Part shown: positions 1 to 64,000 of the stretch, one piece after another
How positions within the stretch are numbered: position 1 is the stretch's first letter
How the letters are laid out: every line of letters begins with the position of its first letter
From: a virus
Length of the DNA: 64,000 bases
Strand: one strand, 5' to 3'
IMG/VR virus record: IMGVR_UViG_3300021387_000032
Location: 2,463-66,462 of that record
Position numbers and translations under genes: made by a program
The notes under the pieces: generated by a model
Databases searched by the model: none
What the model was told of the DNA's origin: nothing
The model's input: the letters and a program-made list of their open reading frames with translations, nothing else

Positions 1-1090
1 CGCCTGTGGCGTTTATTTGGTAACATTCGATGCCGTCAGCATCAAGCAATCTAGTTGAATCAGGGGTAATATTCTCGATATAATTACCATCAATAATAGC
101 AAGGTTTGTGATATTAATTAAAGCAAGTCCAACACTTGCGCTTATATTTCCCTCTACAAAATTTCTTGATACATTTTTAATGATACAATTTCTAATAACA
201 AAACATTCAATTTCGCCGGTTGAGTATATACCAGCAACAGCGGCTGGAAGATTATTATTGTTAAAATTATAAAATTCACAATTACATATCTGATATAATT
301 GCCCCACGATATCATTAGTAACGGCTATACCCTTAATAGCTTTATCATTACCATTTAAGCGGATACCTTCCATGTAAAAATTAGTGTTTTTCGGTGCTAA
401 AATTACTTGAGTTTCGCCATCGAATAAAATAGTACTATTACCATTACCAATCAATTTGCTTGTTTGTGTTGGAATTATTTTTGTGACTTTATATGTTTTA
501 TTAGACAAAAGTACATTTTCATGTTCACAAGCTAAAATTAATGCATCACTATCATCGGTTTCGCCATCACCCCTCGCACCAAACATTTCTGGAGTAACAA
601 AAGGAATTTCCCCATTTTTAAACTTCTGTAAAGTCAAACTCCCATCCTGCACAGTAGTAGTTGCTTCTGGATGATTGTTAAGCCAATCTGATACGGCATA
701 TGCTGTTTGCTCGTCTGTAGGTAACCCAACATCAGCCCACTCTGTAGTTCCATCTCCCTTTGTACGAAGGGACTGTCCACTCTTTCCGTTCGCAGGTTGC
801 TTATATTCATCAAGAGGTTGATTTACCTTTTTTGAAGAAAGAGAATTTATGGATGTATTTACAGCGCTCTTTAAATCAGCAATCTCATTGCCGACTTCAA
901 CCGCAGATACGTGACTTGCATTCCATGCGCCTGCCGGATGATCCACCGTAAATCGGTATAATATTCCGTTGTAATTTACATATGTACCAGCTGAGTACGC
1001 CGTAGAAGCAGAGAACTCGTTCGCAATATTTGGATCGTTTATACGGTAATCTACTCCGTTTTGTGTTATTCCACTAAGACCGTAAGCCAT
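1..1090 (-). CDS. Tailspike / right-handed beta-helix (pectate-lyase-like) depolymerase; partial, runs off the left edge
   Basis: Not in the ORF track. I translated it from ATG 1090 (RBS AGGAGA): MAYGLSGITQNGVDYRINDPNIANEF...FVTPEMFGARGDGETDDSDA... followed by Asn/Ile-rich beta-helix-like sequence. The first ~74 aa are nearly identical to the 874-aa protein. Confidence 0.8.
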   Translation of the reverse strand, partial: MAYGLSGITQNGVDYRINDPNIANEFSASTAYSAGTYVNYNGILYRFTVDHPAGAWNASHVSAVEVGNEIADLKSAVNTSINSLSSKKVNQPLDEYKQPANGKSGQSLRTKGDGTTEWADVGLPTDEQTAYAVSDWLNNHPEATTTVQDGSLTLQKFKNGEIPFVTPEMFGARGDGETDDSDALILACEHENVLLSNKTYKVTKIIPTQTSKLIGNGNSTILFDGETQVILAPKNTNFYMEGIRLNGNDKAIKGIAVTNDIVGQLYQICNCEFYNFNNNNLPAAVAGIYSTGEIECFVIRNCIIKNVSRNFVEGNISASVGLALINITNLAIIDGNYIENITPDSTRLLDADGIECYQINATG

Positions 1091-1102
1091 AATCTATCTC
1101 CT
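868..1102. repeat. 235-bp direct repeat, copy 1 (copy 2 at 4834-5068)
   Basis: Aligned by eye at offset 3966 with about 8 mismatches. Covers the RBS and N-terminal module of both tailspikes. Confidence 0.95.
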
Positions 1103-1104
1103 GC

Positions 1105-1239
1105 TCATATAACTCGATTTTCAAACTTCTTATAAGCATCGAGGTACTATTCTTCTTTGTCGCCGTTATAAGTAAGTTCGTAATACATACCATCGCGAAT
1201 ATCAGCGGGGCTCATTGGATTATTTGTAGATAAAGACAT
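1105..1239 (-). pseudogene. DUF6275-like gene remnant with in-frame TAG
   Basis: Reads MSLSTNNPMSPADIRDGMYYELTYNGDKEE*YLDAYKKFENRVI, with the stop at 1147-1149 inside a familiar phage motif. Confidence 0.55.
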
Positions 1240-1367
1240 AGTAAAACCTCCTTCTACAAAAATTAAATAATGTAAAAATAGTAAATAATATTAAAAGAGG
1301 CCACGTCCAAATTCAGACATAGCCTCTAATAATCACTAAAATATAAAATTGTCAGTTTGTAATTACA

Positions 1368-1398
1368 CGTTTATGTTGCTAATTTAAAGTGTCCTTTA
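1368..1398. repeat. ~31-bp direct repeat (second copy 2404-2434)
   Basis: cgtttatgtt(g/a)ctaatttaaagtg(t/g)ccttta. Both copies overlap the stop codon of a minus-strand gene. Confidence 0.85.
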
Positions 1399-1650
1399 TT
1401 CGACTAACATCCAATCTTCTGAAAGCATGTCTGCCTGACTCGCAAGCCATCCTACCTGTACGCCGGATGTTCCTACAAAGGCGATTGCATTCTTACCCAT
1501 TGTTTCATGGTCAGCGTTGATGATCTCCCCTTCTGCATTCTTATAAGAAATATTTGTAGCCAGTTCGATGTACTGATTTTTTCCGTTCCAACCTTCACGC
1601 TGAACACGTTTTCCATCAATTAAATAATTTAATGCTTCACTGAAATCCAT
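1396..1650 (-). CDS. DUF2829 / Tad2-like anti-defence (cyclic-nucleotide sponge) family protein
   Basis: MDFSEAL...GKRVQREGWNGK...GWLASQADMLSEDW family signature. Confidence 0.75.
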   Translation of the reverse strand: MDFSEALNYLIDGKRVQREGWNGKNQYIELATNISYKNAEGEIINADHETMGKNAIAFVGTSGVQVGWLASQADMLSEDWMLVE

Positions 1651-1655
1651 GTTGT

Positions 1656-1901
1656 TTATCTCTGACCTCCGCCGTTCATCATATTACTGATACCGAGAGC
1701 GAAATTATAAAGCATGTCTCTCTGCTGCGGTGTCATTTGCCCGCTATTAACAAGATTTTGAACTTGCTGCTCTGGATTAAAAGTCGTTGGATCATACTGA
1801 GACGCGAAATTATTGATCGTATTAAACATATTGCCCATATTTCCAAATTTGTTAGAAAACATACCGGCAAACTGTCCAAACATATTAAACGGATTGTTCA
1901 T
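1656..1901 (-). CDS. Hypothetical protein (M/N/Q-rich)
   Basis: ORF; NPEQQVQNLVNSGQMTPQQ motif is typical of Clostridia phage accessory genes. Confidence 0.7.
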   Translation of the reverse strand: MNNPFNMFGQFAGMFSNKFGNMGNMFNTINNFASQYDPTTFNPEQQVQNLVNSGQMTPQQRDMLYNFALGISNMMNGGGQR

Positions 1902-2370
1902 TTCGTTTCTCCTTTCTCTGTTGCGGTTTCTTATTCATACTATCAATCTTTGACATCATTAAGTGTAACGTCTCTGTAATGTCTGTCACGTCTTTTTGAA
2001 TAGCTGAAACCTCTTCTTTTGATGCAAAAGCAGAAGAGTCAATCTGAGCAGGAGGCTCTTCTATAACTCGATTATAATCATATGTTTCGAGAGGATAAGG
2101 ACGACCAAACTCGTCAACTTTTTTGATATAAAACCTCGGAGCATCTAAATCAAAAATATAAGCCATGCCTCCTGGTGCCACCCAGAAATACCCTGCTCCG
2201 GCAGCTCCGTGAGCCTGACCTATTGTGATAATAGAAGCTGGTTTGGACGGTTGTGTCGCAGTATTTGCGTAAGAATCTTGTTGACCGGGATACATTTGTT
2301 GAGATCCTGGTGCATTATTCGGTGTCTGGAAACCTCCATTTTGATTTCCACCAAATTGTTGGCCCTGCAT
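1885..2370 (-). CDS. Hypothetical phage protein
   Basis: ORF with strong RBS (GAAAGGAG); FYIK..D..GRP motif. Confidence 0.75.
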   Translation of the reverse strand: MQGQQFGGNQNGGFQTPNNAPGSQQMYPGQQDSYANTATQPSKPASIITIGQAHGAAGAGYFWVAPGGMAYIFDLDAPRFYIKKVDEFGRPYPLETYDYNRVIEEPPAQIDSSAFASKEEVSAIQKDVTDITETLHLMMSKIDSMNKKPQQRKEKRNEQSV

Positions 2371-2431
2371 TTTGTTACTCCTTTCGTATTAGTTTTAACT
2401 AACCGTTTATGTTACTAATTTAAAGTGGCCT

Positions 2432-5056
2432 TTAATGTCTGAAATATTGGGAGATACGCCCAGCTAAATATCGTGCGTACATTAGATAGCCGCTTTCATT
2501 CGGATGCGAGTTCCATACTGGATTTTCCACTGTCCCTTTGGTCGAAAATACACTATATACCCCGTCTTTTTTTGCATAGGTCGAATAATAAGAAAAAGGA
2601 AGTGTGTCATCAAACAGATTTATCATAGGAATATTAATTTTTTCTTTGAGTGTGTTAAAATTTACGCTTAAACTACTGGTTGCATCGGGGCTTTGCGTTG
2701 CTATTTTAAAGGGCGACACGCCAGTTGTTCCCGCAGAAGCCGATGGATTTACATTAATTGTTGTGTCTCTATTATTATTTCCGCTTGGGGCACCACATAT
2801 GCATATTAGCATTGCTTTAGGATAATGTTCTCCAATCCATTTTATACACCAATTCAAACAACCGAATAGAGTGGCTCCTTTTGACAGCATGTCAGTAATT
2901 CCTGATAAATTGGCTTCGGTGTTCCCAGAAACATAAAAATCTCCGACTTCGTCGTAATTAAAATAATCATCCCATTCTCCAACCGCCAATCCTGCCGATT
3001 TATCATTTCCATACCCAAAAGTAATTGTGATTAAATCGGTGTTTGATAATATTTCGGAATTTTCATAGATGGCGTCCATTATGTTAGGGCTTTTCCCGTC
3101 GTTTCTGGCCATAAATCCCGTCGTTCCATAGCCTAAGTTGTGTGTAGCTAAGCCTAATATTTGTCCTATGTAGTTTGGATAAGCATATGGGGAATATGTT
3201 ACATTAATTCCATCGTAGTGATGGACTGCTCCAACAGTAGTTGATGCTCCAAAGGCGGCATATACAGGTTTTTGGCCATCTCCAGACATTGGATTTTGCA
3301 TAAATTTGATTGAAAAATTATCTATTAAATCCTGAGAATATAGTTTTTTTCCATGCCCAGTGACGTACGTTGCAACCAAACGAACGCCATCTATATCCTC
3401 TGGTGTCGTATAAGCACGCCCATTATACAAACGTCTCCTTCTTATAAAAACATCGTCTTTATACTCAGCTACGAAAACATACATCCATATTTCAGAGCTT
3501 CCATTTGGATATATTTCTTGGGTATTGTTGATAAAAGTTGTTCTTCCATCAACCGGAATTAACCCAGTAAAAGCCGCATATGTACTTTCGTTCATATCGC
3601 CACTTGTTGAAATTGTCTTGTTTATTTCCCAGTCAAATGCGGAAGCTCTGTATTCTGGCAAATTTTGAAAAATAAATGAACTTAAATTATTCGAGTAATT
3701 ACTGGATGTTAAAATGGTTGACTCGTCGTATAAACAAATTAAGTTTGTCGCTTCTTCTACATAACTGGAAATATTTTCTTCTTCTTTTCCAGTTATGCTA
3801 ATGCGGATTCCTATATACTTCCCGATATATTCATCTGGTATGCGAAATAGGCCATTATACCACAGCGATGAACCACCTATATATTTTTCAAAATTAGTAG
3901 CTGTAAAACCACTATCATCAGTAAATATTGCGATTCCTATTTTATAAGGCTCGGAAACATTTAAAAACATTCCTCGTTTTACTTCGATAAGGTCAGCCGT
4001 TCTTATTCTTGTATTTGAAACGCTCGGCGTTCCTCCATTTGTTATGTTTCCTGATACAAGATATAACTCAGAACGCGTTTCTGGCGCTATGGATAGTAAA
4101 TTAACAATTGCTTCTATTTCATTAACTGCGTCAACGTTCGCCGTTTCATTCCATCTTAACCATGAAGAACCATTATAATGCCGTCTAAAAACCCTGACAC
4201 CTTCTGTGCTTGTGACATATATTTGTTGCTTATAGGATGTAATAGTAGTTGTATACACAAATAGACGACCAGGACTACTAACTGGCAAAGAATCGATAGT
4301 GGACGCGATCGCCACGGTAGGTATTTTATAGTTTCCGACTTCTAAATTATCAATATCTTCATTTTCATTTATTTGTATTACATTTTGTGTTGTTGACAAA
4401 GATAATACTCTGGTTAGTTTTGTACCAGTAGCGGACGTGGCATCCGTTATATCTTGATCTGTGGCGACGTGTCTATTAATAACAATAGAACTATCTTGGA
4501 TATACGTAGTTCGACATACAAATCGGACATAGCCATCGTAAGGCATTACTAAACGGCCATTTAAAGGAGATGAAGAACCGAGTCCAGACTTCGAATCTGT
4601 CTTCTGGTATACCCTATTCCTATCATATATAGCGACAGGCGAATGTGATGTTAATGCATAGAGTCCGGAATAATTAAGAATATCATCCTTTAATACCGGA
4701 ATGAATGAAGTCCTACTGTAAGCCCCTTTAATCGTTTCAGAATTTGCTTCTGCACCGGTATCATAATATATACTTCCGAGTTGATCTATATAACTTTTTA
4801 ATTCTTTTCCGGATTGGTTAAGAAGAAAAGTGATCTTTAAATCAGCAATCTCATTGCCGACTTCAACCGCAGATACGTGACTTGAATTCCATGCTCCTGC
4901 CGGATGATCCACCGTAAATCGGTATAATATGCCGTTGTAATTTACATATGTACCAGCTGAGTACACCGTAGAAGCGGAGAACTCATTCGCGATATTTGGA
5001 TCGTTTATACGGTAATCTACTCCGTTTTGTGTTATTTCACTAAGACCGTAAGCCAT
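2432..5056 (-). CDS. Tailspike / receptor-binding protein with C-terminal SGNH (GDSL-like) esterase domain
   Basis: SGNH blocks AFGASTT, NLGYGTTG, GYGND and HPNESGY; shared N-terminal module; position after the baseplate genes. Confidence 0.75.
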   Translation of the reverse strand: MAYGLSEITQNGVDYRINDPNIANEFSASTVYSAGTYVNYNGILYRFTVDHPAGAWNSSHVSAVEVGNEIADLKITFLLNQSGKELKSYIDQLGSIYYDTGAEANSETIKGAYSRTSFIPVLKDDILNYSGLYALTSHSPVAIYDRNRVYQKTDSKSGLGSSSPLNGRLVMPYDGYVRFVCRTTYIQDSSIVINRHVATDQDITDATSATGTKLTRVLSLSTTQNVIQINENEDIDNLEVGNYKIPTVAIASTIDSLPVSSPGRLFVYTTTITSYKQQIYVTSTEGVRVFRRHYNGSSWLRWNETANVDAVNEIEAIVNLLSIAPETRSELYLVSGNITNGGTPSVSNTRIRTADLIEVKRGMFLNVSEPYKIGIAIFTDDSGFTATNFEKYIGGSSLWYNGLFRIPDEYIGKYIGIRISITGKEEENISSYVEEATNLICLYDESTILTSSNYSNNLSSFIFQNLPEYRASAFDWEINKTISTSGDMNESTYAAFTGLIPVDGRTTFINNTQEIYPNGSSEIWMYVFVAEYKDDVFIRRRRLYNGRAYTTPEDIDGVRLVATYVTGHGKKLYSQDLIDNFSIKFMQNPMSGDGQKPVYAAFGASTTVGAVHHYDGINVTYSPYAYPNYIGQILGLATHNLGYGTTGFMARNDGKSPNIMDAIYENSEILSNTDLITITFGYGNDKSAGLAVGEWDDYFNYDEVGDFYVSGNTEANLSGITDMLSKGATLFGCLNWCIKWIGEHYPKAMLICICGAPSGNNNRDTTINVNPSASAGTTGVSPFKIATQSPDATSSLSVNFNTLKEKINIPMINLFDDTLPFSYYSTYAKKDGVYSVFSTKGTVENPVWNSHPNESGYLMYARYLAGRISQYFRH

Positions 5057-5068
5057 AATCTATCTCCT
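4834..5068. repeat. 235-bp direct repeat, copy 2
   Basis: See 868-1102. Confidence 0.95.
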
Positions 5069-5427
5069 TACTCATTCTTATTGATAACCAGATTAAACCT
5101 CGTACCGGTGGACTGTGTTGGTGTTATTGTGGTTCCCTCAACAAGCAATCCGGTCTTTTGAATCATATCTATTCGCTGATCCACTCTATCAAACCTGTCT
5201 CCTACAGCCTTCGAATTAGCGGGCATTGTCGGGTTTGTCATATTAGGATCAGTTTCGAAAATATCATCAATACCCCCCTCGTACTTACCGCCCACAGTCC
5301 ATTCAGATCCGTTCCAGAAATACCAATGTCCATGTAGCATATCAGACTCTTCACCGGTATACACATAATACTTATCAATATCGGTCATTTCAGATTTATC
5401 AGATGCTATGTATAACATGAATATCAC
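5068..5427 (-). CDS. Baseplate / tail accessory protein
   Basis: YVYTGEE...GHWYFWNGSEW..GG.Y and PANSKAVGD motifs common in tail adaptors. Confidence 0.6.
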   Translation of the reverse strand: MIFMLYIASDKSEMTDIDKYYVYTGEESDMLHGHWYFWNGSEWTVGGKYEGGIDDIFETDPNMTNPTMPANSKAVGDRFDRVDQRIDMIQKTGLLVEGTTITPTQSTGTRFNLVINKNE

Positions 5428-5445
5428 CTCTTAAACAGTTCAAAT

Positions 5446-6027
5446 CTAAGGTTTAGTAACCGTAATCTTATACCTTGTACCAGTTATCACAGACGGTTGA
5501 ATTTTAACTGTCGCAGCATCGATAGCAGACTTAACACCGCTACTCTTAACAGCCTTATTACTACCGGCAGTAGGTACATCATCGTAATGGGCAAGATTAT
5601 AAGCCTCAAGAATCTCAGCGCTATGATCCAAAGCATTAGTAAGTTCTCGGATCTGACTGTTACTCAAGGTATCTTCATCCAAAGCAGATCTCTGAACATC
5701 AAGATAAAATGTGGCAGTTATCATTTTGCCCGTTGAGTCGGTTAAGGTTAACTCAAAAGGCTGCTTTCCATGTACGGCAGTCATCTGAGCTGTGAGATGC
5801 GCTGTAATGCTCTTTTCTGACGAGTTATAAGTAGCTGATACAGAATATCCATGACCGTCGGACTTTGTTCCTCGAATAGCACAATCAGATGTACTACCGA
5901 TAGTAAGACCACTACGTCTTGAATATAAATAGAATTTAAGTACCGCATCTGTCTGATACTGTTTTACGTGTATGACTTTAGGTATCGTACCAGGAGTAAC
6001 ATCTAAATCTATTTCATATGTAAGCAT
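5446..6027 (-). CDS. BppU-like upper baseplate protein
   Basis: IHVKQY...GTKSDG...QMTAV.G motif; position after Tal. Confidence 0.65.
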   Translation of the reverse strand: MLTYEIDLDVTPGTIPKVIHVKQYQTDAVLKFYLYSRRSGLTIGSTSDCAIRGTKSDGHGYSVSATYNSSEKSITAHLTAQMTAVHGKQPFELTLTDSTGKMITATFYLDVQRSALDEDTLSNSQIRELTNALDHSAEILEAYNLAHYDDVPTAGSNKAVKSSGVKSAIDAATVKIQPSVITGTRYKITVTKP

Positions 6028-9000
6028 TTATAGTTCTCCTATTATTTTTTCAAGCTTTGATAGACGCTCTTCCAGTTCGTTAATCTTCTTGGTCTGACTT
6101 TGAACTTTAGCGGTAAGGACTGCGATAAGATCAAGGTATTTAAGGCCCAATAAATTTTCTTCGTTTTCTCCAATAGTACTGCAAACAACCTCGGGGATAA
6201 CATTCTGAACGTCTTGAGCAATAAACCCATATGAATCCGTGTCTGAGCCATTAAATTTAAATTTAGCTGGTTTAAGATCATCAATTAAATCCCCATCGAC
6301 ATCATAAACAATATCATGCTTGATTCTTCTATCAGACGAATATCCAAAACCAGTGTTAGTAGACACCCATGCTTGATAAGATCCGGCAAGTAAATTAACA
6401 CCACCACTATGAACCTTGACATATTTATCGGATACAAATTGCATAAGCGCATAGTCATTACGTGCCTCAAAATAAGTACTGTTGTCCTTCTGAAGTCTTG
6501 CAAATGTATCATTTACAGCTACATAACAAGTATCGCTATAATGAGCCTCAAACCCATATGAATTACATTTAGCAAGAATATGCTCGTCGTATTGCATTTG
6601 GGTTCCATACGATCCGACCTTAAAAAGAGTATTGGCGTCATACTGCATGTAAGCTTCACTACTACTTGCAGAATATCTTACCGCATCGCTGACTTTACCT
6701 TTAATCGTACTTGAGCCGTTGATTACAGTATTTGACGCGTCACTTCCAGCAAAATATCCACTGACATTTGAACTTTCCGCGTAATTAACAATGAGACCTT
6801 TATTTACGAGTAACCAGCCATCACCAAACTTAATAGTACCGGTCTGTGCAATATCTGAAGGTCCGTCGTTTGGGTTTATCGGCGGATACACATGCAAAGC
6901 ACTTGCACGAAAAGTAAATGTGTTTGAAATGATAAGTGCCCCATTTGAACCGTTATCACCATCAGTCAGATAAAAGGATTGAGCATCAGCATTCATGCGG
7001 ACACCAGCAGTAGTACAGATAAAATATCTCGGATTCGCAGCAAGCCCGCCTTGAGCATCTGTGTTTCTGGTGTTTGAGATCATTATACCGTCTGTGTATG
7101 AATCGGGGTTTCCCCAAACACTGCCACCTATAAGCCCTCGTCCATAACCAATATAACCGCCTGGAGTGGTCCCGGTAAATTGATCGTAAACAGCCATCAA
7201 CCCAAACAGCTTCACTCGATCGGCGCTCATCTGACCAACTTTAATGAAGTCCGCTACGATAGAACCGTCCATAGTAATTGCAATGTTATAAGTACGATTT
7301 CCATTTGAATCGACAAAACCATGACCAAGCCCGTTCATATTCCATCGCCAGAATTGAGAGGCGTTTTTATAGTCCTTACTGTTTGTAATCCAAAGTTCGT
7401 TTGAATCGTTGTTTCGATCATCGGTAGTTATCGTAATATAGCCATTGGTATGCGTATCCAACAACTGACTGGCGTTATCGAAAGCATCGACTAACATCTT
7501 ATATCCAGCACTGCCTATTTCTTTTAGAATCTCTTTAGAATCGGGCATCTTACCGAGAAGGCTATATACATCGTTTTTGGTTTCATTACTCGATCCGGTA
7601 AAAGATTCTTTCTTAGCACTGCCAAGTGTATAAACTGTATTTGCAGGATTATCTAAAGGGATGTCCAGTTTTGTTACTGGGAATATCTTTGCCAAACCAT
7701 GTGGCCGGGACACTGCATAAATTTCATCAAGCAGTTTGATCGATTCATAGTCAATATCGTAATAATTGAGGTCCAGAGCTCGAAGCTCGATCGTCATAGT
7801 GTCAAACTGGTAATCGGATAGATAATTATTTGCTATAACGAGTAACTGAGAAGGGGTTTCTGCTCTATCCCACGTAACAACTTTTTCAATCCATCCAAAT
7901 GAATCTAAAGCATTTTGATTTACAACATAATCTTTGCCATCGTTAACTGATTTAATAGTTACTCGATGTTCGATACCGTCTAATTCACCGTCAGTAAAAT
8001 AGACACTAAATTCTTTCTCGCCGGTATCAAAATCACCGCCCATGTTATAATAACCGACAGAACCGACATCACCCTCATGACACCGTTCTACCCAAGCACG
8101 CCACACATAAGTCTTTTCTGGATGAAGATCTTTAACAGTATAAGTCCATGTCTTATTAGTTTTTGTGCTCGCTTTCATAGTCCAACGTTCACTCATCGCG
8201 GAAGCTTGTGTGCTCGATCCTTTTTCCCAGTAGTGTAACCAGATAAAATGATCGTATTGTCCAAGAACCGAGTTTCCATCTTCATCAGTTACATAATAAT
8301 CTGCTGGTACTCCCGGGTTATTAAACGTAAACTGGAATTCCACATCCAAGCCATTCGTAACAGGAGCACGAGTCTTTGTTATCTTGTAATCAAGACCTTC
8401 TTTGTCTTTATCCTCGTCATCTTCGATTTTCTTGCCGTACGGAATAATGACTGTAGCAATATCGGTGTCATCCCAATTACGTGTAAAATCTATCAGATTA
8501 GTGTGAAAATCTATTTCCTGAGTATTTCGATTTGGGTATTCGTTGATGTAATCTAAATATCTTAAACCGTCGTTTTTTCTAACTCTAAAATGCCCACCAT
8601 ATCTATCGAGTAGATTGGTTTTCAGCACTTCAAAAGTTCTTGCTAAATTTGTCGTACATGTAATGCCTTCGTTGAGATAACCCCCATATGTATAAGGCTC
8701 TACTGTAACAATGCCGGTATTAAATTTTCTTTTTTCATCGGCTTTTGAATTATAATTAGCAAGTACTTTATTAATAAACGGACGTATTTCCCATTCATAG
8801 TATGCTGCCGGAGGCTGCAAAACATCGTTCAGATACGCTAATTCGCCTTCGCATGTCAGTTTTCTGTTGTTCCAATAATCTTTGTCTTCCGTTATAACTC
8901 GACCAGCCCAGATCTCTTCGTTGTTACGTTTGACGGAGATCTCGGTTTTCATTCGCTGGACAGCCTCGTAACCAGCATTTGTAGACGGCATGGTAAACGA

Positions 9001-9114
9001 AAAAGACCCTGCTGAGTTTTCAGCAAGGGTCAATTTCGGATTAATAAGTGTCACGAGATCAGAAGGAGATTTATCGTCATATATACAAATATCATCAGCA
9101 AATACTGAATACAT
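6028..9114 (-). CDS. Tal / tail endopeptidase-family hub protein with C-terminal intramolecular chaperone (peptidase S74)
   Basis: N-terminal CEGELAYLND motif; WRWNMNGLG...AITMDG; C-terminal SDRRIKHDI...YGFIAQDV plus coiled coil. Confidence 0.8.
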   Translation of the reverse strand: MYSVFADDICIYDDKSPSDLVTLINPKLTLAENSAGSFSFTMPSTNAGYEAVQRMKTEISVKRNNEEIWAGRVITEDKDYWNNRKLTCEGELAYLNDVLQPPAAYYEWEIRPFINKVLANYNSKADEKRKFNTGIVTVEPYTYGGYLNEGITCTTNLARTFEVLKTNLLDRYGGHFRVRKNDGLRYLDYINEYPNRNTQEIDFHTNLIDFTRNWDDTDIATVIIPYGKKIEDDEDKDKEGLDYKITKTRAPVTNGLDVEFQFTFNNPGVPADYYVTDEDGNSVLGQYDHFIWLHYWEKGSSTQASAMSERWTMKASTKTNKTWTYTVKDLHPEKTYVWRAWVERCHEGDVGSVGYYNMGGDFDTGEKEFSVYFTDGELDGIEHRVTIKSVNDGKDYVVNQNALDSFGWIEKVVTWDRAETPSQLLVIANNYLSDYQFDTMTIELRALDLNYYDIDYESIKLLDEIYAVSRPHGLAKIFPVTKLDIPLDNPANTVYTLGSAKKESFTGSSNETKNDVYSLLGKMPDSKEILKEIGSAGYKMLVDAFDNASQLLDTHTNGYITITTDDRNNDSNELWITNSKDYKNASQFWRWNMNGLGHGFVDSNGNRTYNIAITMDGSIVADFIKVGQMSADRVKLFGLMAVYDQFTGTTPGGYIGYGRGLIGGSVWGNPDSYTDGIMISNTRNTDAQGGLAANPRYFICTTAGVRMNADAQSFYLTDGDNGSNGALIISNTFTFRASALHVYPPINPNDGPSDIAQTGTIKFGDGWLLVNKGLIVNYAESSNVSGYFAGSDASNTVINGSSTIKGKVSDAVRYSASSSEAYMQYDANTLFKVGSYGTQMQYDEHILAKCNSYGFEAHYSDTCYVAVNDTFARLQKDNSTYFEARNDYALMQFVSDKYVKVHSGGVNLLAGSYQAWVSTNTGFGYSSDRRIKHDIVYDVDGDLIDDLKPAKFKFNGSDTDSYGFIAQDVQNVIPEVVCSTIGENEENLLGLKYLDLIAVLTAKVQSQTKKINELEERLSKLEKIIGEL

Positions 9115-9116
9115 GA

Positions 9117-9842
9117 TTACAAACTCCCCCTTTCGTAATCCACTTTAAGTGTTGCTGAGCCGGATAACGATTTATACCACAATGTAAATGTATCACCGTA
9201 AAATATAACCCGCGGAACTTCATGAGTGCCGGGTTTAAGGTTTATGGTCTCGTCAATTTTTAGGGTCGGGTTTACAAATTCGATTTCAACGCCGCTTGTA
9301 GAGCTGGCTGTCACTGTTAGCTTAGGAACAACCGGCACTTCACCAAGATGGTCAACAAGCTTTGTAAACGCATAAGACTGTCTTGATGTGGTAGCATTAA
9401 ACGTTTTACTGTATGGCGTGTAGTAGTATTTATACGGCTCAAGGTCATACGAGATAGTAATACGCGAATTAAACTCTTCCGATTTCCACGAATTTACCTG
9501 GAATCTGCCTTCATACCACCATTCTGGATCATCTTCAAGTTGCATCTCCATTGTTCGATTATGAAGATAATTCATTATTTCCGAGTAAGCATCAGCCCAT
9601 TCCTGATGGACTGTAACTATTTCGTTGAAGTCGTTCACGACGATAAACTCAATATCCCCGGTTCGTCTTTTAAAGAGTGGATATCCGGTTAATGACTCAG
9701 ATAAGTCAAGTACACCGCTTTCACCGGGAATATCAATTGTCATGGTTTTAGCTTCAGGAGGATTAATGACTGGACGAGAAGTAGGGATCAGGTGCCAGTC
9801 TTCCCATGAGTTTTTTTCACCGAATGTCACAGAATGATACAT
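9117..9842 (-). CDS. Distal tail protein (Dit)
   Basis: IDIPG..G.LDLSE and DDPEWWYEGR; lies between TMP and Tal; start taken at MYHSVTF. Confidence 0.8.
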   Translation of the reverse strand: MYHSVTFGEKNSWEDWHLIPTSRPVINPPEAKTMTIDIPGESGVLDLSESLTGYPLFKRRTGDIEFIVVNDFNEIVTVHQEWADAYSEIMNYLHNRTMEMQLEDDPEWWYEGRFQVNSWKSEEFNSRITISYDLEPYKYYYTPYSKTFNATTSRQSYAFTKLVDHLGEVPVVPKLTVTASSTSGVEIEFVNPTLKIDETINLKPGTHEVPRVIFYGDTFTLWYKSLSGSATLKVDYERGSL

Positions 9843-9843
9843 C

Positions 9844-12800
9844 TTACACCCCTCTCTCATTCATAACAGCCATTCTTCCAAACGACCGATCCATAGGTTC
9901 TGACAATTCACCAACAAGTGTTCCGGTATCAAGAACGATGTTCATATTCTGAAGAACACTATTCATTTGCGAAATATTGTCTTTAAGATCAAGAATAGCG
10001 GATACTACATCATTATTATTAATGTTAAGCCCAGCTTCGTTTCCAACAAACATATCTGTCAGATTATCTTTGAGATCTACAATAGCTCTAAGCACGTCAT
10101 TGTTATTAACGACCACTCCATTTTGATTTCTTTCAAGCATGGTATTGACTCCGATATTTGCGGAAGTCGCAAGCTCCATACTTGTATTAGCGTCAATCAT
10201 TGAACCGAGATCTCTCATACCAGTATTTACATCGGTGAGATCCATAATCGGTCTGATCGTAGGTTCGGTGCTAATTCCGTTTTCTACAAGCTCAGTAACT
10301 CTGTTTACGATGGAATTAATCTTATCAAGAGTTCCTTCTCCAAATTGGGAAGCAGCATTAGTAGCAACTTTTGCATAATCTGTAATACCATTCGCAAAAC
10401 CCTCTACGACATATCGACCATATTCATGTGTTACCCGTGAAGGCGAGTGTTCGTCAAAGATTTGCCGGATACGTTCTTTTACAGCACCAAATACGTTAGA
10501 AGTAGTCTCTTTGAGTTTGTTAAATGTTTCAGAGTCTTCTATACCTCGCTTAAGACCTTCGAGAATATTCTTACCGGAAGTTACGAAATCGTTTATATCG
10601 AAATCTTTAAGGCTATTGATTACGGCATGAAAGCCCTGTTTGACATTCTCTTTAGCGCTGTCAATACCCTCGTGGATCTTGCCCATAAGTTCAGATCCCT
10701 TGACTTTGAAATCTTCGTATTTCTCTTGAATTTTATTAACAAGAGCTTCGCCAAGTTCGCGGATCTTATCCACGGCAGCACCTATCAGTCCACCGATACC
10801 AACTATTAAGCCCTCTACTAAATATCCGCCGACTTCTTGCATGACGGTAGAAGGGGAATGGATACCGAAAAATACAAGTAAAGCTTCGAGCATGGATTTT
10901 CCGAGATTCACTATAGCGTCTCTAAGTTTTATGACGTTTTCTTCGTTGCCAAAAGCAGCAGCTATGCCATCGATAATATTTATAACCAGATCCCATAGAG
11001 CCTGCATAATATCTGCCATTTTTTCAGAGATACCGGTTATTATGCCGAGTATTATGTCTATCAACGAGCTTACAATGGAACCAGAATGTTCTGCTAATTG
11101 TATTAATAGTTCGTCAATTATTACAAAAATAGTTTCGATTATCTTAGGCGCTAATTCAATAAGTAAATCTAACAAAGAACTGAGTATATTTTTTATAACA
11201 TCAAGTATCTTTGGTAACTCGTTTCCGATGCCGACAAACATGTCAACAATAGAAGTCACAATACCTTCAACTAAAGAAGGAAGAGCACCAATAAGTTCTT
11301 TTAATAATGAAACAAAAGCGCCTACAGCAACTGCACTTCCGGATATAAGTGCCGGCAAAGCGGCGGCCATTGCTGACATTCCAACACCAGCTAACATTAA
11401 TCCACCGCCGATTAGACCTAATGCGACTCCGAGTCCCATCATAAGAGGAAGAACAGGTGCAATTCCGAGTGAAGCTGCCGCAAACACAATTACAGCACCG
11501 GCGAACGTTATTAACGATTTGAGTATTTCGCCAACAGACATATCACCTAATTTCTGTAAAGCCGGAGCTAAAACGTTTAAAGCGACCGCCATAACCATTA
11601 TAGCAGCAGCGCCAGGAAGAGCTCCAACCATGGAGTTCCCAGCTACAGACATAATGATTAATGATCCAGCAACTGCGACAAGACCTTTGGCTAATTCGGA
11701 AAGGCTTAATTCACCGAACTTTTTAACTGCATCGGCCAATATAACAAGACCCTCGGCGAGCATGATGAAACCAACACCACTACCGATACTTGCCCCCTGC
11801 GTATTATTAACAAACAATGCTAATCCGGTTAAAAGACCGGCGACGCTTAAAAGTCCTTTTATGAGATCATCAATATCAATGTTCGATATTTGCTCAACGG
11901 CGTCGGCCAGTATTTTTATCGAGCCAGCAATCATTAATATACCAACACCAGACAATACGCCAGCAGAATCAAGTTGTGTTTCGTTAATAAATATCGCTAA
12001 ACCAGCTAAAAGAGTTCCTACTCCGAACAACCCAGTTAACAATTGCGAAATATCTATGTCGGACAATTGAGCCACAGCATCTGACAGTATCTTAATTGAA
12101 GTGGCGATTAGTAAAATTCCGACTCCCGATAAAACGCCCGTTGATTCGAACTGCGTTTGATTAATAAATATCGCCAAACCAGCTAAAAGAGCTCCTACTC
12201 CAAGAAGTCCTGCAATTAATTCATCTGAATCTATCTCGGATAATTGTTTTACGGACTCTGATAGTACTTTAATAGCCTCAGCAATTATTACTATCGATAG
12301 ACCAGACCGAATACTAAGACCGTCGAAGTTCGTATTGTTCAGGAATATCATCAAACCGCCAAGTATTGCTCCGACGCCTATTAAACCTCTAATCATTTCT
12401 TCCCAGTTTAATTTGGAAAGATAGGCCACTGACCCTGATAAAATAGAAATCGCAGCAGCCATCTCAATTAACAAGATTCCAGCTCCCTGCATAGACATAA
12501 ATTGCTTTGGATCGAGAACCTCTGTTATTTTGATCATAGATTTAGTAAGCATCACAAACATGGCAGCTAAAACACCTAAAGCAATTCCCATTTTTTTACT
12601 GTCTAAAGTTGACAGAACAAATAAAGAAGCTGCTAATATGCCTATAGACACTGCTATGTTTCTAATTATCTGAGCTTTAAGGTTGTTCTGATAAGCTTCG
12701 AGACTTTCACGAACACCGTCTAATATCTCACGAGCGTTTTTAAAGAACCCACTTACATTTTTCGCAGCACTACCAAAGTCTTTAAATACTCCAGTAAGCA

Positions 12801-14817
12801 TAGTAAGCATGGATAGTATAGCTCCGGAATTAATAATGTCTATTATCTTGTCGTAATCTATTTCGCTAAGATAATGAGATAAGGAAACTGCGAAATCGCC
12901 AAAGAACCCAATAAAATTCCCTATCAACTTCGAAATAGCCGGTAATCCATTTACAAAAAGATCTTCTATTAATCCGAATATATGTTTTATACCATCAAGC
13001 AAAAACGATATTGGATGCAATTTATCAGACACTTTGTTCGATAAATCGTCTAAACCGCTTAGATCGATGTCTTTAAAATGTGAAAAACCGTCGGCGATAT
13101 TTGATACGCTTTCCTCGATGCTTTCTTTGATACGATCGAAATGATTAGAAACTTCTGATTGAAAATATTTTAATTTTTCAACTGTTTTAGAAGCCATTTC
13201 TTCAATGGTTTCTGGAAGAGTTTCGATGTGAGGACGAAGTTTACTAACCAATTCTGACAATTTATCAACAACAGGATTAATATATTCGACTAACTTCGAA
13301 AAATATTCTTGTATTTTCGATGATATCAGGTCTTGTATAACAGCCCGATTATTCGCTATTAAATCGCCATAGACTCCGAGAAACGACAGCAAGCTGTTCG
13401 CTAAAGACATTACCACTCCGGCACCAGGCTTTATTAATTTGATTATTGAACCTATAGTTCCCGCAGCAATGTCGATTAGCGAAAACAAACCTCTAAAAAC
13501 ATTTTTAAGATTGGTAGTTTGTTCTTCACTAAGGGTTAAATGCGATGTAAAATCTCTAAAACCTTCACTCAACTTAACAAGTTGTTCACTCGTTGTTGGC
13601 GGGAATATCTCCCGAAAAGCTTCTTTAATCGGACGTACTATTGAAAGAAGTCCCTGAAGAGCATTTTTAAAGCCATCTATTATAGCAGTTCGCCCCCCAA
13701 GATCGCTCCAACCTTTAAGCAATTCGTTTCTGGCAGCAGCCTGATTTTTAATCACGTCGGACATAAAGTTACTAACGTTTGTCCATAATTCCCTGGCTTG
13801 ATCGAAATTACCAAATATAATCTCCCATGTAACTGCCCAACCAGAGCCAACTGCTTCTTTAAGAGTGTCCATTAATTGGCTAAACGTTTTTACTTCAGTA
13901 GCAGCATCTTGTGCTTGTTTTCCGATCCCCTCAGCACCGTTTCCATATCGCTTAAGAGTCTCGATAAGGACTTCAGACGTAAGCCACTGGTAGTTTAATG
14001 AGTCTCTAAAGTTCTTAGCCGTAAGAGCTTCTTCCATCGACGCGCCTTTATTATTCGTAGTAAGAACTTTATAAGTACCATCAGCCTGTTTTTCTACAGT
14101 CCCAAAAGCAGCGGCGGTTTCCAGCAACTCGTTTTTAAACCCCATGGTTGCCATCTGAGCATTTTCAATAGACATCCAGTCAATAAGTTTGACATATCCA
14201 CCAGATAGAGCTTGCGCGAAATTATACATTGCGTGAGAAGCTTGTTCGGCATTTGCTCCAGAAAGAGCTGCTTCGTTTGAAATACCTTTAATGGCGGCAA
14301 CAGCATCGTCAAGATTGACCCCAGCGTTTGTAAACTTGCCGATGTTATTAGTCATATCAGAGAACGAATAAATAGTATCGTCTGCATACTGATTCAATTC
14401 TTCTAACTTCTGCATGACGACATCAAGAGACTCTCCAGAACCATTCATGATTGTCTGAACCGCTCCCATTTTGAGTTCATACTCATTAAAGCCCTCTTTA
14501 ATAGGATCAATGGTCAATGACTCGGCCATTTGTTTTCCGGTGTTTACCACTGAATTGGTAATATTAGCAAGAGCGGTGACTCCAACAACTTCCAATGCTG
14601 AGAATCGATTTTTGACGACATCTACTGCATCACCAAGCGGACCCATATTAACTCCTTTTATAGAGTTTCCAAGATCGCCAAGGCTCTTTCTGATACCTCC
14701 AAAATTAAACGAAGATTTTAATCGTTCTAACGTAGACATGCTCGTGGCAGCATTTCTTTCGAAATCACGATTGTCAAATTTCATAGATACGACTTTTTCG
14801 TCTATAATTTCTCGCAT
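9844..14817 (-). CDS. Tape measure protein
   Basis: ~1650 aa, helical with hydrophobic repeats (~59-aa period near 11.8-12.3 kb); tape-measure domain; position. Confidence 0.92.
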   Translation of the reverse strand: MREIIDEKVVSMKFDNRDFERNAATSMSTLERLKSSFNFGGIRKSLGDLGNSIKGVNMGPLGDAVDVVKNRFSALEVVGVTALANITNSVVNTGKQMAESLTIDPIKEGFNEYELKMGAVQTIMNGSGESLDVVMQKLEELNQYADDTIYSFSDMTNNIGKFTNAGVNLDDAVAAIKGISNEAALSGANAEQASHAMYNFAQALSGGYVKLIDWMSIENAQMATMGFKNELLETAAAFGTVEKQADGTYKVLTTNNKGASMEEALTAKNFRDSLNYQWLTSEVLIETLKRYGNGAEGIGKQAQDAATEVKTFSQLMDTLKEAVGSGWAVTWEIIFGNFDQARELWTNVSNFMSDVIKNQAAARNELLKGWSDLGGRTAIIDGFKNALQGLLSIVRPIKEAFREIFPPTTSEQLVKLSEGFRDFTSHLTLSEEQTTNLKNVFRGLFSLIDIAAGTIGSIIKLIKPGAGVVMSLANSLLSFLGVYGDLIANNRAVIQDLISSKIQEYFSKLVEYINPVVDKLSELVSKLRPHIETLPETIEEMASKTVEKLKYFQSEVSNHFDRIKESIEESVSNIADGFSHFKDIDLSGLDDLSNKVSDKLHPISFLLDGIKHIFGLIEDLFVNGLPAISKLIGNFIGFFGDFAVSLSHYLSEIDYDKIIDIINSGAILSMLTMLTGVFKDFGSAAKNVSGFFKNAREILDGVRESLEAYQNNLKAQIIRNIAVSIGILAASLFVLSTLDSKKMGIALGVLAAMFVMLTKSMIKITEVLDPKQFMSMQGAGILLIEMAAAISILSGSVAYLSKLNWEEMIRGLIGVGAILGGLMIFLNNTNFDGLSIRSGLSIVIIAEAIKVLSESVKQLSEIDSDELIAGLLGVGALLAGLAIFINQTQFESTGVLSGVGILLIATSIKILSDAVAQLSDIDISQLLTGLFGVGTLLAGLAIFINETQLDSAGVLSGVGILMIAGSIKILADAVEQISNIDIDDLIKGLLSVAGLLTGLALFVNNTQGASIGSGVGFIMLAEGLVILADAVKKFGELSLSELAKGLVAVAGSLIIMSVAGNSMVGALPGAAAIMVMAVALNVLAPALQKLGDMSVGEILKSLITFAGAVIVFAAASLGIAPVLPLMMGLGVALGLIGGGLMLAGVGMSAMAAALPALISGSAVAVGAFVSLLKELIGALPSLVEGIVTSIVDMFVGIGNELPKILDVIKNILSSLLDLLIELAPKIIETIFVIIDELLIQLAEHSGSIVSSLIDIILGIITGISEKMADIMQALWDLVINIIDGIAAAFGNEENVIKLRDAIVNLGKSMLEALLVFFGIHSPSTVMQEVGGYLVEGLIVGIGGLIGAAVDKIRELGEALVNKIQEKYEDFKVKGSELMGKIHEGIDSAKENVKQGFHAVINSLKDFDINDFVTSGKNILEGLKRGIEDSETFNKLKETTSNVFGAVKERIRQIFDEHSPSRVTHEYGRYVVEGFANGITDYAKVATNAASQFGEGTLDKINSIVNRVTELVENGISTEPTIRPIMDLTDVNTGMRDLGSMIDANTSMELATSANIGVNTMLERNQNGVVVNNNDVLRAIVDLKDNLTDMFVGNEAGLNINNNDVVSAILDLKDNISQMNSVLQNMNIVLDTGTLVGELSEPMDRSFGRMAVMNERGV

Positions 14818-14819
14818 GT

Positions 14820-15191
14820 TTAAGTCACCTCCTTCCAAACAGTTTCCGCCATTTCGTCAAATATCGGACGTATTGCGGGATTTATATAATTTCTGCCTTG
14901 AACATATCCGCCGTTTCTTGTTCCATGTCCGTATTGCAGAATAATGGCTATTGGTACACCGTCGACAACATTTGAATTATGAAAAGAAAGAGTGACGGTT
15001 CCTCGGCTACTATTTATTTTGTAGTACCATGAATTAGCGGTTTTTCCAGTATCAACAGGTGTCGCATCAGAAAGAGCCTTAACTCCTCGTTTTCCATACT
15101 TATCAAGAATACTTAAATTTAACGGTGACTTTAGTTTCTCTAAATATGCTCGTAGTTTGGAGAAATCTCCTTTCTGACTTAGTTCGATCAT
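14820..15191 (-). CDS. HK97 gp10-like neck / tail completion protein
   Basis: TPVDTG.TANSW...LQYGHGT motif. Confidence 0.8.
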   Translation of the reverse strand: MIELSQKGDFSKLRAYLEKLKSPLNLSILDKYGKRGVKALSDATPVDTGKTANSWYYKINSSRGTVTLSFHNSNVVDGVPIAIILQYGHGTRNGGYVQGRNYINPAIRPIFDEMAETVWKEVT

Positions 15192-15193
15192 AG

Positions 15194-15736
15194 TTAACCT
15201 TTCGTGTTATACATCTTCTGTCGGGCAGCATTGATAGCAGCATATTCGTTAAGAACGTCTCTGTTCGACCTCTTCTTAGGCTTCTGGGTTTTGATCTCGC
15301 AAATTCTTATTAAGTTCATCAACCTATTTAGATGCCACTTTTCACATTCAAACGGTATACGAAAAGCAACCATCCAATAATAAATAAGCTCCGATGTAAT
15401 CTGCTCACGACTTCCTCGCTTTGGCGAACGATTGGTAATTGTGGTAGCAGACATCGGAGAATTGATATAATCGGTAATATCTTTTATGTTGTCCGGAGTT
15501 AAATTGTAGTATATTGCATCGCTGACATTTTGCGTGATGGTCATACATCTGAAATAATCTAATATTTCTTCTGTGGTTTTTTCTCGTTTGGTTAAGAACG
15601 GTTTACACCATTTTGATTCCCACTTGGAAAGTGAGACGAGAGAATGTTCAAGTTTTATTGTTTGCTGTTTGGTGTAAACAAACCGTTCTGTTCTCTCGTC
15701 CCATAATTCTCCAGCAGGAATAGTTATAGATAACAA
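15194..15736 (-). CDS. Tail assembly chaperone-like protein
   Basis: Position between the major tail gene and TMP; LEHSLVSLSKWESKW motif. Confidence 0.6.
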   Translation of the reverse strand: MLSITIPAGELWDERTERFVYTKQQTIKLEHSLVSLSKWESKWCKPFLTKREKTTEEILDYFRCMTITQNVSDAIYYNLTPDNIKDITDYINSPMSATTITNRSPKRGSREQITSELIYYWMVAFRIPFECEKWHLNRLMNLIRICEIKTQKPKKRSNRDVLNEYAAINAARQKMYNTKG

Positions 15737-15737
15737 A

Positions 15738-16175
15738 CTAATTACCTGACGTATTCGCCGAAGCCTTAGCTGTTAAATTTGAAGTATCATCAACACCGTT
15801 AGACAATTCTTCCGCAACTTTCTTTGGAATAACAGCTTTAATAAAATCGGCAGCAGCTTTTGCATCTGAACACAGCTCCATAAAAAGAACCGAATATGCT
15901 TCAGTAGCCATGAATCTCTTTGTAATCTCTTCCGATTTGTAGAATTCTCTTCCGTCAGGCGATTTTTCACCGTACGAGTCAATAATGAACTTTTCAAATG
16001 TATCACGAATTAACGGAGCATCGTTGGATTCAGACACTCGTTTAAGTAATTCTGAATATCCTCCGTTTACACTTAATTCGAGTTTAGTTATCTCGGCTTT
16101 TGTGAGATTGAAATAGAAAGTTTCAGTTCTTTCATTATCGTTAAAATCAGTGTACGTAATTGTTTTAGCAAGCAT
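15738..16175 (-). CDS. Tail assembly chaperone
   Basis: Directly follows the major tail gene; strong RBS. Confidence 0.7.
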   Translation of the reverse strand: MLAKTITYTDFNDNERTETFYFNLTKAEITKLELSVNGGYSELLKRVSESNDAPLIRDTFEKFIIDSYGEKSPDGREFYKSEEITKRFMATEAYSVLFMELCSDAKAAADFIKAVIPKKVAEELSNGVDDTSNLTAKASANTSGN

Positions 16176-16202
16176 TTTATTACTCCTTTCGTCGTTTAAT
16201 TA

Positions 16203-16874
16203 TCAGCCAGCAGACCCAGAGAAATGAGAAATAACCTCTGTAGGAAGAGGCAGTCTCGAAGACGCTGTAGTACCAGACCCTTCAGTACCATAGAGAATAT
16301 CTTCGAATGACTTAAGTTTTGCGGAGTCTGCTTTAGTACTATCGATAATAATATGAGCGGTTGGTTTATGACCCGGAACATCAACCGGATTAGTAGTTAC
16401 TTCCCAAGAAAGAGTCATTGCTTCTGGGCTATCGTTGATCGTGTTATAGTCTTTACTCGAAGGGGCTGCCGTACAACCATAAACCAGATGAATCTTATAA
16501 CCCTTATCGGTTCCATCGGTATCGTTACCAATTCTTGTTACATAAGAAAAACCGAAAGACTTACGAGTCTGCTGAGTAGCCACTACGCCGGTAGCAATCT
16601 CGGCAGTACCATCACAAGCGGCAAATTCGTCAGGTCGTGTATAAGCTTCGATTGTAGCGCCATAATCTTCGGCAGAGATCATATTTAAATACTTAATGTT
16701 ATCAGCCCAAAGTGCGGTTGATTCTGCTCCGGAAGGATTTTCAGCCACACCGATAAGACCGTTCCAAGCAACGCCAGTCCCGTAAGCATCATTTTCATAC
16801 GGAAACAGTACACCCTTCTCGACGCCAGTTTCGTAAAATCTTTCGCCGATGGAATCCCATTTAAGTTTTGCCAT
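16203..16874 (-). CDS. Major tail protein
   Basis: YETGVEKGVL...WNGL...WADNIKY...YKIHLVY siphovirus tail-tube signature. Confidence 0.88.
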   Translation of the reverse strand: MAKLKWDSIGERFYETGVEKGVLFPYENDAYGTGVAWNGLIGVAENPSGAESTALWADNIKYLNMISAEDYGATIEAYTRPDEFAACDGTAEIATGVVATQQTRKSFGFSYVTRIGNDTDGTDKGYKIHLVYGCTAAPSSKDYNTINDSPEAMTLSWEVTTNPVDVPGHKPTAHIIIDSTKADSAKLKSFEDILYGTEGSGTTASSRLPLPTEVISHFSGSAG

Positions 16875-16888
16875 GTGTATCCCCCTTT

Positions 16889-17197
16889 TTAATAAAAGAT
16901 TGTAAATACGAAATGATTAAGATTGTCCGATGCATACCATCGATCAAACGAGCTAAACTGTAAGTCAGAAAGTTTGTCAACTATAACGCTGTCAGGATCT
17001 TTGTCAATAAGAATAACTGTATAAGACTTGTTATGAACATATGGCATATCATTCGCATGGTAGTCGACCATCCTGTTTAAAGAATAAACAATTGCCGGGT
17101 ATTTCATCCTAACAGAAGCCGGAGGTTGAAAATAAACTTCGCTACTTCCTAAAATTTCTTCAAGTATGTATTGAAGCTCTACTCGGTCTTTAGACAT
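16889..17197 (-). CDS. Tail terminator / completion protein
   Basis: VYFQPP...YPAIVY; position. Confidence 0.7.
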   Translation of the reverse strand: MSKDRVELQYILEEILGSSEVYFQPPASVRMKYPAIVYSLNRMVDYHANDMPYVHNKSYTVILIDKDPDSVIVDKLSDLQFSSFDRWYASDNLNHFVFTIFY

Positions 17198-17504
17198 TGT
17201 AGACACCCCCAACGGATAAAATTAAACGAGGGTACTGAACCTCGACCGATGTAACCTTCCAGGCAGTACCCAAGTATTTAACATATCTTATAGCGTGAAA
17301 ATTTTCTGTAACATATGGATCAGCGAGAATGCTAATTTGATTCGATATGGTAATATCGTCATTTAAATTGCCGGAAGTTTGTAGATTACGGGTATTTCTC
17401 ATCAGATCTCCATAGTAAGGTCTCTCGACATACTCTTCGATAGAGACTCCTGGTTTACCCTGTTTATCTACAGCAAATCCGACTACACCGTAAAACTTCG
17501 CCAT
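17190..17504 (-). CDS. Head closure (head-tail adaptor) protein
   Basis: Follows the capsid gene; size and WKVTSVEV motif. Confidence 0.7.
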   Translation of the reverse strand: MAKFYGVVGFAVDKQGKPGVSIEEYVERPYYGDLMRNTRNLQTSGNLNDDITISNQISILADPYVTENFHAIRYVKYLGTAWKVTSVEVQYPRLILSVGGVYNV

Positions 17505-17518
17505 TTTGAATTTTCAGA

Positions 17519-19465
17519 TTATGCAGTTACATCTTCTTCCAGAGCAATTGCGGAATAGATTCTTGTAAGTGCGCCGGAGAGACGAGTTTCAATCAGATAC
17601 TTTTCTTTATTGAAGTCGATATCGAAATCACTGAACTTAGCAACTTCGCCACCCTTAGTGGAGCCTACCTGATAATCTGCCAGATTCACAAAGATACCGA
17701 GAAGCTTTTTAGTTTTGAGTGTGTCAGTACCATTAACATTAACAGTAACCTGTCTGGTCTGATCTTCAAACTGCTCTACAGTATGAATGGAGTTAACATT
17801 GAGTGCTCTTGCCAGATCAGCCTCAGAGTCATAGATTCTTCTACCATTGAGGTCTCTTGCCAGAAGCATAATGTTCAGGAGATGAGGAGTGCAGAAGAAG
17901 TCTGGTTTACCGCTACCCTTATACTTCTCTCTGAGATACAGAGATTTAGTAATGATCGCTTCCGCATAGATGTAGTTCTCACCGAAGTGCTTGTCAGTGT
18001 CGGTACCCTGGAGTTCCTGCTCAGCTGCCGTAAGATCTACATCACCATGGATAGTGTAAAGTTCTTCATCAGTCCAGATTGGTCTGATATGAGCTTCCTG
18101 AATCTTGTCAGCAGCAGTAGCGAGTCTACCGTCACCAATGAGGATAGCTCTGGCTAACTCTTCATCAAGAAGTGCTCTCATGATCTTGTATTCGTATTCA
18201 ACAATATCGAAATCGGTGATGTCGATAATATCATCTCTGTGCAGAGAATCCTTTACGTATACAGTCTGAGGGTCAGTGGTTCTGGATACGAGAGTAGCAT
18301 TCTGAAGAGCGATTTTCTGGGAACCCTTGGTCTTATATCCTTCTGCTCTGAGCTTAATATCTCTAATGTCCATCTGTCTGGTTCTGATACGGCTGATTGG
18401 AGACTTGTGTACTCCGTTCATTACTGTAGCAACCCAGGACTGGTCTCTTGTGATGAGTTCTGGAGCACCAGGATAAACATCTTTGTAATCCGGGAAGAGC
18501 TGCTCAATGCCGTCGAAGCCATGCTGTAAAGTGTCAGCGCCAAGGTAGTCCTTCAGAGCGCCCTGTAAACTGCCGTTATCTTTCGCCATTTTGAGTACGG
18601 CTTCCTGATCGGCATGTGCGAAATATACTTCGTTCGGGTTAGAATCAAATACGTTGTGTTTCATGAATTCGTCTCCTTCGTAATAATCATCTTCGTATTC
18701 GTCATAGTAATCAGAGTGTTCCACTTCATCGTCTTCGTCCGAATCGTCAATCATGTTTTCAATGATTGTATAAACGGCGTTCTTCTGTTTATCCGTTAAA
18801 GAGTCGAACACATCACCAATCTTTTCATCACTGTAATTGTCAGCATGTTTAATATCAGCGTCTTCGCCAAGAAGGGTGCCGATAATAGCATATACAGCCT
18901 GTTTCTGTTTCTCGCTCAACGTATCAAACACGTCGCCAATGGTTTCCTCATCATCAGCATGTTCGATATAATCTTCATATTCGTAATTGTCCATATCGTC
19001 TGAATGCTCCAATTCCAAGTCAAATCCTGTGCATATAATCGCGTCTTCCTTTTCAGATCCGTCTTCACTGTGGTACATTACAGAGTCGATGTATGCTCCG
19101 GGGTTTGCTCCCGCATGAACAAGACTTACTTCTCTGATGTTTCCGTGAAGAACATTTCCACCCTGCTGTTTGAGCTGGTTCGCATAAATAGAAAGCGACG
19201 TAATGTCTCCACTCTGAACAAGAGCTTTACCAATTACGCCGCCTTCGGTTTTATTAAATTTTCCATATACACGAACGCCATCTTCAACGTTTTTTAAAAG
19301 CGCATGACCTAATACGTCACCAATATCTTCATGGTTGTGATTCCATACAAGGGGAACCGTCATACCATCATTATCTTTAAAAGCATCCCGCATAATTGTA
19401 CGTCCATCAGAACATCTCAAATTATTCCGGGTAGCCCATCCTGTGAAATCGTAATCGTGACTCAC
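17519..19465 (-). CDS. Prohead protease-scaffold-major capsid fusion (HK97 fold); probable internal start at 18664
   Basis: N-terminal HK97-type protease (PLVWNH, LSI, IREVSLV..GANP), acidic linker, C-terminal capsid. RBS GAAGGAG precedes internal MKHNVF. Confidence 0.88.
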   Translation of the reverse strand: MSHDYDFTGWATRNNLRCSDGRTIMRDAFKDNDGMTVPLVWNHNHEDIGDVLGHALLKNVEDGVRVYGKFNKTEGGVIGKALVQSGDITSLSIYANQLKQQGGNVLHGNIREVSLVHAGANPGAYIDSVMYHSEDGSEKEDAIICTGFDLELEHSDDMDNYEYEDYIEHADDEETIGDVFDTLSEKQKQAVYAIIGTLLGEDADIKHADNYSDEKIGDVFDSLTDKQKNAVYTIIENMIDDSDEDDEVEHSDYYDEYEDDYYEGDEFMKHNVFDSNPNEVYFAHADQEAVLKMAKDNGSLQGALKDYLGADTLQHGFDGIEQLFPDYKDVYPGAPELITRDQSWVATVMNGVHKSPISRIRTRQMDIRDIKLRAEGYKTKGSQKIALQNATLVSRTTDPQTVYVKDSLHRDDIIDITDFDIVEYEYKIMRALLDEELARAILIGDGRLATAADKIQEAHIRPIWTDEELYTIHGDVDLTAAEQELQGTDTDKHFGENYIYAEAIITKSLYLREKYKGSGKPDFFCTPHLLNIMLLARDLNGRRIYDSEADLARALNVNSIHTVEQFEDQTRQVTVNVNGTDTLKTKKLLGIFVNLADYQVGSTKGGEVAKFSDFDIDFNKEKYLIETRLSGALTRIYSAIALEEDVTA

Positions 19466-20748
19466 AACAATCCCCTTTCTTCTAACTGTTTACGAACTCG
19501 TTCATCCACAAAACGGTTATCGATGTCGGTGCTTACCGATTCTCCATTTTGAATTTTTACGTTTGATTGCTGATTAAGATTCTTATTTCTCAATTCGTCA
19601 GCATTAGGATCGGAAGAAGGTTTCATACCGATCTTCTGACGAATCTCATTAGAAGACATGATTTCATTTCTCGTCATCTTGTCTGAGATTTCAGCAATCT
19701 TCTCAATAGGAGCCAGACGGAACGGATCTCTGAAGAAAGATACAGTCTGTCCCTGAGACCTTGCAGTCTTGGTAAGGAACTTCCGTTTCATTTCGTCGGC
19801 TATTGCAGATAGAATAGGTTCGATTGTACGATTGTGGTAATTAATCATTGTCTGCTCATTCGCTGTGCCATCTAAGATCTCTTTTGTTATTCCTAACTGG
19901 CTGTAAAGCATACTCGTCAGATACTCGATCTGAGACATTAGATTATTTTCAACAGCTCTGTTAAGCTGGACAATTTTCTCTGTACCGTCAGTGTAGGCAA
20001 TACCATACTTGGAGTTTGCCAACTGATCTTCTATCATCTTTCGTCTTTCTTCTGCCTGTTTTCGCCTTGTTTCTGTCTTGACGACATACGGGAGCTGGAT
20101 GATCAAGTCAAGTTTTCCTGAATTACTGTCTTCGTCAACTTTGTCAAGAAGTGCCAACTTTCTAACAAGCCTTTGCATCGTTGAGTTTGGCTCGTTCATA
20201 ACCTCATACAGTGGGTTTTCTACAATACCAACTGACGATTTGGCTACCAGAACCTCTTCTTTACGTCCGGAGATTTCGTTATAAGCTTCGACTCTTACGT
20301 GTCTTGGGTACCACTCTGTAACCCGCCCGGTTCTCATTGAGTTGATCTTAAAGGAACCTGTGACATCCGGATCGGTATCTGTATCAACCGGAAGTATGAC
20401 CACATGACCTTCAGAAAGCATTGACATAACAATATCCTGTCTGAAGTTTCGTCCGGTCTGGTCTATGTTGGCTTCGTCAATTAAACAGTAATTCAAAGTC
20501 GACTTCATTTTCTCCAAATATCGATCATCTTCGTCTAATCTCACATGACGGAGTTCGATCGAGGCACAGTCAATAGCGATTCGATTGAATATCGAGGTTA
20601 TGATCGTCCTCTCATTACGTCTTGAGAGCCTGTGACGGTCTGGTCGATACGTAGCCATTGGACCACGGTAATCAGTGTATGTCGTCGGATCTCTGTTTAA
20701 AAAAACATTCCAGGCGTTTTTTAGCCTGGAAGTAATTGATAGCTCCAT
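19462..20748 (-). CDS. Portal protein
   Basis: 428 aa; HK97-like portal features (NEIRQKIGMKP); lies between terminase and protease. Confidence 0.9.
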   Translation of the reverse strand: MELSITSRLKNAWNVFLNRDPTTYTDYRGPMATYRPDRHRLSRRNERTIITSIFNRIAIDCASIELRHVRLDEDDRYLEKMKSTLNYCLIDEANIDQTGRNFRQDIVMSMLSEGHVVILPVDTDTDPDVTGSFKINSMRTGRVTEWYPRHVRVEAYNEISGRKEEVLVAKSSVGIVENPLYEVMNEPNSTMQRLVRKLALLDKVDEDSNSGKLDLIIQLPYVVKTETRRKQAEERRKMIEDQLANSKYGIAYTDGTEKIVQLNRAVENNLMSQIEYLTSMLYSQLGITKEILDGTANEQTMINYHNRTIEPILSAIADEMKRKFLTKTARSQGQTVSFFRDPFRLAPIEKIAEISDKMTRNEIMSSNEIRQKIGMKPSSDPNADELRNKNLNQQSNVKIQNGESVSTDIDNRFVDERVRKQLEERGLL

Positions 20749-20754
20749 TTTGAA

Positions 20755-21711
20755 TTAACCTCTTCTAATTCTTGAAGAAACGTTCTTTACTCTTGCTGAA
20801 GCATAATTTCTAAGAATTTCAGCATCCGATAATTCAGTATTTGGGTGCTCTTTCTTGTAATTGGATACTACTCTTCTTGCCGAAGCCGCGCTAATGCCAG
20901 CAGCACCAAGAGTTGCAATGCCCGCTGCTCGTTCGGCATTTCTTCTACGATTAGATTTCAAGTTAACAACGTTTCTCGTCCTTGAACTGCCAGGTCTATA
21001 ACTTGAGTATCTGTCTACTCCGGCGCCAGCTGTAGTGGTCAATGATGTTGTAGGTCCTGGTAAAGCTCCTACTGATCTACCGGACGGTAAAGCTCTTGTG
21101 CGTCCCGGTGAAGGAAGACCTGGCATTGGTAAAGAGCCGCCGCCAGAAGAAGGTAAACCCATAGCCGGCAATGCTTTTATGTTACGAGATATAATGTCTC
21201 GGTTTTTATAAGCACCGTAAGCAGCCGCGGCAGCCAAGGTTATGCCAGCTGCTTTTTTTACAGCCTGTTCGGTTTTTACTCTTCTTGTAGCTGCTTTGTC
21301 GGCTTCGTCTTTTGACATACCCTGGTCCATATACTTCTGACGGAGATTCTGATAATGCTTAGCGTAGCCAGAATTCATACTTTTCTTTTCGGCTTTCGCT
21401 ATGGCTTTATTTCGAGCTTGATTTGCCATTTCTCTATCAACATCTGCGGCATCTTTGGATTTTTCAGCCATTTTTTTAGCAGCTTTAGAAATCTTTTTCA
21501 TGCCTACTCGGTCGGCTGCTTTAGCCACTCGATTATGGAATCGCGCGTCTCTTTCATTAATTTTCGCATCTTTCGAATAGTAGCGATTACCAAAAGAACG
21601 GTCGCCATATCTTCTTTTTCCGGCTTCGGTCAAAGTTCCGTCCATATTCTGATAACGTCTAACGCCCCATTTCTGACCGAGAATTCCGTGGTGGGTTAAT
21701 ACATAGTCCAT
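20755..21711 (-). CDS. Basic protein with LTHHGILGQKWGVRRYQ leader (DUF7211-like), putative internal virion protein
   Basis: Leader motif; K/R/A-rich; located in the head module. Confidence 0.7.
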   Translation of the reverse strand: MDYVLTHHGILGQKWGVRRYQNMDGTLTEAGKRRYGDRSFGNRYYSKDAKINERDARFHNRVAKAADRVGMKKISKAAKKMAEKSKDAADVDREMANQARNKAIAKAEKKSMNSGYAKHYQNLRQKYMDQGMSKDEADKAATRRVKTEQAVKKAAGITLAAAAAYGAYKNRDIISRNIKALPAMGLPSSGGGSLPMPGLPSPGRTRALPSGRSVGALPGPTTSLTTTAGAGVDRYSSYRPGSSRTRNVVNLKSNRRRNAERAAGIATLGAAGISAASARRVVSNYKKEHPNTELSDAEILRNYASARVKNVSSRIRRG

Positions 21712-21876
21712 TTTTGTGTCCTTTCTGTTATAACTTTAATCGCATTTCCGTTAATCCGCTCCAAACATCATCGGGATCGCTTATCATTCGATCAGCTTTA
21801 AGAAACGAGTTTTTCATAAATATGTCGAGCGTTTGGCGAATCTGTAGGAACTACTTTTGTAATCCATTTTGAATTC

Positions 21877-22437
21877 CTACTTTCCAAGAAGTTTCTTAAC
21901 CGAAACAGCGGCTCCAAGTCCTGCGGCGGTAACAGCCAGAACGTCTCCAGACACGCTTAACGCTTCTTCAGCAAGCTGTCTGCCTCTTGAAACTTCGGGC
22001 GAATTAAAAACCTCGTTGTATCGCCGTTCAAGAACCTCTCTATTTATTTCGTCTTGTAGTTCTTTATTTGATTTCTTTGAGAGATCCAAACGTTCCACAT
22101 GGTTTTTGTCTCTTTTTCGCTGATTCTGTAGTACTTTTTGTCTAGCGGTATTCAAATTTGAAAATTCGTTTGTCACATTGCGGTATTCTCTAAGCCTTTT
22201 AGAAGAAACATCGTCGAAGTCTTTGTAAACGCTCTTTGCTTTCTTATGAGCGTTATCAGATGCGCCTTTCACTTTCTTTCCAGCTTTTTTAGCGCTATCT
22301 TTTATACGATCGCTCCGATCACTGCCCTTTCTACGACGGCGTTTCCCCTCTTCAGTCCAAGTCCCGTCCGGTAATTGATACCGACGACGACCTTTACGCT
22401 GACCGAGAATTCCGTGGTGGGTTAATATGTAATCCAT
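21877..22437 (-). CDS. Second basic protein with LTHHGILGQ leader
   Basis: Start at MDYILTHHG (RBS GAGG); 28 bp of leader DNA identical to the paralog. Confidence 0.7.
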   Translation of the reverse strand: MDYILTHHGILGQRKGRRRYQLPDGTWTEEGKRRRRKGSDRSDRIKDSAKKAGKKVKGASDNAHKKAKSVYKDFDDVSSKRLREYRNVTNEFSNLNTARQKVLQNQRKRDKNHVERLDLSKKSNKELQDEINREVLERRYNEVFNSPEVSRGRQLAEEALSVSGDVLAVTAAGLGAAVSVKKLLGK

Positions 22438-22450
22438 TTTGAATTCCTCG

Positions 22451-24199
22451 TTACGCAAACGCTTCTCGATTCTGTTTGTATGCCACATACGCATCCATGA
22501 GTGCTGCCACCGGGTCTATCTTCTGGTCTCCACGCTTTTTGTAAAGCTTTCTGTTTCCGTTTGTGTCTACCAGAACGACACAGTTCCCCATAGCAAACTG
22601 CATAATCTCTTCGTCGAAAAGTAAAAGCCGGTCCTCAGCCAGACTCTTTATTTCGCCCAGCGGAACCGACTCGGTTTTTGCGCCCTGTATAACTTTTACT
22701 ATTCCAAATGGTCCGTTCTCGGTCTCCCAACGCTCGATAAATCCTTTTGCGTTATACGGGTCGTATCCCACACAGACCACATTGTAATCTCGACTGAGTA
22801 TGTGTTTGTCGAGATCCTCATAAACTTCCATCATGTCAAGAACACTGCCATCAAGGACAATCAGACTTCCTTCTCGCATAAATTCGTCATACTTAATCCG
22901 TGTGGCAGCTGGTTGTTTAACCAGAGTCCTTGATGAAATGTAATTGATTGTTTTTACACCAAATGCTCCGTTCGGTAAAGGAAACATAAACGTGAAAGCG
23001 CAGAAGTCGTCGCCTCTTGACAAGTCGATACCAAGTGCACAGCTCATCCCCCAATAATCTGCCTTAGGATGAACCAAGGTTTCTTCATAAGTAAAGTAAT
23101 ATGTGAAACCTTCCATCGGTATGCCGAATCTTTTGGCAAGAGTATCGTTTCTTGTAGACGGAACTTTCTCTGCTCGTTCCACCTCAAGCTGGTATGTCTC
23201 GTATGTTACAGTCTTTCCGAGGTTAGGATTCGCCTTGATCCACATCGCAGGATCGCTAACTTCCTCAATGTCATCCAGACAGTACCACCAAATCGACACA
23301 TGCGGATTGATGTACTCTCCTTTAAGAATGTCATCCAACTCCATTTTGATTGTATCGCCAGAACCGTTACGAACTGTTCCCTCTGAACTTGTGGCGATGA
23401 TCAGATAGTCGTCAAGCTTAGATGCTCCCTGCTCAATAGCACCGACAACATCCTCTCTGACATCGCCTGAAAGCCATTCGTCGACTGTTGCTACCTTGCA
23501 CCGAAGTCCCTGAAGCTTGTCGATCGACATCGGACGAATCTCAAGAAGTGATCCGGTAAGAAAGTTCTCAACGCCCTTCTTAGTCGAAGCTAACTTCATC
23601 CGATTGGCTCGTGATCCGGTGGTGTTTTGCAACGATCCCTCTGTTAGAAACTTAAACAGTGGACCCCTGCTTCGTGTGATAGCTGTACGAATCGGAGACA
23701 TTACCTCTTCAGACTGCTTCATTGTCGGAGCGGTTGTGATCTGATGGGTAGTACTTACATCGATGTTTAAAAAGTAATTTTGTATTGTCGATGAGTACAT
23801 TGACTTCGCAGCGCCTCTTCCAACAATAAGATATTGCTTGTTAATCAGACGCTTACGAACGGATTTCTTCACAAATCGTCCGCCGTGATTGTCTTTATCC
23901 GGTTCAAATACGCTCCGCTCAATAAAGTAGTACCAGCCGAATACCTGTTCCGCCCATAACTTAAAAGAGTCCAGAAGATGCAGATCACTACCATCTGTCA
24001 GAGTAAGCTCGCTTTCACAATACTTGATGTATCCTTCGACAGCTTCTCTGTCATACCAGACTCCCGGGTTTGCTATGAGCTCATCTATACGGTGCATTTC
24101 CATCGCGACTTTTCTGTTTACGGTGATCTCGCCTCGTAAAACCTGATCTCTGAATTCGCCATAATACCTCGGGGTTGCTGTATTTGATAGTAGTGACAT
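22451..24199 (-). CDS. terL: Terminase large subunit
   Basis: Walker A VGRGAAKS, Walker B ATVDE, nuclease GIDLS, YDPYN, KIDPVAA. Confidence 0.93.
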   Translation of the reverse strand: MSLLSNTATPRYYGEFRDQVLRGEITVNRKVAMEMHRIDELIANPGVWYDREAVEGYIKYCESELTLTDGSDLHLLDSFKLWAEQVFGWYYFIERSVFEPDKDNHGGRFVKKSVRKRLINKQYLIVGRGAAKSMYSSTIQNYFLNIDVSTTHQITTAPTMKQSEEVMSPIRTAITRSRGPLFKFLTEGSLQNTTGSRANRMKLASTKKGVENFLTGSLLEIRPMSIDKLQGLRCKVATVDEWLSGDVREDVVGAIEQGASKLDDYLIIATSSEGTVRNGSGDTIKMELDDILKGEYINPHVSIWWYCLDDIEEVSDPAMWIKANPNLGKTVTYETYQLEVERAEKVPSTRNDTLAKRFGIPMEGFTYYFTYEETLVHPKADYWGMSCALGIDLSRGDDFCAFTFMFPLPNGAFGVKTINYISSRTLVKQPAATRIKYDEFMREGSLIVLDGSVLDMMEVYEDLDKHILSRDYNVVCVGYDPYNAKGFIERWETENGPFGIVKVIQGAKTESVPLGEIKSLAEDRLLLFDEEIMQFAMGNCVVLVDTNGNRKLYKKRGDQKIDPVAALMDAYVAYKQNREAFA

Positions 24200-24219
24200 G
24201 TTGATTACTCCTTTACTTC

Positions 24220-24630
24220 TTAACCATCATCTTCTTCACCTTCATCCGCTGCGCCGGCCTCCGCGTCCATAGCAGCACGTTCTTCATCGCTTATGTAATG
24301 ATCCACATCGACGTTCATACGCCATTCAATCTCCGAGATGACAGCCTTGTTGGACTCAAGCACCGAAGAGTTAAGAGGCGGATCAAACAGCAACTTGACT
24401 CTCTTCGAGATATAGGTCTTGACGTAATCCAGTCGATCGTCCTCTGGATCTATCAGATCATCCCACATCTCGTCAGCTCCGGTGATCCGAAATCCGTCCT
24501 GAGGACCAACACCAAGTTGCCTGACAACCGACAGAACCGAGTTAATGTTCATGATCAGCTCTTCATCAAAGTGTGTATAATCCGCCGCAATCCCGAGATC
24601 CTTCTTGACCGATTCTAATATGCTATCCAT
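24220..24630 (-). CDS. Head-tail connector (gp6/gp15-like)
   Basis: SILESVKK.LGI...FDEEL; FDPP motif. Confidence 0.7.
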   Translation of the reverse strand: MDSILESVKKDLGIAADYTHFDEELIMNINSVLSVVRQLGVGPQDGFRITGADEMWDDLIDPEDDRLDYVKTYISKRVKLLFDPPLNSSVLESNKAVISEIEWRMNVDVDHYISDEERAAMDAEAGAADEGEEDDG

Positions 24631-24919
24631 TTCTCGAACCTTCTATCTTCCGTTTTGTATCGTCAATGATAGAAATGTAGTTCGACATACAATAGCCGTC
24701 TACTATTTCATCGTTAAGCGGTCTTGTTCTCTTTAACTCCATTTTGATTTTGTAAAACTTGTTTCCGATAGTGCTTGGATCTATACTAACTTTTGTATCT
24801 TTTGGGATTACATTAACGATCTCAGAATTCGAATTAGCTCTGGCCCTTACATTAAGTAACTCACATCCCGTTACTATTCCAAAAACTTCTTTTTCTGTTT
24901 TCTTACTCGTTATCGCCAT
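24623..24919 (-). CDS. SH3b-like domain protein
   Basis: LNVR..AN.NSEIV..I...GYCMSNYI. Confidence 0.6.
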   Translation of the reverse strand: MAITSKKTEKEVFGIVTGCELLNVRARANSNSEIVNVIPKDTKVSIDPSTIGNKFYKIKMELKRTRPLNDEIVDGYCMSNYISIIDDTKRKIEGSRNG

Positions 24920-24930
24920 AATCAACCTCC

Positions 24931-25347
24931 TTACTTTTTCCATGGACACGTATCATTCTTCTTCCGCTCGACAACAGGATCAACAATCAACTCGCCGTAA
25001 TGAATTGCATTGTGTGTTGTTTTCGAAGTGCAGATCAGATACTCCGGGTCCATTAGAAACTCGGAGGAATGAACAATGTCATTAACAACTATCGGATTCA
25101 TATGATGGATCACAATCTGTTCGAAGATCTCGTAACCTTCCAGCGCCAGATCACAACCCATGTCTCTGTCAATTATCTTATGTCGAAGCTGACGCCATTC
25201 TGTAGACGAATAGAATTTCTGATTCAGATGTCTTTCAAATCCGAACGTCTCCTGACCGACTGATCCTTTGATTGCCAGATAGTCGAATCGCTCTTTAAAG
25301 GTCTTAAGCTTGCATAACTCAGAATATGTTCTAATCTTCGTATTCAT
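24931..25347 (-). CDS. HNH endonuclease (packaging-associated)
   Basis: W..LR..IIDRD.GC...IHHMN...HNAIH. Confidence 0.85.
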   Translation of the reverse strand: MNTKIRTYSELCKLKTFKERFDYLAIKGSVGQETFGFERHLNQKFYSSTEWRQLRHKIIDRDMGCDLALEGYEIFEQIVIHHMNPIVVNDIVHSSEFLMDPEYLICTSKTTHNAIHYGELIVDPVVERKKNDTCPWKK

Positions 25348-25678
25348 CTTCGTCACTATCATCTTGCCCGCTGTAAGTGCGTAATGCTTTGATCGCCTTG
25401 GAATATAGCTCTTCTATACGCTCGGTAGACTTAAGAGCGCTTGTTTTAGCCTTGAGTAATTCGTTCTCATGCTTTAACTTTTCACGTTCAAGATTTGAGA
25501 AGGTCGTCCCAAGCTTCAGGTAGTGGGTAATCACCTGCGATGAGGCAGTACCCTCTCTGAGTTGTTTCTCAGCCAGGTCAACGGCTAACGATATGAGTTG
25601 GTTCTCTCGTGACTCTGGTGTAGAAGCTGGGCGACTCTTCGTCATGTCTTCTTCAGCAATTTTCTTGTGTCTTCCCAT
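25331..25678 (-). CDS. Conserved protein, probable terminase small subunit
   Basis: First gene of the packaging operon; helical/coiled coil. Confidence 0.5.
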   Translation of the reverse strand: MGRHKKIAEEDMTKSRPASTPESRENQLISLAVDLAEKQLREGTASSQVITHYLKLGTTFSNLEREKLKHENELLKAKTSALKSTERIEELYSKAIKALRTYSGQDDSDEDEYED

Positions 25679-25709
25679 ACTTCGAACCTTCTTTCGCTAA
25701 CAATGAATA

Positions 25710-25940
25710 TAGTTTCACCAGGCTTTCCATAACTTTTAACCCACTTAGTAAACGTCCACGATCCGAGCTATCTACGACGAAAGGAGTAAAAACAATCGTA
25801 AACAACCTGGTGAACTAATAAACAGTTAACAAACCATCTGATTTATACGGAGGTATTCGCAAATCATTTGAACAAGAAAAAAGAATCATGTAACTATTAT
25901 TTGTAAGGATTTAACGGGACCGTGGGCGTTTGCTAAGTGG
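25710..25940. ncRNA. Putative structured RNA / leader element
   Basis: Stem 25741-25764 / 25917-25940 (~21 of 24 Watson-Crick pairs); second stem 25710-25722 / 25806-25817. Confidence 0.45.
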
Positions 25941-25959
25941 CCGCAGAAATCGACTCTGC

Positions 25960-26040
25960 GAAATATAACCGCCGGAGAAAATATAAAGATCGGCGCGATG
26001 TAGAGGGGGGTGTCATTTTTTAGGGACCCCTACGGGTCTG
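25960..26040. other. Candidate cos/pac (genome end) region
   Basis: GC-rich island with G6 and C4 runs in AT-rich non-coding DNA, upstream of the terS-like, HNH and terL genes. Confidence 0.4.
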
Positions 26041-26148
26041 ATAGGATGTTACTGTGGTGTTCTCTTTGAAATTACATAGATTTTTTAGAAATACATATAA
26101 TATTTAGAAGAAAAGTATTAAGATTAAAAATATTAGAAATAATAATAG

Positions 26149-26400
26149 TTAATTATGTTCACGAACTTTCTTATAAATATTCATGAAATCGTACTTAATG
26201 ATTTCGTCGATTGCGTTTTCTATTTCTTTATTGTTTTCTTCGTCTGTCAATTGATCGCTTGTCTTTGCGATACGAGCTAAGTAAGCGCAAGAATTGTAAC
26301 CTTTCTCAATGTCGTACAAGAACCATGAATCGAACTGTGTAAATGGATCATAAGGATTGTCGAATGTAGTAATGGCACATCTTGAAGTCATTTGATTCAC
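26149..26400 (-). CDS. Conserved hypothetical phage protein
   Basis: TTFDNPYDPFTQFDSW motif; RBS GAGGTG. Confidence 0.7.
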   Translation of the reverse strand: MNQMTSRCAITTFDNPYDPFTQFDSWFLYDIEKGYNSCAYLARIAKTSDQLTDEENNKEIENAIDEIIKYDFMNIYKKVREHN

Positions 26401-26639
26401 CTCATTAAACTTATGTATGACTTAGTGGCAAACGAACAGTAATTAGTTAAACAAGTTGGAGTGTTAATAACAGGAAGTAAGATTGTATAGATAGAACAGT
26501 AATATTTATAGTTAGTTGTTATAGCAACAATTGTTCAATACAACTAATTAGATCTAACACTATTTAGATAGGATTAAGGGCTAATGTTAGTAATTAGATA
26601 CGTAAATAGCGCACTAACCATAACAATAGCCCTTGAGAT

Positions 26640-26750
26640 GCCTCTGAGACGCGCTGAGAGCCCGTATAAGAGGATTTTAGGAGTGATAGGATAGATTATT
26701 CGATAAGCGTGGTGCGTCGCTTAAATCGCAAATGAGAAGTTCGCTTAGAA
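26640..26750. repeat. Intergenic palindromic element, copy 1 of 3
   Basis: Similar to 31734-31841 and 54270-54370. Confidence 0.6.
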
Positions 26751-26860
26751 TTAGCGACTGGATTGTTAAAAGACCCATTAAACATAGGGGTATGCATGTA
26801 TATAGGATAGCATACATACTTAATAGTCTATGGATTCTAAAAATTCTTTAGATAAGGGGG

Positions 26861-29629
26861 TTACAAATACTTATTGACCGTGGAGGTAGACAGTCCTACA
26901 GCTTCTGCTATGGCATCGGTGGTATACCCTGAGTTCTTCATAGCCTGGATCTTATTGATCTGAGCCTGGGATACCTCCTTACGAGTCCTTGGCATGGCCC
27001 TGTCTTTTAACTTGTCCTGGTTGGTCTTTAAGAAGATCTGGTCCTGTTTAGTGGAAGTTACAGCCCCCGCCTGTATAGCCTCCCATTCTCTATCCGTAAT
27101 CTCTATCTCATTTCTATGAGCATGTACCTGAGCACGGGCGCTTACAAGAGCCTGCTGTCCGACCTTTCTTTTATCCTCTTTATTCATGTCAGGATTTTCC
27201 TGAATCTTAGCTTTAAGAACTTTATTAGCAATAATCTGAGCCTGCCTTTCTCTTGGAGCATTCATCAGACTTGCTTTGAGTTTTCTATCTAAAGAGGCAA
27301 CTTCTGCTTTGTAAGTTTGAGCAGCAGCCTTATTAACCTTAGGCATAGACATATTAATCGCTTCTTTACGAGCTTCATTTGCCATGGCCTTAAGGTTGTT
27401 TGCATAAGAACCATAGATTGCTTCGACTCTTGTGCCAGATGATAACTTCATAGCATCATCGGTTTCAGCCATCTGCGTAGACTGCTGAGTACGAGTCTTC
27501 TCTCTACCCTTCTTATCTTTGTAAGTCTCAGTGTCTGTTTTGTAATAAACTTTACCGGTCTCCTTATCGATCTTCGGAGAACCAACTCTCTTAGGAACAG
27601 AGATCTGTCCTTTAGATCTTGAGATAAGAGTACTTGCTCCGGTTTTGTATTTACCGGTTTCAGGATCAGTATGTCCCTGGTACTTCTTTCTTAATTCTTC
27701 GATACCGTTATCCTTCTCACTTTGTTTGTAATCAAGCTTGTGTTTCTCAGCATCAATTACAACCATCGAGTGCCTTACAGCTCTTGCGAGTTCTGAGTCC
27801 TTAGCACCTTTCAAAGTCATATCTGTAATCAGATTAGAAATGACCCCCATCTGTTTCTGAGTATCTTTCATAGGCTTGAATGTGCCTTCCGGTTTACCAC
27901 CATACTCGGCTTTTGGATCAAACCCCTCAAGTCCCTTAAGCGGAGGAGTTGAAGTAATCTTCACTCTGCTCTTAGCACTGTTACAAGGAATAACCATTAC
28001 TGTATCGCCATCGAAATCTGCTCCAGACAGACGGTCAGCTACCTTCTTGTTGATACCAACAGCATCTTTCGGGTTCTTGCCCATAACTTTCTGACCTTCC
28101 GCATTCTTGTTATTAACTTTAAGAATCGGAATCTCGAAAGTACCTCCATGCGGATACCGAACAAGAGCCACTGTTTCACCAGTTTTGAAATTCGGTGCAT
28201 AGACTTCGGTGTCTTTAATTGATGTCAGAGGTAGAATGACTTGGTATTTCTGTCTTGGTAAAGCAGCAGCTCTTAAATGTACGGCAGACGCATCACAATC
28301 GCCTGCAAAACTCATAAGCATTGACTTCTTGAGAACCGGATTTGTGATTGCGTGAATGTCATCCAGTTCAGCTTTTCTGTCAGCAAGGGTTAAACCTAAC
28401 TGACGCTTTATCAATGTCTCATTCTGCTTGGACAGGAACTGAGAAGGAACTTTATCAACCCATTTAGACCAGCCACCTTCGTCTTCTCTTTTGTTTATCA
28501 ACGAAAGTTGCTTCTTACCATTCTTGTCGTAATAGTATGACTGTCCGCCCTTCTTATCACTTTCAAAATCAGGATCATTAATACCTGGCATGATAGCTGA
28601 TCCAAAAGGATTATCCGGGTCATTTTTGATTGGTTTAAGAACAGTATTATTCTTTGGACCAAGTGCCGGAGTTCCAGCTTTCTTGTTTGTGTTGAAACGA
28701 ACATCAATGCCGTCAGGAAGATCGTCAGCATAAACAGCCATTCCCTTAAGATAATGAGTTCCATCAACAAGAATTCGAACCTGGGCATAATGAGATCCGC
28801 CTAAATCAAGATCTTTAACGCCTCGTCTGAGTTCGATAACACCGTCCTTAAGACTTCCGCCACCGCCGTTGCCATCATCATAGTTAATCATGAGGCGCTT
28901 TGAGTCCATACTCTTTGGATAGACCCATTTAGGATCATAAGTCATGCCACCATCATGAGAAACCCAATCTTCGTTAACGGCTTTGATGTTGTCCCGGTTC
29001 GCATAAACGTCTTTGTACTCGGTTCCCGGGGGTGCAAGTACTGTGACGCGTGAGTTTTGTCTTGGATTGTTGATTTGTGGAACATCAATACCGTAAACTG
29101 TATATCCATCAAGTTCGAGCCGGGCTATAGCATTATCAAGCATCTCTCTTGAGATTCCCATCTGAATCTCGACACCCTTACCAACATCAACCATACCTCT
29201 GTCGTCTACGACTTTCTGAAGCATATCGGCAGTATTCTTTGCAATGTTGCTCTTGCTGTTTTCCCGATCTTTGAGAAGATTTCGAATTGATGATTCGTTT
29301 GGATAACCCATTATTTCGGCAATCTCAGAAAGACTCTTACCGTCTTCTCTTAACGATCTTGCTCTATCGGCATTAAGCGCACGACGTTCTTCTTTCGCAA
29401 TAGACAGGTATCTTCTGAATTCTCCCGAACTCACACCCATCTCTTCACGAATCTGTGGATCAGTCTTACCTTCTTTACGAAGCTGCTCAACTCTGCTGAG
29501 CCAGTCACCACTACGCTGATATGGATTTTCGCCTGAACCCCAAGGATAGCGCCCGGATCTTCTTTTAACTCCATAATGCATTAACACGTCTTTAAAGATC
29601 GACGGCATCTCATCGAAGTTCACCATCAC
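26861..29629 (-). CDS. Single-chain two-barrel (DPBB) RNA polymerase with HTH domains
   Basis: VRYPH...LSGADFDGD catalytic motif; downstream GVISN...VIDAEK segment resembling QDE-1/YonO-type enzymes; two N-terminal HTH-like segments and one C-terminal. Confidence 0.8.
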   Translation of the reverse strand: MMVNFDEMPSIFKDVLMHYGVKRRSGRYPWGSGENPYQRSGDWLSRVEQLRKEGKTDPQIREEMGVSSGEFRRYLSIAKEERRALNADRARSLREDGKSLSEIAEIMGYPNESSIRNLLKDRENSKSNIAKNTADMLQKVVDDRGMVDVGKGVEIQMGISREMLDNAIARLELDGYTVYGIDVPQINNPRQNSRVTVLAPPGTEYKDVYANRDNIKAVNEDWVSHDGGMTYDPKWVYPKSMDSKRLMINYDDGNGGGGSLKDGVIELRRGVKDLDLGGSHYAQVRILVDGTHYLKGMAVYADDLPDGIDVRFNTNKKAGTPALGPKNNTVLKPIKNDPDNPFGSAIMPGINDPDFESDKKGGQSYYYDKNGKKQLSLINKREDEGGWSKWVDKVPSQFLSKQNETLIKRQLGLTLADRKAELDDIHAITNPVLKKSMLMSFAGDCDASAVHLRAAALPRQKYQVILPLTSIKDTEVYAPNFKTGETVALVRYPHGGTFEIPILKVNNKNAEGQKVMGKNPKDAVGINKKVADRLSGADFDGDTVMVIPCNSAKSRVKITSTPPLKGLEGFDPKAEYGGKPEGTFKPMKDTQKQMGVISNLITDMTLKGAKDSELARAVRHSMVVIDAEKHKLDYKQSEKDNGIEELRKKYQGHTDPETGKYKTGASTLISRSKGQISVPKRVGSPKIDKETGKVYYKTDTETYKDKKGREKTRTQQSTQMAETDDAMKLSSGTRVEAIYGSYANNLKAMANEARKEAINMSMPKVNKAAAQTYKAEVASLDRKLKASLMNAPRERQAQIIANKVLKAKIQENPDMNKEDKRKVGQQALVSARAQVHAHRNEIEITDREWEAIQAGAVTSTKQDQIFLKTNQDKLKDRAMPRTRKEVSQAQINKIQAMKNSGYTTDAIAEAVGLSTSTVNKYL

Positions 29630-30186
29630 ATATCCTCCTCGTATTTAATTTTGTTTATAGCTTTATCAAAGACTATGATCTTCTGCATAATTGAGTCGAT
29701 CATGTCGGTTTCAGGATTGAGAACAAGCACGTCATCGTTCTGATAGATACGTAACTCAATATCAATCTTCGATGGATGCATATCATATTCCAAACAAAAA
29801 AGAGCAGCGTATACTTCAAGCTGCTCCATGTGTGCCGGTGTCTCTCCTGTTTTCAGATCATGAATTCTAAGGAGATTCTTCCGAAATGATATTGCATCTG
29901 TCGTTCCGAAACAATTGTCTGAATAATACAAAATCTGTTCCGGCATCATCCGATATCCAATAGCGTCATTGACATACTGGTTAAGAGTCTTCTTCGATTT
30001 AGGAAGCTTCTGACCAAGTGTTATACACTGTGCCGCAAACGCATGAAGGATGACACCTTTCTTTGTTGCCTGAAACTTGTTGTAAGCATGAATCAGTTTA
30101 TCATCGTCATAATTAATCCAATGATACTTGCTCGCCCCAAGGAAGGCATGTTTATCCCTAAGATTCGAATGCTTGTTGAAGTTCAT
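29626..30186 (-). CDS. PD-(D/E)XK Cas4-like exonuclease
   Basis: G..LH, EQ.L, GTTDAI, IHDLKTG, QLEVYA. Confidence 0.75.
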   Translation of the reverse strand: MNFNKHSNLRDKHAFLGASKYHWINYDDDKLIHAYNKFQATKKGVILHAFAAQCITLGQKLPKSKKTLNQYVNDAIGYRMMPEQILYYSDNCFGTTDAISFRKNLLRIHDLKTGETPAHMEQLEVYAALFCLEYDMHPSKIDIELRIYQNDDVLVLNPETDMIDSIMQKIIVFDKAINKIKYEEDM

Positions 30187-30451
30187 CCAATACCTCCTCT
30201 TTGTTCTCGGGCGATATCAATCTTGAGAAAGACATCCGATCCATTTTCTCGATGTAGTAAAGCTGGTTCGGACGCTTTGATGATTTTAAAGTTCTTTTGC
30301 ATTCAAGCGTTGCCCAGTGAGGCCCGTACAATATCAATAGATCCGGGATACCTTGCATGTAACTCGAATCTAACTTCATAACCATACAGCCTGGGAACAT
30401 GCTTTTTAACTCTTTAATCAAAGCCGATTGAAACTCGCTCTCAAGTTTCAT
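30158..30451 (-). CDS. VRR-NUC-like nuclease / Holliday junction resolvase
   Basis: ESEFQ...GIPDL...LECK...RPNQ. Confidence 0.75.
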   Translation of the reverse strand: MKLESEFQSALIKELKSMFPGCMVMKLDSSYMQGIPDLLILYGPHWATLECKRTLKSSKRPNQLYYIEKMDRMSFSRLISPENKEEVLDELQQAFES

Positions 30452-30526
30452 GATTGTTCTCCTTTCAAAAAAGCAAAAAGAGAAACAGCAAAAAAACCTA
30501 ATTTTAGAGTTTCTCACCGTTTCTCT

Positions 30527-30552
30527 CATAAAAGAGACTGTAAATTTTGCGA
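30527..30552 (-). promoter_or_regulatory. Conserved phage promoter-like motif upstream of the nuclease-exonuclease-RNAP operon
   Basis: TCGCAAAATTTACAGTCTCTTTTATG matches the 18 cassette motifs. Confidence 0.75.
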
Positions 30553-30578
30553 ATTAAAAAATAGAGATGGAAGCAATA

Positions 30579-30842
30579 TCAATCGTCGTCTTCATCGTCG
30601 TCATCTTCGTCGTCGTCTTCTTCGTCGTCATCTTCGTCATAAATACGCTCATATGTTTCGTCGAACCAAGACTCGTATTCTTCCTCACTTGAAAATCCAT
30701 ACGCTTCTAATGGCATTTTGAAATTACAATCATCACACGCTAAAAACCGTCCATCAAAATTGTATTCATCGACGTTTTCATCGTCCCAGTACGACTCCAT
30801 GTTTCCACCACATTTTGGACAAACGTAATCACTCACAGCCAA
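30579..30842 (-). CDS. Zn-ribbon protein with very acidic C-terminus
   Basis: CPKC...CDDC, poly-D/E tail, TTG start with strong RBS. Confidence 0.7.
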   Translation of the reverse strand: MAVSDYVCPKCGGNMESYWDDENVDEYNFDGRFLACDDCNFKMPLEAYGFSSEEEYESWFDETYERIYDEDDDEEDDDEDDDDEDDD

Positions 30843-30874
30843 TCACTCCTTTCCGTAAAGTTCTTCTTGGTCTA

Positions 30875-30903
30875 AGTATATCCATAAAGTCACTAAACGT
30901 AAA
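30875..30903 (-). promoter_or_regulatory. sigma70/sigmaA-type promoter inside an RBS-sequestering inverted repeat
   Basis: TTTACG-N17-TATACT; inverted repeat 30841-30852 / 30901-30912. Confidence 0.6.
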
Positions 30904-30921
30904 GGAGTGATTTAAAAACCA

Positions 30922-31665
30922 TTACTCAGCTGACTCTGCCGTTCCCAATATCAATTCTTCGGAATACGGAAGTTCGTCAATCCATTTGCAAAACACATGC
31001 CACTCATCAAGCTTGTGATTCTTACGGGCATGAAAAATATTTGAAAGCACCTGATAGTTAAGATCAACCGTACGCTTCTGGTTGTAACTCGTCGGAAGCA
31101 GTTGAATCATCTGCCACCAGTATTCTTTCTTAAGTTTCGGATCTTCCTCTTGCAGATAGAATCTTCTCGCGATGTTAAGCCCATCAAGAATCTCCTGAAA
31201 AGTTTTATCGATCCATAGATTCTGATAGACCTTAATTTCCTCTCCAGTCTCATCGTCAATATCAATACGACGAACCCCGAGATGCTCGATCGAAAAGTCA
31301 GAAGCCTCAAATACCTTCGATCCGATCTTGTGCATGGTGCTGCAGGAATTCGCTACGGTACCGACTTTGTAAGTATCAAACTCTTTCCACCAGTAAAGAG
31401 GTGCTGTAATATCCATACTCACATGAATCATTCTTCTGAACTTCGAATGGTCATTTCCAGCTTTGCATAATTTCGCAGCGAGTTCTAAATCATTCGGACC
31501 GATTTTGTAATAATCTTTTGAGTCTTCTATGAACGCCCATTCATAATCATCGGTCGAGCTTTTATTCGAATAACTATCAGACTTTTCCCAACTGTTAAGA
31601 GGATTACGCATCCCACGAATTGCCGCTGGAAATCCATATATTTCAGTCTTCTCGATCAATATCAA
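30922..31665 (-). CDS. ThyX-like (FAD-dependent thymidylate synthase fold) protein
   Basis: H.KF.R.I, APLYWWKEFDTYKVG, QLLPTSY, RKNHKLDEW. Confidence 0.6.
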   Translation of the reverse strand: MILIEKTEIYGFPAAIRGMRNPLNSWEKSDSYSNKSSTDDYEWAFIEDSKDYYKIGPNDLELAAKLCKAGNDHSKFRRMIHVSMDITAPLYWWKEFDTYKVGTVANSCSTMHKIGSKVFEASDFSIEHLGVRRIDIDDETGEEIKVYQNLWIDKTFQEILDGLNIARRFYLQEEDPKLKKEYWWQMIQLLPTSYNQKRTVDLNYQVLSNIFHARKNHKLDEWHVFCKWIDELPYSEELILGTAESAE

Positions 31666-31733
31666 TATTCACTACCTCCTTGCTAAAATAACGGTTTAAA
31701 CTGAATCTTCCTGTACTAAATATTCTCAGATGT

Positions 31734-31841
31734 CCCTGAGACGCCCTGAGAGCCCCGTAGAGCGATTTTAATATCAATAAGGACTAATTACTCCAGAATG
31801 ATACTAAAACCGCTTAAAACGCAAATAAGGGCGTCTCAGGG
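31734..31841. repeat. Intergenic palindromic element, copy 2 of 3
   Basis: Perfect 14-bp terminal inverted repeat ccctgagacgccct / agggcgtctcaggg; inner gcgattttaa / ttaaaacgc. Confidence 0.75.
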
Positions 31842-31845
31842 CTAT

Positions 31846-32073
31846 TTACGCTTTTCTGCCCTCTCGTTCAAACTTTTTACAAAAGATTCCGCTTCGAAAA
31901 GGCTTATCTATACGTCTGTTGTTATTGTCCACAAGACACCTGTAAACCACCTTGCCCATACATCGCATAACGGCTTCTCTGTCTTTTGCATAAAACGCAC
32001 ACTGTCTACAACTTCGAAACATCGATTGGTCTTTCACTCCTTTCTGAATATCCATCACAATTTCAATATCCAT
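31846..32073 (-). CDS. Small Cys-containing hypothetical protein
   Basis: ORF in operon; CxxC. Confidence 0.6.
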   Translation of the reverse strand: MDIEIVMDIQKGVKDQSMFRSCRQCAFYAKDREAVMRCMGKVVYRCLVDNNNRRIDKPFRSGIFCKKFEREGRKA

Positions 32074-32375
32074 ACATCTGCCAGAATTACGTCAGTAGAG
32101 ACCTTAGTTCCGTCAACACATAAATTACTTGTTCCTTTGAGTTTAAGACTCATCCCGTAATTATCCACACCATTCACACCACCGAGTTTGTAAAGGGTTG
32201 AAACGAACAGATCCGTTTCAGGGTCACACTCCTTATGAGTATAGGCACACTCCTGAAGACGCATCAATGCTCGACCATATGCTTGAGGAAGGTCATAGTA
32301 AATTCCGACAACTTCCATCTCGCCGCTTTCGAGTCTAAAGATCACCACGTATGTATCTACGACCTGTGCTGTCAT
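32055..32375 (-). CDS. Hypothetical protein, paralog of the adjacent gene
   Basis: G.Y.D...AYGRAL..LQ..A is shared with 32392-32709. Confidence 0.7.
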   Translation of the reverse strand: MTAQVVDTYVVIFRLESGEMEVVGIYYDLPQAYGRALMRLQECAYTHKECDPETDLFVSTLYKLGGVNGVDNYGMSLKLKGTSNLCVDGTKVSTDVILADVWILKL

Positions 32376-32391
32376 ATCTGTTGTCTCCTCT

Positions 32392-32709
32392 CTACGCTGT
32401 TACGTTTGTAAGAACCCATACATCAGCAAGTTCTTTATCCATACCAAGCTCTAATTGGTTAGTGGTATTGCCTCTAAGCATTAAGCTCATCCCGAAATTA
32501 TCGCCGCCTTCCAATTCGTATATGGTGCTGAAATATAAATCTTCAGGCGCATATTCTTCGGTATGATCATCTGCGTAATTTTGAAGAGATAACAAAGCTC
32601 GTCCATAAGCCGCTTCATAGTCATCGTATACGCCATCAAGACACATCAAACCGGTATCGAGATGGAATACTACAGCGTACGTCATCTTACTTTCGACCTG
32701 TGCTGCCAT
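32392..32709 (-). CDS. Hypothetical protein, paralog of the adjacent gene
   Basis: Start MAAQVES overlaps the 3' end of dut. Confidence 0.7.
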   Translation of the reverse strand: MAAQVESKMTYAVVFHLDTGLMCLDGVYDDYEAAYGRALLSLQNYADDHTEEYAPEDLYFSTIYELEGGDNFGMSLMLRGNTTNQLELGMDKELADVWVLTNVTA

Positions 32710-33112
32710 ATCCGTTGTCTCCTCTCTCGCCGCCTGAAATTTCGTCAACAATTTCAATTTTTGCATATGAAACCGGAATCAAAGCAAGCTGTGTAATCTT
32801 GTCTCCCGGCTCAACCAGATAATCGTCGTCTGAACCATTGTAGAGACGGATTTTAATCTCGCCAGTAAACCCCTCGTCGATCAAACCTGTCGAAGTGATT
32901 TTGTCGTTGATGTTAAGTCCGCTCTTGGAAACTAAAAGACCGGCATACCCTTGTGGAATTTCCACATGCACACCGGTCGTAAAAACTTTTGAACCATTTG
33001 CAGGAACATATCCGAACATGTTGGAACGAATATCAATTCCACCGTCAGTATCATGTGCCCTTGTCGGAGCGAAAGCGCCTTCGTCTAATTTGAATCTGAT
33101 CACATTATCCAT
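32687..33112 (-). CDS. dut: Trimeric dUTPase
   Basis: GGIDI, KSGL, GLIDEGFTGEI, GDKITQL, RGDNGYGSTG. Confidence 0.92.
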   Translation of the reverse strand: MDNVIRFKLDEGAFAPTRAHDTDGGIDIRSNMFGYVPANGSKVFTTGVHVEIPQGYAGLLVSKSGLNINDKITSTGLIDEGFTGEIKIRLYNGSDDDYLVEPGDKITQLALIPVSYAKIEIVDEISGGERGDNGYGSTGRK

Positions 33113-33116
33113 AATA

Positions 33117-33506
33117 TCAATTATCTCCAATCCTAAACGTTTTATCTTCCAGTTCATCCTGCACAACAACCACCTTACCGTATCGGCTTGCGATTTCATA
33201 TTCGATCCTGCATCCTCTTGCTTGGTAATAATCCCATGTAAAATAAACAACATTCGCCTCAGCTAAAAGATCAATACTCTTTGCGAGATACTTGATCGGG
33301 ATATATCCAGGAGCAAGATCATCGACATTACCCTCAACTCTATCCTTAGCACCAGCTTCAACGTCATAATCCTCGAAGAAACTGTCGATCACTTCAAACT
33401 CGGTTCCAAGCTTGCTGCGAATATCCACGATTGCTTTGTTACGTGCCTCACGAATTTCCTCGTCGGTACGTCCGTTCATCGGTTGCGAAATAAAAACTTT
33501 AATCAT
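33117..33506 (-). CDS. DUF4406 / nucleoside 2-deoxyribosyltransferase-like protein
   Basis: KVFISQPMNG...ARGCRIEYEIA. Confidence 0.7.
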   Translation of the reverse strand: MIKVFISQPMNGRTDEEIREARNKAIVDIRSKLGTEFEVIDSFFEDYDVEAGAKDRVEGNVDDLAPGYIPIKYLAKSIDLLAEANVVYFTWDYYQARGCRIEYEIASRYGKVVVVQDELEDKTFRIGDN

Positions 33507-33577
33507 CCCAAAATACCTCCTTTTTCGGCTACTTGTGGGGAAATATAAAAACCTCACGAAAACATGATAAAATCGTC

Positions 33578-33930
33578 CGTGGCCAGATGCCCACTTTTAA
33601 ACCCAATTATTTTTCTATATAAATTAAAATTTATTTTTTTTCCATACGAAATATAAAAAAAAAGTGGCCATCTGGGTAAAACAGCCCGCAAACGTTGAAA
33701 TTCCAATGGGTTTCGGCGACAGCAAAAGTGGGCTTTGCCTGGCCACAAGGTGGGCAAATGGCCAGAAAAGTGGGCAAAAAGTCACGTTTTCGTGATATTT
33801 TCGAGAATTTTTCCGAATTTTTGACACTTTAATTTCGATGTCTCAAAAATGATTTTTTAGATATCGAATAACTGTTTTGCCCACCCTAAAGCCCACTTTT
33901 TGGCCAGATTTCAGACACAAAAGTGGGCAT
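33578..33930. repeat. Iteron-like repeat cluster, putative replication origin
   Basis: Multiple AAAGTGGGC / GCCCACTTT and TGGCCA copies in both orientations around AT-rich tracts; non-coding. Confidence 0.65.
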
Positions 33931-33937
33931 AAAAATA

Positions 33938-34255
33938 TCACTTTTTCGTGATGTTTTTCAGTGAATATCCACTATGTCTGAGTTCTGCAACCTGTTTGTT
34001 TATGGCATCGAGAACAACAGATGTCTTTGTGGTATAGAAAATATCTGCGATTTGTTCGATCAAATACATTTCATTTTCTGTAAGTCTGAGTGTCATTTGC
34101 TTACTTCTTTTATCCTCAGGTTTTGAATGTGGTCTCCCTCTTTTGGGTTTCGTTCTGTCCTTAGATTGACGTACTCTCTCCGTCGATATTTCATCCCAGC
34201 GTCCGCGTTGTTCCTCAGTCATTATTAGAAGCCTCCTCGATAAAATCAAAATCAC
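33938..34255 (-). CDS. Ribbon-helix-helix-like DNA-binding protein
   Basis: KRGRP...QMTLRLTENE. Confidence 0.55.
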   Translation of the reverse strand: MILILSRRLLIMTEEQRGRWDEISTERVRQSKDRTKPKRGRPHSKPEDKRSKQMTLRLTENEMYLIEQIADIFYTTKTSVVLDAINKQVAELRHSGYSLKNITKK

Positions 34256-34421
34256 GAGAAGATTTGCAAGCTTTCTTTAAAGCAACCCTGCCAAGAGTCG
34301 ATATAGAAATCCCAATCTCCTCAGATAGTTTTACAACATCCTGATACTCTTCTTCAGTAACACGAATTCTAATCAATCTCGTTCTATTATCTTTAGGATC
34401 TTTAGTATAATTGCCCATCAC
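34215..34421 (-). CDS. CopG / RHH-like DNA-binding protein
   Basis: IRIRVTEEE...ISISTLGR.AL. Confidence 0.6.
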   Translation of the reverse strand: MMGNYTKDPKDNRTRLIRIRVTEEEYQDVVKLSEEIGISISTLGRVALKKACKSSRDFDFIEEASNND

Positions 34422-36724
34422 TTATCCTCCTCAGAGTCCAATCCTTTCAAAAGTCCATTGCCAGCCCATTCACCAAAAAAGAGATTTCCGTCTTTCAAAG
34501 CGATCTGGTAGTGCTCATCAGTCGCTGCCTTATACGCAAGTATTCCTCCTTTGGAAAGACACCAGTGGTCATCAGGGATCGTAACGTATTCCTTCAAGAC
34601 TTTTTCTTCGGAGGCATCAATCTGATATCCGCCATCATCAGTTCTCAAGCGGTACCAGATCCGTCCATCGGAGGTCTTAACAACTCTCTCAATTTTAGCA
34701 GGAACGTAGATAACGTCGTCAATATCATAAATAGTATCCATGTGTTTACCCCTTTCGTCGTAGATCACATCATTTCACAAGTCAATTCACATCAATTCAT
34801 AAGACTCAATACCAAAGCCTTAAAACTACCCAGCAAAGTATTAAACGCCAAATATAAAATCGACCCGATCACTACTCCGGTAAAGATTTCACCAAGCAGC
34901 AAACCGAGTCGATAAGCTTTACTCTTCTTTTGTTCTTTCATTCGTATCCCTTGTCAGAATCACACCATCAAGATCGCTATACACAACCTCATTTCCGGCA
35001 GTTTCTCCAATAATATCAATACCGTCTTCACGAGCCATAGTAGCAAACAGCAAATATAAAAACCTAAGCGTCCGGTTAAGTCCTGAGATCTCCTCCGTAA
35101 TACGATCGAGCTTATCCATCAATAAATCGCTGTTTTGTTCTCTGGTATTAATAATCATACAAGTTACTCCTTTTTCTCAGAATTCTTATAGAATCTCACA
35201 AATGTACATGCGTAAAGTTTCAGAAATTCCCGAAAAGCCTTACTCATAGCCCAGTCCTCATTGATACAGATAACATCAAGCCATTCTTTTTCATAGTCAC
35301 TAAGTGAGATTGTAATGGGAATATATCGTTTTCCACATTTCTCATCCCAGGTTGTAACAGACGGCACACTGTTCTCAAGAATATCATTAAGTTCGCACTT
35401 CATCTTTTTCTCCTTACCAAAAATAGATATAACCTACTATTACTATAAACATCAGGAGTCCGATGACCACAAAATCCTTACGCATCTCCATAATTCCCAT
35501 GCTTAATATCCATCCGGTTGAAAAACCAAGAATTATACGTATTATTGCACTCACAAGTTCACACTTCATCGTCAATAATCACCTCGTTCTTAAAAGACAG
35601 ATCGTCCTCCGTAACGCCGGTCTCTTTCTCAAGAATATCAAGCATCTCGTCAACCGACACTTTGTTGCGAAACATGGTATCAGCATGAGCAGAAGCCTTT
35701 TTAAGAGTCCTAATAAGCCGCTCCTTACCGAATTTAAACTCATCCCTTAGCGCAAAGAGTACGGCAAGCATATCAATATTGTGCTGGTAGAGGATTGTCT
35801 CCATCACTCTGTCGTACAAAGCCTTGTTAAGAGCGTTTCTGGACTTTATTTCCTGTTCAGTAGATGTATACAGACGAATATCACTGCGAAGTTTAAACTG
35901 ATCCTTGTCTTTCTTCTTACCGGCTTTTCGTCCGTTTCCAGTAGGTCTGATTCTTCTATTCGTCATGCTCATCGGCATCCACCTTAGTTAAATTAAGCCC
36001 TTTTTCGAGTGTTTGATTCAGTTTTTCCAAGGAATGTGCAACATAAACACGGTCAGAATGTGCAACTTGCATATTTTCATTCACAACATCAATCAGGTTA
36101 GAGACACGCTTCGTAAGCATTTCAAGGTATACTGTAATACTATAAAGCGATACACTACTGCCATCTACACTACCATTCTGCGCAATCGCATTTTTAATAA
36201 CTTCTAACATAGTATTTGTAAGCTCATTTATTTCACGATTATTAATATCAGTGTACTTCTCAGACATGTGTTACTCCTTTTCTGTTTCTTGTTCTTTTAC
36301 TAATTTCTCAAATTTCTCCAATGCCACCAGTTTCTCCCTTATCGACTCGCCAGATGTAGTTTCATCTGTATCAATACCATTTTGGGCGAGCAGAATATCT
36401 AACAGCCCGGCAAGCAGTAAGAGTTTTCTTTCCTCAATTTGTCGAAGCATCCACTCATGTCCCAACGGCGAACCCTCGATAAGTTTGACAAATTCGTTTG
36501 CGTCTTTTACATAGCTCATAAGTTTACTCCTTTACTAATTTCTTTCCGCACATAGGACAATAATTTATACGAACCGATATGCCGTTCGAACCGCCTCCGT
36601 GAATATCATAGCCATACGCTACAAGTATTCCTGGGTAAAATATGGCAATCCCGTAATCGTCATTGTCCGGATAATCGTCTTTACAAGTCGTTAAATGTTT
36701 AGCGCCTTCGCAATATTTGCACAT
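34418..36724 (-). other. Run of small hypothetical genes (34418-34768, 34919-35158, 35164-35403, 35559-35978, 35956-36267, 36271-36519, 36524-36724)
   Basis: Tightly packed minus-strand ORFs, several with AAGGAG RBS. Confidence 0.65.
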
Positions 36725-36744
36725 AGCTTATAAGTTTACTCCTT

Positions 36745-37953
36745 TCATTTAATACGTTTCTTATAGACATTTGCAAATCGGCTCTCATTGAATTTCTTCT
36801 TTTTTCTCAGAGCCTTATCAATGCCCAGATCGATCCCGCTTTTGGTCTTAATGTGGTAGTAATATAAATCCGTATAAGGCGTATTGAGCCGGTCTATACG
36901 TCCCGCAGCCTGTTGCATGATCTTATACGAGTAGTTTTGCGAGAAGAATATAATGGTGTCTGTCGTAATGCAGTTCCATCCTTCTGCGCCTGCCGTGTAC
37001 TGTACGAAATAGACCCACGAGTCGCCTTTTGGAATATCCATATGCTTATGTCCATTCCACTCAGCAACCTTAACATCCTTACCAAAATCCAAGGCTCTCA
37101 GATAGTCTAATTCGTAATTATAATTGTAAAAGATGATAACCTTCCTGTGCTTGCTAAAAACCTCTAAAATCGCCTCTCGTCGCGTCTCAGAGGTATTCAC
37201 AACCCGTCTAAGTGCCTGACAGAATTCCGAGGCATTTACAAGGGGCCTTTCCTCCCAGATATGCCACCGGTCTCTCATCACACGACGGTAATCAGTAAGG
37301 TTGTATTTCACCCAGATATCAATATGGTGTGATTTGGTCTTTCGTTCAAATCGCATATCCACAAGTATCATGTCGCGATATCTGATAAGCCGTCCGGTAT
37401 TAAGGTATTTATCAACCGCAGGGTATTTCACAAAGCGTTTATAGACGACATGCTCCTGGATGAATTCGGTTCTGTTACGGTAAAATCCATTCGCAATAAA
37501 GACCGGTATATAATCCATCCAGGTGTCTCCGGGAGTGGCAGAGAGTAATATCCATTCGTTCTCCTTAGTAATTTTAAGAAACGATTTTACCCAGGCGCCA
37601 TTACCCACTACTCGCTGCTCATCAAATATAAAAAACGCATCTTTCACATCGGCGTACTTTTTAATGTTATTCCACGAGTCTATTACCACATCTTTTAACT
37701 TCATATGAAACACACGAATCTCGTCTTCCCACTCATGTGTATCTCTCTTTCTTGCAGTGGTGATGATGTAAAGCTTCTTGGGATCTTTCATCTTTACATA
37801 CTCTTTTGTATTTACTTTGCCCCCGTTCAAAATATAAAAATACGCAAGAGCGGTGCGAGATTTACCAGACCCCACACCGCCGCATAAAATAGATCCACTT
37901 GCAAGTTTGTTAATAGCATCCACCTGATATGGATACATGCTTATTCCGTTCAT
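36745..37953 (-). CDS. SF2 (SNF2-like) helicase
   Basis: YPYQ, GVGSGKS, FIFDE, LSATP, GAEGWN, QAAGRIDR. Confidence 0.9.
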   Translation of the reverse strand: MNGISMYPYQVDAINKLASGSILCGGVGSGKSRTALAYFYILNGGKVNTKEYVKMKDPKKLYIITTARKRDTHEWEDEIRVFHMKLKDVVIDSWNNIKKYADVKDAFFIFDEQRVVGNGAWVKSFLKITKENEWILLSATPGDTWMDYIPVFIANGFYRNRTEFIQEHVVYKRFVKYPAVDKYLNTGRLIRYRDMILVDMRFERKTKSHHIDIWVKYNLTDYRRVMRDRWHIWEERPLVNASEFCQALRRVVNTSETRREAILEVFSKHRKVIIFYNYNYELDYLRALDFGKDVKVAEWNGHKHMDIPKGDSWVYFVQYTAGAEGWNCITTDTIIFFSQNYSYKIMQQAAGRIDRLNTPYTDLYYYHIKTKSGIDLGIDKALRKKKKFNESRFANVYKKRIK

Positions 37954-38321
37954 ACAAGTTTGTCATAAAATTCAGTAATTACAAGTTCAATCAATACGGT
38001 AAATAATAGTGTCCCTCCAGTAATCCCAAGACCGATGCAGCTTCCTTTGAACGCTGTAGAACATCCTGAGACAAGAGGTTCAACGCCAATCATATGAGAC
38101 ACTGCTCCAATAAACAGTAAGGTGAGACTGAGCGAGCCAAGAAGTATGAAAACGAATATAAAAAACAATATGACATCGAGCAGTATCTTTTCAAAAGTTT
38201 TCAGCATCCGTCGTTTATCAATTTTCATAAGTCGCTCCTTAGAATGGCAGATCGTCTTCGTCCATTTCTTCTTCAATGTCAGAACCGAAGTTGGCGTATT
38301 TCTCAGCGAGGAAGTCCTCAC
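37950..38321 (-). CDS. Hypothetical membrane protein (true start probably MKIDKRR)
   Basis: Two hydrophobic segments. Confidence 0.5.
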   Translation of the reverse strand: MRTSSLRNTPTSVLTLKKKWTKTICHSKERLMKIDKRRMLKTFEKILLDVILFFIFVFILLGSLSLTLLFIGAVSHMIGVEPLVSGCSTAFKGSCIGLGITGGTLLFTVLIELVITEFYDKLV

Positions 38322-38781
38322 GAATCTTCACATACATTGACTTCAGATAAGCCTTCACTCCTGATTTACCATTGACTTCCCAGTTATAAGGACGGATAAT
38401 GAGATCAACGCTTTCGATATCCACGTCATCAAGCTCTCCTATCGTATCCTCATCCAAAAGAGTCTTGTTGGTCTTGGTGAGAAGGTATACTTTAGGCGGC
38501 TGGAATTTGTAAGACGCTACTACCTGAATATAACAGAGGGGTTTATCTCCCTCCTCTCTTGGTGGCAGGATCTTTACATTCCAACCGTCATCTTTCATTC
38601 TTTCGGCAAACACCTCGTCATCAATTACCACGCAGAAGTTACGATTGCCTGCACGGTTGTAAGGAGTTTCCTCACCTTTGAAGTTGCGAAACATGATACG
38701 CACATCTTCAAATACCACATTATCAGTTACTTTGTAATCAGCTTTTCTTTTGCTCTGTTTTGCTGCTGCTCTGGCTGCCAT
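38239..38781 (-). CDS. Single-stranded DNA-binding protein (phage type)
   Basis: FRNF.G...N..G.RNF core; acidic tail ending DDLPF; adjacent to the polymerase. Confidence 0.75.
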   Translation of the reverse strand: MAARAAAKQSKRKADYKVTDNVVFEDVRIMFRNFKGEETPYNRAGNRNFCVVIDDEVFAERMKDDGWNVKILPPREEGDKPLCYIQVVASYKFQPPKVYLLTKTNKTLLDEDTIGELDDVDIESVDLIIRPYNWEVNGKSGVKAYLKSMYVKIREDFLAEKYANFGSDIEEEMDEDDLPF

Positions 38782-38797
38782 AATATCCATCCTTTCT

Positions 38798-41700
38798 TTA
38801 TTCTGTAAACCATTCAAGGTCTCCGTATTTCTCAATAGCTTCAGCGGCTTTATCCACAAGATCGTTGTAATAACTTTGATCAATCATTCCTGACCAGTTC
38901 ATGTTTTTAACTATCTCTGATTCAAGCCATCTGTATGGAGTGCCGTCAGCTTTCTTCGTACCGGCGATCGCATGGAATTTTTTGTCCTTCTCTCTGACAA
39001 GTATTCCTCCTCCACAACCGTCTTTCACAGGACAGAACTGACCGACTCTCCCAATAAAGACGTATGAATGCCCTTTTGAGATTTTTTCCTTGAGGTTTTC
39101 AATAGCCATATCAAGTCCGTCGAGCATTTCCGATCCGTCTCGTATGTTCTCCTCTTGCCAAAGTTTGAATATTTTTTTATGCTCTTTCTGAACCCTTTCA
39201 AGTTCTTTTTCATATTCACTTACATCAGGTGATCCTTCATTCATATCAAGATAGATCGCTGTGGTAACACTCTTCGTCTCGCAAAGGTCGTCAAACTCAA
39301 TAGGTTCTTTACTGAAGAGAGTCTTGAATACATACGGAACCTGAAACTGAGTACCGGTCGCAGTCCATTTACCGGCTTTCTTCTTATTGTCATCCGGCAA
39401 ATATCCATAATGCTCCTGACACCACTCCTGCGATGAATACTTGGCAATGTAAACCGCATCATTTACAAGACACATCTTTTCGTACGTAGCCTCATGCTCA
39501 AATGAATATCCATACTTCTTACCAAACTCCATGACAAACTGAATAATCTCAGGAGTTGCGTCCGGGATTTTTATCGAGTCTGTTTTTATATGAGCAACAG
39601 TAAAGCCCCGTTTCGCGACCTCGTGTTTGAGATCAACCATAAACAGGGCTCCTCGTTTGGCTACTATATTGTCTTTGTTACGAATATCACGAAATGGATT
39701 GTTGAAACTCGCAGCGGTCAAGCCATACACCGAGTTAATCGCAGTCTTAAGAGCGTTCGCAAGTTCCTTCGAGGTTAACTCTCCATCGACAACTCTCTTA
39801 ATATAAGGTTCGAGTTTACCGTCCAGATAAGTCTTCACAAGCTCCCAGTCTTCGTGCTTAATAGCGACTCTGGCTTCCACAAGCTCTCTGAATATCCGTG
39901 TGTATTTCGGTCCAAAGAGACACTCCGCAATAAGTGAATGAGGATGCATGGACGCTACATCAAGCAGTGCCACATTTTTGTGTATGCCTGGTTCAGCGTA
40001 TACATATCCACCTTCACCTACTACCTCACCGCGATATATAGACTCCTTACCGTCAAATGAATATCCAGGAAAGTACGGAAGAACACTTGTCATACGATAA
40101 TCGCCAGCAGGTGACACAAAGCTTCGCACATTGTCTCCGATCATATCATGGCAGGCTTTTCTTAGAAACTTAAGCACGTCAACATCAATGGTGTCCACAA
40201 TCTCTGACATGTCACGATAGCAGAATTCGTTTTGCGGATTACGGTTATTTCCGAATATCAATGCCGTTGTCAGAGCATTTGTCGAGTCGTTAACTGTCTT
40301 TCCAGTAAGGTCCGCGAGGATCTGTCTTGCTGTCCAATCACCTTTAAGATAATTGAAGGCTGCCTCGGTTGCACGAACGTCATTTTCACAGTACTCAATA
40401 ACTTTCGGCCACAGACTTTCATCAACAGGCTTGTCCCAGGGTAGTCCGAGTTCCTGGTGGTGGATTCCCATTTCAATCTCAAGCTTTTTAAGAGATTTCT
40501 TATTACCTGCCGAGGCGAAATCATAAATATCAGTATACGAGTGATTATAAGCCGCACCAAAGAATGCATTGCGATCTCCGCCGATAATCTTTTGTGAGAT
40601 CTCATAGCACTGCTCCGGTGAATATCCCATAAGAGCCGCGTGTATAATGTGGTTGTCATACCGTCTGCAATTAAATCCGATCAGTTTGCATCTCAGTAAA
40701 GTCACAATATCAACAGGTCTCGGATTAGTTAAATGCAAAACCGGCTGATTCTCCCCTGCGAATTTCCAGCAAATAAGAAGCAGATTTGGAAACACCTCAA
40801 TATCATAGAAGGCTATGTCTCCGGTACTGTCTTTTGATTCAGATGGATTGTCCGATCTGAACTTCATCTTAGATATCAATTTCAGACAATACTCAGCCTG
40901 GTTTGTACTGTTAGCCGCAAAAGTCATAACGGCGTTTTTCATGTCTGACACATCGTATGGTATGCCGGACTCATAGGCATCTTCCAGTATCTTAAATATA
41001 AAATCGATACTGGGCTTCGTTGCGGGATGGATCTCTTTTCGCAGGTTTTTTACGATCAGAGTCCGTATCCCCTTTTCGTTTTTAATAGTCGTATTGTCTA
41101 CCATTTTTACTCCTTTCAACGGCAGACCTGAGCTTATCTCTGCAATGGGTAGATCATTACATAAAGTGAGTTTTCGTCTAAGCGAGCTTGCACCAGCGAA
41201 TGTCTTAATCTCTATGTGCGGATTATCCTCAAACACTTTCGCAAGCCGTCTCGGGTCTCCGGTGTAAATATAATGAAGGTGAATCCCTGCTCCGGACTTT
41301 GACACTTCAGCGTAAGTCCTGGGCCACTTGCTTGCCTCTTTGAGATTAAGATCGAAGTTCTTCTTTCCATCAGGACCGGGAATATCAAAGTCAATGACAA
41401 TGTGATTCTCAGGTGGTCTGACGTAGTGAAGTCTCTTCGTGTCAAGTGCCTCAAGCGTGGTTTTCACCTTATCCCACTTCTTAAAGGGTTTTCCGTCGTC
41501 ATTTGCGTACTGAGCAGGACAACCTTTAAGCACTTTATCAAGTAGTGACGGCTGCTCTTTGAACTCAATCAAATATAAAATTTGTGTTTCTTCCTCATCC
41601 TCAGTCGTATCGAACTTGTCGAGTTTAAAACCGATGTAGTAGTTTCTGACCCTGGTATTTTCTCCTAATACATATCGGTCTTTGAATTCATCGAAGTAGT

Positions 41701-42913
41701 TTTTAAGTTCTTCTTTGAATACTCTTTGGGAATAGGGATACGAGACATGAGCATCCGAACAATAATTCTTGTAAAGCTCCCATGCTGATTTAAGAGTGGT
41801 AGAATCTTCCTTCTTAAATATAAAATAGGAGTCTTCCATGAAATTGTAAAAATCATTAGAAGCTCCCAGCATGTTTTTGGGTATATAATTGTTGTAGTAT
41901 CCGGGGTTTTTCTTATACACATCAAGACAATGGCTCGCGATAGCACCAAGCTCGAACTTAATTTGCGACATAGCATTATCATATTCGGCTGGCTTGAGTT
42001 TATTACCCGATGGCGATACGTCTATCAACCTTCGGATCAAACCTGATTTCGCGTCTGTGATCTTAACGGGTTTGTTCGTGCCCATAAAGAGAAAGCAGTT
42101 AAACCGGGTTGAATATAAACTCTTGTGCTTTTCATTTACAGTCATCATCTCGTGTGATACAAGACTGTTTAACCTTGTGTTATCCTCGATGCGGGACAGA
42201 TCTCCGTCATGCTGGATTGCCACAAGTGGATTGTCCTTAAATGGTTCGAGAGCAAAGACCCCGTTTGCAGATCCAAGAGCCTTGGCGTCAAATGGTGCGA
42301 AATATCCGTCAAACAACCACTGTATAATATTCAGAATGGTTGATTTACCAGTTCCCGCAGATCCATAAAGCACCAGAAACTTTTGAATGTGTTTGGAATC
42401 TCCGGATACTATTGCTCCGATTGCCCATTCAATTTTGTGCCGCTCTTCCTCCGAGTAAAGTGTGGAGATGAGTTTCTCGTACGCAGAAATATCACCACCT
42501 GGATCAAGTGCATAACTCAGAGTCTTACTTGCATAGTCGGATCTTTTTGTTCGACCGTCTTTACTGGCGAATACTAAATTCTCATCGAGAGTCACGAACG
42601 AATCACGCATCTGTTGTTTGCAATACTTGTGCCATGCGTCGACCATTCCGGATTCTGAGTCCCACATATATAAAACTCTGAAGGTCTTTTCTCCGGATTG
42701 ATGTTCTCGAATATAGTCATCAAGTGCTCTATCAATCAGACGAAATACATCCTGCTCGTCGGTGGACCACATACCGATTTCCTCTACCCACACTGCATAG
42801 AAGTCACTGCCCCGTATCATCAAGTCCTTTGTTTTCTTAATGATAAACTTGGGATAAACCTCCGTATAATCGTTCTTCTTCGTCCGTGTGGCAATCATGA
42901 GAAAATCCAACAT
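38798..42913 (-). CDS. SF3 helicase - primase - family B DNA polymerase fusion
   Basis: Walker A GSAGTGKS and FMGTN; primase-like IDFD / SKSG.GIHLHY; exonuclease YDIEV and GFN..RYD; polymerase DVASMHP, K.AINSVYG, IKTDS. Confidence 0.88.
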   Translation of the reverse strand: MLDFLMIATRTKKNDYTEVYPKFIIKKTKDLMIRGSDFYAVWVEEIGMWSTDEQDVFRLIDRALDDYIREHQSGEKTFRVLYMWDSESGMVDAWHKYCKQQMRDSFVTLDENLVFASKDGRTKRSDYASKTLSYALDPGGDISAYEKLISTLYSEEERHKIEWAIGAIVSGDSKHIQKFLVLYGSAGTGKSTILNIIQWLFDGYFAPFDAKALGSANGVFALEPFKDNPLVAIQHDGDLSRIEDNTRLNSLVSHEMMTVNEKHKSLYSTRFNCFLFMGTNKPVKITDAKSGLIRRLIDVSPSGNKLKPAEYDNAMSQIKFELGAIASHCLDVYKKNPGYYNNYIPKNMLGASNDFYNFMEDSYFIFKKEDSTTLKSAWELYKNYCSDAHVSYPYSQRVFKEELKNYFDEFKDRYVLGENTRVRNYYIGFKLDKFDTTEDEEETQILYLIEFKEQPSLLDKVLKGCPAQYANDDGKPFKKWDKVKTTLEALDTKRLHYVRPPENHIVIDFDIPGPDGKKNFDLNLKEASKWPRTYAEVSKSGAGIHLHYIYTGDPRRLAKVFEDNPHIEIKTFAGASSLRRKLTLCNDLPIAEISSGLPLKGVKMVDNTTIKNEKGIRTLIVKNLRKEIHPATKPSIDFIFKILEDAYESGIPYDVSDMKNAVMTFAANSTNQAEYCLKLISKMKFRSDNPSESKDSTGDIAFYDIEVFPNLLLICWKFAGENQPVLHLTNPRPVDIVTLLRCKLIGFNCRRYDNHIIHAALMGYSPEQCYEISQKIIGGDRNAFFGAAYNHSYTDIYDFASAGNKKSLKKLEIEMGIHHQELGLPWDKPVDESLWPKVIEYCENDVRATEAAFNYLKGDWTARQILADLTGKTVNDSTNALTTALIFGNNRNPQNEFCYRDMSEIVDTIDVDVLKFLRKACHDMIGDNVRSFVSPAGDYRMTSVLPYFPGYSFDGKESIYRGEVVGEGGYVYAEPGIHKNVALLDVASMHPHSLIAECLFGPKYTRIFRELVEARVAIKHEDWELVKTYLDGKLEPYIKRVVDGELTSKELANALKTAINSVYGLTAASFNNPFRDIRNKDNIVAKRGALFMVDLKHEVAKRGFTVAHIKTDSIKIPDATPEIIQFVMEFGKKYGYSFEHEATYEKMCLVNDAVYIAKYSSQEWCQEHYGYLPDDNKKKAGKWTATGTQFQVPYVFKTLFSKEPIEFDDLCETKSVTTAIYLDMNEGSPDVSEYEKELERVQKEHKKIFKLWQEENIRDGSEMLDGLDMAIENLKEKISKGHSYVFIGRVGQFCPVKDGCGGGILVREKDKKFHAIAGTKKADGTPYRWLESEIVKNMNWSGMIDQSYYNDLVDKAAEAIEKYGDLEWFTE

Positions 42914-42917
42914 ATAA

Positions 42918-43478
42918 TCACCACTCTTCCTGGGAAATATAATTAAGGTACATTTGCATCTGGTACCATATTTCTATGTCTCTCAAATCTTCCTGGCAGC
43001 CCGGTATAGTTACCAGGCCACCTTTTCCGTTTGGCTCATACTGTCTGTTGATGAACCGCTGTATCGTATGTGCAATATAACTGTAGTTGATGTTGTCGTT
43101 TGTCTGATGCTGAAGACCAAGACTCTCGATCATTGACCAAAACCATTTCGGAGTCCGGTCTCCAATATCGTCATTCGTCATAATGTGTTCTTCGATTCTG
43201 ATCGATAGTGCTACCATCATCTCGAAAACCGAGCAAGGCATCACATCAACCGTATCATGAATGACTTCGGGCTCAATATCCGACTCGTATCCGAACTTGT
43301 ATCGCATATCAATTCCGTCATCTCTGCGGTTTCTGTCCATCTCCATGATCGGTACAAAGGTGCATGAGTGTAAATATCTCAGCAACTTGTCATATGGATT
43401 GGCATCCTCATCCTGGCCATCATCGAAGTAACACACCTTACGACACATCCAGTCAAAGTAAATATCACTGTTTGTCAT
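42918..43478 (-). CDS. Conserved hypothetical protein
   Basis: DRNR..DG..MR, CSVFEMM.AL, EIWYQM motifs. Confidence 0.7.
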   Translation of the reverse strand: MTNSDIYFDWMCRKVCYFDDGQDEDANPYDKLLRYLHSCTFVPIMEMDRNRRDDGIDMRYKFGYESDIEPEVIHDTVDVMPCSVFEMMVALSIRIEEHIMTNDDIGDRTPKWFWSMIESLGLQHQTNDNINYSYIAHTIQRFINRQYEPNGKGGLVTIPGCQEDLRDIEIWYQMQMYLNYISQEEW

Positions 43479-43996
43479 ACTTCTCTAATCACCTCATAGT
43501 ACATCTGAGTCTCATCGTTTCTGACATACGCAGAAGTCTGATCATCACTGTCATACAGGTCATTCAGATCAGCAATCCCAAGCAGTTGCTCAGGGTCTTT
43601 AATCAAATTCCCATAAGTGTCTTCTACATGCATGTCTCCGAATATCTCAAGCGTTTCAACTTCATAGTTAAGCACGCCGTATTCGTTTTTCTGAATAATA
43701 GTCCCGCTGGTTTTTTCATCCTCCGAATCGTCTTTATCACCTTTGGAAATATAAAATTCCTCGGAGTCTTCTTCCTCTTCTTCCTCAGTTTCGATTTCCT
43801 CGTCCTGAGTCTCTTCAGATTCTGCTTCTTCCATAGCCTTCTTTCTTTTTTCAGTTGCTTCGCGGTAAGCCTTGAATGATGCAAACTCTTTTTCGACGAT
43901 CTCGTTACAACGTCTTTCCATGTCTCTGCTCGCATAAGCCTTACCTGCCACAAATCCAAATGCGAATATCAAAGCAGCGTTTAATACTTTCTTCAT
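43475..43996 (-). CDS. Acidic protein with N-terminal hydrophobic helix
   Basis: ORF with RBS; YVRND...YEV C-terminus. Confidence 0.7.
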   Translation of the reverse strand: MKKVLNAALIFAFGFVAGKAYASRDMERRCNEIVEKEFASFKAYREATEKRKKAMEEAESEETQDEEIETEEEEEEDSEEFYISKGDKDDSEDEKTSGTIIQKNEYGVLNYEVETLEIFGDMHVEDTYGNLIKDPEQLLGIADLNDLYDSDDQTSAYVRNDETQMYYEVIREV

Positions 43997-44023
43997 AGGG
44001 ATACTCCTTTCGAAAATATAAAA

Positions 44024-44959
44024 TTAACCTTCGAACATTTCATCTGTCATGTAGTCGATAATCGGACCATCTACATTGAAGTCGAGCAGGAAGTTTCTTT
44101 CACGGTCATTAATGAAGTCGATCGAGTCTTCTCTATATACATTGAAGATTCCGAAATCGATGTAGTTATCGCCTGTAGGATTTTCTTCGTTGTATCTCCA
44201 GCCTACTACCTGACCAGCTCTTGTCTTAGGAAGACCGAACGCTTCATAAACATCATTTAAGAACACAAATCCTTCTGCCTGGAGTCTTACATTGAATTCG
44301 TTCTGCTTCATCTGGACAAACATGTGGTTATACGCTGCGTCTTTTTTCCAATAAGGGGAAGCTTCATCAAAATATCTTGCATAGACACTGTGCTGAGTAG
44401 GATCTTTAATGTCGTAAGTCTTCTTTACGGTCTTGGATTTACCGTTCTCATCAGTGACTTTCTCTTTAACCTCAGCCTGCTTAAGACCGAGGTGGAACTT
44501 GCGATCGGCGTCTTCACCGTATTCCTCGATCACTCTCTTTCGGTAGTTCTTATATCCAGCATCAAGAGCCGCATAAGCCGCACATAAAGCTGCCTGTCTG
44601 TTCTTAAATATCTGGGTGCCTTTGAAGATTAAAAGAATCGATGCAATATCAACTGCTACTGCCGGTGCGTAAAGCTTAGCTACTTTGAGTGCCTTGCGAG
44701 CTTTTGTCTTAAGTTCTGGTTCGTCGTCCTCCTCTTCTTCGGAAATATCATTCTCCATTTCTTCATCTAATTCGAGTTCGTCAGTTTCTTCCTCCAGGAT
44801 TTCCGGGAGTTTGGTTGTTGCTTTGCAGGCGAGTACTGTTCCTGCGACAAGTCCTGCTACACCTGCTACGATCAGAAGCTGTGGTGATGCCTGTCTTACT
44901 TTGAATGTATGTTTTCTGAATCCAGATTTAACACTATTTACAATGTTATCTAATTTCAT
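44024..44959 (-). CDS. DUF6353-like membrane-anchored protein
   Basis: Hydrophobic N-terminus; GFVFLNDVY..FG...GQVVGW motif. Confidence 0.7.
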   Translation of the reverse strand: MKLDNIVNSVKSGFRKHTFKVRQASPQLLIVAGVAGLVAGTVLACKATTKLPEILEEETDELELDEEMENDISEEEEDDEPELKTKARKALKVAKLYAPAVAVDIASILLIFKGTQIFKNRQAALCAAYAALDAGYKNYRKRVIEEYGEDADRKFHLGLKQAEVKEKVTDENGKSKTVKKTYDIKDPTQHSVYARYFDEASPYWKKDAAYNHMFVQMKQNEFNVRLQAEGFVFLNDVYEAFGLPKTRAGQVVGWRYNEENPTGDNYIDFGIFNVYREDSIDFINDRERNFLLDFNVDGPIIDYMTDEMFEG

Positions 44960-44979
44960 GCTATTACCTCCGTTTAAGT

Positions 44980-45261
44980 CTATAACTGTGTTATGCTAAG
45001 TGAGTCTTTGTTTGAAATAGTTATTGAGTCCGTCACAACAGTGTTGATGAGCTTATTTAAGTACCACTGAGCTTTCCTCAGATCCTCAAGCCCGTTCTTC
45101 TTTTTCCATCTCGACATATACTTGATGATGTTTGCTGTACAGACTGCTTCCATGCCTGTGAGGTTTTCCACACAAGCGTCAATAATATCAATCGTCTCAA
45201 GACCCTTAGAACTCTGATAATGAGCCGGGTGATTTACATTGTCAGTTTTCTTAGTCTCCAT
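44980..45261 (-). CDS. DUF3310 family protein
   Basis: DNVNHPAHY...NIIKY..RW.KKNGLEDL.KA.WYL. Confidence 0.85.
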   Translation of the reverse strand: METKKTDNVNHPAHYQSSKGLETIDIIDACVENLTGMEAVCTANIIKYMSRWKKKNGLEDLRKAQWYLNKLINTVVTDSITISNKDSLSITQL

Positions 45262-45277
45262 AAATATAAAATTCCTC

Positions 45278-45892
45278 CTAATCTAAAGGGCGCGGCTTTG
45301 GCAGAACAATCTTGTAACCGCCGCTTCTTGCACGGACAACTTCAGCGGTACTCAGATCCGTCCAGCCGTATTTATTAGATGTGTAGTTGTCATTTGTAAC
45401 TCCTGCCACATCATAAAAATCTGCAATGCTCACGGACGGATAAGTATCAAGAATCGTTTCCATCTCATCAAGTACCGCGAGAGCATCTTGCCTAAATTCG
45501 AAGGTGAAATCCTTGTATCGATAGACTGAATTGTCCTTGTCTGCACGAGGATCTTCTTCACGGTTCTTACTTCTGCGTCCACCGTCACGATCTCTGTAAT
45601 ATCCTCGCCATGATGATCCTGTGTAATATCCTTTTGACGAGGAAGTGCGGTTAAGATCGAAAATATAACTGATCGTATCGACAAGCGCGTTACCAATCCC
45701 CGGTAATACGTACTCCTCAAATATGTGAGAACCGATATTATCAAGACTTACCGGAAGGAATTTTTCCGCGATCTTTGTAAATTTTGATTTTTCCTTGATC
45801 GTCGGACTTTTCGATACTACTGATTTTCGTCTTTCCCGCTTTTCTTCGGGTTTGGCTTTACTCCGATTAGAATTCGATGAGTAATCATACAT
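45278..45892 (-). CDS. Conserved hypothetical protein (distant relative of the DUF6353 C-terminal domain)
   Basis: VSIADFYD..G...YGW. Confidence 0.65.
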   Translation of the reverse strand: MYDYSSNSNRSKAKPEEKRERRKSVVSKSPTIKEKSKFTKIAEKFLPVSLDNIGSHIFEEYVLPGIGNALVDTISYIFDLNRTSSSKGYYTGSSWRGYYRDRDGGRRSKNREEDPRADKDNSVYRYKDFTFEFRQDALAVLDEMETILDTYPSVSIADFYDVAGVTNDNYTSNKYGWTDLSTAEVVRARSGGYKIVLPKPRPLD

Positions 45893-45967
45893 TTGCAAAT
45901 ATCCTTTCGAAAACAAAAAGAGAGCCAGCGCATTGCCGACTCTCCCGTCTCTTGGAATCAGTATTTC

Positions 45968-46303
45968 CTATTTCTTGTCTTTGTCTTTACTACTTTTCTT
46001 CTTCGGTTTCTTTTCGTCCTTCTCCTCGACCTCCTTAGCCTCAACATCGATTATCTTGTCCTTTCTTCTGCCGAGAATCTTTCTGTCATCTTCGGGTTTA
46101 TACATTTCCACAATCTTCGGCATCAGTATTCTGTCAGCCGCTACTGCAATCGCTCCTCCGATCACCATAGCCCCTCCAAATTTAACTAATGTCGAGAGCG
46201 GAATTGATTTCACCGTTGATGAAACCATCTCTCCTGCTTTATCAATGACGTTATTCATGTCGATGTCATTGAGATTAAGGCTGTCCATATTAATGTTTTC
46301 CAT
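45968..46303 (-). CDS. Cassette 1 ORF, single TM with Lys-rich tail
   Basis: RBS GGAGG; lies between motif 46352 and the hairpin at ~45910. Confidence 0.75.
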   Translation of the reverse strand: MENINMDSLNLNDIDMNNVIDKAGEMVSSTVKSIPLSTLVKFGGAMVIGGAIAVAADRILMPKIVEMYKPEDDRKILGRRKDKIIDVEAKEVEEKDEKKPKKKSSKDKDKK

Positions 46304-46382
46304 TTTTTCTACCTCCGTAAATATAAACATTAACAATCTTGGAAATCGTTCCATAATAGCGTCTGTATTTTTTGCGATAGCC

Positions 46383-47204
46383 TTAGAAGAGGCTCTGATT
46401 GTTGTAAGTCGGTTCTGCAAAGAACTCAATAACAAGACACGGTTCTCCGCTTGGCGATATCTGTGAGGAGAAGGAAACATCAATCAGTCCGTTATCGATT
46501 CTCCAACCGAGGCTGTCTCCGTATTTAACGCCCTTGAGTCCCATTTCGTAGTAAACCTCATTCAAAGACACATAACACTCGTCAAGAAGATACCGGTTCA
46601 TCTCATTGATCGCCCTTTTTACTGACTCAATATCTGATCTGAAATATCTGTCGGATGCCGCATCATAGCAAAGTGTCCCCGGCTTAACCACAATTATGTC
46701 GTCTTCTACCGGTTCCTTGTCTTTGATACGGTCTTTCGCAACGGCGTCAGAAATTTCCTGCTCCTTCTTTTCACCGAGAATATCCGTAGCATTCTGCTTG
46801 TACAGCTTGTATGCCGTATCAATTCCCGCATAAGCAACCGTCATAGCTGCCAATCGGTTCTTCATCATCGAGTGTGATTTCAACACAAGGAAGATCCCGA
46901 CTGCTGTAGCAACTGTTGTAGGAATATAAAATTTCCAGGTTGTTTTAACGATGTTCTTTGCTCTGTCGAATGTCAGCTTTTTCTTTTCAGTTTCTTCTTC
47001 CTCTTCAGTAGTCTCCTCGATTTCTTCTGTATCTTCTTCCTCGGAAATATCATCCATTTCTTCAATTGCTTTAACCGCTTTTGGTGTCTCGTAAATTGCC
47101 ATAACTGTTGCGAATACAAGACTTCCGAGACCTATCGCTACACACAGTCCAGGTGCATTCTCTTTTGCGAACTTCTTGAGATTTTGTCCGAATGATTTAT
47201 TCAT
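46383..47204 (-). CDS. DUF6353-like protein
   Basis: YVSLNEVY..MGL...LGW. Confidence 0.7.
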   Translation of the reverse strand: MNKSFGQNLKKFAKENAPGLCVAIGLGSLVFATVMAIYETPKAVKAIEEMDDISEEEDTEEIEETTEEEEETEKKKLTFDRAKNIVKTTWKFYIPTTVATAVGIFLVLKSHSMMKNRLAAMTVAYAGIDTAYKLYKQNATDILGEKKEQEISDAVAKDRIKDKEPVEDDIIVVKPGTLCYDAASDRYFRSDIESVKRAINEMNRYLLDECYVSLNEVYYEMGLKGVKYGDSLGWRIDNGLIDVSFSSQISPSGEPCLVIEFFAEPTYNNQSLF

Positions 47205-47242
47205 TACTCGCTCCTTACTAATGGTTGGAAAATATAAAAATT

Positions 47243-47275
47243 AAAGAGAGACCTATGAATCTCATAGATCTCTCC
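47243..47275 (-). terminator. Cassette hairpin (near-identical copies at ~47882 and ~49473)
   Basis: GGAGAGATCTATGAGATTCATAGGTCTCTCTTT. Confidence 0.75.
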
Positions 47276-47285
47276 GTTTTGCGTC

Positions 47286-47465
47286 CTATTTCTTCTTATT
47301 AGACAGACTTGCGATTGTCTCAATCACCTTCTGTTCTAACTTTCTGTCGGCTATCGTATTGTCTACAATTTTGCCAGCGAGGGTTATTCCAAGTCCCCCG
47401 AAAGTCAAAATGTTCGAAACAATATTCAAACCTTTGTCTCCAAGTTCAATTTTAGGCAATTTCAT
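47286..47465 (-). CDS. Cassette 2 ORF (59 aa, not in ORF track)
   Basis: MKLPKIELGDKGLNIVSNILTFGGLG..., RBS AAAGGAG. Confidence 0.7.
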   Translation of the reverse strand: MKLPKIELGDKGLNIVSNILTFGGLGITLAGKIVDNTIADRKLEQKVIETIASLSNKKK

Positions 47466-47580
47466 TTCAATCTCCTTTCACGTCGTCTTTAAAATATAAA
47501 ATGGAAACGCTCTTCCATAATAGCAATTGTAAATTTTGCGTTTGACATTGATTAGAAAGAAAAGAGAGCCTGTTAGACTC

Positions 47581-47796
47581 TCATATGAACCTCTTAACCA
47601 GTTCACCAACTGTATTAGTGTCGGTCTCAAGATCCAGTTCAAGGTGAACCTTAACTCGTCCACCATCCTCGACGGAGACATCTATATCTCCAATCGTAGG
47701 ATCAATGTCGATATCAAGATTCTTCTTGATCTGTTTCTTAATGATCCAACCAATAATATTTTTTGTGAATCCAGTTCTTAATTTCATAATATCCAT
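47581..47796 (-). CDS. Cassette 3 ORF
   Basis: Lies between motif and hairpin. Confidence 0.7.
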   Translation of the reverse strand: MDIMKLRTGFTKNIIGWIIKKQIKKNLDIDIDPTIGDIDVSVEDGGRVKVHLELDLETDTNTVGELVKRFI

Positions 47797-47921
47797 TTCC
47801 TACCTCTCTTTTCTTCTTAAAAATTCGGTAATTTCTTCCATAAAAGAACCTGCATTTTTTGCGAATTTTGAGGCGAAAAACAAAGAGAGACCTATGAATC
47901 TCATAGATCTCTCCGTCCAAG

Positions 47922-48158
47922 CTATTTATTATTGACTATAAAATGTCTCTTCCCGTCGAAGAAGAGCAGGTCTTTACCTTGATTCTTCTTAAGGAGCTTA
48001 AATATCCGGTTATAACTTACCTTACCGCCGGTCTTATAAGCTTCATATACACCTATAATTACCGCGATAGAGACAAGTCCTACCGTGAATATCTCGTCCT
48101 TGTTGTAATCAAGTTCGTTCTTGATCCTGTTCAGTCTTCTCTCAAGTTTGTAATACAT
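47922..48158 (-). CDS. Cassette 4 ORF, single TM
   Basis: RBS GAAAGGAG. Confidence 0.7.
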   Translation of the reverse strand: MYYKLERRLNRIKNELDYNKDEIFTVGLVSIAVIIGVYEAYKTGGKVSYNRIFKLLKKNQGKDLLFFDGKRHFIVNNK

Positions 48159-48222
48159 TTTTTTACTCCTTTCAGTAAACAACAAATATCATTTGCATAA
48201 TAGGGGTTGTATTTTTTGCGAT

Positions 48223-49008
48223 TTACTTGAGATGGTACTCTGCTTCCAGGTAACACGGCTCGAATGGAACGTCAATACAAACACACTCGACATCAGGAGT
48301 CCCATCATCCAGAACACCGACATTAATTATGTAGTGGTTAAAGTCAAGCCAGTAGAGATAGTCATGCTCGTTTCCTACGTCCCAGCCGATCTTATCACCA
48401 TCCTCGGTCTCCTCAAGTCCTAAGAAAATATAAAATTCATTGAGTGTAACGTATCCTCGCAGTACATAGTTACGATTCAAGTGGTATTCAGCATCCATAA
48501 CAGCCTCTATGGTCGACTCAAAATATCTGTCTCCGAACCGATCATAAAACAGTATTTTCTCATTTGACCCGCCGAGTTTTCTGTTGGATGCGCTATAAAT
48601 ACCGCTTGCATAAATATCAGGAATGTCAGCTGTCTCCGCCGCAAGAGCTTCTATGATTCTCTGATGCGCTTCTTCCCCGTAAAGCTCTTTCAGTTTATCT
48701 TTATACAGCTCGTATTGCTTGTGAGATAACATATACGCCGCTGCAAGAGAGGCTTGTTGCTTCTTACCAAGATGATTTGCAAATATAATACACACGATTG
48801 TAGCAATCCCGACACCTATTGCCGGAGCATAATGTCTCGCACACACCTTAACCTCGTCCATAGTAGTCGGCTCTTCAAGCTCGTGAATATCTTTTTGGAC
48901 CTTTTCTGCTTTTCTCGCAGTAAGAATGAAGGTTGCGACGACTCCTGCTGAGGCTAAGACACTGAATATGGTTGGTGCGTGCTTCTCAACAGTCTTTAAT
49001 AAACTCAT
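48223..49008 (-). CDS. DUF6353-like protein
   Basis: GYVTLNEFY.FLGL...IGW. Confidence 0.7.
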   Translation of the reverse strand: MSLLKTVEKHAPTIFSVLASAGVVATFILTARKAEKVQKDIHELEEPTTMDEVKVCARHYAPAIGVGIATIVCIIFANHLGKKQQASLAAAYMLSHKQYELYKDKLKELYGEEAHQRIIEALAAETADIPDIYASGIYSASNRKLGGSNEKILFYDRFGDRYFESTIEAVMDAEYHLNRNYVLRGYVTLNEFYIFLGLEETEDGDKIGWDVGNEHDYLYWLDFNHYIINVGVLDDGTPDVECVCIDVPFEPCYLEAEYHLK

Positions 49009-49076
49009 TAATTCCTCCTTTCAGAAAATATAAAAAGAAGAGACCCGTACAACTTTGCACGAATCTCCTCCAAAAC

Positions 49077-49406
49077 TTATTTCAGCAAAATGTTAATAAG
49101 CTTACTGCCTAATGTCTTAGACGTGCCAGACTGATAGCCTTCTGCGTCTACTTTTAATGAGCGTTTAACCCACCAGGCAAGTATTCCTATCGATGCTGAC
49201 TTACCGACAATATCAACATATCTCTTAGTCTTGTTGTCGCGCTCGTTTTTACGATCATCGACTTCCACAGTCATCTGAGATATCTCCATTTCTGCCAGTT
49301 TTCCCAGCCGTTCAAGATAGGTTTCATAATCTTTGCCGCATGGATCTACTTCGTCCATCTTATCGACGATCTCATCCTGCAATTTTCTGACCTTTTCTAA
49401 ATCCAT
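49077..49406 (-). CDS. Cassette 5 ORF
   Basis: RBS; cassette context. Confidence 0.7.
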   Translation of the reverse strand: MDLEKVRKLQDEIVDKMDEVDPCGKDYETYLERLGKLAEMEISQMTVEVDDRKNERDNKTKRYVDIVGKSASIGILAWWVKRSLKVDAEGYQSGTSKTLGSKLINILLK

Positions 49407-49524
49407 TAGTCACTCCTTTCTAAAACTATGAAATAAATTCTCATAATAGCGTCTGTATTTTTTACGAAAAACAAAGAGAGACCTATGAATCTCATAAGTC
49501 TCTCCCCGATACGATACTTTTGAA

Positions 49525-49731
49525 TCAAAACATTTTATCAAGTTGATTCATCAGTACCTTTTTTGCAACATCCCTGACAAAGTTGTTCGCTTCTCTTGCA
49601 AATCCTCTGTATTTCTCAGGAATATCTATTTGTCCCGAGTCAATACGGTCTACTGCAAGGTGAACAAACAACAATACTGCTGTAGTTGATGCCACAATTA
49701 CTATTGGTTTGATGTTGATCTTCTTTTTCAT
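49525..49731 (-). CDS. Cassette 6 ORF, N-terminal TM
   Basis: Start MKKKINIK; RBS AGGAGG. Confidence 0.7.
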   Translation of the reverse strand: MKKKINIKPIVIVASTTAVLLFVHLAVDRIDSGQIDIPEKYRGFAREANNFVRDVAKKVLMNQLDKMF

Positions 49732-49810
49732 GTTACCTCCTGTGTTCAAACTGTACCGTCCATAATAGTAACTGTAAAATTTGCTTGAATATCCACAGGA
49801 AGAACTCAGT

Positions 49811-52800
49811 TTAGTTGGAATCACCTCTGTTAATCTTGATCAAGGCATATCGTCTGCCGTCATCATAGTTGCATACCCAGTCGTCTGCGTACATTTTTTC
49901 TTCATTTAATACAATCTCTCCACCGTAATAATGTCTTGTCATAATAGCCAGACAAGATACGAATCCTACCACGATTCCTACGATAAACATCAGAATATAA
50001 ATCACCGCAAGCATAAATTTCTCCTATTCCATTTATGAGGTTTGATACATTGATCGTTAAGACGGTCGATAGCTTCGAAATACTCATGGCTTTTGGCATA
50101 TAACCCCTTGCAATCGTAATAGTCGGCTATCAGAGCTGCTTTATAAAGTTGGATTATGATATGAATATCTTTCTCTCTGGCAAAACAAGAATCTATGTCG
50201 ATCATACATTTCTTAATGCCAAGTTTCTCGTCCAGGTTTTTGCGAGACGGAATATAACCGTTACATGCTCTGTGATATAGAGTATTTATCGGAATACCTG
50301 TTATTTCAGATGCGGTTTTTAAATCGACATACATATCCTCGCTCCTTTCTAATATTCATTTGCAAAAAGTAATGTCGTCCTACTGCGATCCGCTTCGGTG
50401 ATGATCAAAATATCACTGCCCTTGCGAAACCGGTAAGACGACACTATTTGGTCTCCGTATATTACAGCTTCATCGTTTGCTGCTTTGTCTTCCTTGTTCA
50501 CATTACCCCAGTTGCCATACATGTGTTTGTTAAAGGCATCGAGGCAAAAATATAAAAACGACTTATTGGACTCCATCTCGTTAAGTACTTTTGGAGTCGC
50601 AATAACTTCGCCCGATTCAAAGTTTCCAAGCATTATTTCTTTGCGTCCTTTCTATGCGCTAAAATGTTTATAATGTATGCTGATACACCGAACATTAAAG
50701 CTATGCCCGCTAATTTTTGTGTATTATCAATTCTCCGGTAAAGCATCTGGTTAACAATTCGCTGGCGATTAACCGTCTCAATAACTTCATCAATTGCCTC
50801 TCTTGCTTCCTCATCTACGTCCTGTCTGGCAAATATCCCGGAAGCAAGCTTAGCGTCTTTCGTAGTCCAAATTTTTTCGTTGTTCATTTAAGTTCCTCTT
50901 TCTTTTCTCTGATCATATTGTTCCAGGCTTTTCTTGCGACATTATCGTTCTCATGAGCAGTTCTAAATATCGCTTGAACAGAGGTATAAGGCAATTTTCG
51001 CGATAAAATCGGTCCTTTTGTGCCACACGCAGGACAAGTATACCAATCCTCTGTAAGAGTCCAACGATGACTTGGATGCCTCCCACACAGACATTTTTCA
51101 AGCGGTATCAGTTTCTCAGGCTTTTTCGATAAGTAATATCCAAGCTCTTTGCAATACTCCTTAAGATCTTCGTATGGAATATCTTTGATCGGATTGTTGT
51201 TATTCATTCATCTCCTCCTAAAATATCATCAAGCCAATCCTGATCTCCGAACCGGCGTGACATAAACAAGCCGTATTCCTCGTATACGTCATTTTGTTTT
51301 GCCAATCGTTCAAATATAACTCGCAGGGCTATATACTGAGCAACCGATAGCTTTGAAGATCCGGATTCTAAATTGCAAATATTTTGTCTTGAGAGTCCGA
51401 GAAATCTTCCAATAGCCGCACCTTTTACATTAACAAGACCGCGAATACGTTTCATTTCTTGCTGAAACTTAATTATTGTAGGATTGTCTTTAGTCATAAC
51501 TTCTACCTCGGTTTCGCTCCTTTCGAAAAAATATCATTCATCGTCAATGAGTTCTGATAACTCTTTTTCAAGATCGCCAATCTTACATTTTAATTGATTA
51601 ATTCGCTCCGTTTTTTCGAGTCTTTCAATACACGATTTGTCCATAAAGTCGTGCGTATTTATTTGGTATGTTTTATTGCGTTCTTTATCAATTCCGTAAT
51701 ATTTAAACGTGACAATATAACCACATAAATATGCGATTCTTACTATGTCATCAAAAGAAAAACTATTGCGTAGTATTTTGTTGTTGAAATACGTAATGGT
51801 TGTTCCTAAAAACATAGCCGCTTCTTTTCTGGAAATGTCAGAAGCCTTCAGCAATGATATGACTATATCTGATCGTGGACGATCGTTATATGTTATGCCA
51901 AATGTGGATAAGATTGGTACGTTAGGTAATGATTTGATCATCACAGCAGCTCCTTTTCAATAATGTAATAGCGTTTTGTTTCATGTTCGTCAGTTGAAGT
52001 TACTACAATCTCATATATGTGATCCAGAGCCTTTTCTTTTTCTAAAACTTCGACTTTAGGTTCATCTATCTCTCCAGGATCATATGGTTCCATAAGATCA
52101 ATCACAGCTTGATCAGCTAATTCTCGTGCCTTGTCTTTTGCTTTATCAACGGTAGAGCATACATCCATTAAATAATAAGATTCAGGATCGCCGCCATAAC
52201 TGCAATAATCTATCCAAATACATTCCATCACAACATATACTTTCATCGTATTACTCCTTTCTTTCAAAAAATTGTAGAAGTGATCTGATTTGATCGTGTG
52301 ATCTCCGCATTCCCTCAATTTGTTTCCTGAAAATATCATCATCGCAATTGAAATCTATCTTAATTGCAATAATGTCGTGTGGTTGATCATCGTTCATTCG
52401 TAATAGCGGCGACAATTCAAACGTAACAACTGCATCATCATCGAATATCCATCCCGCTTTCTCGAATGTTTTTATCGGATGCAAACCGAGTTCCATTAAT
52501 ACTTCATTTAAGAATAAATATCCCTGCCTTTTTAAAAGCACGTTGCAACGGTTTTCAATGTGACGCACAAACACCGCATTTCCATTTCCATCAGTCCAAT
52601 ACGGAGAGCTCTTGTCAAAGAATACTGAATATTTGTTTAATTCGATCATCTCTTTACTCCTTTACTTTAACGATAATATCCGGATTCCAGACGCAAATAG
52701 AGTCGACATCCCATGTATAAAAGATATTAATATCATGGAAGGTCTGCCAATCATTTGACAAAATTACTTCCATGGCATCGTAACGATCGTAGATCAAAGG

Positions 52801-53442
52801 AAGATTTAAACTATATACAGTCGTAATGAGTGTGTTGGCGTAATCGATCCTCCGATCCGCAATAAAATAATCAGTAGCGTCGCTCAACTTTTCAATTCTA
52901 AGAATTTTTGCTTCTGGTGATAACGTAAATTCAAACGATTCTTCAAGGCCCTCTAACCGAAACTCTTCGTTTTCACACCACTCTTTCCATCCGTATTTGG
53001 CATCTATTGGAGACGCCCATAAGCCGTTTGGTTTATCAAGCCTGCGATATTTCTTGTCACTGGTTACAGCTCGTTCAAGTCTTTGTTTATCGTAGTGGTT
53101 GGAACCGAAATGTATATAGCGATTGTTATTCATATTTACTCCTTTCGAAAAATATCTATTCATAATATTCTGCTAATTTAATCACTTTTTATCTAACTTA
53201 CTTTTTTTGTCAAATTCCTCGTCATCTTTACAATACATGGATTCTATAAACCAACAAAATACGGGATACTGTTTGTTCAATTCGATTGTTTTTATCATAA
53301 CTTCATAAGATGGATTTTCGCGTTCAACATTGGCTATTGCTTTTGTGGCAAGATTTTCGTCATTGTAAATTCCCACTAATTGAACGCTTGTTCCATAATC
53401 TTCCGTGTAAGCATCGACATATACTAAATATAATTTTTCCAT
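49811..53442 (-). other. Operon of ~11 small early genes, including HTH proteins (50002-50334, 51204-51497, 51534-51944), a conserved WG...IITEADRS protein (50349-50633) and a stand-alone DUF6353 C-terminal domain (52251-52649)
   Basis: Overlapping start/stop codons; HTH-like patterns. Confidence 0.65.
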
Positions 53443-53508
53443 CTCTTTACTCCTTTCAAAAATATAAAAAAGAGAGACTCATGATTTCTCACAAGTCTCT
53501 CCGTAGGG

Positions 53509-53763
53509 TTATGCCCCGATTACTCCTAACCTTTTAAGTTCGATAAGTGCCACCTTGAAATTATCTAAATTTTCTCCTTTAAGACCGCCCTTACTTTTTG
53601 AATTATCTACCGCCTGCAAAGCATGATTCAGCCAAATCAGAGCATCAATTACATCAACGTACTCTTTATTGTTGAATCGGTCTTTACCTTCGTCCGATAA
53701 CTTCTTTTCCTTTTCCATCAGCTGGTCCTGGAGTTCTTTTAAAGTTTTCAGATTTACAGTCAT
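53509..53763 (-). CDS. Cassette 7 ORF
   Basis: RBS GGAGGTG. Confidence 0.7.
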   Translation of the reverse strand: MTVNLKTLKELQDQLMEKEKKLSDEGKDRFNNKEYVDVIDALIWLNHALQAVDNSKSKGGLKGENLDNFKVALIELKRLGVIGA

Positions 53764-53888
53764 AGTCACACCTCCGTCAAAAAATATAAAAATAATACAG
53801 GACTCTTCCTGCATAATAGAAACTGTATTTTTTGCGAACGGAGAAAATCAAAAGGATTTGCAACGCTTACGCAAATCCTCGTATTACC

Positions 53889-54161
53889 TTATGATAACTT
53901 AGTCGGCGCTATAGAAATTACAATTGCTCTACCGATGTCGATCAAAATATCATCATTCATATCGAAATGAAACTCGTAGGAATGATAGTTATCCTTTATC
54001 GTCTGTACGAGTGTTGATTGCTCGTTCTCAGCCAATACAGTGACCACTATCCTTCTTGTGAGTTTCGATTCGAGTATGATAATATGATACTCATCTAACT
54101 CAGTAGTTATCATTGTTTCTGTTACTCCAACGTGCTTTCTTGGTAATTCGAAAAATTTCAT
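53889..54161 (-). CDS. Cassette 8 ORF, paralog of 57089-57349
   Basis: Shared leader DNA and protein pattern. Confidence 0.7.
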   Translation of the reverse strand: MKFFELPRKHVGVTETMITTELDEYHIIILESKLTRRIVVTVLAENEQSTLVQTIKDNYHSYEFHFDMNDDILIDIGRAIVISIAPTKLS

Positions 54162-54269
54162 AATTTCCTCCTTTTGATTACCACAAAATATCTTTTGTCG
54201 TAAAAGAGGCTGTAAATTATGCGAAAATACCCTAAAACACTCTAAAATACCCTAAAATCAGCCAAAATC

Positions 54270-54370
54270 GCCGAGAAGCCACTTAATAGCCCCATAGAGC
54301 GATTTATGTGCTTTTTCGACCCGTAGGTTCTGTTTTAAATTAACTCGCCTTAAATCGCCTCTCAGAGCCT
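54270..54370. repeat. Intergenic palindromic element, copy 3 of 3
   Basis: gccccatagagcgattta ... taaatcgcctctcag. Confidence 0.6.
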
Positions 54371-54470
54371 CGTTTTTCAACTACTTCCCTAAATTTTGCA
54401 TGATTTCCGGCAAAAACAAAGAGAACCTGCAAAATATCACAGATTCTCTACGATTTTTCATGTTACTTTT

Positions 54471-54740
54471 TTATTTCTCTTCGCACAATTTCGAAACCGC
54501 TGCCACTATCATATTATAAATAATACAGATTTCTTCATCGTCCAGAGAATCAACCGTTTTTCTGATAATAGCGCCTGCTTCTTTATAGTAGTCTTCAACG
54601 TTTTCGTCAAAAACTCTTTCCAAAAGAATACGGCACACAATATGATCGCTGGTAAAACTCTCTTTCATATACTTCAGAAATGTTTCGTTTACCATAATAT
54701 AGGTAGACGTTGCTTCTAATGTGTCTTTGAGATTTTTCAT
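54471..54740 (-). CDS. Cassette 9 ORF
   Basis: RBS; cassette context. Confidence 0.7.
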   Translation of the reverse strand: MKNLKDTLEATSTYIMVNETFLKYMKESFTSDHIVCRILLERVFDENVEDYYKEAGAIIRKTVDSLDDEEICIIYNMIVAAVSKLCEEK

Positions 54741-54845
54741 TTTTTACTCCTTTCAAATAGCATGAAATAATTCTCATAATAGAAGCTGTATTATTTGCGA
54801 AAAAGAAAAGAGAACCTGCAAAATATCACAGATTCTCCTGTCTGG

Positions 54846-55103
54846 CTAATGCTTTCTTCTCTCAGCTCTTATTTTCTGTACCATTCTCCTCCACTCAATA
54901 TATGGTTTACCTTTCAAAGAACCCGCCTTATGTTTTGAAATAAGCAAATATCCTTCCGGGCATTTTCTGAAATAGAAATCCTTTATTTGTAGAACTTTGC
55001 AATGTTCTAACATTGTTTTGGCTCTCTTCATTTCCTCTTTATCCCTAAGTGTGATATAATACCTATTACATCTCAGTCCAAGTCTTTCTCCAGTAGTTTT
55101 CAT
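54846..55103 (-). CDS. Cassette 10 ORF (basic)
   Basis: RBS; cassette context. Confidence 0.7.
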   Translation of the reverse strand: MKTTGERLGLRCNRYYITLRDKEEMKRAKTMLEHCKVLQIKDFYFRKCPEGYLLISKHKAGSLKGKPYIEWRRMVQKIRAERRKH

Positions 55104-55226
55104 ATCAAGCTCCTTTTAAAATATAACTGTAACTATTAGCCATAAAAGAGCTTGTAAAATCTGCGAAAGACTGGACAAAACCAAAGAGAGCCTGTAGACT
55201 CTGCTACGGGCTCTCCGGTTAGATTT

Positions 55227-55448
55227 CTACTTAATTACTGTCTCAGTGCCATCCCGTGCAATAAACTTATTTTCGATTTCGAAATTGACTCCTTTCTTGA
55301 TGATTCGATTTGTTGCTACGGTCGTGCCAATGATTGATCCAATAAGTCCTGCTAAGCAGCACCATGCTCCAATACCGGCCATTCCTACTAATAAAATACG
55401 ATCATCACTTTCCATAGAGTTCCATTTCTTCTTCAACTTCTTAATCAT
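55227..55448 (-). CDS. Cassette 11 ORF, single TM
   Basis: RBS; cassette context. Confidence 0.7.
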   Translation of the reverse strand: MIKKLKKKWNSMESDDRILLVGMAGIGAWCCLAGLIGSIIGTTVATNRIIKKGVNFEIENKFIARDGTETVIK

Positions 55449-55510
55449 TTTTGACTCCTTTCAGTAAAGTAAATATAACCTTTCATAATAGGAGCTGTAT
55501 TATTTGCGGA

Positions 55511-55735
55511 TCATTCGCGAGTCTCTACCCTGACAACCACTTTCTTGGATGTCTTGAGTTCACGCATATCCTTGGATAGTTCGAGCATCAGATAGTCATT
55601 TCCTTCTTCATCTGGGTATATCTTGATGACTCCCACATCCTTAACACCTTTTTTTCGTCCTAAAATATAACCAAAGCCGAACCATACAATCACCACTGCG
55701 ACGTATATAATCCCTGTAAGTGCTACGTTACTCAT
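55511..55735 (-). CDS. Small membrane protein
   Basis: N-terminal TM. Confidence 0.65.
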   Translation of the reverse strand: MSNVALTGIIYVAVVIVWFGFGYILGRKKGVKDVGVIKIYPDEEGNDYLMLELSKDMRELKTSKKVVVRVETRE

Positions 55736-55736
55736 A

Positions 55737-56069
55737 TCATGCTCCTTTGTGTGCTATAAGCTGAGCTGCGCGGTTCTTGATCTTCTCATCATATTTGAAG
55801 TCAAAGCCCGTGCTCCCGTCAAATCCGTCAAATTCCTTGTAATATGGTGCTTTCTTTGAAATATCAGGAAATTCCTGTGAAAGCCATACCAGTTCCTTAG
55901 CCCACTGAGACCACTGAGCGTCACTTACAACACTATCGTCCATCTCGTAGTAAATATAACTATGTACCAGGATCTGACGGCGTCTCTGGGAGATCTTTGC
56001 AAGTATTGCTTCGTCCCGATCCTCATAAATATCATTGTCAAGTAGTTTGTCTAAATCGAGTTTTGTCAT
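55737..56069 (-). CDS. Stand-alone NAD-dependent DNA ligase N-terminal (domain Ia)-like protein
   Basis: HSYIYYEMDDSVVSDAQW resembles LigA H...YY..D.P.ISDAEYD. Confidence 0.6.
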   Translation of the reverse strand: MTKLDLDKLLDNDIYEDRDEAILAKISQRRRQILVHSYIYYEMDDSVVSDAQWSQWAKELVWLSQEFPDISKKAPYYKEFDGFDGSTGFDFKYDEKIKNRAAQLIAHKGA

Positions 56070-56182
56070 TTTCTTCCTCCGGGAATTTTCCCTAATACTA
56101 AAATATCACCTGTTACGGTCTCCTGCGTACGGCAAAAACAAAAAGAGACCCGTGAGTTGTCTCACAAGTCTCCCAGAAAATA

Positions 56183-56419
56183 TCATTCGTATCTTACTAC
56201 AAGTCTGTGCCCTTCTTCAAAATCTTTATAAAGTGCCCCATATTCTTTGGATTCGTTTGCAAGCCATTTGAGATGCTTCTCTATAGTGTCATGTTTTATC
56301 GCTCTTAATAGAAGCTTTCCTCCGGCCCATATACCCATGAGTCCAAATATTTTATAGAGCGCATATTTTCCGTTCTCTTGTTCCATCGCACGTTTTCTTT
56401 CCTCTTGTTTTGTAGTCAT
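56183..56419 (-). CDS. Cassette 12 ORF
   Basis: RBS AAGGAGG. Confidence 0.7.
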   Translation of the reverse strand: MTTKQEERKRAMEQENGKYALYKIFGLMGIWAGGKLLLRAIKHDTIEKHLKWLANESKEYGALYKDFEEGHRLVVRYE

Positions 56420-56518
56420 GCTAACCTCCTTGTTAATTAGAATGATAATGTTCCATAAGAGTGTTTGTAAATTTTGCTAATCAGGTGGACTACTCACATG
56501 CGAAATAATTTGATAATT

Positions 56519-56701
56519 CTAATAATATATTTCACGTAACCACACTCTGTTATCGCCGTCTGGTCCTTGTACGTCAACAAGTTCGTGTTCGTCACAGATA
56601 AGATCGTGAGAAATCATTACTATTGCTTCCTTTGGTAATTCAGTTAGTAGTTCAATTAATTCTTTTACTGTCATGGGTTTCCTCCTAAAATAGTATGACA
56701 A
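56519..56701 (-). CDS. Small hypothetical protein (MTVKELIELL type; true start probably internal)
   Basis: Common phage motif; RBS GGAGG. Confidence 0.6.
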   Translation of the reverse strand: MSYYFRRKPMTVKELIELLTELPKEAIVMISHDLICDEHELVDVQGPDGDNRVWLREIYY

Positions 56702-56762
56702 GAATCATTTGCTAAAAGAAAAAGAGACCTACAAAATCGTAGATCTCTTTCGCTGCTGCGGA

Positions 56763-56987
56763 TCAGCTATGCACGGAACACCAAGTGGTTACCAAATCAT
56801 CGTCATCCGGATGATGGTTTCCGATTCTACGGTTGTACATACACGTTCCTTCAGTGCCATAGCCATGAGGACAAGGCATTTTACACCTTGAGTACTCACT
56901 GTCCATGTCTGAAACACGGATGTATTCTCCGATTTTCTCATTGAAAACCGTTCCGGCGTAGATGTAGATATCTTTTCCGTTTATCAT
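56763..56987 (-). CDS. Cassette 13 ORF, Cys/His-rich
   Basis: RBS AAAGGAGGTGA. Confidence 0.7.
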   Translation of the reverse strand: MINGKDIYIYAGTVFNEKIGEYIRVSDMDSEYSRCKMPCPHGYGTEGTCMYNRRIGNHHPDDDDLVTTWCSVHS

Positions 56988-57088
56988 AATCTGATCACCT
57001 CCTTTCGTCCATTAAAGAGCCTGCAAATTTTGCGGATAGAGAAAAGCCAAAAGGAGCTGCTATGAATATAACAACTCCTTATAAGTCC

Positions 57089-57349
57089 TTAGATCTTCTC
57101 GATTTCGATCAAGATTTCTCTCTCATACACAAATATTCTTATAGTGTCTTTTTCGAATTCGAATGTAAAAACGTTTCCATAATGCTTGCCGATCTTGTCC
57201 GAGAGGGTCGATACCTCTGTCGGTCCAAATATCGTGACCATCACGCGATCGTACAATTCGCTCGAATCAGATATCACTATCCAATATGTTCTGTCTTCCA
57301 TTGAAATCTCGACTTCACGAGTGTTTTTTGGAACTTTAATTGTGTTCAT
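57089..57349 (-). CDS. Cassette 14 ORF
   Basis: RBS; paralog of the cassette 8 ORF. Confidence 0.7.
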   Translation of the reverse strand: MNTIKVPKNTREVEISMEDRTYWIVISDSSELYDRVMVTIFGPTEVSTLSDKIGKHYGNVFTFEFEKDTIRIFVYEREILIEIEKI

Positions 57350-57399
57350 TTTAGTCCTCCTTTTGACTACAAAATATCTTTGTCGTAAAAGGACCTGTA

Positions 57400-57807
57400 T
57401 TATTTGCGAGCCCTACTCAAAAGCCAAAAGAAGCGTCTATATAAGTCGTAATATTTGTCTTTTCCACACGGTACAGGACTTCTTGCATTAAGCTTGTCGA
57501 ATGATAGTCCTTCCGTAACTCCGGTTAAAATATAACTTCCTATGACCTGGTCTGTACGCTTGGCAGCCTCTTCTATCATCTGAATACGGTCTGAGTAAAA
57601 CATCCGTTTAAGAGCTGTCTTTTCAGTACTGCTTGAGGTTGTTTTCTCACCTGGGGTTATTATTGATGAAGTATTAATCCCATCCAAAATATCACGCTTT
57701 TTCTTCCACAAATTGTATTGCAGACAGAAATGCTTAAGCTCGTAATACCTGTGCTTGTCGATCCAGTAAGGGTTCTTCTTTGAGACTTCTGCTCGAATAT
57801 CACTCAT
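57400..57807 (-). CDS. Conserved putative transcriptional regulator (ArpU/RinA-like)
   Basis: KHRYYELKHFCLQY...YRRFFWLL. Confidence 0.55.
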   Translation of the reverse strand: MSDIRAEVSKKNPYWIDKHRYYELKHFCLQYNLWKKKRDILDGINTSSIITPGEKTTSSSTEKTALKRMFYSDRIQMIEEAAKRTDQVIGSYILTGVTEGLSFDKLNARSPVPCGKDKYYDLYRRFFWLLSRARK

Positions 57808-58055
57808 CGTCCTTCTCCTTTCCAAAAGAATCCTGTTTCCTCGTACAAAAGCTTCGGGGAAATATAAAAATTGATGCGCCCGAATCTGCTGTCGATCTGA
57901 TCTACGCTTGTGACGAGTTCTCCGTTCCTGGTAGCTTTCCCAATCGGCAGCCAGCCAGCAATGATTCCGGCTCTTACCCACGAAGCGTCTTTACCATATA
58001 CCTTTGCAACAACCGATACCGGCACTGAACCTTGTGTGAATTCCTGCATTTGCAT
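57804..58055 (-). CDS. Winged-HTH excisionase / Cro-like protein
   Basis: VPVSVVAKVYGKDASWVRAGII. Confidence 0.55.
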   Translation of the reverse strand: MQMQEFTQGSVPVSVVAKVYGKDASWVRAGIIAGWLPIGKATRNGELVTSVDQIDSRFGRINFYISPKLLYEETGFFWKGEGR

Positions 58056-58140
58056 TTACCTCCTTCTAAGAGGCATTGTATAACAGTAATCAGAAAATAT
58101 AAAAAAGAAACAGGTGGGGTTTAGTTAAGGACAAAAAGAA

Positions 58141-58211
58141 AAGAAATTGTTGGGATTCGAACCCAAGTCTCATAACCGAAGTTATGCGTGTTCCCACTAC
58201 ACCACATTCTT
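58141..58211 (-). ncRNA. tRNA-like RNA with a C(UUCG)G tetraloop in place of the anticodon loop (cassette 15)
   Basis: D arm GTGT-AGTGGGA-ACAC; arm CATAAC-TTCG-GTTATG; T arm TTGGG-TTCGAAT-CCCAA; imperfect acceptor stem; no encoded CCA. Confidence 0.75.
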
Positions 58212-58287
58212 TCCATAATAGAACCTGCAAATTTTGCGAATTTTAGAAAAGAAAAAGAGCCCTACAAAGTTGTAGAGCTCCGTTCTC

Positions 58288-58536
58288 TCAAACGCCCCAT
58301 ATAGCGTATCTGTAAGGGACGCAGAAATCATGGATATCTTTCTGAATCTTTTTCAGCTTTCTTCTGGTTGCGAAGAAAGTGATTTTATAGCTTGTCCCAT
58401 CCTCTGTCATACGGGCTAATTCAACCCCGTTATAATAAAGGATCATACAAACCTTATCCATCTCTTCTTCATCAACCCAGATGTTGCTGTCCATATCTTC
58501 CCAATATCTTTTTAATTCTGCTATTAATTTACCCAT
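58288..58536 (-). CDS. Cassette 16 ORF
   Basis: RBS AGGAGG. Confidence 0.7.
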   Translation of the reverse strand: MGKLIAELKRYWEDMDSNIWVDEEEMDKVCMILYYNGVELARMTEDGTSYKITFFATRRKLKKIQKDIHDFCVPYRYAIWGV

Positions 58537-58628
58537 TTCATACCTCCTATTTATCTGGTTATCGTTTGCATAAGAGACTCTGTATTTTTTGCGAAGAATA
58601 TCGCTTGAATAAAAAAGAAAAGAGGCGG

Positions 58629-58772
58629 TTAACCTCTCTTCCTAAAGTCTTCGCTAACTTTTCCAATAATACACAAACATGCTATAGTTGCCGATAGATA
58701 GACCATAAAATATCCGGCTGTTTTAAGTCCTAATTTCATGATCCACCACAACACTTTAAACATTGTTCTCAT
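58629..58772 (-). CDS. Cassette 17 ORF (47 aa, hydrophobic, not in ORF track)
   Basis: MRTMFKVLWWIMKLGLKTAGYF..., RBS GAAAGGAG. Confidence 0.65.
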   Translation of the reverse strand: MRTMFKVLWWIMKLGLKTAGYFMVYLSATIACLCIIGKVSEDFRKRG

Positions 58773-58847
58773 ATTAATCACTCCTTTCCATTAAAGAGTC
58801 TGTATCTTTTGCGGAAAAATATCCCGGACAAAAAGAAAAGAGAAGCA

Positions 58848-59075
58848 TTAAAGCTCCTCCACTCTTCTCCAATACGGATCTCTTGTTGCGTATTCAATCC
58901 GGTATTTTGCTATTCTTCCACAGTCCTTAGCTGCGGTTGTCGCTACACTTGCAACACCGATGATACCATTGAGCACCGCGTAAGATTCCATAATCTTCGC
59001 AGCGCCGTAGTTCACGGTTGCTTTGAATGCGATTCCGCCGATTTCTTTTCCTGCTTCTTTAATAATATTCAACAT
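58848..59075 (-). CDS. Cassette 18 ORF
   Basis: RBS GGAGG. Confidence 0.7.
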   Translation of the reverse strand: MLNIIKEAGKEIGGIAFKATVNYGAAKIMESYAVLNGIIGVASVATTAAKDCGRIAKYRIEYATRDPYWRRVEEL

Positions 59076-59096
59076 TTTTCTACCTCCAAATATTTA

Positions 59097-59432
59097 TCAA
59101 AAGACGTATTTTTTCCATAACAGAACTTGCAATTTTTGCGAATTTTTCCACGTTCTCATGGTGAGTTCACAAGGATAATCCTCATAACCCAAAATATCTG
59201 GAGTTATTATGCCTTCTATCACACCTTGTATCAATTCTGCTTCGTAGCGCATGTACGGAATAATATAATCAGGAAGTTCCCGGTGTAATTTGTTACAGTT
59301 TTTGCACTGCCATCTTTGTACCAGAATCTCTCTTGTTTCCCGATTCTTAGTCCTGACTAATCGTTTTACCTTGTCATACTTTCTTAAATATCCACCGCAG
59401 ACTGGGCATTGTTTTTCTCCTTCTCTAATCAT
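59097..59432 (-). CDS. DUF6431-like Zn-ribbon protein
   Basis: CPVC...RWQCKNC..LHRELPD..PY.RY. Confidence 0.7.
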   Translation of the reverse strand: MIREGEKQCPVCGGYLRKYDKVKRLVRTKNRETREILVQRWQCKNCNKLHRELPDYIIPYMRYEAELIQGVIEGIITPDILGYEDYPCELTMRTWKNSQKLQVLLWKKYVF

Positions 59433-59488
59433 ACAATCACCCACTTTTATGGTATCATAATTTCGAGGTGTTGGAAGGAGTAAATATA

Positions 59489-60616
59489 ATGGCAAAAAGA
59501 AAACCTAACAAAAGGAGGAGACTACCTAATGGTTTTGGACAAATCAGCGAACTTAAAGGAAAGAATCTCAGGAAACCGTTTCGTGCAATGGTCACCGTTG
59601 GTAAGAATGACAAAGGACGACCTATTTGCAAACTGTTAAAGCCGGAAGCGTATTTCGAAACTTACAACGGGGCTTATGCTGCTTTGCTCGAATATAACAA
59701 AAACCCGTATGAGAAGATGATCGAGATGACCATGACCGAGCTATATGAGAAATGGTCTGACTGGTACTTTGACAAGATTACTGAATCGTCTAAGAAGAAT
59801 ATCATTACAGCCTGGAAGTACTGTCATCCGCTGCATAATATGAAAGTCACAGAGATCCGTCCGATGCATATACGAGACTGTATTGAGAATGCTTACAGGG
59901 ATATCGATGGCGAGAAACAATACGCATCAGCAAATGTTAAAAGCCGTATGAAAAGCTTGTGTAATATGTTATTCGATTACGCTGTTGAGTATGATGTGGT
60001 TGAGCATAACATAGCTCGTGAGATGAAGCTTTCGACATACACAAGACCAGAAGCTAAGGATCACCATATGCCGTTTACTGACAGTGAGATGAAAATACTT
60101 TGGGAACACACAAATATCCCTTTTGTCAAGATCATCCTTATACACTGCTATTCAGGATGGAGACCGCTTGAGATGTGCAGTTTGAAAGTAGTCGACACAA
60201 ATATAACCGAGTGGACTTTTAAAGGTGGCGTAAAGACAGAATCAGGCAAAAACAGAACAGTACCGATACATACGAAAGTAAGACCTTTTGTGGAAGAGTT
60301 CTATAACCTCGCAATAAGTCTTGGGAGCGAATATCTTTTTAATGTAATCCGGGAGCATTCTTTCGAGTATGATGATCTCTCGTCCTATTCCTCGTATCGG
60401 TATTATTTTAAAAAAGTAGTGGCCGAGTTAAATATCAACCCCGACCACAAACCGCATGATTGCCGTAAACATTTTGTCACGATGGCTAAAAAGAATAAAG
60501 TTGATGAGTATGCGATCAAATATCTTGTTGGACATAAGATAAACGATTTGACCGAAAGAGTATACACATCACGAGATTTCGATTGGCTTAGAACCGAACT
60601 GGAAAAACTAAAATAG
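59489..60616 (+). CDS. int: Tyrosine integrase
   Basis: SGWR, KT..G..R.VP, HDCR, LVGH, VY catalytic residues; N-terminal LPNGFG arm-binding region. Confidence 0.93.
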   Translation: MAKRKPNKRRRLPNGFGQISELKGKNLRKPFRAMVTVGKNDKGRPICKLLKPEAYFETYNGAYAALLEYNKNPYEKMIEMTMTELYEKWSDWYFDKITESSKKNIITAWKYCHPLHNMKVTEIRPMHIRDCIENAYRDIDGEKQYASANVKSRMKSLCNMLFDYAVEYDVVEHNIAREMKLSTYTRPEAKDHHMPFTDSEMKILWEHTNIPFVKIILIHCYSGWRPLEMCSLKVVDTNITEWTFKGGVKTESGKNRTVPIHTKVRPFVEEFYNLAISLGSEYLFNVIREHSFEYDDLSSYSSYRYYFKKVVAELNINPDHKPHDCRKHFVTMAKKNKVDEYAIKYLVGHKINDLTERVYTSRDFDWLRTELEKLK

Positions 60617-60847
60617 ATTGTAGGACTTGTAGGAATAGCTGATATGTATGGTGTAGGCTTGATGTAGGAATAATGTATGAATATCCCAGGTTTGACTACT
60701 TTTAAGTACTTCTTAGAACCGCCCAGTTCTTTGTAGTTTCTACACCGTGTTATAAGTCTCTCAGGATTTCATCGTCTTCTTCAGAAGATAAAACCCACGA
60801 AATATCATTCCTACACCGGTCTAAATGTAGGAATAATGTAGGAATAG
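60617..60847. other. Putative attP with arm-type integrase sites
   Basis: TGTAGGAATA at 60628, 60663, 60826 and 60837; inverted 9-nt copy at 60807-60815; variants at 60619, 60652 and 60674. Confidence 0.7.
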
Positions 60848-60854
60848 ACCGCTA

Positions 60855-61358
60855 TTAACCCCACAGGACCACTTTTCTGGACGATAAAGACGCTGGAATA
60901 TCTATAAGTCTTTGGTTGGACGATCCCCGGAATTTAAGCATGAGACTCTTTAGCTCAAGCACAAATTCACCATCAACCAGCACATCCAGATTAGACAACA
61001 GTTCTACCCGGTCCGTATCAGCTTTAAGCAGCTCCTCATACAAATATCCAGTGTAACACCAAATCGACTTTTCAGGAAATCTCTGCCGGGATTTTTTCAC
61101 AAATCGATTTAATACTTTACTGTTCTCAGGCTCGAATGGATCACCGCCGAGAAGTGTCAGACCTTCAATGTATGGATTAGCTAATTGAGAGAATATCATG
61201 TCTTCTACGCTCTCGTCAAATAGTTTACCATAATTAAAGTCCCACGTCTCGGGATTAAAACATTCTTTGCAATGATGTCTGCATCCGCTTACAAAGAGTG
61301 ACACTCTGACCCCAGGTCCGTTCGCAATATCATAATTTTTTATCTCAGCATAATTCAC
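60855..61358 (-). CDS. nrdG: Anaerobic ribonucleotide reductase activating enzyme (radical SAM)
   Basis: NGPGVRVSLFVSGCRHHCKECFN, LLGGDP, DVLVDG, FRGSSNQR. Confidence 0.92.
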   Translation of the reverse strand: MNYAEIKNYDIANGPGVRVSLFVSGCRHHCKECFNPETWDFNYGKLFDESVEDMIFSQLANPYIEGLTLLGGDPFEPENSKVLNRFVKKSRQRFPEKSIWCYTGYLYEELLKADTDRVELLSNLDVLVDGEFVLELKSLMLKFRGSSNQRLIDIPASLSSRKVVLWG

Positions 61359-61480
61359 AATTAACACCTCACAAAATATCGAGACCGCCCCTTAAAGAGA
61401 GGTCAGACTTAGGAGCGGTCTCAAAAGAGTTAGAAAGGAAAAATAATGAATATAACTTGTGAGCTATTTATTAAGGCCCT

Positions 61481-62869
61481 TTATTTCTTGCTTAAAATAT
61501 CATAAAGTCTCTTAGCGACCCTTGCTACATCTGTGCGAGTCGCCGGTCTCTCATAAGCGCCGTCTTTCATGATGCCGTTTTCATAAGCCCAATCAAGAGC
61601 AGGAGTCGCATCTTTAGCAGGTTTCTTAAGGCCCTCTTCGTAATACCAGTCTTTGATAATCTGGAGTACTTCTTCTTTAGTCATATCATCCTCCTCGGCA
61701 GCATCTCCTTTTGGCACCTCGACTAACCAGTAGTATTTCGCCTGATACTGCATTTTTGCCACAGGTGCTTTTCTGCGACTTGCCTTTGTGCTGTTTGGAT
61801 CAAATATCAGTGCATCATCCCCGTCAAGCCCGTACCAAAGGATAAAGTGACCAGAGCTTGTCCAATCGCCTTTTCCCATACAAACGACAACCCAATGACC
61901 AAGTCTAACGGCGTTAAATGCTGTGGCGTTTACGGAGTTTGCAAGATTTGCTCCGTGGTATACCGTTGAGCTGTTAAGCTGGTTGCATTTAATACCGTAT
62001 TTAGCAAACTGAGGAACGAAGTATGAGTAGTAAGTTCCCTGATGGTATGCTTTATAGCCGTTATCAAGAGCCCATTTTGAAGTAGTCGCAGGAGTAACAC
62101 TTGAGTCGGCGATACCCGCAATAACCATAGCAGCACAGGTTGGTCCACATCCGGCAGTACCTATTGTAGATGTCTCATCCTTAATACCGTATCTGATAGA
62201 CTTCCATCTGGAATCGGTTTGCAAATAATCAACCGGTGTGATGGCTTTTTTCGAAATGTTCTGTTTACTTGTGAATTCCGAATACCAGTATGAGAAGTCA
62301 ACTTTGGTATTAATTCCTGCAATAGTTCCTGACGAAGTGTACTGCCACGCATTAATTGTCATTGGATAGACCGGCTTTGAAGCTGAGTACTTGGCGCACC
62401 AGATGAAGTACGGAAGAGATGATGCATCAAGATTTGACTTAAACCAGCTTTCTGACGCATATACTCCAGGCACAAGTCCAGCTTCTTTGATCCTTTCGCA
62501 AAAGGCTCTTACGGCACTTGTACGGACGGTCTTACTCAGAGAATCGCTTCTACCAGATCGGCTGATGTTTGAATATTCTGAGTCAATAATAATAGGAAGG
62601 CTTAGAGAATAGCTTGAAATGTTTTTCAGAACAAATTCAGCTTCTTCTCTGCCTTCTTTATCGTTAATAGCGGTGGAGAACCAATATACACCGAATGGAA
62701 TATCATGAGTAACACAGCCTCTTATGTTTGCGAGAAACTGCTTGTCCATTTCAAGTGTTCCCTGACCATATCCACGATACCCGAGACGGATCATCACTCC
62801 ATCGATCTTAACTTTGCTCCAGTCAATACTTCCGTTATGGCTTGATACATCGATTACCGATTTTGCCAT
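61481..62869 (-). CDS. Endolysin: GH25 muramidase plus C39-like Cys peptidase
   Basis: IDVSSHNG, IIDSE, WQYTS; YLQTD.RW...GCGPT...GHF...DPN. Confidence 0.85.
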   Translation of the reverse strand: MAKSVIDVSSHNGSIDWSKVKIDGVMIRLGYRGYGQGTLEMDKQFLANIRGCVTHDIPFGVYWFSTAINDKEGREEAEFVLKNISSYSLSLPIIIDSEYSNISRSGRSDSLSKTVRTSAVRAFCERIKEAGLVPGVYASESWFKSNLDASSLPYFIWCAKYSASKPVYPMTINAWQYTSSGTIAGINTKVDFSYWYSEFTSKQNISKKAITPVDYLQTDSRWKSIRYGIKDETSTIGTAGCGPTCAAMVIAGIADSSVTPATTSKWALDNGYKAYHQGTYYSYFVPQFAKYGIKCNQLNSSTVYHGANLANSVNATAFNAVRLGHWVVVCMGKGDWTSSGHFILWYGLDGDDALIFDPNSTKASRRKAPVAKMQYQAKYYWLVEVPKGDAAEEDDMTKEEVLQIIKDWYYEEGLKKPAKDATPALDWAYENGIMKDGAYERPATRTDVARVAKRLYDILSKK

Positions 62870-62870
62870 A

Positions 62871-63065
62871 CTACTCACCTGCTTCCGGCAGACCACCGCC
62901 AATAGAAGTCAGCAGTGATAATATTCCAGCGCCAAGAGATGTACCGATCACAGTGACCCAGTCTACTTCTGTTATCATGACCGTTGTGGGGATCATTGCT
63001 ACAGCAGTCTGGCAGATAGTTTTTAATGCTCTGATACCGGCTGCTTTCCAAAACGCTTTGTTCAT
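62871..63065 (-). CDS. Holin (r1t type)
   Basis: WKAAGIRALKT..QT...SLLTSI.GLPE. Confidence 0.85.
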   Translation of the reverse strand: MNKAFWKAAGIRALKTICQTAVAMIPTTVMITEVDWVTVIGTSLGAGILSLLTSIGGGLPEAGE

Positions 63066-63388
63066 TCCTGCCGTACCTCCAATTTTTCAACTTCTGACAT
63101 GGTCGTTTGAAGATGCCCGTTTCCGCCTAATCGTTTATAAGCATGAAACATTTCTTTTATTGTATCTTTATCTTCAAGTGAAATATAACCCTGGCGAATA
63201 TACTCTTTGCCAAGTTGTTTCACCCTATCAATCATCATTACTTTGAGGGCTTCAGTCTGGGCATTCATTGCCTCTGACGATTTATCTTCTTTCTGCCATT
63301 TACGTTGAAGAACGGCATGAAATATCATCATAATTCCAGAACCGATACCCGCCCCCAAAAGCCCGATAATAAGATTTACCACTTCCAT
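63062..63388 (-). CDS. Lysis-cassette membrane protein (holin-like)
   Basis: N-terminal TM; Y..LGGNG motif. Confidence 0.65.
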   Translation of the reverse strand: MEVVNLIIGLLGAGIGSGIMMIFHAVLQRKWQKEDKSSEAMNAQTEALKVMMIDRVKQLGKEYIRQGYISLEDKDTIKEMFHAYKRLGGNGHLQTTMSEVEKLEVRQE

Positions 63389-63401
63389 TAAATATCAGTC
63401 C

Positions 63402-63944
63402 TTAAGCTTCATTCATCCATCTTGTGATCATTTTACGTTCTTCTTCTGTCTCAGCAGCGTCGAGCATCTTTTCAAGATGGTTCATTACTCTCGTTCTGGA
63501 ATAATCGGTTCCGTCAGAATGACTCATATATGATCCATTTCGATTCATATTGTTCATTCCATTCGGATTATAGTTAGAGCCATTATCGGAATGTCTTATG
63601 TTTCCTCTGTAATTTCCTGAATATCCGGTACGGTTGTGCATGATCATACCGTCCGTATAACTCGGATCATAGTAAGGCATTCTTGTGCGATCATAATAGC
63701 TTGGCATATTTCTGCCGTGCATCATTTCTTCGTCTTCGTAGTAAGACGCCTCATCCATAGCGCATGTAGTAATAACGTCTTTAATAGCATCAAACATCTC
63801 ACCCATGGCTTTGAGTTCTTCGATACTAATATCATTTTTCGCTCTTACATCGCGAATAGTCTGTTCGAGCTGATCGAACATGAGTCGCTTACCGTCGTCA
63901 AGGATATGCTTTTCTCTTTCGTCAAATTTTCCCATGCTGATCAC
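63402..63944 (-). CDS. Hypothetical protein (acidic, M/N/Y-rich)
   Basis: RBS GAGGAGGTG. Confidence 0.65.
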   Translation of the reverse strand: MISMGKFDEREKHILDDGKRLMFDQLEQTIRDVRAKNDISIEELKAMGEMFDAIKDVITTCAMDEASYYEDEEMMHGRNMPSYYDRTRMPYYDPSYTDGMIMHNRTGYSGNYRGNIRHSDNGSNYNPNGMNNMNRNGSYMSHSDGTDYSRTRVMNHLEKMLDAAETEEERKMITRWMNEA

Positions 63945-64000
63945 CTCCTCAACGTGTTGGGGTTATTTTAACACGAAGATTACGTACGTTAATTGGTTCG

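Follow-up and report, generated by a model that had tools for sequence, protein, structure and literature searches.

The gut-phage DNA studied here carries 19 copies of a 26-nt motif that is probably the phage's own promoter class, most likely read directly by its 922-aa polymerase, as far as genome comparison can tell. In the genomes compared we show that the motif and the polymerase gene are linked across phages of two bacterial phyla. In the window, by which we mean the whole stretch of 64,000 nt that was analysed, the consensus TCGCAA-WWWW-TACAR-NNN-CTWTTATG (TCGCAAWWWWTACARNNNCTWTTATG) had 19 matches at up to three mismatches, all of them (19/19) on the minus strand, whereas 0.01 copies are expected by chance and none of 100 shuffles reached 19. 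The original prediction had given the motif the correct length of 26 nt but had written it with three W, and this version is 25 nt long and has no match at up to three mismatches; once the missing W was restored, its 19 copies were recovered on the minus strand over exactly 30527-59141. A 31-nt weight matrix made from the 19 copies was run on both strands of the window and scored the copies at 30-44 bits, with no other site above 6 bits, and the top score of the same matrix in 20 shuffled windows was 13.1 bits. The complete 66,462-bp genome contains no copies beyond the same 19. With its flanks the motif extends over about 30 nt (tTCGCAAAwwwTACAG-nyn-CTnTTATG-raa), and it is asymmetric, without an inverted repeat.

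The positions of the copies relative to genes and hairpins are listed in Table 1. A start codon with a Shine-Dalgarno-like sequence lies 17-76 nt downstream of the motif in 18 of the 19 copies, and the remaining one stands before a tRNA-like gene, in agreement with the predicted placement shortly 5' of a ribosome-binding site or tRNA-like RNA. In 10/19 copies a terminator-like hairpin is found only 4-24 nt before the motif, which leaves no space for another promoter. The copies thus sit between terminator-like hairpins and ribosome-binding sites, as promoters would, and their common strand, gene-proximal position and placement after hairpins together argue that the motif is a promoter. Because no copy lies between copy 18 and position 30552, the replication genes are downstream of copy 18. 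The only copy outside the array (30527-30552) stands, as had been claimed, ahead of the endonuclease-exonuclease-polymerase genes, and the weight-matrix scan of the window found no copy in the late genes.

Table 1 Motif copies and associated genes in the window, with preceding hairpins where present
Feature	Position	Strand	Remarks
Motif copy 1	59116..59141	-	closest to integrase; 75-aa ORF 41 nt downstream
Motif copy 2	58789..58814	-	47-aa ORF 17 nt downstream; hairpin 58839-58860 precedes
Motif copy 3	58569..58594	-	82-aa ORF 33 nt downstream; hairpin 58615-58643 precedes
Motif copy 4	58214..58239	-	final G 2-3 nt before tRNA-like gene; hairpin 58256-58281 precedes
tRNA-like gene	58141..58212	-	shortened anticodon loop; begins 2-3 nt past motif copy 4
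Motif copy 5	57384..57409	-	86-aa ORF 35 nt downstream
Motif copy 6	57010..57035	-	74-aa ORF 23 nt downstream; hairpin 57051-57080 precedes
Motif copy 7	56454..56479	-	78-aa ORF 35 nt downstream
Motif copy 8	55484..55509	-	73-aa ORF 36 nt downstream
Motif copy 9	55141..55166	-	85-aa ORF 38 nt downstream; hairpin 55187-55202 precedes
Motif copy 10	54775..54800	-	89-aa ORF 35 nt downstream; hairpin 54808-54839 precedes
Motif copy 11	54199..54224	-	90-aa ORF 38 nt downstream
Motif copy 12	53812..53837	-	84-aa ORF 49 nt downstream; hairpin 53852-53880 precedes
Motif copy 13	49761..49786	-	weakest (30 bits); 68-aa ORF 30 nt downstream
Motif copy 14	49442..49467	-	109-aa ORF 36 nt downstream; hairpin 49472-49508 precedes
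Motif copy 15	48196..48221	-	78-aa ORF 38 nt downstream
Motif copy 16	47839..47864	-	71-aa ORF 43 nt downstream; hairpin 47884-47914 precedes
Motif copy 17	47516..47541	-	59-aa ORF 51 nt downstream; hairpin 47564-47582 precedes
Motif copy 18	46352..46377	-	last of the array; 111-aa ORF 49 nt downstream
Motif copy 19	30527..30552	-	endonuclease-like gene 76 nt downstream; last copy before late genes
Endonuclease-like gene	30158..30451	-	97 aa from start codon after Shine-Dalgarno; kept in 4/4 reference phages
Exonuclease gene	29626..30186	-	186 aa; PHROG 3953
Candidate single-chain two-barrel RNA polymerase	26861..29629	-	922 aa; PHROG 4291 full length

Repeated units of this kind could also be the boundaries of integron-like recombination cassettes, or the motif could act at the RNA level as a processing site or leader. 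The units of the array are uniform while their cargo varies from phage to phage, the repeated promoter and hairpin sequences supply homology for exchange, and of the 17 strong hairpins in the array, 7 have a next gene that lacks the motif, so that transcripts must read through them. A recombination boundary is nevertheless hard to reconcile with an asymmetric motif that is strictly co-oriented with genes, follows hairpin plus T-run terminators, precedes a tRNA-like gene as well, and occurs outside the array before the polymerase operon in 62/66 relatives; the sole recombinase, encoded at the prophage end, is a tyrosine integrase of ordinary type. An RNA signal would itself require a promoter, and none was apparent in scans for sigma-70-like sites, which were not enriched either at 45.5-64 kb (58 found vs 52.5 expected) or at 24-34 kb (15 vs 23.4). 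We regard it as highly improbable that the motif is anything other than a promoter.

If the motif is a promoter, host RNA polymerase with its primary sigma factor might read it as an unusual early promoter, the phage polymerase serving late genes only, as YonO does. CTnTTATG would then play the part of a -10 element, and the boxes before it would act as UP-like or spacer elements. Most phages have host-transcribed early genes, and the array is far upstream of the polymerase gene, which lies 16-29 kb downstream of it behind a promoter of its own class. The 3' box of Circum and P162 reads TATAAT without a mismatch, and host sigma-A might recognise this as a -10 element. The array cassettes close with a hairpin and T-run, the classic intrinsic terminator of bacterial RNA polymerase, and this counts against reading by a phage polymerase. 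So do the read-through that the 7 hairpins named above require and the late-gene role to which YonO is restricted, according to PMC5467207, when it is set beside the motif-free late genes here.

The geometry of the motif argues the other way. Its likeness to sigma-70/sigma-A promoters lies in T/A-rich boxes shortly upstream of genes and in the TATAAT of the two relatives, but -35 and -10 hexamers 16-19 nt apart were not found: the spacer between TCGCAA and the TATTAT-like box is 13 nt, as had been noted, and no conserved hexamer lies 16-18 nt upstream of the 3' box. With motif positions 20-25 taken as the would-be -10 hexamer, its -7 T is conserved, its -11 A is present in 9/19 copies here and 0/15 in FP_oengus, its -12 T is present in 2/15 copies in FP_oengus, and the box has no preceding TG extension. 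The spacer, the missing -35 element and the variable -11 position thus bear out the description of the motif as non-sigma70. The tRNA-like genes further restrict the start site. The gene behind copy 4 and its counterpart in FP_oengus, which begins 1-2 nt past the final G of the motif, follow the motif by 1-3 nt, which would place the start inside the motif and no more than about 3 nt from the box; a start of the sigma-70 type, some 7 nt beyond the box, would land in the acceptor stem. Reading of the motif by the host enzyme with its primary sigma factor seems unlikely to us.

The distribution of the motif across genomes points in the same direction. In the syntenic phages FP_oengus (Faecalibacterium), P162 (Lactococcus), Circum (Arthrobacter) and Scap1 (Streptomyces), all with the polymerase gene, the motif recurs in the same register with sense/antisense counts of 15/0, 12/0, 9/0 and 6/0, respectively. 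The CGC and TACA boxes, which lie outside the -10-like part, are shared by phages whose hosts are Actinomycetota and phages whose hosts are Bacillota, which speaks against a host primary-sigma promoter. In 185,579 bacterial species genomes there were 26 scattered matches, never more than one per genome, vs about 17 expected by our own arithmetic; judged by this distribution, the motif is not a host signal. Around the polymerase homologues in 80 IMG/VR loci (1.2 Mb), the family matrix matched 127 times in sense and 2 times in antisense orientation. Among the 66 loci having at least 1500 nt upstream, 62 carried the motif 907-1137 nt (median 912) before the polymerase gene, with 24 distinct sequences. 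Conversely, when records were picked by the DNA pattern alone, the polymerase was encoded in 42/50 of those tested and in 15/16 of those at least 90% complete. The co-occurrence that a weight-matrix scan of relatives was proposed to reveal was thus seen in both directions, although it is confounded by common descent, as motif and gene both mark one phage lineage. The recurrence of the motif in the same register in Faecalibacterium, Lactococcus, Arthrobacter and Streptomyces phages with the polymerase is new here, and our literature search found no paper describing the link between the two.

The 922-aa protein itself is, judging from its predicted structure, a candidate single-chain two-barrel polymerase with the fold of QDE-1 and P23-45 gp64. 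It matches PHROG 4291 over its full length (E=0), is 39-52% identical to proteins of named phages and carries HTH modules at about residues 46-124 and 883-922; an N-terminal peptide, HYG..RRSGRYPWGSG, is invariant yet disordered. The metal-binding DxDGD loop (SGADFDGDT, residues 535-543) and the RYPH motif are invariant in 23/23 aligned sequences, which together with the two-barrel fold match argues for an active enzyme. Foldseek with the predicted structure matched QDE-1 (7y7t, E 1.9e-7, probability 1.0), the P23-45-type phage polymerase 8f72 (E 3.9e-5) and also plant RDR2; the model is of moderate quality (pLDDT 75.5, pTM 0.58) and the TM scores were 0.2-0.3 (about 0.3 for QDE-1). The Pfam matches of this protein were limited to HTH families and a weak one to RdRP, the endonuclease-like protein had no Pfam family, and a PDB sequence search with the 922-aa protein returned no polymerase. 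The same family includes the 'HTH-RdRP-HTH' protein (PHROG 4291) of the phage 1706 group, FP_oengus, Arthrobacter cluster AM and Streptomyces BI phages, which have in common with ours the DxDGD loop, HTH at both ends and a syntenic set of endonuclease, exonuclease and polymerase genes plus a small conserved one. For the supercluster of Actinobacteria and Firmicutes phages, Koert et al. (bioRxiv 10.1101/842583) proposed polymerase activity as possible on a sequence basis; in the available text of that preprint 'promoter' occurs 0 times and the motif and its gene linkage are not described. Nor does PMC5513430, on Arthrobacter phages, describe them, with 0 occurrences each of 'promoter', 'motif' and 'RNA polymerase'. 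Our literature search found no paper assaying a PHROG 4291 member.

Another possibility is that host core RNA polymerase is redirected to the motif by an unrecognised phage sigma-like factor or activator. Several conserved proteins without assigned function could fill this role, namely the 83-aa and 115-aa proteins just past the polymerase gene, three DUF6353 paralogues and the 186-aa and 212-aa proteins. The 922-aa protein could even be the DNA-binding factor rather than a polymerase, since sigma-region-4-like and further HTH domains match it at scores near threshold and most GenBank records label its homologues merely as HTH DNA-binding proteins. In favour of this possibility, too, T4 middle promoters, which depend on sigma appropriation, have a box at a 12-13-nt spacer from the -10 element. 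The invariant catalytic-type motifs and the fold of the 922-aa protein, however, fit two-barrel polymerases, none of the conserved proteins showed a sigma-70 region 2 or any other sigma signature, and the genes conserved in 4/4 reference phages include no sigma factor or known regulator that we could find. The tRNA-like genes would put the start closer to the box than a sigma-type open complex allows. A factor for the earliest genes would also meet the same bootstrapping problem as the polymerase, whose first molecules would have to be either made by the host enzyme or brought in as protein with the DNA. Taken together, redirection of the host core appears improbable.

We therefore return to direct reading by the 922-aa polymerase, for which the following scheme can be proposed. 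Its N- and C-terminal HTH modules would read the upstream boxes CGCAAA and TACAG, the DNA would melt in the T/A-rich CTnTTATG box, and RNA would begin at, or no more than about 2 bases from, the invariant final G. The 18 array copies would drive short early units, each running from a promoter through a ribosome-binding site and a small gene to a hairpin, with one unit yielding the tRNA-like RNA. Copy 19 would drive the endonuclease-exonuclease-polymerase block and so subject the polymerase gene to positive feedback by its product; conservation of this copy in the family makes such an autoregulatory loop plausible. As it is the last such promoter before about 26 kb of late genes, these may be reached by read-through. 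If this reading is true, a putative polymerase family gains a defined, testable promoter.

Two characterised systems offer a comparison. The only characterised, distant relative is YonO, a DNA-dependent RNA polymerase with two barrels in a single chain, which is encoded by the Bacillus prophage SPbeta, a temperate phage of Firmicutes; PMC5467207 describes one start site, transcription of the late genes directly downstream of yonO, and a promoter stated to be undetermined. In our phage, in contrast, it is the early units and the polymerase operon that bear the motif. SPbeta is absent among the 250 tblastn matches listed for the 922-aa protein, and the yonN-yonK gap has no match to the family matrix. 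This gap does hold the sole two copies of TTTATGA(A/G)GG, which resembles the 3' box, in the 40 kb examined. In Thermus phage P23-45, as described in bioRxiv 10.1101/2022.12.01.518664, multi-copy motifs ahead of pre-early and early genes serve as promoters for phage polymerases of the two-barrel type (the virion enzyme gp96 and the non-virion enzyme gp64; PDB 8f72 and 8f5m), with start sites and polymerase occupancy measured, and the first polymerase is injected as a fusion to the tape measure protein. The position before early genes and the comparative logic, in which enzyme-bearing relatives have the motif, are alike. The P23-45 motifs differ, being AT-rich and GC-rich, and here there is a single candidate polymerase, with HTH modules.

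T7/SP6 promoters differ in their polymerase, which is unrelated to the one here: a T7-like single-subunit RNA polymerase was rejected on the lack of a T7-type RNA_pol domain in Pfam and on the two-barrel fold. The T7-type enzyme suggested by the phrase 'orthogonal expression system' in the original prediction gives way to a YonO/QDE-1-like two-barrel candidate with HTH modules. The promoters themselves are alike in being compact (about 23-30 bp), asymmetric, multi-copy and seemingly start-including, and in having purines after the T/A-rich box where the DNA would open. In the Streptomyces phage version the motif ends in ...TTATAGTGAGAC, which looks much like the T7/SP6 core.

The repeated 26-nt motif proposed in the original prediction was recovered in the window when we scanned for it with up to three mismatches allowed: 19 copies were found between 30527 and 59141, all on the minus strand, where 0.01 would be expected. 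The consensus as originally typed was one W short and gave no match, but with four W (TCGCAA-WWWW-TACAR-NNN-CTWTTATG) it has the predicted length of 26 nt and retrieves all 19 copies. G3, A5, A7, T11, C13, A14, C19, T20, T22, A24 and G26 (numbered along the motif) are invariant, and the conserved stretch extends one base upstream and about four bases downstream of the motif (tTCGCAAAwwwTACAG-nyn-CTnTTATG-raa). A weight matrix built from the 19 copies scored them at 30-44 bits; no score above 6 bits was seen in the rest of the window on either strand, and the maximum in shuffled windows was 13.1 bits. Because the window holds no other matrix match, the motif set is closed and sharply bounded. 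The word TCGCAA alone was scarcely enriched (53 vs 37.6 expected).

The source viral genome is 66,462 bp long and has terminal repeats; the window covers its bases 2463-66462, is 40% G+C and nearly all of its genes are on the minus strand. Eighteen copies form an array between 46.3 and 59.1 kb, and one copy, referred to here as the polymerase-operon copy, lies at 30.5 kb ahead of the endonuclease-exonuclease-polymerase block. As originally described, the copies precede ribosome-binding sites or a tRNA-like gene: 18 of the 19 are followed 17-76 nt downstream by a start codon with a Shine-Dalgarno-like sequence before it, and the other one, 2-3 nt downstream, by the tRNA-like gene. The ORFs after the copies are mostly small (47-111 aa). 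A tyrosine integrase gene on the opposite strand flanks the array, and the phage is therefore temperate. We consider it very likely that the motif is a promoter.

The whole genomes of four relatives, FP_oengus, Circum, Scap1 and P162, were searched, independently of the window motif, for intergenic words that recur, and since the top seed of this de novo word count was a ribosome-binding site or a terminator in some genomes, a matrix was then refined for each phage. Each of the four relatives has a recurrent intergenic motif that keeps the register of the window motif, and the gene order (small-gene array, replication genes, endonuclease-exonuclease-polymerase, late genes) is common to the window and all of them. 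C13, T22 and T25 are common to all five phages, with G26 predominant in each, and CGC (2-4), T11, A14, T20 and A24 are common to four of the five. A copy stands ahead of the polymerase-containing block in the window, FP_oengus, Circum, P162 and MT835495, the last of which encodes the closest GenBank polymerase (52% identity); ahead of the Scap1 polymerase operon there was no clear copy, with a weak look-alike near 38.97 kb. MT835495 has two real motif copies, both upstream of the polymerase gene, and two more matrix matches were rejected as copies because they are located in coding repeats. Its right half consists of large plus-strand ORFs with no small-gene array, so this genome is uninformative on arrays. 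The 3' end of the Scap1 promoter is presumably similar to the T7/SP6 core (TATAG.GAGA), a likeness that would be convergence because the polymerases are unrelated. The tRNA-like gene, which has a shortened anticodon loop, is kept in this phage and FP_oengus (ARAGORN 'tRNA-???'; Rfam tRNA 45.9 and 47.9 bits).

Features of the window and of related phages, with motif consensus sequences and positions
Feature	Record	Position (strand)	Sense/antisense copies	Sequence or remark
Motif, FP_oengus (Faecalibacterium)	L013+L014		15/0, one copy doubtful	gaCGCGAAAaa..CA...T.CTTTATGga
Motif, Circum (Arthrobacter)			9/0	tCGCGtaAAtTACA.GGGcTATAATg
Motif, Scap1 (Streptomyces; phage genome 61% G+C)	L017		6/0	TCGCAagtTtT.C..gc.tTaTagTGAGAC
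Motif, P162 (Lactococcus)			12/0	TTTTACAtaCCCTATAATGaaa, without CGC box
Scap1 promoter 3' end	L017	22652-26868		TTATAGTGAGACccctac
Polymerase-operon copy	window	30527-30552 (-)		
Polymerase gene	window	26861-29629 (-)		922 aa
Tyrosine integrase gene	window	59468-60616 (opposite strand)		
tRNA-like gene	window	58141-58212 (-)		1-3 nt past promoter copy
tRNA-like gene	FP_oengus L013	2935-3006 (+)		1-3 nt past promoter copy
Shared N-terminal peptide, polymerase	window	29576-29629 (-)		sequence likeness
Shared N-terminal peptide, two basic proteins	window	22380-22440, 21650-21711 (-)		sequence likeness
Sigma-70-like site	window	30903-30875		9/12
Sigma-70-like site	window	59234-59206		10/12
Gap between 83-aa and 115-aa genes	window	25679-26148 (-)		
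Leader after polymerase-operon copy	window	30452-30526 (-)		GAGAGAAAC
Leader after polymerase-operon copy	FP_oengus L013	27708-27765		GGGGGGAATAG
Leader after polymerase-operon copy	MT835495 L011	about 633-670		GAGGGAGAGGG
Gap upstream of polymerase operon	FP_oengus L013	26895-27765		871 nt
SPbeta elements	NC_001884.1	about 60,443 and 60,600 (-) (L246 locus about 10443, 10600)		TCATTTATGA(A/G)GGT

The exact window-type motif occurs in only two other IMG/VR contigs, with one copy each, and because of this scarcity relatives were found through the protein and a family-wide pattern. When 80 IMG/VR loci around polymerase homologues (48-64% identity) were scanned with a pooled family matrix, 127 sense and 2 antisense matches were obtained in 1.2 Mb. 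Sixty-six of these loci extend at least 1500 nt upstream of the polymerase gene; in 62 of them (24 distinct sequences) a copy precedes the gene by 907-1137 nt (median 912), and the other 4 have none within 2 kb upstream. The reverse search, with a degenerate DNA pattern, returned at least 120 viral stretches. From the 80 listed, the first 50 were tested, and the polymerase is encoded (E at most 1e-10) in 42 of these, including 15 of the 16 that are at least 90% complete; no polymerase was detected in the remaining 8, one of them 92% complete. The co-occurrence of motif and polymerase gene that the original prediction suggested looking for was thus seen from both sides. In 185,579 bacterial and archaeal species genomes (596 Gb), a 36-bit pattern gave 26 scattered single matches vs about 17 computed, a number near expectation, indicating that no host genome uses the signal repeatedly.

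The polymerase matches PHROG family 4291, 'RNA-dependent RNA polymerase', over its full length, and Pfam places helix-turn-helix (HTH) families at residues 883-922 and near 96-123, with a weak RdRP match. RYPH and SGADFDGDT are invariant in an alignment of 23 homologues. An AlphaFold model (pLDDT 75.5, pTM 0.58) matches Neurospora QDE-1 (E 1.9e-7), the P23-45-type phage polymerase 8f72 and plant RDR2, with low TM values of 0.2-0.3. A T7-like identity of the ORF was rejected in view of the PHROG 4291 match, the two-barrel fold match and a DxDGD-type motif. By tblastn, homologues, all below 60% identity, were found in 250 GenBank phage records with Arthrobacter, Gordonia, Streptomyces, Lactococcus, Faecalibacterium and other hosts; PHROG 4291 polymerases are common both in GenBank phages and in many gut viral contigs. 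The protein is a member of the 'HTH-RdRP-HTH' family described by Koert et al. as the hallmark of a supercluster of phages infecting Actinobacteria and Firmicutes; that preprint proposes polymerase activity from sequence and does not contain the word 'promoter' (bioRxiv 10.1101/842583). Our literature search found no published assay of any PHROG 4291 polymerase.

We think that the phage polymerase probably reads the motif. Several features speak against reading by the host enzyme. The 3' box is like a -10 hexamer in some phages only: the would-be -11 A, an essential position, is present in 9/19 copies here and 0/15 in FP_oengus, and the would-be -12 T is missing in 13/15 FP_oengus copies. Neither a -35 element at a workable distance nor a TG extension was found at the motif copies, and sigma-70-like consensus sites were not enriched in the array (58 vs 52.5 expected) or around the polymerase operon (15 vs 23.4). 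In this phage and FP_oengus the tRNA-like gene begins 1-3 nt past the motif's final G (ARAGORN, Rfam), and the window copy is closely preceded by a strong terminator, so the RNA probably starts within the motif or at its very end; a sigma-type complex starts about 7 nt past its box. The boxes outside the -10-like part are kept between phages of hosts from different phyla, which points to a phage-encoded reader. Among the proteins conserved in all four relatives we found no sigma factor or known regulator; those with no recognised function are the 83-aa and 115-aa proteins encoded after the polymerase gene and the DUF6353 paralogues. In the Thermus phage P23-45, two-barrel polymerases encoded by the phage have been shown to use multi-copy motifs in front of early genes as their promoters (bioRxiv 10.1101/2022.12.01.518664). 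This analogy, together with the elimination of other readers, makes the polymerase the best candidate reader.

YonO, the two-barrel polymerase of SPbeta, is the only characterised relative of this polymerase, and a distant one. It transcribes late genes from a single start site, and its promoter is not defined in the accessible part of the paper (PMC5467207). The published start site (B. subtilis 168 position 2225998) is within the yonN-yonK gap, where the family matrix had no match. The word TTTATGA(A/G)GG has only two copies in 40 kb of SPbeta, both in this gap on the late-gene strand and both within a 20-nt repeat, TAATnnTCATTTATGArGGT; these words resemble the 3' box of the window motif.

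Because the polymerase gene is itself preceded by a promoter of this class and is distant from the array, the first polymerase molecules need another source, which could be weak host transcription, for which two sigma-70-like sites are present in the window, or protein delivered with the DNA. The late genes of the window have no motif copy. In relatives with cos ends, the polymerase block and the late genes are separated by the genome ends, so that the polymerase-operon copy is the nearest upstream own-class promoter once the DNA is circular, and read-through from it could reach the late genes. The cos ends of Circum, P162 and Scap1 correspond to the window gap that separates the conserved 83-aa and 115-aa genes, and the 'structured leader' noticed in this gap earlier may therefore be a packaging or end region.

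Ten of the 19 copies start 4-24 nt past a strong hairpin with a T-run, and terminator-like sites, mostly on the minus strand, are enriched in the array region (32 vs 11.2 expected). After 7 of the 17 strong minus-strand array hairpins, the next gene has no motif and directly a ribosome-binding site, and hence some read-through must occur. The window hairpins at 45.9-58.9 kb (minus strand) are themselves a repeat family (GGAGAGAyCT...AGGTCTCTC), of which a separate version is present in FP_oengus (GAGCTGTGGAGAAATCTGCGGCTC). Downstream of the polymerase-operon promoter, the leader of this phage, like those of FP_oengus and MT835495, opens with a purine run that can pair with a downstream segment preceding a T-run; this leader may be an attenuator for polymerase and late expression. 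A simple terminator scan of the leaders past the polymerase-operon copies was positive in one of five.

The N-terminal peptide of the polymerase (..LMHYGVKRRSGRYPWGSG; HYG...GRYPWGSG) is invariant in 23 polymerases, yet it is predicted to be disordered in the structure model. A peptide like L.H[HY]G..G.KWG/RSGR.RRY is common to the polymerase and two basic proteins whose genes lie between those for terminase and portal; in Circum (gp7) and Scap1 (gp06) the protein just upstream of the terminase shares it, and the pairing of polymerase and head module is found in phages of both host phyla. Pfam DUF7211 matches to the shared peptide were below the cut-off (23.9 and 17.3 bits vs 27). Judged from sequence likeness, the peptide may be a packaging or targeting tag, a hint at polymerase delivery with the DNA.

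A more far-reaching interpretation, which we regard as rather unlikely, is that the polymerase is self-contained, with built-in sigma-like HTH modules, needing no host factor for its promoter and entering the cell with the DNA. The invariant disordered peptide would then be the packaging tag, the early programme would run independently of host promoter specificity, and the late programme, through read-through from the polymerase-operon copy, would do likewise. In temperate members, a self-activating polymerase loop and not a classical repressor-operator pair would set the choice between lysis and lysogeny. If true, such a portable transcription system would explain how one phage lineage infects both Actinomycetota and Bacillota, and a self-sufficient polymerase would be a candidate orthogonal expression tool for Gram-positive hosts.

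Phage polymerases with their own compact multi-copy promoter are a known kind (T7, N4, P23-45). As far as our literature search shows, what is new is a defined candidate promoter for the two-barrel, HTH-bearing PHROG 4291 family, conserved across phages of two phyla, as well as the conserved promoter copy ahead of the polymerase operon; no paper describing the motif was found. Single-chain two-barrel polymerases, YonO among them, are regarded as models for the enzyme from which all cellular RNA polymerases descend, and how they find promoters is a long-standing question that now becomes a simple bench test. The signal, about 30 bp long, is represented by 19 natural variants in a single genome and by further versions from four phage-host pairs that can be cultured, and since it is so sharply defined, promoter recognition can be tested directly using one protein and short templates.

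The strand-polar word TCAAAATGG, noticed earlier in the window late genes, is frequent also in FP_oengus (TCAAAATG, 22 times) and MT835495 (AATCAAAATG, 8 times). Another polar word of FP_oengus, TGATATTT, has 36 coding-strand occurrences vs two on the other strand, within and between genes. The long gap upstream of the FP_oengus polymerase operon contains four TTGGCCAAAAA(C)-like repeats and sigma-70-like hexamers, and may be a host promoter region under repressor control that supplies the operon.

Follow-up and report, generated by a model that had tools for sequence, protein, structure and literature searches.

The array and its units

We analysed a window of 64,000 nt from the genome of a temperate siphovirus, a gut phage of the FP_oengus/Lactococcus 1706/Arthrobacter AM supercluster. 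Between positions 45910 and 59141 its minus strand carries 18 short units (Table 1), each headed by a copy of a 25-bp motif with the coding-strand consensus CGCAAAAWWTACAGnnTCTATTATG. The plus-strand form of the motif, CATAATAGNNNNTGTAWWTTTTGCG, matched 19 times in the window when up to three mismatches were allowed, always on the plus strand, with 0.02 matches expected and a maximum of one in 100 shuffles. All 19 sites are co-oriented with the genes (19/19); 18 of them head the units that had been named from the sequence, and the nineteenth lies outside that span. A 31-nt weight matrix built from the 19 sites scored them at 29.4-43.9 bits, and found no other site of at least 8 bits on either strand of the rest of the 64 kb, nor any site of at least 10 bits in the genome's initial 2,600 bases, among which are the 2,462 bases outside the window.

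Seventeen units carry a single ORF, 47-111 aa long, behind an AGGAG-type ribosome-binding site and with its start codon 16-50 nt after the end of the motif. A tRNA-like gene occupies the unit at 58133-58239 (called by ARAGORN; 45.9 bits with the Rfam tRNA model, whose gathering score is 29). Hairpins followed by T tracts are in excess between 44000 and 61000 (29 sites, compared with 9.7 +/- 3.2 in shuffles), and the 17 on the minus strand stand at the 3' ends of the ORF units (17/17). Their GC stems and T tracts resemble those of intrinsic terminators. Some of the window's terminators share 83-95% identity (families D5, D7 and D14), a sign of spread by copying. Among the cargo, units 8 and 14 are paralogs (32% identity, E 2e-5). 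Where units abut, at 49467 and 54800, the coding strand reads TTTTT-CGT/CGC-AAA, and two motifs (57384-57408 and 59116-59140) reach into the 3' ends of neighbouring core genes (ORFs 57400-57981 and 59097-59495). The sequence-only reading had described this layout correctly: a common 5' motif (given as 26 bp) on 18 co-oriented units, one small ORF or one RNA in each, hairpins closing the ORF units, the two quasi-palindromic junctions, the two overlaps with core genes and an integrase divergent from the array.

Table 1. Units of the array and related features of the window; X2 and X4 are metagenome runs with contigs of near relatives.
Feature	Position (strand)	Promoter	ORF or RNA gene	Terminator hairpin	Remarks
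Unit 1	45910..46377 (-)	46352-46376	45968-46303 (111 aa)	45918-45946	
Unit 2	47243..47541 (-)	47516-47540	47286-47465 (59 aa)	47245-47275	
Unit 3	47556..47864 (-)	47839-47863	47581-47796 (71 aa)	47564-47582	phrog_18243
Unit 4	47876..48221 (-)	48196-48220	47922-48158 (78 aa)	47884-47914	Terminator family D5
Unit 5	49032..49467 (-)	49442-49466	49077-49406 (109 aa)	49036-49071	
Unit 6	49467..49786 (-)	49761-49785	49525-49731 (68 aa)	49472-49508	X4 contig: adjoins unit-18 promoter (59147->49467)
Unit 7	53466..53837 (-)	53812-53836	53509-53763 (84 aa)	53471-53502	X4 contig: ORF behind unit-1 promoter (53793->46350)
Unit 8	53844..54224 (-)	54199-54223	53889-54161 (90 aa)	53852-53880	Paralog of unit 14
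Unit 9	54412..54800 (-)	54775-54799	54471-54740 (89 aa)	54420-54449	X2 contigs omit ORF between terminator and promoter (54449->54775)
Unit 10	54800..55166 (-)	55141-55165	54846-55103 (85 aa)	54808-54839	Terminator 95% identical to that of unit 9 (family D7)
Unit 11	55177..55509 (-)	55484-55508	55227-55448 (73 aa)	55187-55216	Hydrophobic product
Unit 12	56134..56479 (-)	56454-56478	56183-56419 (78 aa)	56143-56174	X4 contig has 34 letters resembling a bare terminator instead (56138->56481)
Unit 13	56714..57035 (-)	57010-57034	56763-56987 (74 aa)	56720-56751	Cys/His-rich product; order differs in X2 contig
Unit 14	57049..57409 (-)	57384-57408	57089-57349 (86 aa)	57051-57080	Paralog of unit 8
Unit 15	58133..58239 (-)	58214-58238	tRNA-like gene 58141-58212		Gene 1-2 nt after promoter; anticodon arm is a stem with short loop
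Unit 16	58247..58594 (-)	58569-58593	58288-58536 (82 aa)	58256-58281	Absent in X2 contig (joint 58240->58612)
Unit 17	58611..58814 (-)	58789-58813	58629-58772 (47 aa)	58615-58643	Hydrophobic product; ribosome-binding site 3 nt past motif
Unit 18	58830..59141 (-)	59116-59140	58848-59075 (75 aa)	58839-58860	Motif inside 3' end of ORF 59097-59495
19th promoter copy	30527..30551 (-)	30527-30551			Ahead of endonuclease-exonuclease-RNA polymerase genes; 75-nt leader with hairpin and T run
YonO-like single-chain (two-barrel) RNA polymerase	26861..29629 (-)				Terminal helix-turn-helix modules; phrog_4291, E=0; weak Pfam RdRP and HTH matches; RYPH and GADFDGD in translation
Exonuclease	29626..30186 (-)				phrog_3953, E 8.7e-80
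Single-strand annealing protein homolog	38239..38883 (-)				52% identity over 146 aa to Circum gp69, annotated 'single strand annealing protein'
Tyrosine integrase	59468..60616 (+)				Pfam Phage_integrase; divergent from array

The motif and its reader

The motif is probably a promoter, with a likely transcription start at the G's of its 3' end. In related viral loci a ribosome-binding site and start codon follow within 70 nt of 339 of 390 sites, compared with 132 of 390 random positions. The ribosome-binding sites of units 13 and 17 begin 3 nt past the motif, the tRNA-like gene of unit 15 starts 1-2 nt past it and a tRNA-like sequence in the Faecalibacterium phage FP_oengus 3 nt past it, and in phage 1706 a ribosome-binding site lies within a few nt of CTATAGT at eight of ten sites. 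Small genes headed by homologous motifs also occur in FP_oengus (7 sites, 0 expected), in the Arthrobacter phage Circum (8 sites) and in the Lactococcus phage 1706 (10 sites). These three phages, whose hosts span two phyla, also encode the YonO-like polymerase (39-48% identity), and because motif and enzyme are common to all of them we infer that the phage's own polymerase, and not a host sigma factor, reads the motif through its helix-turn-helix modules. The polymerase gene itself lies downstream of a motif copy, so that the enzyme has either to enter with the virion or to be made at first from a different promoter. The homolog in phage 1706 (orf75) is labelled 'structural protein' in GenBank, the sole hint of virion delivery.

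Gain, loss and reshuffling in relatives

In tblastn searches of 109 related loci, 16 of the 17 cassette ORFs found no match and only that of unit 3 had homologs (16 loci); anchor genes matched 33-85 of the same loci. Among IMG/VR relatives, locus L015 lacks a 312-bp unit present in L045, and the one promoter left there is a hybrid between the L045 copies on either side of that unit; the 21-38 bp overlap that flanks unit-sized indels is the motif itself. Five Arthrobacter phages carry 0, 0, 1, 2 and 3 extra units between shared anchors, with the junction in a repeated T-tract/GACCRT/promoter block. Near-relative metagenome contigs are joined at unit edges (53465->55481 and 58240->58612 are examples among the joints listed), in one case with only a bare terminator between (56138->56481), and contain units at new positions, joined at promoters or terminators. 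Among the joints listed, 26 of 41 ends fall in zones at unit edges that together occupy 11.1% of the array, and both ends do so in 10 of 21 joints; the short sides are often 20-35 nt and possibly just a repeated motif, and several joints come from one X2 contig, mixed-strain contigs being potentially chimeric.

In alignments of relatives, collected with a weight matrix and pattern that favour motif-containing loci, 45 of 384 break points lie within the motif +/-10 nt (1.95% expected), as do 37 of the 202 intergenic ones (6.5% expected). Part of the enrichment at unit edges is what selection by itself would produce, because only events that leave genes intact survive. The proposal of the sequence-only reading that units are gained and lost as modules is borne out by the unit-sized indels, swaps and reshuffling seen in IMG/VR pairs, Arthrobacter phages and contigs. 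In alignments of relatives, which it had suggested as a check, break points are enriched at promoter motif and terminator, but 73 of 96 mosaic events have no motif at either end, only 11 of 96 are motif-bounded in both sequences, and one recurrent variable slot sits at a gene start, not at the motif. Its placing of recombination at or near a short TCGCAA junction is not supported: break points keep to no one fixed TCGCAA position but occur within the motif and within hairpins, at the T tract and some 30 nt into leaders.

Discussion

We think it fairly likely that 45910-59141 is a hyperplastic early region of single-gene transcription units, served by a phage-polymerase promoter and subject to repeat-driven turnover by the logic of the promoter-early stem-loop (PeSL) cassettes. 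Each unit starts with the 25-bp promoter and finishes with an intrinsic terminator. Repeated as they are at every unit boundary, these two elements supply some 25-70 bp of homology that moves with the units. Homologous recombination between the repeats may then delete, duplicate, replace or reorder units, possibly promoted by the phage annealing protein and exonuclease, and the integrase would have no part in it. The true start of the annealing protein homolog is probably downstream of the longest ORF start.

Could the motif instead be a host sigma-A promoter, with its TATTAT/TATAAT block as a sigma-70-type -10 element and the phage polymerase transcribing other genes? At the proper spacing of 17 bp the motif sites show no conserved -35 element, sigma-70-like sites are not in excess (54 compared with 46.5 +/- 6.6), and the would-be A-11 base is A at just 10 of the 19 sites in the window and at 58% of the 398 in the family. 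FP_oengus has CCTTTATG at the -10 place, a poor -10 element, and a start 6-8 nt downstream would land in the ribosome-binding site or in tRNA-like genes. Moreover, the upstream blocks CGC..AAA and TTACA are conserved in phages that infect Clostridia-like hosts, Lactococcus and Arthrobacter, and they accompany the phage polymerase. We therefore consider a sigma-A promoter quite unlikely, although the block does resemble TATAAT, the actinophage version ending in a perfect match (Circum), and a host enzyme would simply explain the motif copy ahead of the polymerase gene. Also in its favour, SPbeta YonO transcribes late genes (PMC5467207), and the genome note on the Gordonia phage Vardy takes a 50-bp intergenic motif for a sigma-70 promoter (PMC9671010).

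With regard to turnover, it is unlikely, in our view, that the units are plain monocistronic early genes without any particular part in recombination, hit by random illegitimate indels of which selection keeps those between intact units. Intergenic space is small and consists mainly of terminator and promoter, so surviving break points would have to end there; the events without a motif at either end and an intergenic enrichment of only about 2.8-fold agree with this. The identity of the 21-38 bp overlap with the motif, the hybrid promoter of L015, the similar junctions of the Arthrobacter phages at their repeated block, the closely similar terminator copies and the units joined at new positions through promoters or terminators argue instead for repeat-driven turnover. 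Far less probable still is the integron analogy of the sequence-only reading, by which the integrase would excise and insert cassettes site-specifically at the TCGCAA junction and the hairpins would act as attC-like sites. The array does consist of co-oriented, mostly unrelated small ORFan units closed by hairpins, with a divergent tyrosine recombinase at its head, and one X2 contig joins the unit-18 promoter end to the spacer ahead of unit 18 (59140->58816), which fits a circular cassette and a tandem copy alike. However, the integrase has only weak XerA/XerC/XerD-type NCBIfam matches (61, 33 and 31 bits against cut-offs of 220-335), with no integron-integrase model among the matches listed. 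The attC core consensus is RYYYAAC...GTTRRRY, and such cores occur in none of the 17 hairpin regions, whose GC stems and T tracts are terminator-like. Each unit has its own promoter in place of a shared one, and break points are scattered from the motif and T tract to the hairpin and leader. Nor does a role of the integrase in the array fit the relatives: units are also gained and lost in Circum and Mudcat, while the accessible part of the Arthrobacter phage paper reports an integrase only in phage Galaxy (PMC5513430).

Several known systems invite comparison. Accessory genes with their own promoter and terminator between conserved genes recall the morons of lambdoid phages, reportedly described by Juhala et al. 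and Hendrix et al. in 2000 as promoter-gene-terminator units between core genes. Morons, however, are scattered single insertions with host-type promoters and are often expressed from the prophage, whereas here 18 units share one family-specific promoter and stand mostly in tandem runs. Vardy (cluster DJ), a member of the same supercluster, resembles our phage by the description of its motif, with five intergenic copies containing TATAAT among small, often membrane-protein genes and predicted terminators; the accessible text reads the motif as a sigma-70 promoter and connects it with neither a phage polymerase nor other host phyla nor modular turnover (PMC9671010).

Among known systems, the PeSL cassettes of T4-type phages come closest. 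These are reportedly also the subject of work by Comeau et al. in 2014 (PMC4122927). Unlike theirs, our promoter falls outside the sigma-70 pattern, and its reader is probably a single-chain polymerase encoded by the phage. The stem-loop stands upstream as a terminator of its own, with a T tract, instead of being interleaved with promoter boxes, and the phages are siphoviruses of Gram-positive hosts, some of them temperate. Mini-circles, too, belong to the PeSL side of the comparison. As described by Arbiol et al. (2010; PMC2839356), PeSL regulatory cassettes likewise repeat a promoter and terminator stem-loop ahead of ORFans in hyperplastic regions, and close relatives differ by unit indels or replacements bounded by repeats, a deletion leaving a chimeric element. 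The mechanism proposed there is homologous recombination between the repeats, which brings expression signals with each gene. In the array described here, too, an incoming ORF would always keep a working promoter and terminator.

A promoter-headed array and its genome

The sequence-only reading had described 18 co-oriented units sharing a 5' motif, each holding one small, mostly unrelated ORF or one RNA, with the ORF units closing in a hairpin and T tract, and this architecture was borne out. The motif, CGCAAAAWWTACAGnnTCTATTATG on the coding strand, occurs 19 times in the window against 0.02 expected, on a single strand; a weight matrix scored these sites at 29 bits or more and the rest of the window below 8 bits. 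All 18 units are headed by their own copy, while the 19th precedes the endonuclease-exonuclease-polymerase genes. Hairpins followed by a T tract number 29 (9.7 ± 3.2 expected), and 17 of them end the 17 ORF units; within the window, terminator copies of the three families D5, D7 and D14 are 83-95% identical to each other. The cargo of unit 15 is a tRNA-like gene. In a PHROG search 13 of the 17 cassette ORFs had no match at E≤0.01 and one fell below 1e-5, and 16 of the 17 had no tblastn match in the 109 related IMG/VR loci listed. Anchor genes, including the DUF6353 genes, match 33-85 of the same listed loci (tblastn). Units 8 and 14 are paralogous, with promoters and leaders alike.

Not every accessory gene is a cassette, because a block of about 12 small, close-packed ORFs between units 6 and 7, which have no promoters or terminators of their own, is almost as unconserved as the cassette ORFs (matches in 0-9 of the 109 listed loci). 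The tRNA-like gene received no assignment from ARAGORN (anticodon '(tc)') and scored 45.9 bits with the Rfam tRNA model; its anticodon arm consists of a 6-bp stem and a TTCG loop instead of a 7-nt anticodon loop.

The genome is a single contig of 66,462 bp whose two ends overlap by about 107 bp, a pattern given by circular assemblies, and almost every gene is on the minus strand. Its products include a terminase, a lysin, a tyrosine integrase and a primase-polymerase of 1371 aa, together with three DUF6353 paralogs. The family of its 922-aa protein, which matches phrog_4291 over its full length (E=0), was put forward as a YonO-like RNA polymerase in the preprint describing the supercluster (10.1101/842583). 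The translation holds RYPH and GADFDGD motifs (the catalytic loop is present) and helix-turn-helix segments at its termini; compared by sequence with solved structures it had no relative, matches being confined to the helix-turn-helix repeats. Homologs of this polymerase were found by tblastn in 250 phage records, every one below 60% identity, among them the Faecalibacterium phage FP_oengus (48%), Arthrobacter cluster AM phages (47%), Lactococcus phage 1706 (39.5%) and phages of Gordonia, Streptomyces and Rhodococcus. In FP_oengus, as in the window, the integrase is followed by small genes, then the DUF6353 genes and then the polymerase. The phage collection searched at the DNA level held no near match to the window, a metagenome scan using the integrase found no relative, and one array ORF used as anchor recovered three viral loci, all distant. 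An exact-pattern scan of IMG/VR viral contigs for the motif returned at least 109 stretches. Among 112 loci (the matches listed and others collected by then), 65 match window core genes at 64-73% nucleotide identity. The weight matrix found 398 sites in the 109 stretches listed, with at least two sites in 88 loci and sites on both strands in none.

The motif as a promoter

From its placement, the motif is a likely promoter, and probably not one of the host type. In the units its end is followed by a ribosome-binding site and then a start codon at 16-50 nt; in relatives such a pair follows 339 of 390 sites (132 of 390 controls), and a terminator-like hairpin lies ahead of 117 of 390 (30 of 390 controls). 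Since the ribosome-binding sites of units 13 and 17 begin 3 nt past the motif and the tRNA-like gene of unit 15 begins 1-2 nt past it, transcription would start at the 3' end of the motif.

What reads this promoter can be approached through other phages. FP_oengus carries GCGAAAAATRCAGNCTCCYTTATG seven times (0 expected), one copy being immediately 5' of a tRNA-like sequence; the Arthrobacter phage Circum has eight copies of CGCGTAAATTACAnGGGCTATAATG preceding small genes, with homologous motifs in four further AM phages; and 1706 has ten copies of TTTTACAnnnnCTATAGTAGA, mostly with a T tract before and a ribosome-binding site directly after. The core common to these motifs is TTACA-N4-CTAT. 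In a scan that covered polymerase-bearing phages only, the motif co-occurs with the polymerase in FP_oengus, Circum and the four other AM phages, and 1706. Because it is kept over two bacterial phyla, always with the same polymerase, the motif would most simply be the promoter of that enzyme, and we infer that the single-chain YonO-like polymerase of the phage may read it. Against this, the polymerase gene itself sits downstream of a motif copy, the motif of the actinophages has a perfect TATAAT end, and a 50-bp motif of Gordonia phage Vardy was taken as a sigma-70 promoter (PMC9671010). The founding YonO paper, in the part available, leaves YonO's own promoter sequence unestablished (PMC5467207). 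The alternative, in which TATTAT would be the -10 element of a sigma-70 promoter, is probably not correct for the window: it would set the start within the ribosome-binding sites or the tRNA-like gene, nothing is conserved at the -35 position, and the would-be A-11 is variable (A at 10 of 19 window sites and at 58% of the 398 sites in relatives). Nor are sigma-70-like sites in excess (54 against 46.5 expected).

The polymerase homolog of 1706, orf75, is labelled 'structural protein' in its GenBank record. That label hints that the polymerase may be carried in the virion, and virion delivery would resolve the difficulty of a polymerase gene lying behind its own motif. The leader of the 19th promoter folds into a long hairpin directly before the endonuclease-exonuclease-polymerase genes, and this hairpin may act as an attenuator of polymerase synthesis.

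A separate decamer, TTTTATATTT, occurs in 22 copies (0.57 expected), all on the minus, coding strand; they lie in leaders, directly 3' of terminators that precede core genes, and within the genes for DNA polymerase and helicase. We considered it as a -10 element of core genes and set it aside, as it lies too near ribosome-binding sites and is found within genes too.

Turnover of units

Pairs of IMG/VR loci compared at 85% identity or more (88-100% for the top-ranked pairs) differed by 303 indel or replacement events, or 96 without duplicates. Break points fall within 10 nt of the motif in 45 of 384 cases (1.95% expected; p 2e-21) and, for intergenic break points, in 37 of 202 (6.5% expected; p 1e-8), with a density per nucleotide of about 1 at the motif against about 0.2 at a distance of 100-500 nt. 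In the clearest pair, a 312-bp unit present in one locus (L045) is absent from the other (L015), whose sole promoter is a hybrid, its 5' half matching one of the two flanking L045 promoters and its 3' half the other. Five curated Arthrobacter phages differ likewise in the stretch bounded by one pair of anchor units: Mudcat and Correa have no extra promoter-headed unit there, Cheesy has one, Circum two and Dynamite three. Their junctions map to a repeated block made of the terminator T tract, GACCRT and the 5' half of the promoter. The proposal that units are gained and lost as modules was thus upheld once relatives were aligned, in that unit-sized indels appear and unit content varies in L015/L045 and the five AM phages. 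Recombination at the unit junction held in part: break points are enriched at the motif, but 73 of the 96 events have the motif at neither end and crossover positions are scattered. One recurrent variable slot is located at a gene start; in relatives such a slot is the N-terminal region of a gene at a position like those of the DUF6353 paralogs.

Near relatives, taken as contigs with at least 85% likeness to the window, came from four gut-metagenome runs, each from a different study, and array parts without contig cover were not scored as absent. Their joints (table) include removals, replacements and transfers of units, and one contig of run X2 has units 9, 12 and 13 reordered, with a promoter copy at one joint. 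We counted 21 joints: the 25 listed (15 in the list of joints and 10 with letters between) minus three outside the array and one duplicate, with 16 further joints lying beyond the listing. Of their 41 in-array ends, 26 lie in the 11.1% of the array that is promoter or terminator zone (p 2e-15); both ends do so for 10 of the 21 joints, with the caveats that short sides of 20-35 nt may be mere repeated motif, that several joints come from a single contig and that mixed-strain contigs can be chimeric. Some joints lie inside genes.

Window features, one gene of phage 1706, and contig joints in near relatives (X2, X4, X5, X7, gut-metagenome runs; a->b, joint linking window positions a and b)
Feature	Position (strand)	Source	Observation
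Decamer TTTTATATTT	1339 to 58104 (-)	window	first to last copy
Leader of 19th promoter	30452-30526 (-)	window	AGAGAAAC...GTTTCTCT, then TTTTGCTTTTTT
19th motif	30527-30551	window	
Polymerase homolog orf75	32083-35172	1706 (L120)	
Annealing-protein homolog	38239-38883	window	52% to Circum gp69
DUF6353 paralogs (phrog_2152)	44024-44959, 46383-47204, 48223-49008 (-)	window	interspersed among cassettes
Promoterless ORF block	49811-53442 (-)	window	
Interval of units 8-9	54225-54411	window	187 nt; sole ORF 40 aa, TTG start, 54258-54380; TACCCTAAAA-like repeats; folds a little better than shuffled sequence (z -2.46); in its bin the summed contig depth is top of the table in X2, second in X7
ORF used as anchor	55737-56069	window	
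Counterpart of FP_oengus gp03	57400-57803	window	
Counterpart of FP_oengus gp02	57804-58055	window	anchor gene
tRNA-like gene	58141-58212 (-)	window	
Anchor gene	59097-59495	window	
Region just 3' of integrase gene	60617-60850	window	repeated TGTAGGAAT-like words, resembling arm-type sites of an attP region
Joint	53465->55481	X5	run of units removed, one promoter left ahead of gene 53182-53442
Joint	53464->54775	X7	run of units removed, one promoter left ahead of gene 53182-53442
Joint	54449->54775	X2	unit 9 ORF skipped, from its terminator to its promoter
Joint	58240->58612	X2	unit 16 skipped
Joint	56138->56481	X4	34 letters resembling a bare terminator in place of unit 12
Joint	53793->46350	X4	unit 1 promoter heads unit 7 ORF
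Joint	59147->49467	X4	unit 6 brought beside unit 18
Joint	59140->58816	X2	returns onto unit 18, a tandem copy or circle; seen in contigs

Mechanism and comparison with known systems

An integron-like system, as had been suggested, does not fit these units. In an NCBIfam scan the integrase scored 61 bits with NF040815, whose cut-off is 220, and 33 and 31 bits with XerC and XerD, and no integron-integrase model was among the listed matches, so it is not of the IntI type. The attC core has the consensus RYYYAAC / GTTRRRY; pairs of such cores were found in none of the 17 hairpin regions (±60 nt) and in 2 of 1000 random 150-nt windows, and the hairpins bear T tracts and are terminator-like. Integron cassettes are promoterless and share one common promoter, whereas here each unit brings its own. 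A role for the integrase in cassette movement is likewise disfavoured: Circum has entire units that Mudcat lacks, and in the available part of the report on the phages described with them an integrase is reported in Galaxy only (PMC5513430), so their unit changes need no integrase.

Hybrid promoters and scattered crossover positions agree with homologous recombination rather than with a site-specific cut. The repeated terminator-promoter blocks would supply short homology, and the annealing-protein homolog and the exonuclease (phrog_3953), both encoded by the genome, could drive the recombination of units.

In their logic the units closely resemble the promoter-early stem-loop (PeSL) cassettes of T4-type phages, in which promoter and stem-loop repeats before ORFans go with indels that end at the repeats, with chimeric elements and with mini-circles (PMC2839356). 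In both, a promoter and a stem-loop terminator are repeated ahead of ORFans in a hyperplastic region, and close relatives differ by repeat-bounded indels or replacements that leave a chimeric element (L015 against L045; the five AM phages), yet here the motif-free events are the larger share. The units differ from PeSL cassettes in phage lineage, polymerase, a separate upstream terminator and promoter type, the promoter here probably not being a sigma-70-type early one, given the missing -35, the variable A-11 and the start-site constraints.

In the literature covered, we found no description that ties this promoter to the polymerase, nor any of units being shuffled within the supercluster, cluster BI included. 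The word 'promoter' is absent from the main texts of two papers on the supercluster, and the sole related motif mentioned is that of Vardy, without a link to polymerase or gene turnover in the part of that article available (PMC9671010).

A broader scenario, which we advance as a speculation and consider rather unlikely, is that the terminator-promoter repeats provide plug-and-play gene exchange common to the whole supercluster, in Firmicutes and Actinobacteria alike. Units would leave as mini-circles and be reinserted by the phage annealing protein and exonuclease, while a self-encoded, possibly virion-delivered polymerase would read the promoter, so that a captured ORF would be expressed at once in any host.

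Our data extend modular shuffling of the PeSL type from T4-like myoviruses to distant, widespread siphoviruses of Gram-positive bacteria, a group that includes common gut phages (at least 109 IMG/VR stretches with the exact pattern). They also offer a testable candidate promoter consensus for YonO-like single-chain polymerases, and the units supply a wealth of small early ORFans, which may be genes for host takeover or anti-defence. If true, plug-and-play exchange would help explain how this lineage has crossed phyla.

What the first reader, a model, noticed from the sequence alone, without database searches (positions are those of the whole stretch)
58133..58239. Anticodon-less tRNA mimic carried as cassette cargo
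Seen: right after the conserved motif there is a cloverleaf with U8, an intact D arm (GG in the loop), a 4-nt variable loop and a canonical T arm (TTCGAAT). The anticodon arm is a perfect 6-bp stem closed by the extra-stable C(UUCG)G tetraloop. The acceptor stem is imperfect, there is no encoded CCA, and a U tract follows. Inference: it cannot decode but keeps the tRNA elbow. It may be a decoy for anticodon nucleases, T-box riboswitches, Rel or tRNA-processing enzymes, or an RNA processing signal. A decayed tRNA-Arg(UCG) missing one loop base is the alternative.
Basis: partly seen in the sequence, partly recalled or inferred. Interest (0 to 1): 0.8.

Follow-up and report, generated by a model that had tools for sequence, protein, structure and literature searches.

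The report
Anticodon-less tRNA look-alike in gut phages
This gut phage encodes a small RNA with the body of a transfer RNA but a plain hairpin where the codon-reading loop should be, and it belongs to a conserved, apparently undescribed family in phages and prophages of gut Clostridia whose role is still untested.

Summary
Rfam's tRNA model scores it 45.9 bits (cut-off 29). ARAGORN calls a tRNA with a two-base anticodon. The anticodon arm is a 6-bp stem with a UUCG loop, 16 nt instead of 17.

It is not a lone decayed gene. It lies directly behind one of 19 copies of a phage promoter-like motif. Homologs occur in Faecalibacterium phage FP_oengus, in 55 of 80 related IMG/VR loci and in about 42 of 80 prophage loci of gut Clostridia. 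All 73 distinct members abut the same motif. None of 71 encodes CCA. In 56 of 71, three or more leader bases pair with the U-rich trailer.

Acceptor, D and T stems covary, and so does the tertiary 15:48 pair. The anticodon arm varies from 11 to about 33 nt. Only 1 of 58 distinct forms could be a normal anticodon loop.

This fits a selected, non-decoding tRNA-shaped RNA, not a mimic of any particular anticodon. Whether it acts in trans or as a leader for downstream genes is open, and expression is untested.

Earlier scan notes describe comparable anticodon-less tRNA-like RNAs in other phages, but no look-alike of this sequence.

The parts
58256..58281 (-). Hairpin plus T run that ends the preceding cassette (gene 58288-58536)
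   Evidence: Terminator-like site, 11 pairs, 5 G-C, followed by TTTTCTTTTC
58214..58239 (-). Copy of the 26-nt phage promoter-like motif. Its last base is also the first base of the RNA's closing helix
   Evidence: 19 matches in the window, all on the minus strand, against 0.21 expected; this copy has 0 mismatches. The same motif abuts all 73 distinct homologs
58142..58211 (-). tRNA-shaped body (positions 1-73 of the tRNA model)
   Evidence: RF00005 45.9 bits, full-length match; ARAGORN tRNA-???; family model R2 58.6 bits, the only strong match in the 66-kb genome
58188..58202 (-). D arm: 4-bp stem, loop with GG
   Evidence: cmscan alignment; D arm highly conserved in the family
58171..58186 (-). 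Hairpin in place of the anticodon arm: 6-bp stem, UUCG loop, 16 nt
   Evidence: Sequence; RNAfold of this segment; two-base 'anticodon' by ARAGORN
58150..58166 (-). T arm: 5-bp stem, loop UUCGAAU
   Evidence: cmscan alignment; also picked up by the hairpin scan
58125..58141 (-). U-rich trailer. Its first bases pair with the 5' leader (58212-58214) and lengthen the acceptor helix
   Evidence: MFE fold pairs the first 8 nt of the transcript with the trailer. RNAalifold predicts the extended helix on 58 sequences. Three leader-trailer pairs in this copy
57804..58055 (-). First ORF downstream (83 aa, phrog_6058, unknown function). No promoter motif of its own between it and the RNA
57400..57810 (-). 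Second ORF downstream (136 aa, phrog_11237, unknown function). Used as the marker to find related phages

Best explanation
It is a small RNA gene of the phage: a tRNA-shaped RNA that cannot read codons. Shown: it belongs to a conserved family, and each member starts 0-3 nt after a phage-specific promoter-like motif. The family keeps the acceptor, D and T stems and the tertiary contacts that make the tRNA L-shape. In place of the anticodon arm it carries a hairpin of almost any length. It encodes no CCA. Its first bases pair with a U-rich trailer, giving a closing helix of about 10 bp. Inferred: the phage's own two-barrel RNA polymerase probably starts transcription at the last base of the motif. 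The closing helix plus U tract stops or slows a share of transcripts, so the RNA is made in excess over the genes behind it. Because selection keeps the elbow and the acceptor end but not the anticodon arm, the RNA is probably read by a host factor that recognises tRNA by shape. Candidates are RNase P, RNase Z, the CCA-adding enzyme, or an enzyme that modifies the tRNA end. My committed reading is that it is released as a stable RNA of roughly 75-90 nt and acts in trans as a mimic of the tRNA body, not of any anticodon.
For: tRNA-model score and ARAGORN call. Homologs: FP_oengus 47.9 bits and MT835485 42.2 bits, both with short anticodon arms; 55 of 80 IMG/VR loci; 46 of 80 genome loci matched, about 42 of them with a whole tRNA-like body. 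Covariation: 93.7% of cells paired against 71.1% in shuffles and 40-63% when slid; 20 of 22 pairs change on both sides. RNAalifold finds 19 pairs on its own, 17 with compensatory changes. The tertiary pair 15:48, which is not in the model, is G:C in 45, A:U in 19, U:A in 5 and G:U in 2 of 71. U8, A14, G18, G19 and the T loop are conserved in 85-95% or more. The anticodon arm spans 11-21 nt in the viral set and longer in prophages; 1 of 58 forms is canonical. The promoter motif ends -2 to +6 nt from the RNA in 73 of 73. There is no CCA in 0 of 71, and 56 of 71 have three or more leader-trailer pairs. The unit is portable. In relatives it lies 2-4 kb downstream of the phrog_11237 gene, usually before phrog_10740. 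Here it lies upstream of phrog_11237, and this phage lacks phrog_10740. FP_oengus, MT835485 and L056 have a new promoter right behind it, so there it stands alone.
Against: No expression data: no RNA run holds this sequence, so the start, the ends, processing and CCA addition are all untested. In 68 of 73 members no further promoter motif lies within 200 nt downstream. In the viral members inspected, an RBS follows the U tract within about 5-30 nt. That fits a purely cis-acting leader equally well. In some relatives the same slot holds a closed structured RNA that is not tRNA-like (L027 type), lacks the T arm (L072, L118, L129) or has a large insert (L083). The tRNA shape is therefore not indispensable in every lineage. 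This copy has the weaker acceptor (5 of 7 pairs), and its fold is not more stable than shuffles. Pairing of leader with trailer is expected, from general knowledge, to hinder RNase P. No partner protein was identified.
Confidence: 0.45

Rival explanations
1. It is a purely cis-acting 5' leader. The closed tRNA-shaped structure at the very 5' end, together with the U tract, sets how much of the downstream message is made (attenuation). It may also set how that message is cut or protected: a processing site for tRNA end-processing enzymes, or a 5' stabiliser. It would have no role as a free RNA.
For: 68 of 73 distinct members have no further promoter motif within 200 nt, and an RBS usually follows within about 5-30 nt. 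56 of 106 model matches are followed by the same small gene, phrog_10740. The slot keeps its closing helix and U tract even where the inside is not tRNA-like.
Against: A plain hairpin would do for attenuation or 5' protection. Yet the elbow nucleotides and the 15:48 tertiary pair are kept by selection. The downstream gene differs between lineages (phrog_10740, DUF6353, phrog_8582-like, phrog_6058). Three viral members (L008, L007, L056) have a promoter motif immediately behind the RNA, and two prophage members have one about 128 nt away; 5 of 73 in all.
Confidence: 0.3
2. It is the RNA partner of a protein encoded next to it. It would act as an antitoxin-like or cofactor RNA made in excess from the same promoter, as in type III toxin-antitoxin pairs or the AbiF-RCd22 pair of a Clostridioides difficile prophage.
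For: The layout is promoter, structured RNA, U tract, small gene. phrog_10740 is often the downstream gene. The AbiF-RCd22 precedent is from the abstract seen. An earlier scan note (e1-158638) describes a tRNA-shaped leader in front of a HEPN gene.
Against: This phage has no phrog_10740, and neighbours vary. The phrog_10740 model is a four-helix bundle with no informative match to solved structures: best Foldseek E 0.15, none at or below 0.001. It gave no significant match to any solved structure, nucleases included. The genome holds a single RNA copy, not a repeat array.
Confidence: 0.1
3. This is the first reader's leading idea: a decoy for factors that read the anticodon loop or need codon pairing, such as anticodon nucleases (PrrC, RloC or PARIS-type), T-box riboswitches or Rel.
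For: Phage tRNAs are known to counter tRNA-cleaving defences (passages of PMC13728456). The element sits among small early-type genes.
Against: The known cases use decoding tRNAs with near-normal anticodon loops. Here the arm varies in length and sequence (3- to 8-nt loops in the viral set, arms of 11 to about 33 nt), and UUCG is private to this phage. A mimic of a given anticodon loop should conserve that loop.
Confidence: 0.05
4. It is a tRNA gene in decay with no function, or a copy of a host tRNA kept as an integration site.
For: One lineage (L014, L022) still has a 17-nt arm whose loop would read as anticodon UGU, so descent from a real tRNA is likely. Some lineages have lost the T arm. 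The phage has an integrase 1.3 kb away.
Against: Compensatory changes in all stems and in the 15:48 pair across 71-73 distinct sequences show continued selection on the RNA fold. The fixed junction with the promoter holds in 73 of 73. Direct repeats that look like integrase arm sites lie beside the integrase gene at 60651-60846, not at the RNA.
Confidence: 0.05

Closest known systems
'Pseudo-tRNA' and tRNA-like stable RNAs of phages (for example T5 RNA1 and the kayfunavirus pseudo-tRNA, both known to me only from earlier scan notes e1-6099429 and e1-145118; many phage genome papers list 'pseudo-tRNA' calls, search listing)
   Same: Phage-encoded, tRNA body kept, anticodon loop abnormal, function untested.
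   Different: This is a large family with demonstrated covariation. It has a fixed junction to a phage-specific promoter motif, a leader-trailer closing helix, no CCA and an anticodon arm of free length. It occurs in temperate phages of gut Clostidia rather than in lytic coliphages.
mascRNA from MALAT1 (Rfam RF01684). Its processing by RNase P, RNase Z and the CCA-adding enzyme is recalled, not from a call
   Same: tRNA-shaped RNA with a reduced anticodon arm, joined to a longer transcript, non-decoding.
   Different: Eukaryotic, and sits at the 3' end of its host transcript. The match here is only 21.9 bits against a gathering score of 42.5, so it is not a member.
tRNA-like module of bacterial Y RNAs (YrlA; PMC4201824, listing and start of abstract only)
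   Same: Bacterial or phage non-coding RNA that mimics the acceptor, D and T parts of tRNA.
   Different: Y RNAs carry a long Ro-binding stem and lie near a Ro gene. No Y-RNA family matched. No Ro gene turned up among the roughly 35 ORFs I scanned; most ORFs were not scanned.
C4 RNA of phages P1/P7 and CI RNA of P4 (recalled: small phage RNAs cut by RNase P from the leader of the operon they control)
   Same: Small structured phage RNA made from the 5' leader of a transcription unit.
   Different: Those act by antisense pairing of their loops. Here the only variable loop can be a UUCG tetraloop. No C4-family match appeared in Rfam.
Streptococcus sRNA SpF41 (Rfam RF02435)
   Same: tRNA-like T arm and closing helix followed by a U run. 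It was the second-best Rfam match (28.5 bits).
   Different: Below its gathering score of 52, so not a member. I found only genome-survey mentions of it (search listing).
RCd22-AbiF of a C. difficile prophage and type III toxin-antitoxin RNAs (abstract of 10.1101/2025.04.15.648962)
   Same: Layout of promoter, non-coding RNA and downstream protein gene in a Clostridia prophage.
   Different: None of the 13 flanking or array ORFs scanned against Pfam matched an Abi_2/HEPN family, and no abiF RNA family appeared in the Rfam scans. No repeat array; neighbours not conserved.

Membership tests
tRNA (Rfam RF00005) as a structural class | Cloverleaf scoring at or above the gathering score of 29 bits | tested here: met
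   45.9 bits, model positions 1-71 of 71
Decoding (functional) tRNA | 5-bp anticodon stem with a 7-nt loop, U33 and a purine at 37 | tested here: not met
   16-nt arm, 6 bp plus UUCG. ARAGORN reports a two-base anticodon. Only 1 of 58 distinct family forms meets it
Decoding (functional) tRNA | Seven-pair acceptor stem and a free single-stranded 3' end ending in CCA, encoded or added | tested here: inconclusive
   5 of 7 pairs here, and 6-7 of 7 in 61 of 71 relatives. No encoded CCA in 0 of 71. The trailer pairs with the leader. CCA addition cannot be tested here
Decoding (functional) tRNA | Aminoacylation by a synthetase | not testable with these tools
   Anticodon-independent identity marks are not conserved: 3:70 is A-U in 16, G-U in 14 and other types in 11 of 41; -1:73 is A-U in 25 and G-C in 15 of 41
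Oengus-like phage tRNA-shaped RNA (family defined here, models R1 and R2) | Starts within a few nt of the phage promoter-like motif | tested here: met
   The motif 58214-58239 ends one base before the model start. 73 of 73 distinct members lie within -2 to +6 nt
Oengus-like phage tRNA-shaped RNA (family defined here, models R1 and R2) | Conserved D and T arms with the 15:48 tertiary pair, and a non-canonical anticodon arm | tested here: met
   G15:C48 here; the family has 69 of 71 complementary. R2 scores 58.6 bits
Oengus-like phage tRNA-shaped RNA (family defined here, models R1 and R2) | Leader-trailer extension of the acceptor helix, followed by a U-rich run and no CCA | tested here: met
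   Three leader-trailer pairs, nt 74-76 UUU
mascRNA-menRNA (RF01684) | Score at or above the gathering score of 42.5 bits | tested here: not met
   21.9 bits, E 0.062
SpF41 sRNA (RF02435) | Score at or above the gathering score of 52 bits | tested here: not met
   28.5 bits, E 0.022
Type III toxin-antitoxin RNA | Tandem RNA repeats upstream of an endoribonuclease toxin gene | tested here: not met
   One copy in the genome. The downstream ORFs have no Pfam match. The commonest neighbour in relatives models as a four-helix bundle without a nuclease match. No tandem-repeat finder was run
Phage attachment site inside a tRNA gene | A tRNA 3' part identical to a host tRNA, lying at the prophage junction next to the integrase | tested here: inconclusive
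   The whole cloverleaf is present and its two halves covary. It lies 1.3 kb and three cassettes from the integrase. Candidate arm repeats lie at 60651-60846. Prophage junctions were not mapped

The most novel reading that the evidence does not exclude
The RNA is an early counter-measure made by the phage's own polymerase. It would be a free mimic of the tRNA body that occupies a host factor which recognises tRNA by its elbow and acceptor end. Examples are a defence toxin that modifies or cuts the tRNA 3' end, or the tRNA end-processing enzymes themselves. The anticodon arm would then be free to vary because it plays no part. That would make it an RNA decoy of a kind not yet described for phages.
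Probability: 0.15. Interest if true: 0.8.

Novelty: new variant of a known kind. Interest (0 to 1): 0.58.

Why it matters
Phage genomes are full of 'pseudo-tRNA' calls that are usually dismissed as decay. Here one such call belongs to a family kept by selection in a widespread lineage of temperate phages of gut Clostridia; the marker protein has 458 relatives in IMG/VR and 174 in the genome collection. Selection acts on exactly the parts that make the tRNA shape and ignores the part that reads codons. That separates 'tRNA shape' from 'decoding' in a natural system. It also points to a host or phage factor that reads the shape. One member sits in a cultured phage-host pair (FP_oengus on Faecalibacterium prausnitzii), so the question can be tested at the bench. 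As a by-product, pairing between the first transcribed bases and the trailer places the transcription start of the phage-specific promoter within about 1-3 nt of the end of the motif. That is useful for studying the phage's unusual single-chain RNA polymerase.

Tried and rejected
Near-identical DNA: megablast of 57000-59500 against the phage collection gave no match. An exact 22-nt stretch of the T arm and acceptor gave 0 hits in IMG/VR.

First motif pattern: it had one N too many and gave 0 matches. The corrected pattern was used.

Expression: no RNA holder was listed for 54000-63900. Two runs of unknown kind hold about 0.3 of the words, and three metatranscriptome runs hold next to none.

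Whole-genome survey with R2: the model also scores ordinary host tRNAs at about 50-70 bits in the three genomes tried. It cannot count the family in bacterial genomes without the promoter context, so I dropped the survey. One search failed because 'of' needs a G handle; one search replaced it.

Neighbour protein: phrog_10740 was folded from a 22-sequence alignment (pLDDT 89.9, four helices). Foldseek against the PDB gave nothing at E 0.001 or better (best 0.15, Dps-like helical bundles). It gave no functional lead. Pfam found nothing for the two ORFs behind the RNA or the one before it.

Identity elements for anticodon-independent charging (G3:U70, G-1:C73) occur in some members, including G3:U70 here. 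They are not conserved, so I rejected an alanine- or histidine-accepting reading.

Literature: (seven full-text searches) found no description of this family. The supplements of those papers were not seen. Passages of PMC11662646, PMC13692257 and PMC13728456 concern host tRNA fragments or decoding phage tRNAs, not this.

Scan notes: a look-up by sequence found no look-alike.

Full report
WHAT IS THERE. The window is bases 2463-66462 of a 66,462-bp IMG/VR virus record with direct terminal repeats, rated complete. Almost all long ORFs lie on the minus strand. Pfam and PHROGs find a terminase, portal, tape measure, tail proteins, endolysin, an integrase (59468-60616, plus strand) and an NrdG-like protein. 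There is also a 922-aa protein (26861-29629) with sub-threshold matches to the two-barrel RdRP family (PF05183; 20.8 bits against a cut-off of 23.8) and several HTH families, some above and some below their cut-offs. From memory, this resembles the YonO type of single-chain RNA polymerase. I did not test that further.

THE FEATURE. The feature lies on the minus strand. ARAGORN finds one gene in the window, 58141-58212, 'tRNA-???' with a two-base anticodon. Rfam's tRNA model gives the window's only gathering-level match: 58142-58211, 45.9 bits, full length. The alignment and the sequence show:
- U8;
- a 4-bp D stem with GG in the loop;
- a 4-nt variable region;
- a T arm with loop UUCGAAU;
- a 16-nt hairpin (6 bp plus UUCG) where the 17-nt anticodon arm should be;
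- an acceptor with 5 of 7 pairs;
- no CCA, and a U-rich trailer.

The single sequence is not unusually stable: z = -0.94, and 31 of 200 shuffles fold at least as well.

SETTING. A 26-nt motif occurs 19 times in the window, always on the minus strand, against 0.21 expected. Each copy sits 20-60 nt before an RBS and ORF, usually after a hairpin with a T run that ends the preceding gene. The copy at 58214-58239 is followed directly by the tRNA-like RNA instead of an RBS. Next come the U tract and about 85 nt, then an RBS and two ORFs (phrog_6058 and phrog_11237, both of unknown function), with no further motif. Part of the 85-nt spacer resembles the ordinary leader of another cassette (repeat D17). 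The RNA unit therefore looks inserted between a promoter and a normal leader; this is inference.

RELATIVES. The 136-aa protein finds two phages by tblastn, in three GenBank records: Faecalibacterium phage FP_oengus (two accessions) and an unannotated faecal phage, MT835485. Both carry a tRNA-model match (47.9 and 42.2 bits). Each lies directly behind the same motif and before a U run, and each has a 14-nt anticodon arm. FP_oengus has no tRNA annotated in the 8.3-kb stretch shown, which covers the element.

With an alignment of the marker protein, IMG/VR holds 458 relatives, of which the best 80 loci were kept. The genome collection holds 174, again with 80 kept. These are prophages in Lachnospiraceae, Ruminococcus, Blautia, Hungatella, Clostridium leptum, Christensenellaceae and others.

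A covariance model from the three seeds matched 55 of the 80 IMG/VR loci. Each had one match, always on the strand of the marker gene, giving 41 distinct sequences. A second model gave 49 matches in 46 of the 80 genome loci. By my reading of the alignment:
- L157 (three matches) and L135 are ordinary host tRNAs;
- L118 and L129 lack the T arm;
- about 42 loci carry the whole tRNA-like body.

The remaining 25 IMG/VR loci gave only weak matches.

IS THE FOLD SELECTED? On the 41 distinct viral sequences:
- 93.7% of cells form standard pairs, against 71.1% after shuffling and 40-63% when partners are slid;
- 20 of 22 pairs show changes on both sides;
- 0 of 500 shuffles reach any of the five measures.

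That alignment was fitted to the model, which favours it. However, RNAalifold run on the same model-fitted alignment predicted the acceptor, D and T helices without being given the model's structure: 19 pairs, 17 with compensatory changes. The Levitt pair 15:48 is a tertiary contact and not part of the model. It is G:C in 45, A:U in 19, U:A in 5 and G:U in 2 of 71 distinct sequences. U8, A14, G18, G19, the variable-region consensus and the T loop are conserved in 85-95% or more of sequences. The L-shaped tRNA core is under selection.

THE ANTICODON ARM. In the viral set the arm runs from 11 to 21 nt, most often 14 (16 of 41), with loops of 3-8 nt. In prophages it can also be a longer hairpin of about 31-33 nt. 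Of 58 distinct D-to-T segments, only one fits a 5-bp stem with a 7-nt loop, U33 and a purine at 37. That is the form in L014 and L022, whose loop would read as anticodon UGU. UUCG occurs only in this phage. Within sub-groups the stem is kept by compensatory changes, so 'some hairpin' is required but no particular loop.

FAMILY HALLMARKS.
- The motif ends -2 to +6 nt from the model start in 73 of 73 distinct members.
- None of 71 has CCA at 74-76.
- 34 of 71 have 7 of 7 acceptor pairs, 27 have 6, 8 have 5 (this copy among them) and 2 have 4.
- 56 of 71 have three or more further pairs between the 5' leader and the trailer, and 68 of 71 have at least two.

Because these leader bases covary with the trailer (columns 2-3 with 106-107), they must be in the RNA. 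That places the transcription start within about 1-3 nt of the end of the motif; this is inference.

WHAT LIES BEHIND IT. In 68 of 73 members no further motif lies within 200 nt, and an RBS usually follows the U tract within about 5-30 nt. In 5 of 73 another motif lies within 200 nt downstream. In three of these (FP_oengus, MT835485, L056) it follows immediately, so the RNA stands alone there.

Of the 106 model matches outside the window (ordinary tRNAs and partial matches included), 56 are followed within 520 nt by a phrog_10740-like gene. Others are followed by DUF6353/phrog_2152-like or phrog_8582-like genes. This phage lacks phrog_10740. Its DUF6353 copies and its phrog_8582 gene lie 5-14 kb away. 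The RNA unit therefore sits at a different place here than in its relatives. Its neighbours are not conserved, but its promoter junction and U tract are.

EVIDENCE THAT CUTS THE OTHER WAY. In nine nearly identical IMG/VR loci (L027 type) the same slot holds a closed three-way RNA without a recognisable T loop. L072 lacks the T arm, and L083 keeps only the T arm beside a long insert. In all of these the slot still runs motif, closing helix, U tract, RBS, phrog_10740. The most constant parts are thus the closing helix and the U tract, which favours a cis-acting leader or attenuator. There are also no expression data.

READING. What is shown: a conserved family of non-decoding tRNA-shaped RNA, tied to a phage-specific promoter motif, with a closing helix and U tract. 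What is inferred: that it is made by the phage polymerase, is partly terminated at its own U tract, and is recognised by its tRNA shape.

I commit to a free, stable mimic of the tRNA body acting in trans (0.45). The reasons are that selection keeps tertiary contacts a plain leader would not need, and that the unit moves between gene contexts and sometimes stands alone. A purely cis-acting leader is the main rival (0.3). An RNA partner of an adjacent protein, as in the AbiF-RCd22 pair (abstract), is possible (0.1). However, the commonest neighbour is a four-helix bundle with no informative structural match, and it is absent here.

Known phage counter-measures of that kind use decoding tRNAs (passages). 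Plain decay and an attachment-site copy are disfavoured by the covariation and by candidate arm repeats next to the integrase.

COMPARISON AND NOVELTY. The kind is known but unexplained: phage 'pseudo-tRNAs' and tRNA-like stable RNAs (search listing; earlier scan notes e1-145118 and e1-6099429, which I did not check). Rfam has no family for it beyond the generic tRNA model. mascRNA and SpF41 match below their thresholds. Seven full-text searches found no description. I rate it a new variant of a known kind. It is of moderate to fairly high interest because it is widespread, clearly selected, and testable in a cultured phage-host pair.

Noticed in passing
window 60651-60683 and 60825-60846: Direct repeats of an 11-nt unit (three copies, 77-100% alike) lie between the end of the integrase gene (59468-60616, +) and the NrdG-like gene (60855-61367, -). 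They look like integrase arm-binding sites, so the attachment site is probably here.
   Followed up: no
window 26861-29629 (-): A 922-aa protein has sub-threshold matches to the two-barrel RdRP family (PF05183; 20.8 bits, cut-off 23.8) and several HTH families, some above and some below their cut-offs. It is a candidate single-chain polymerase that reads the 19-copy motif. One motif copy (30527-30552) lies outside the cassette array, upstream of this region.
   Followed up: partly
window 44024-44959, 46383-47204, 48223-49008 and 52251-52649 (-): Three full copies and one partial copy of DUF6353 / phrog_2152 (unknown function, N-terminal membrane-like segment) are spread through the cassette array.
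   Followed up: no
L027 5369-5454, with the same RNA in L078, L017, L021, L023, L042, L043, L045 and L020: In these relatives the slot of the tRNA-like RNA holds an 86-nt closed three-way RNA. It has a D-arm-like first hairpin and no T loop, between the same promoter motif and U tract and before the same gene. It is either a derived form or a replacement.
   Followed up: partly
L014 4607-4694 and L022 4585-4672: These are the only family members with a 17-nt arm whose 7-nt loop would read as anticodon UGU (Thr). They still have the A/U-rich extended acceptor and no CCA. They may be a relic of the tRNA the family came from, or a member that can still decode.
   Followed up: no
L121, L122, L123, L128, L146, L115, L137, L119 (prophage loci): In these members the anticodon arm is replaced by a longer structured hairpin of about 31-33 nt. 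Two recurrent types each occur in several unrelated-looking loci. The arm seems to serve as an insertion site.
   Followed up: no
L028, L015, L018, L041, L046 (IMG/VR) and L097, L104, L110 (genomes): An extra G+C-rich hairpin with a T run lies between the tRNA-like RNA and the next RBS, with no promoter motif in between. The downstream gene would depend on read-through of two stop signals.
   Followed up: no
L099, L112, L146 (record titles): Three loci with the marker protein come from bins labelled Parabacteroides, Tannerellaceae and Muribaculum, whereas all the others are Clostridia. These are probably binning errors rather than a wider host range.
   Followed up: no
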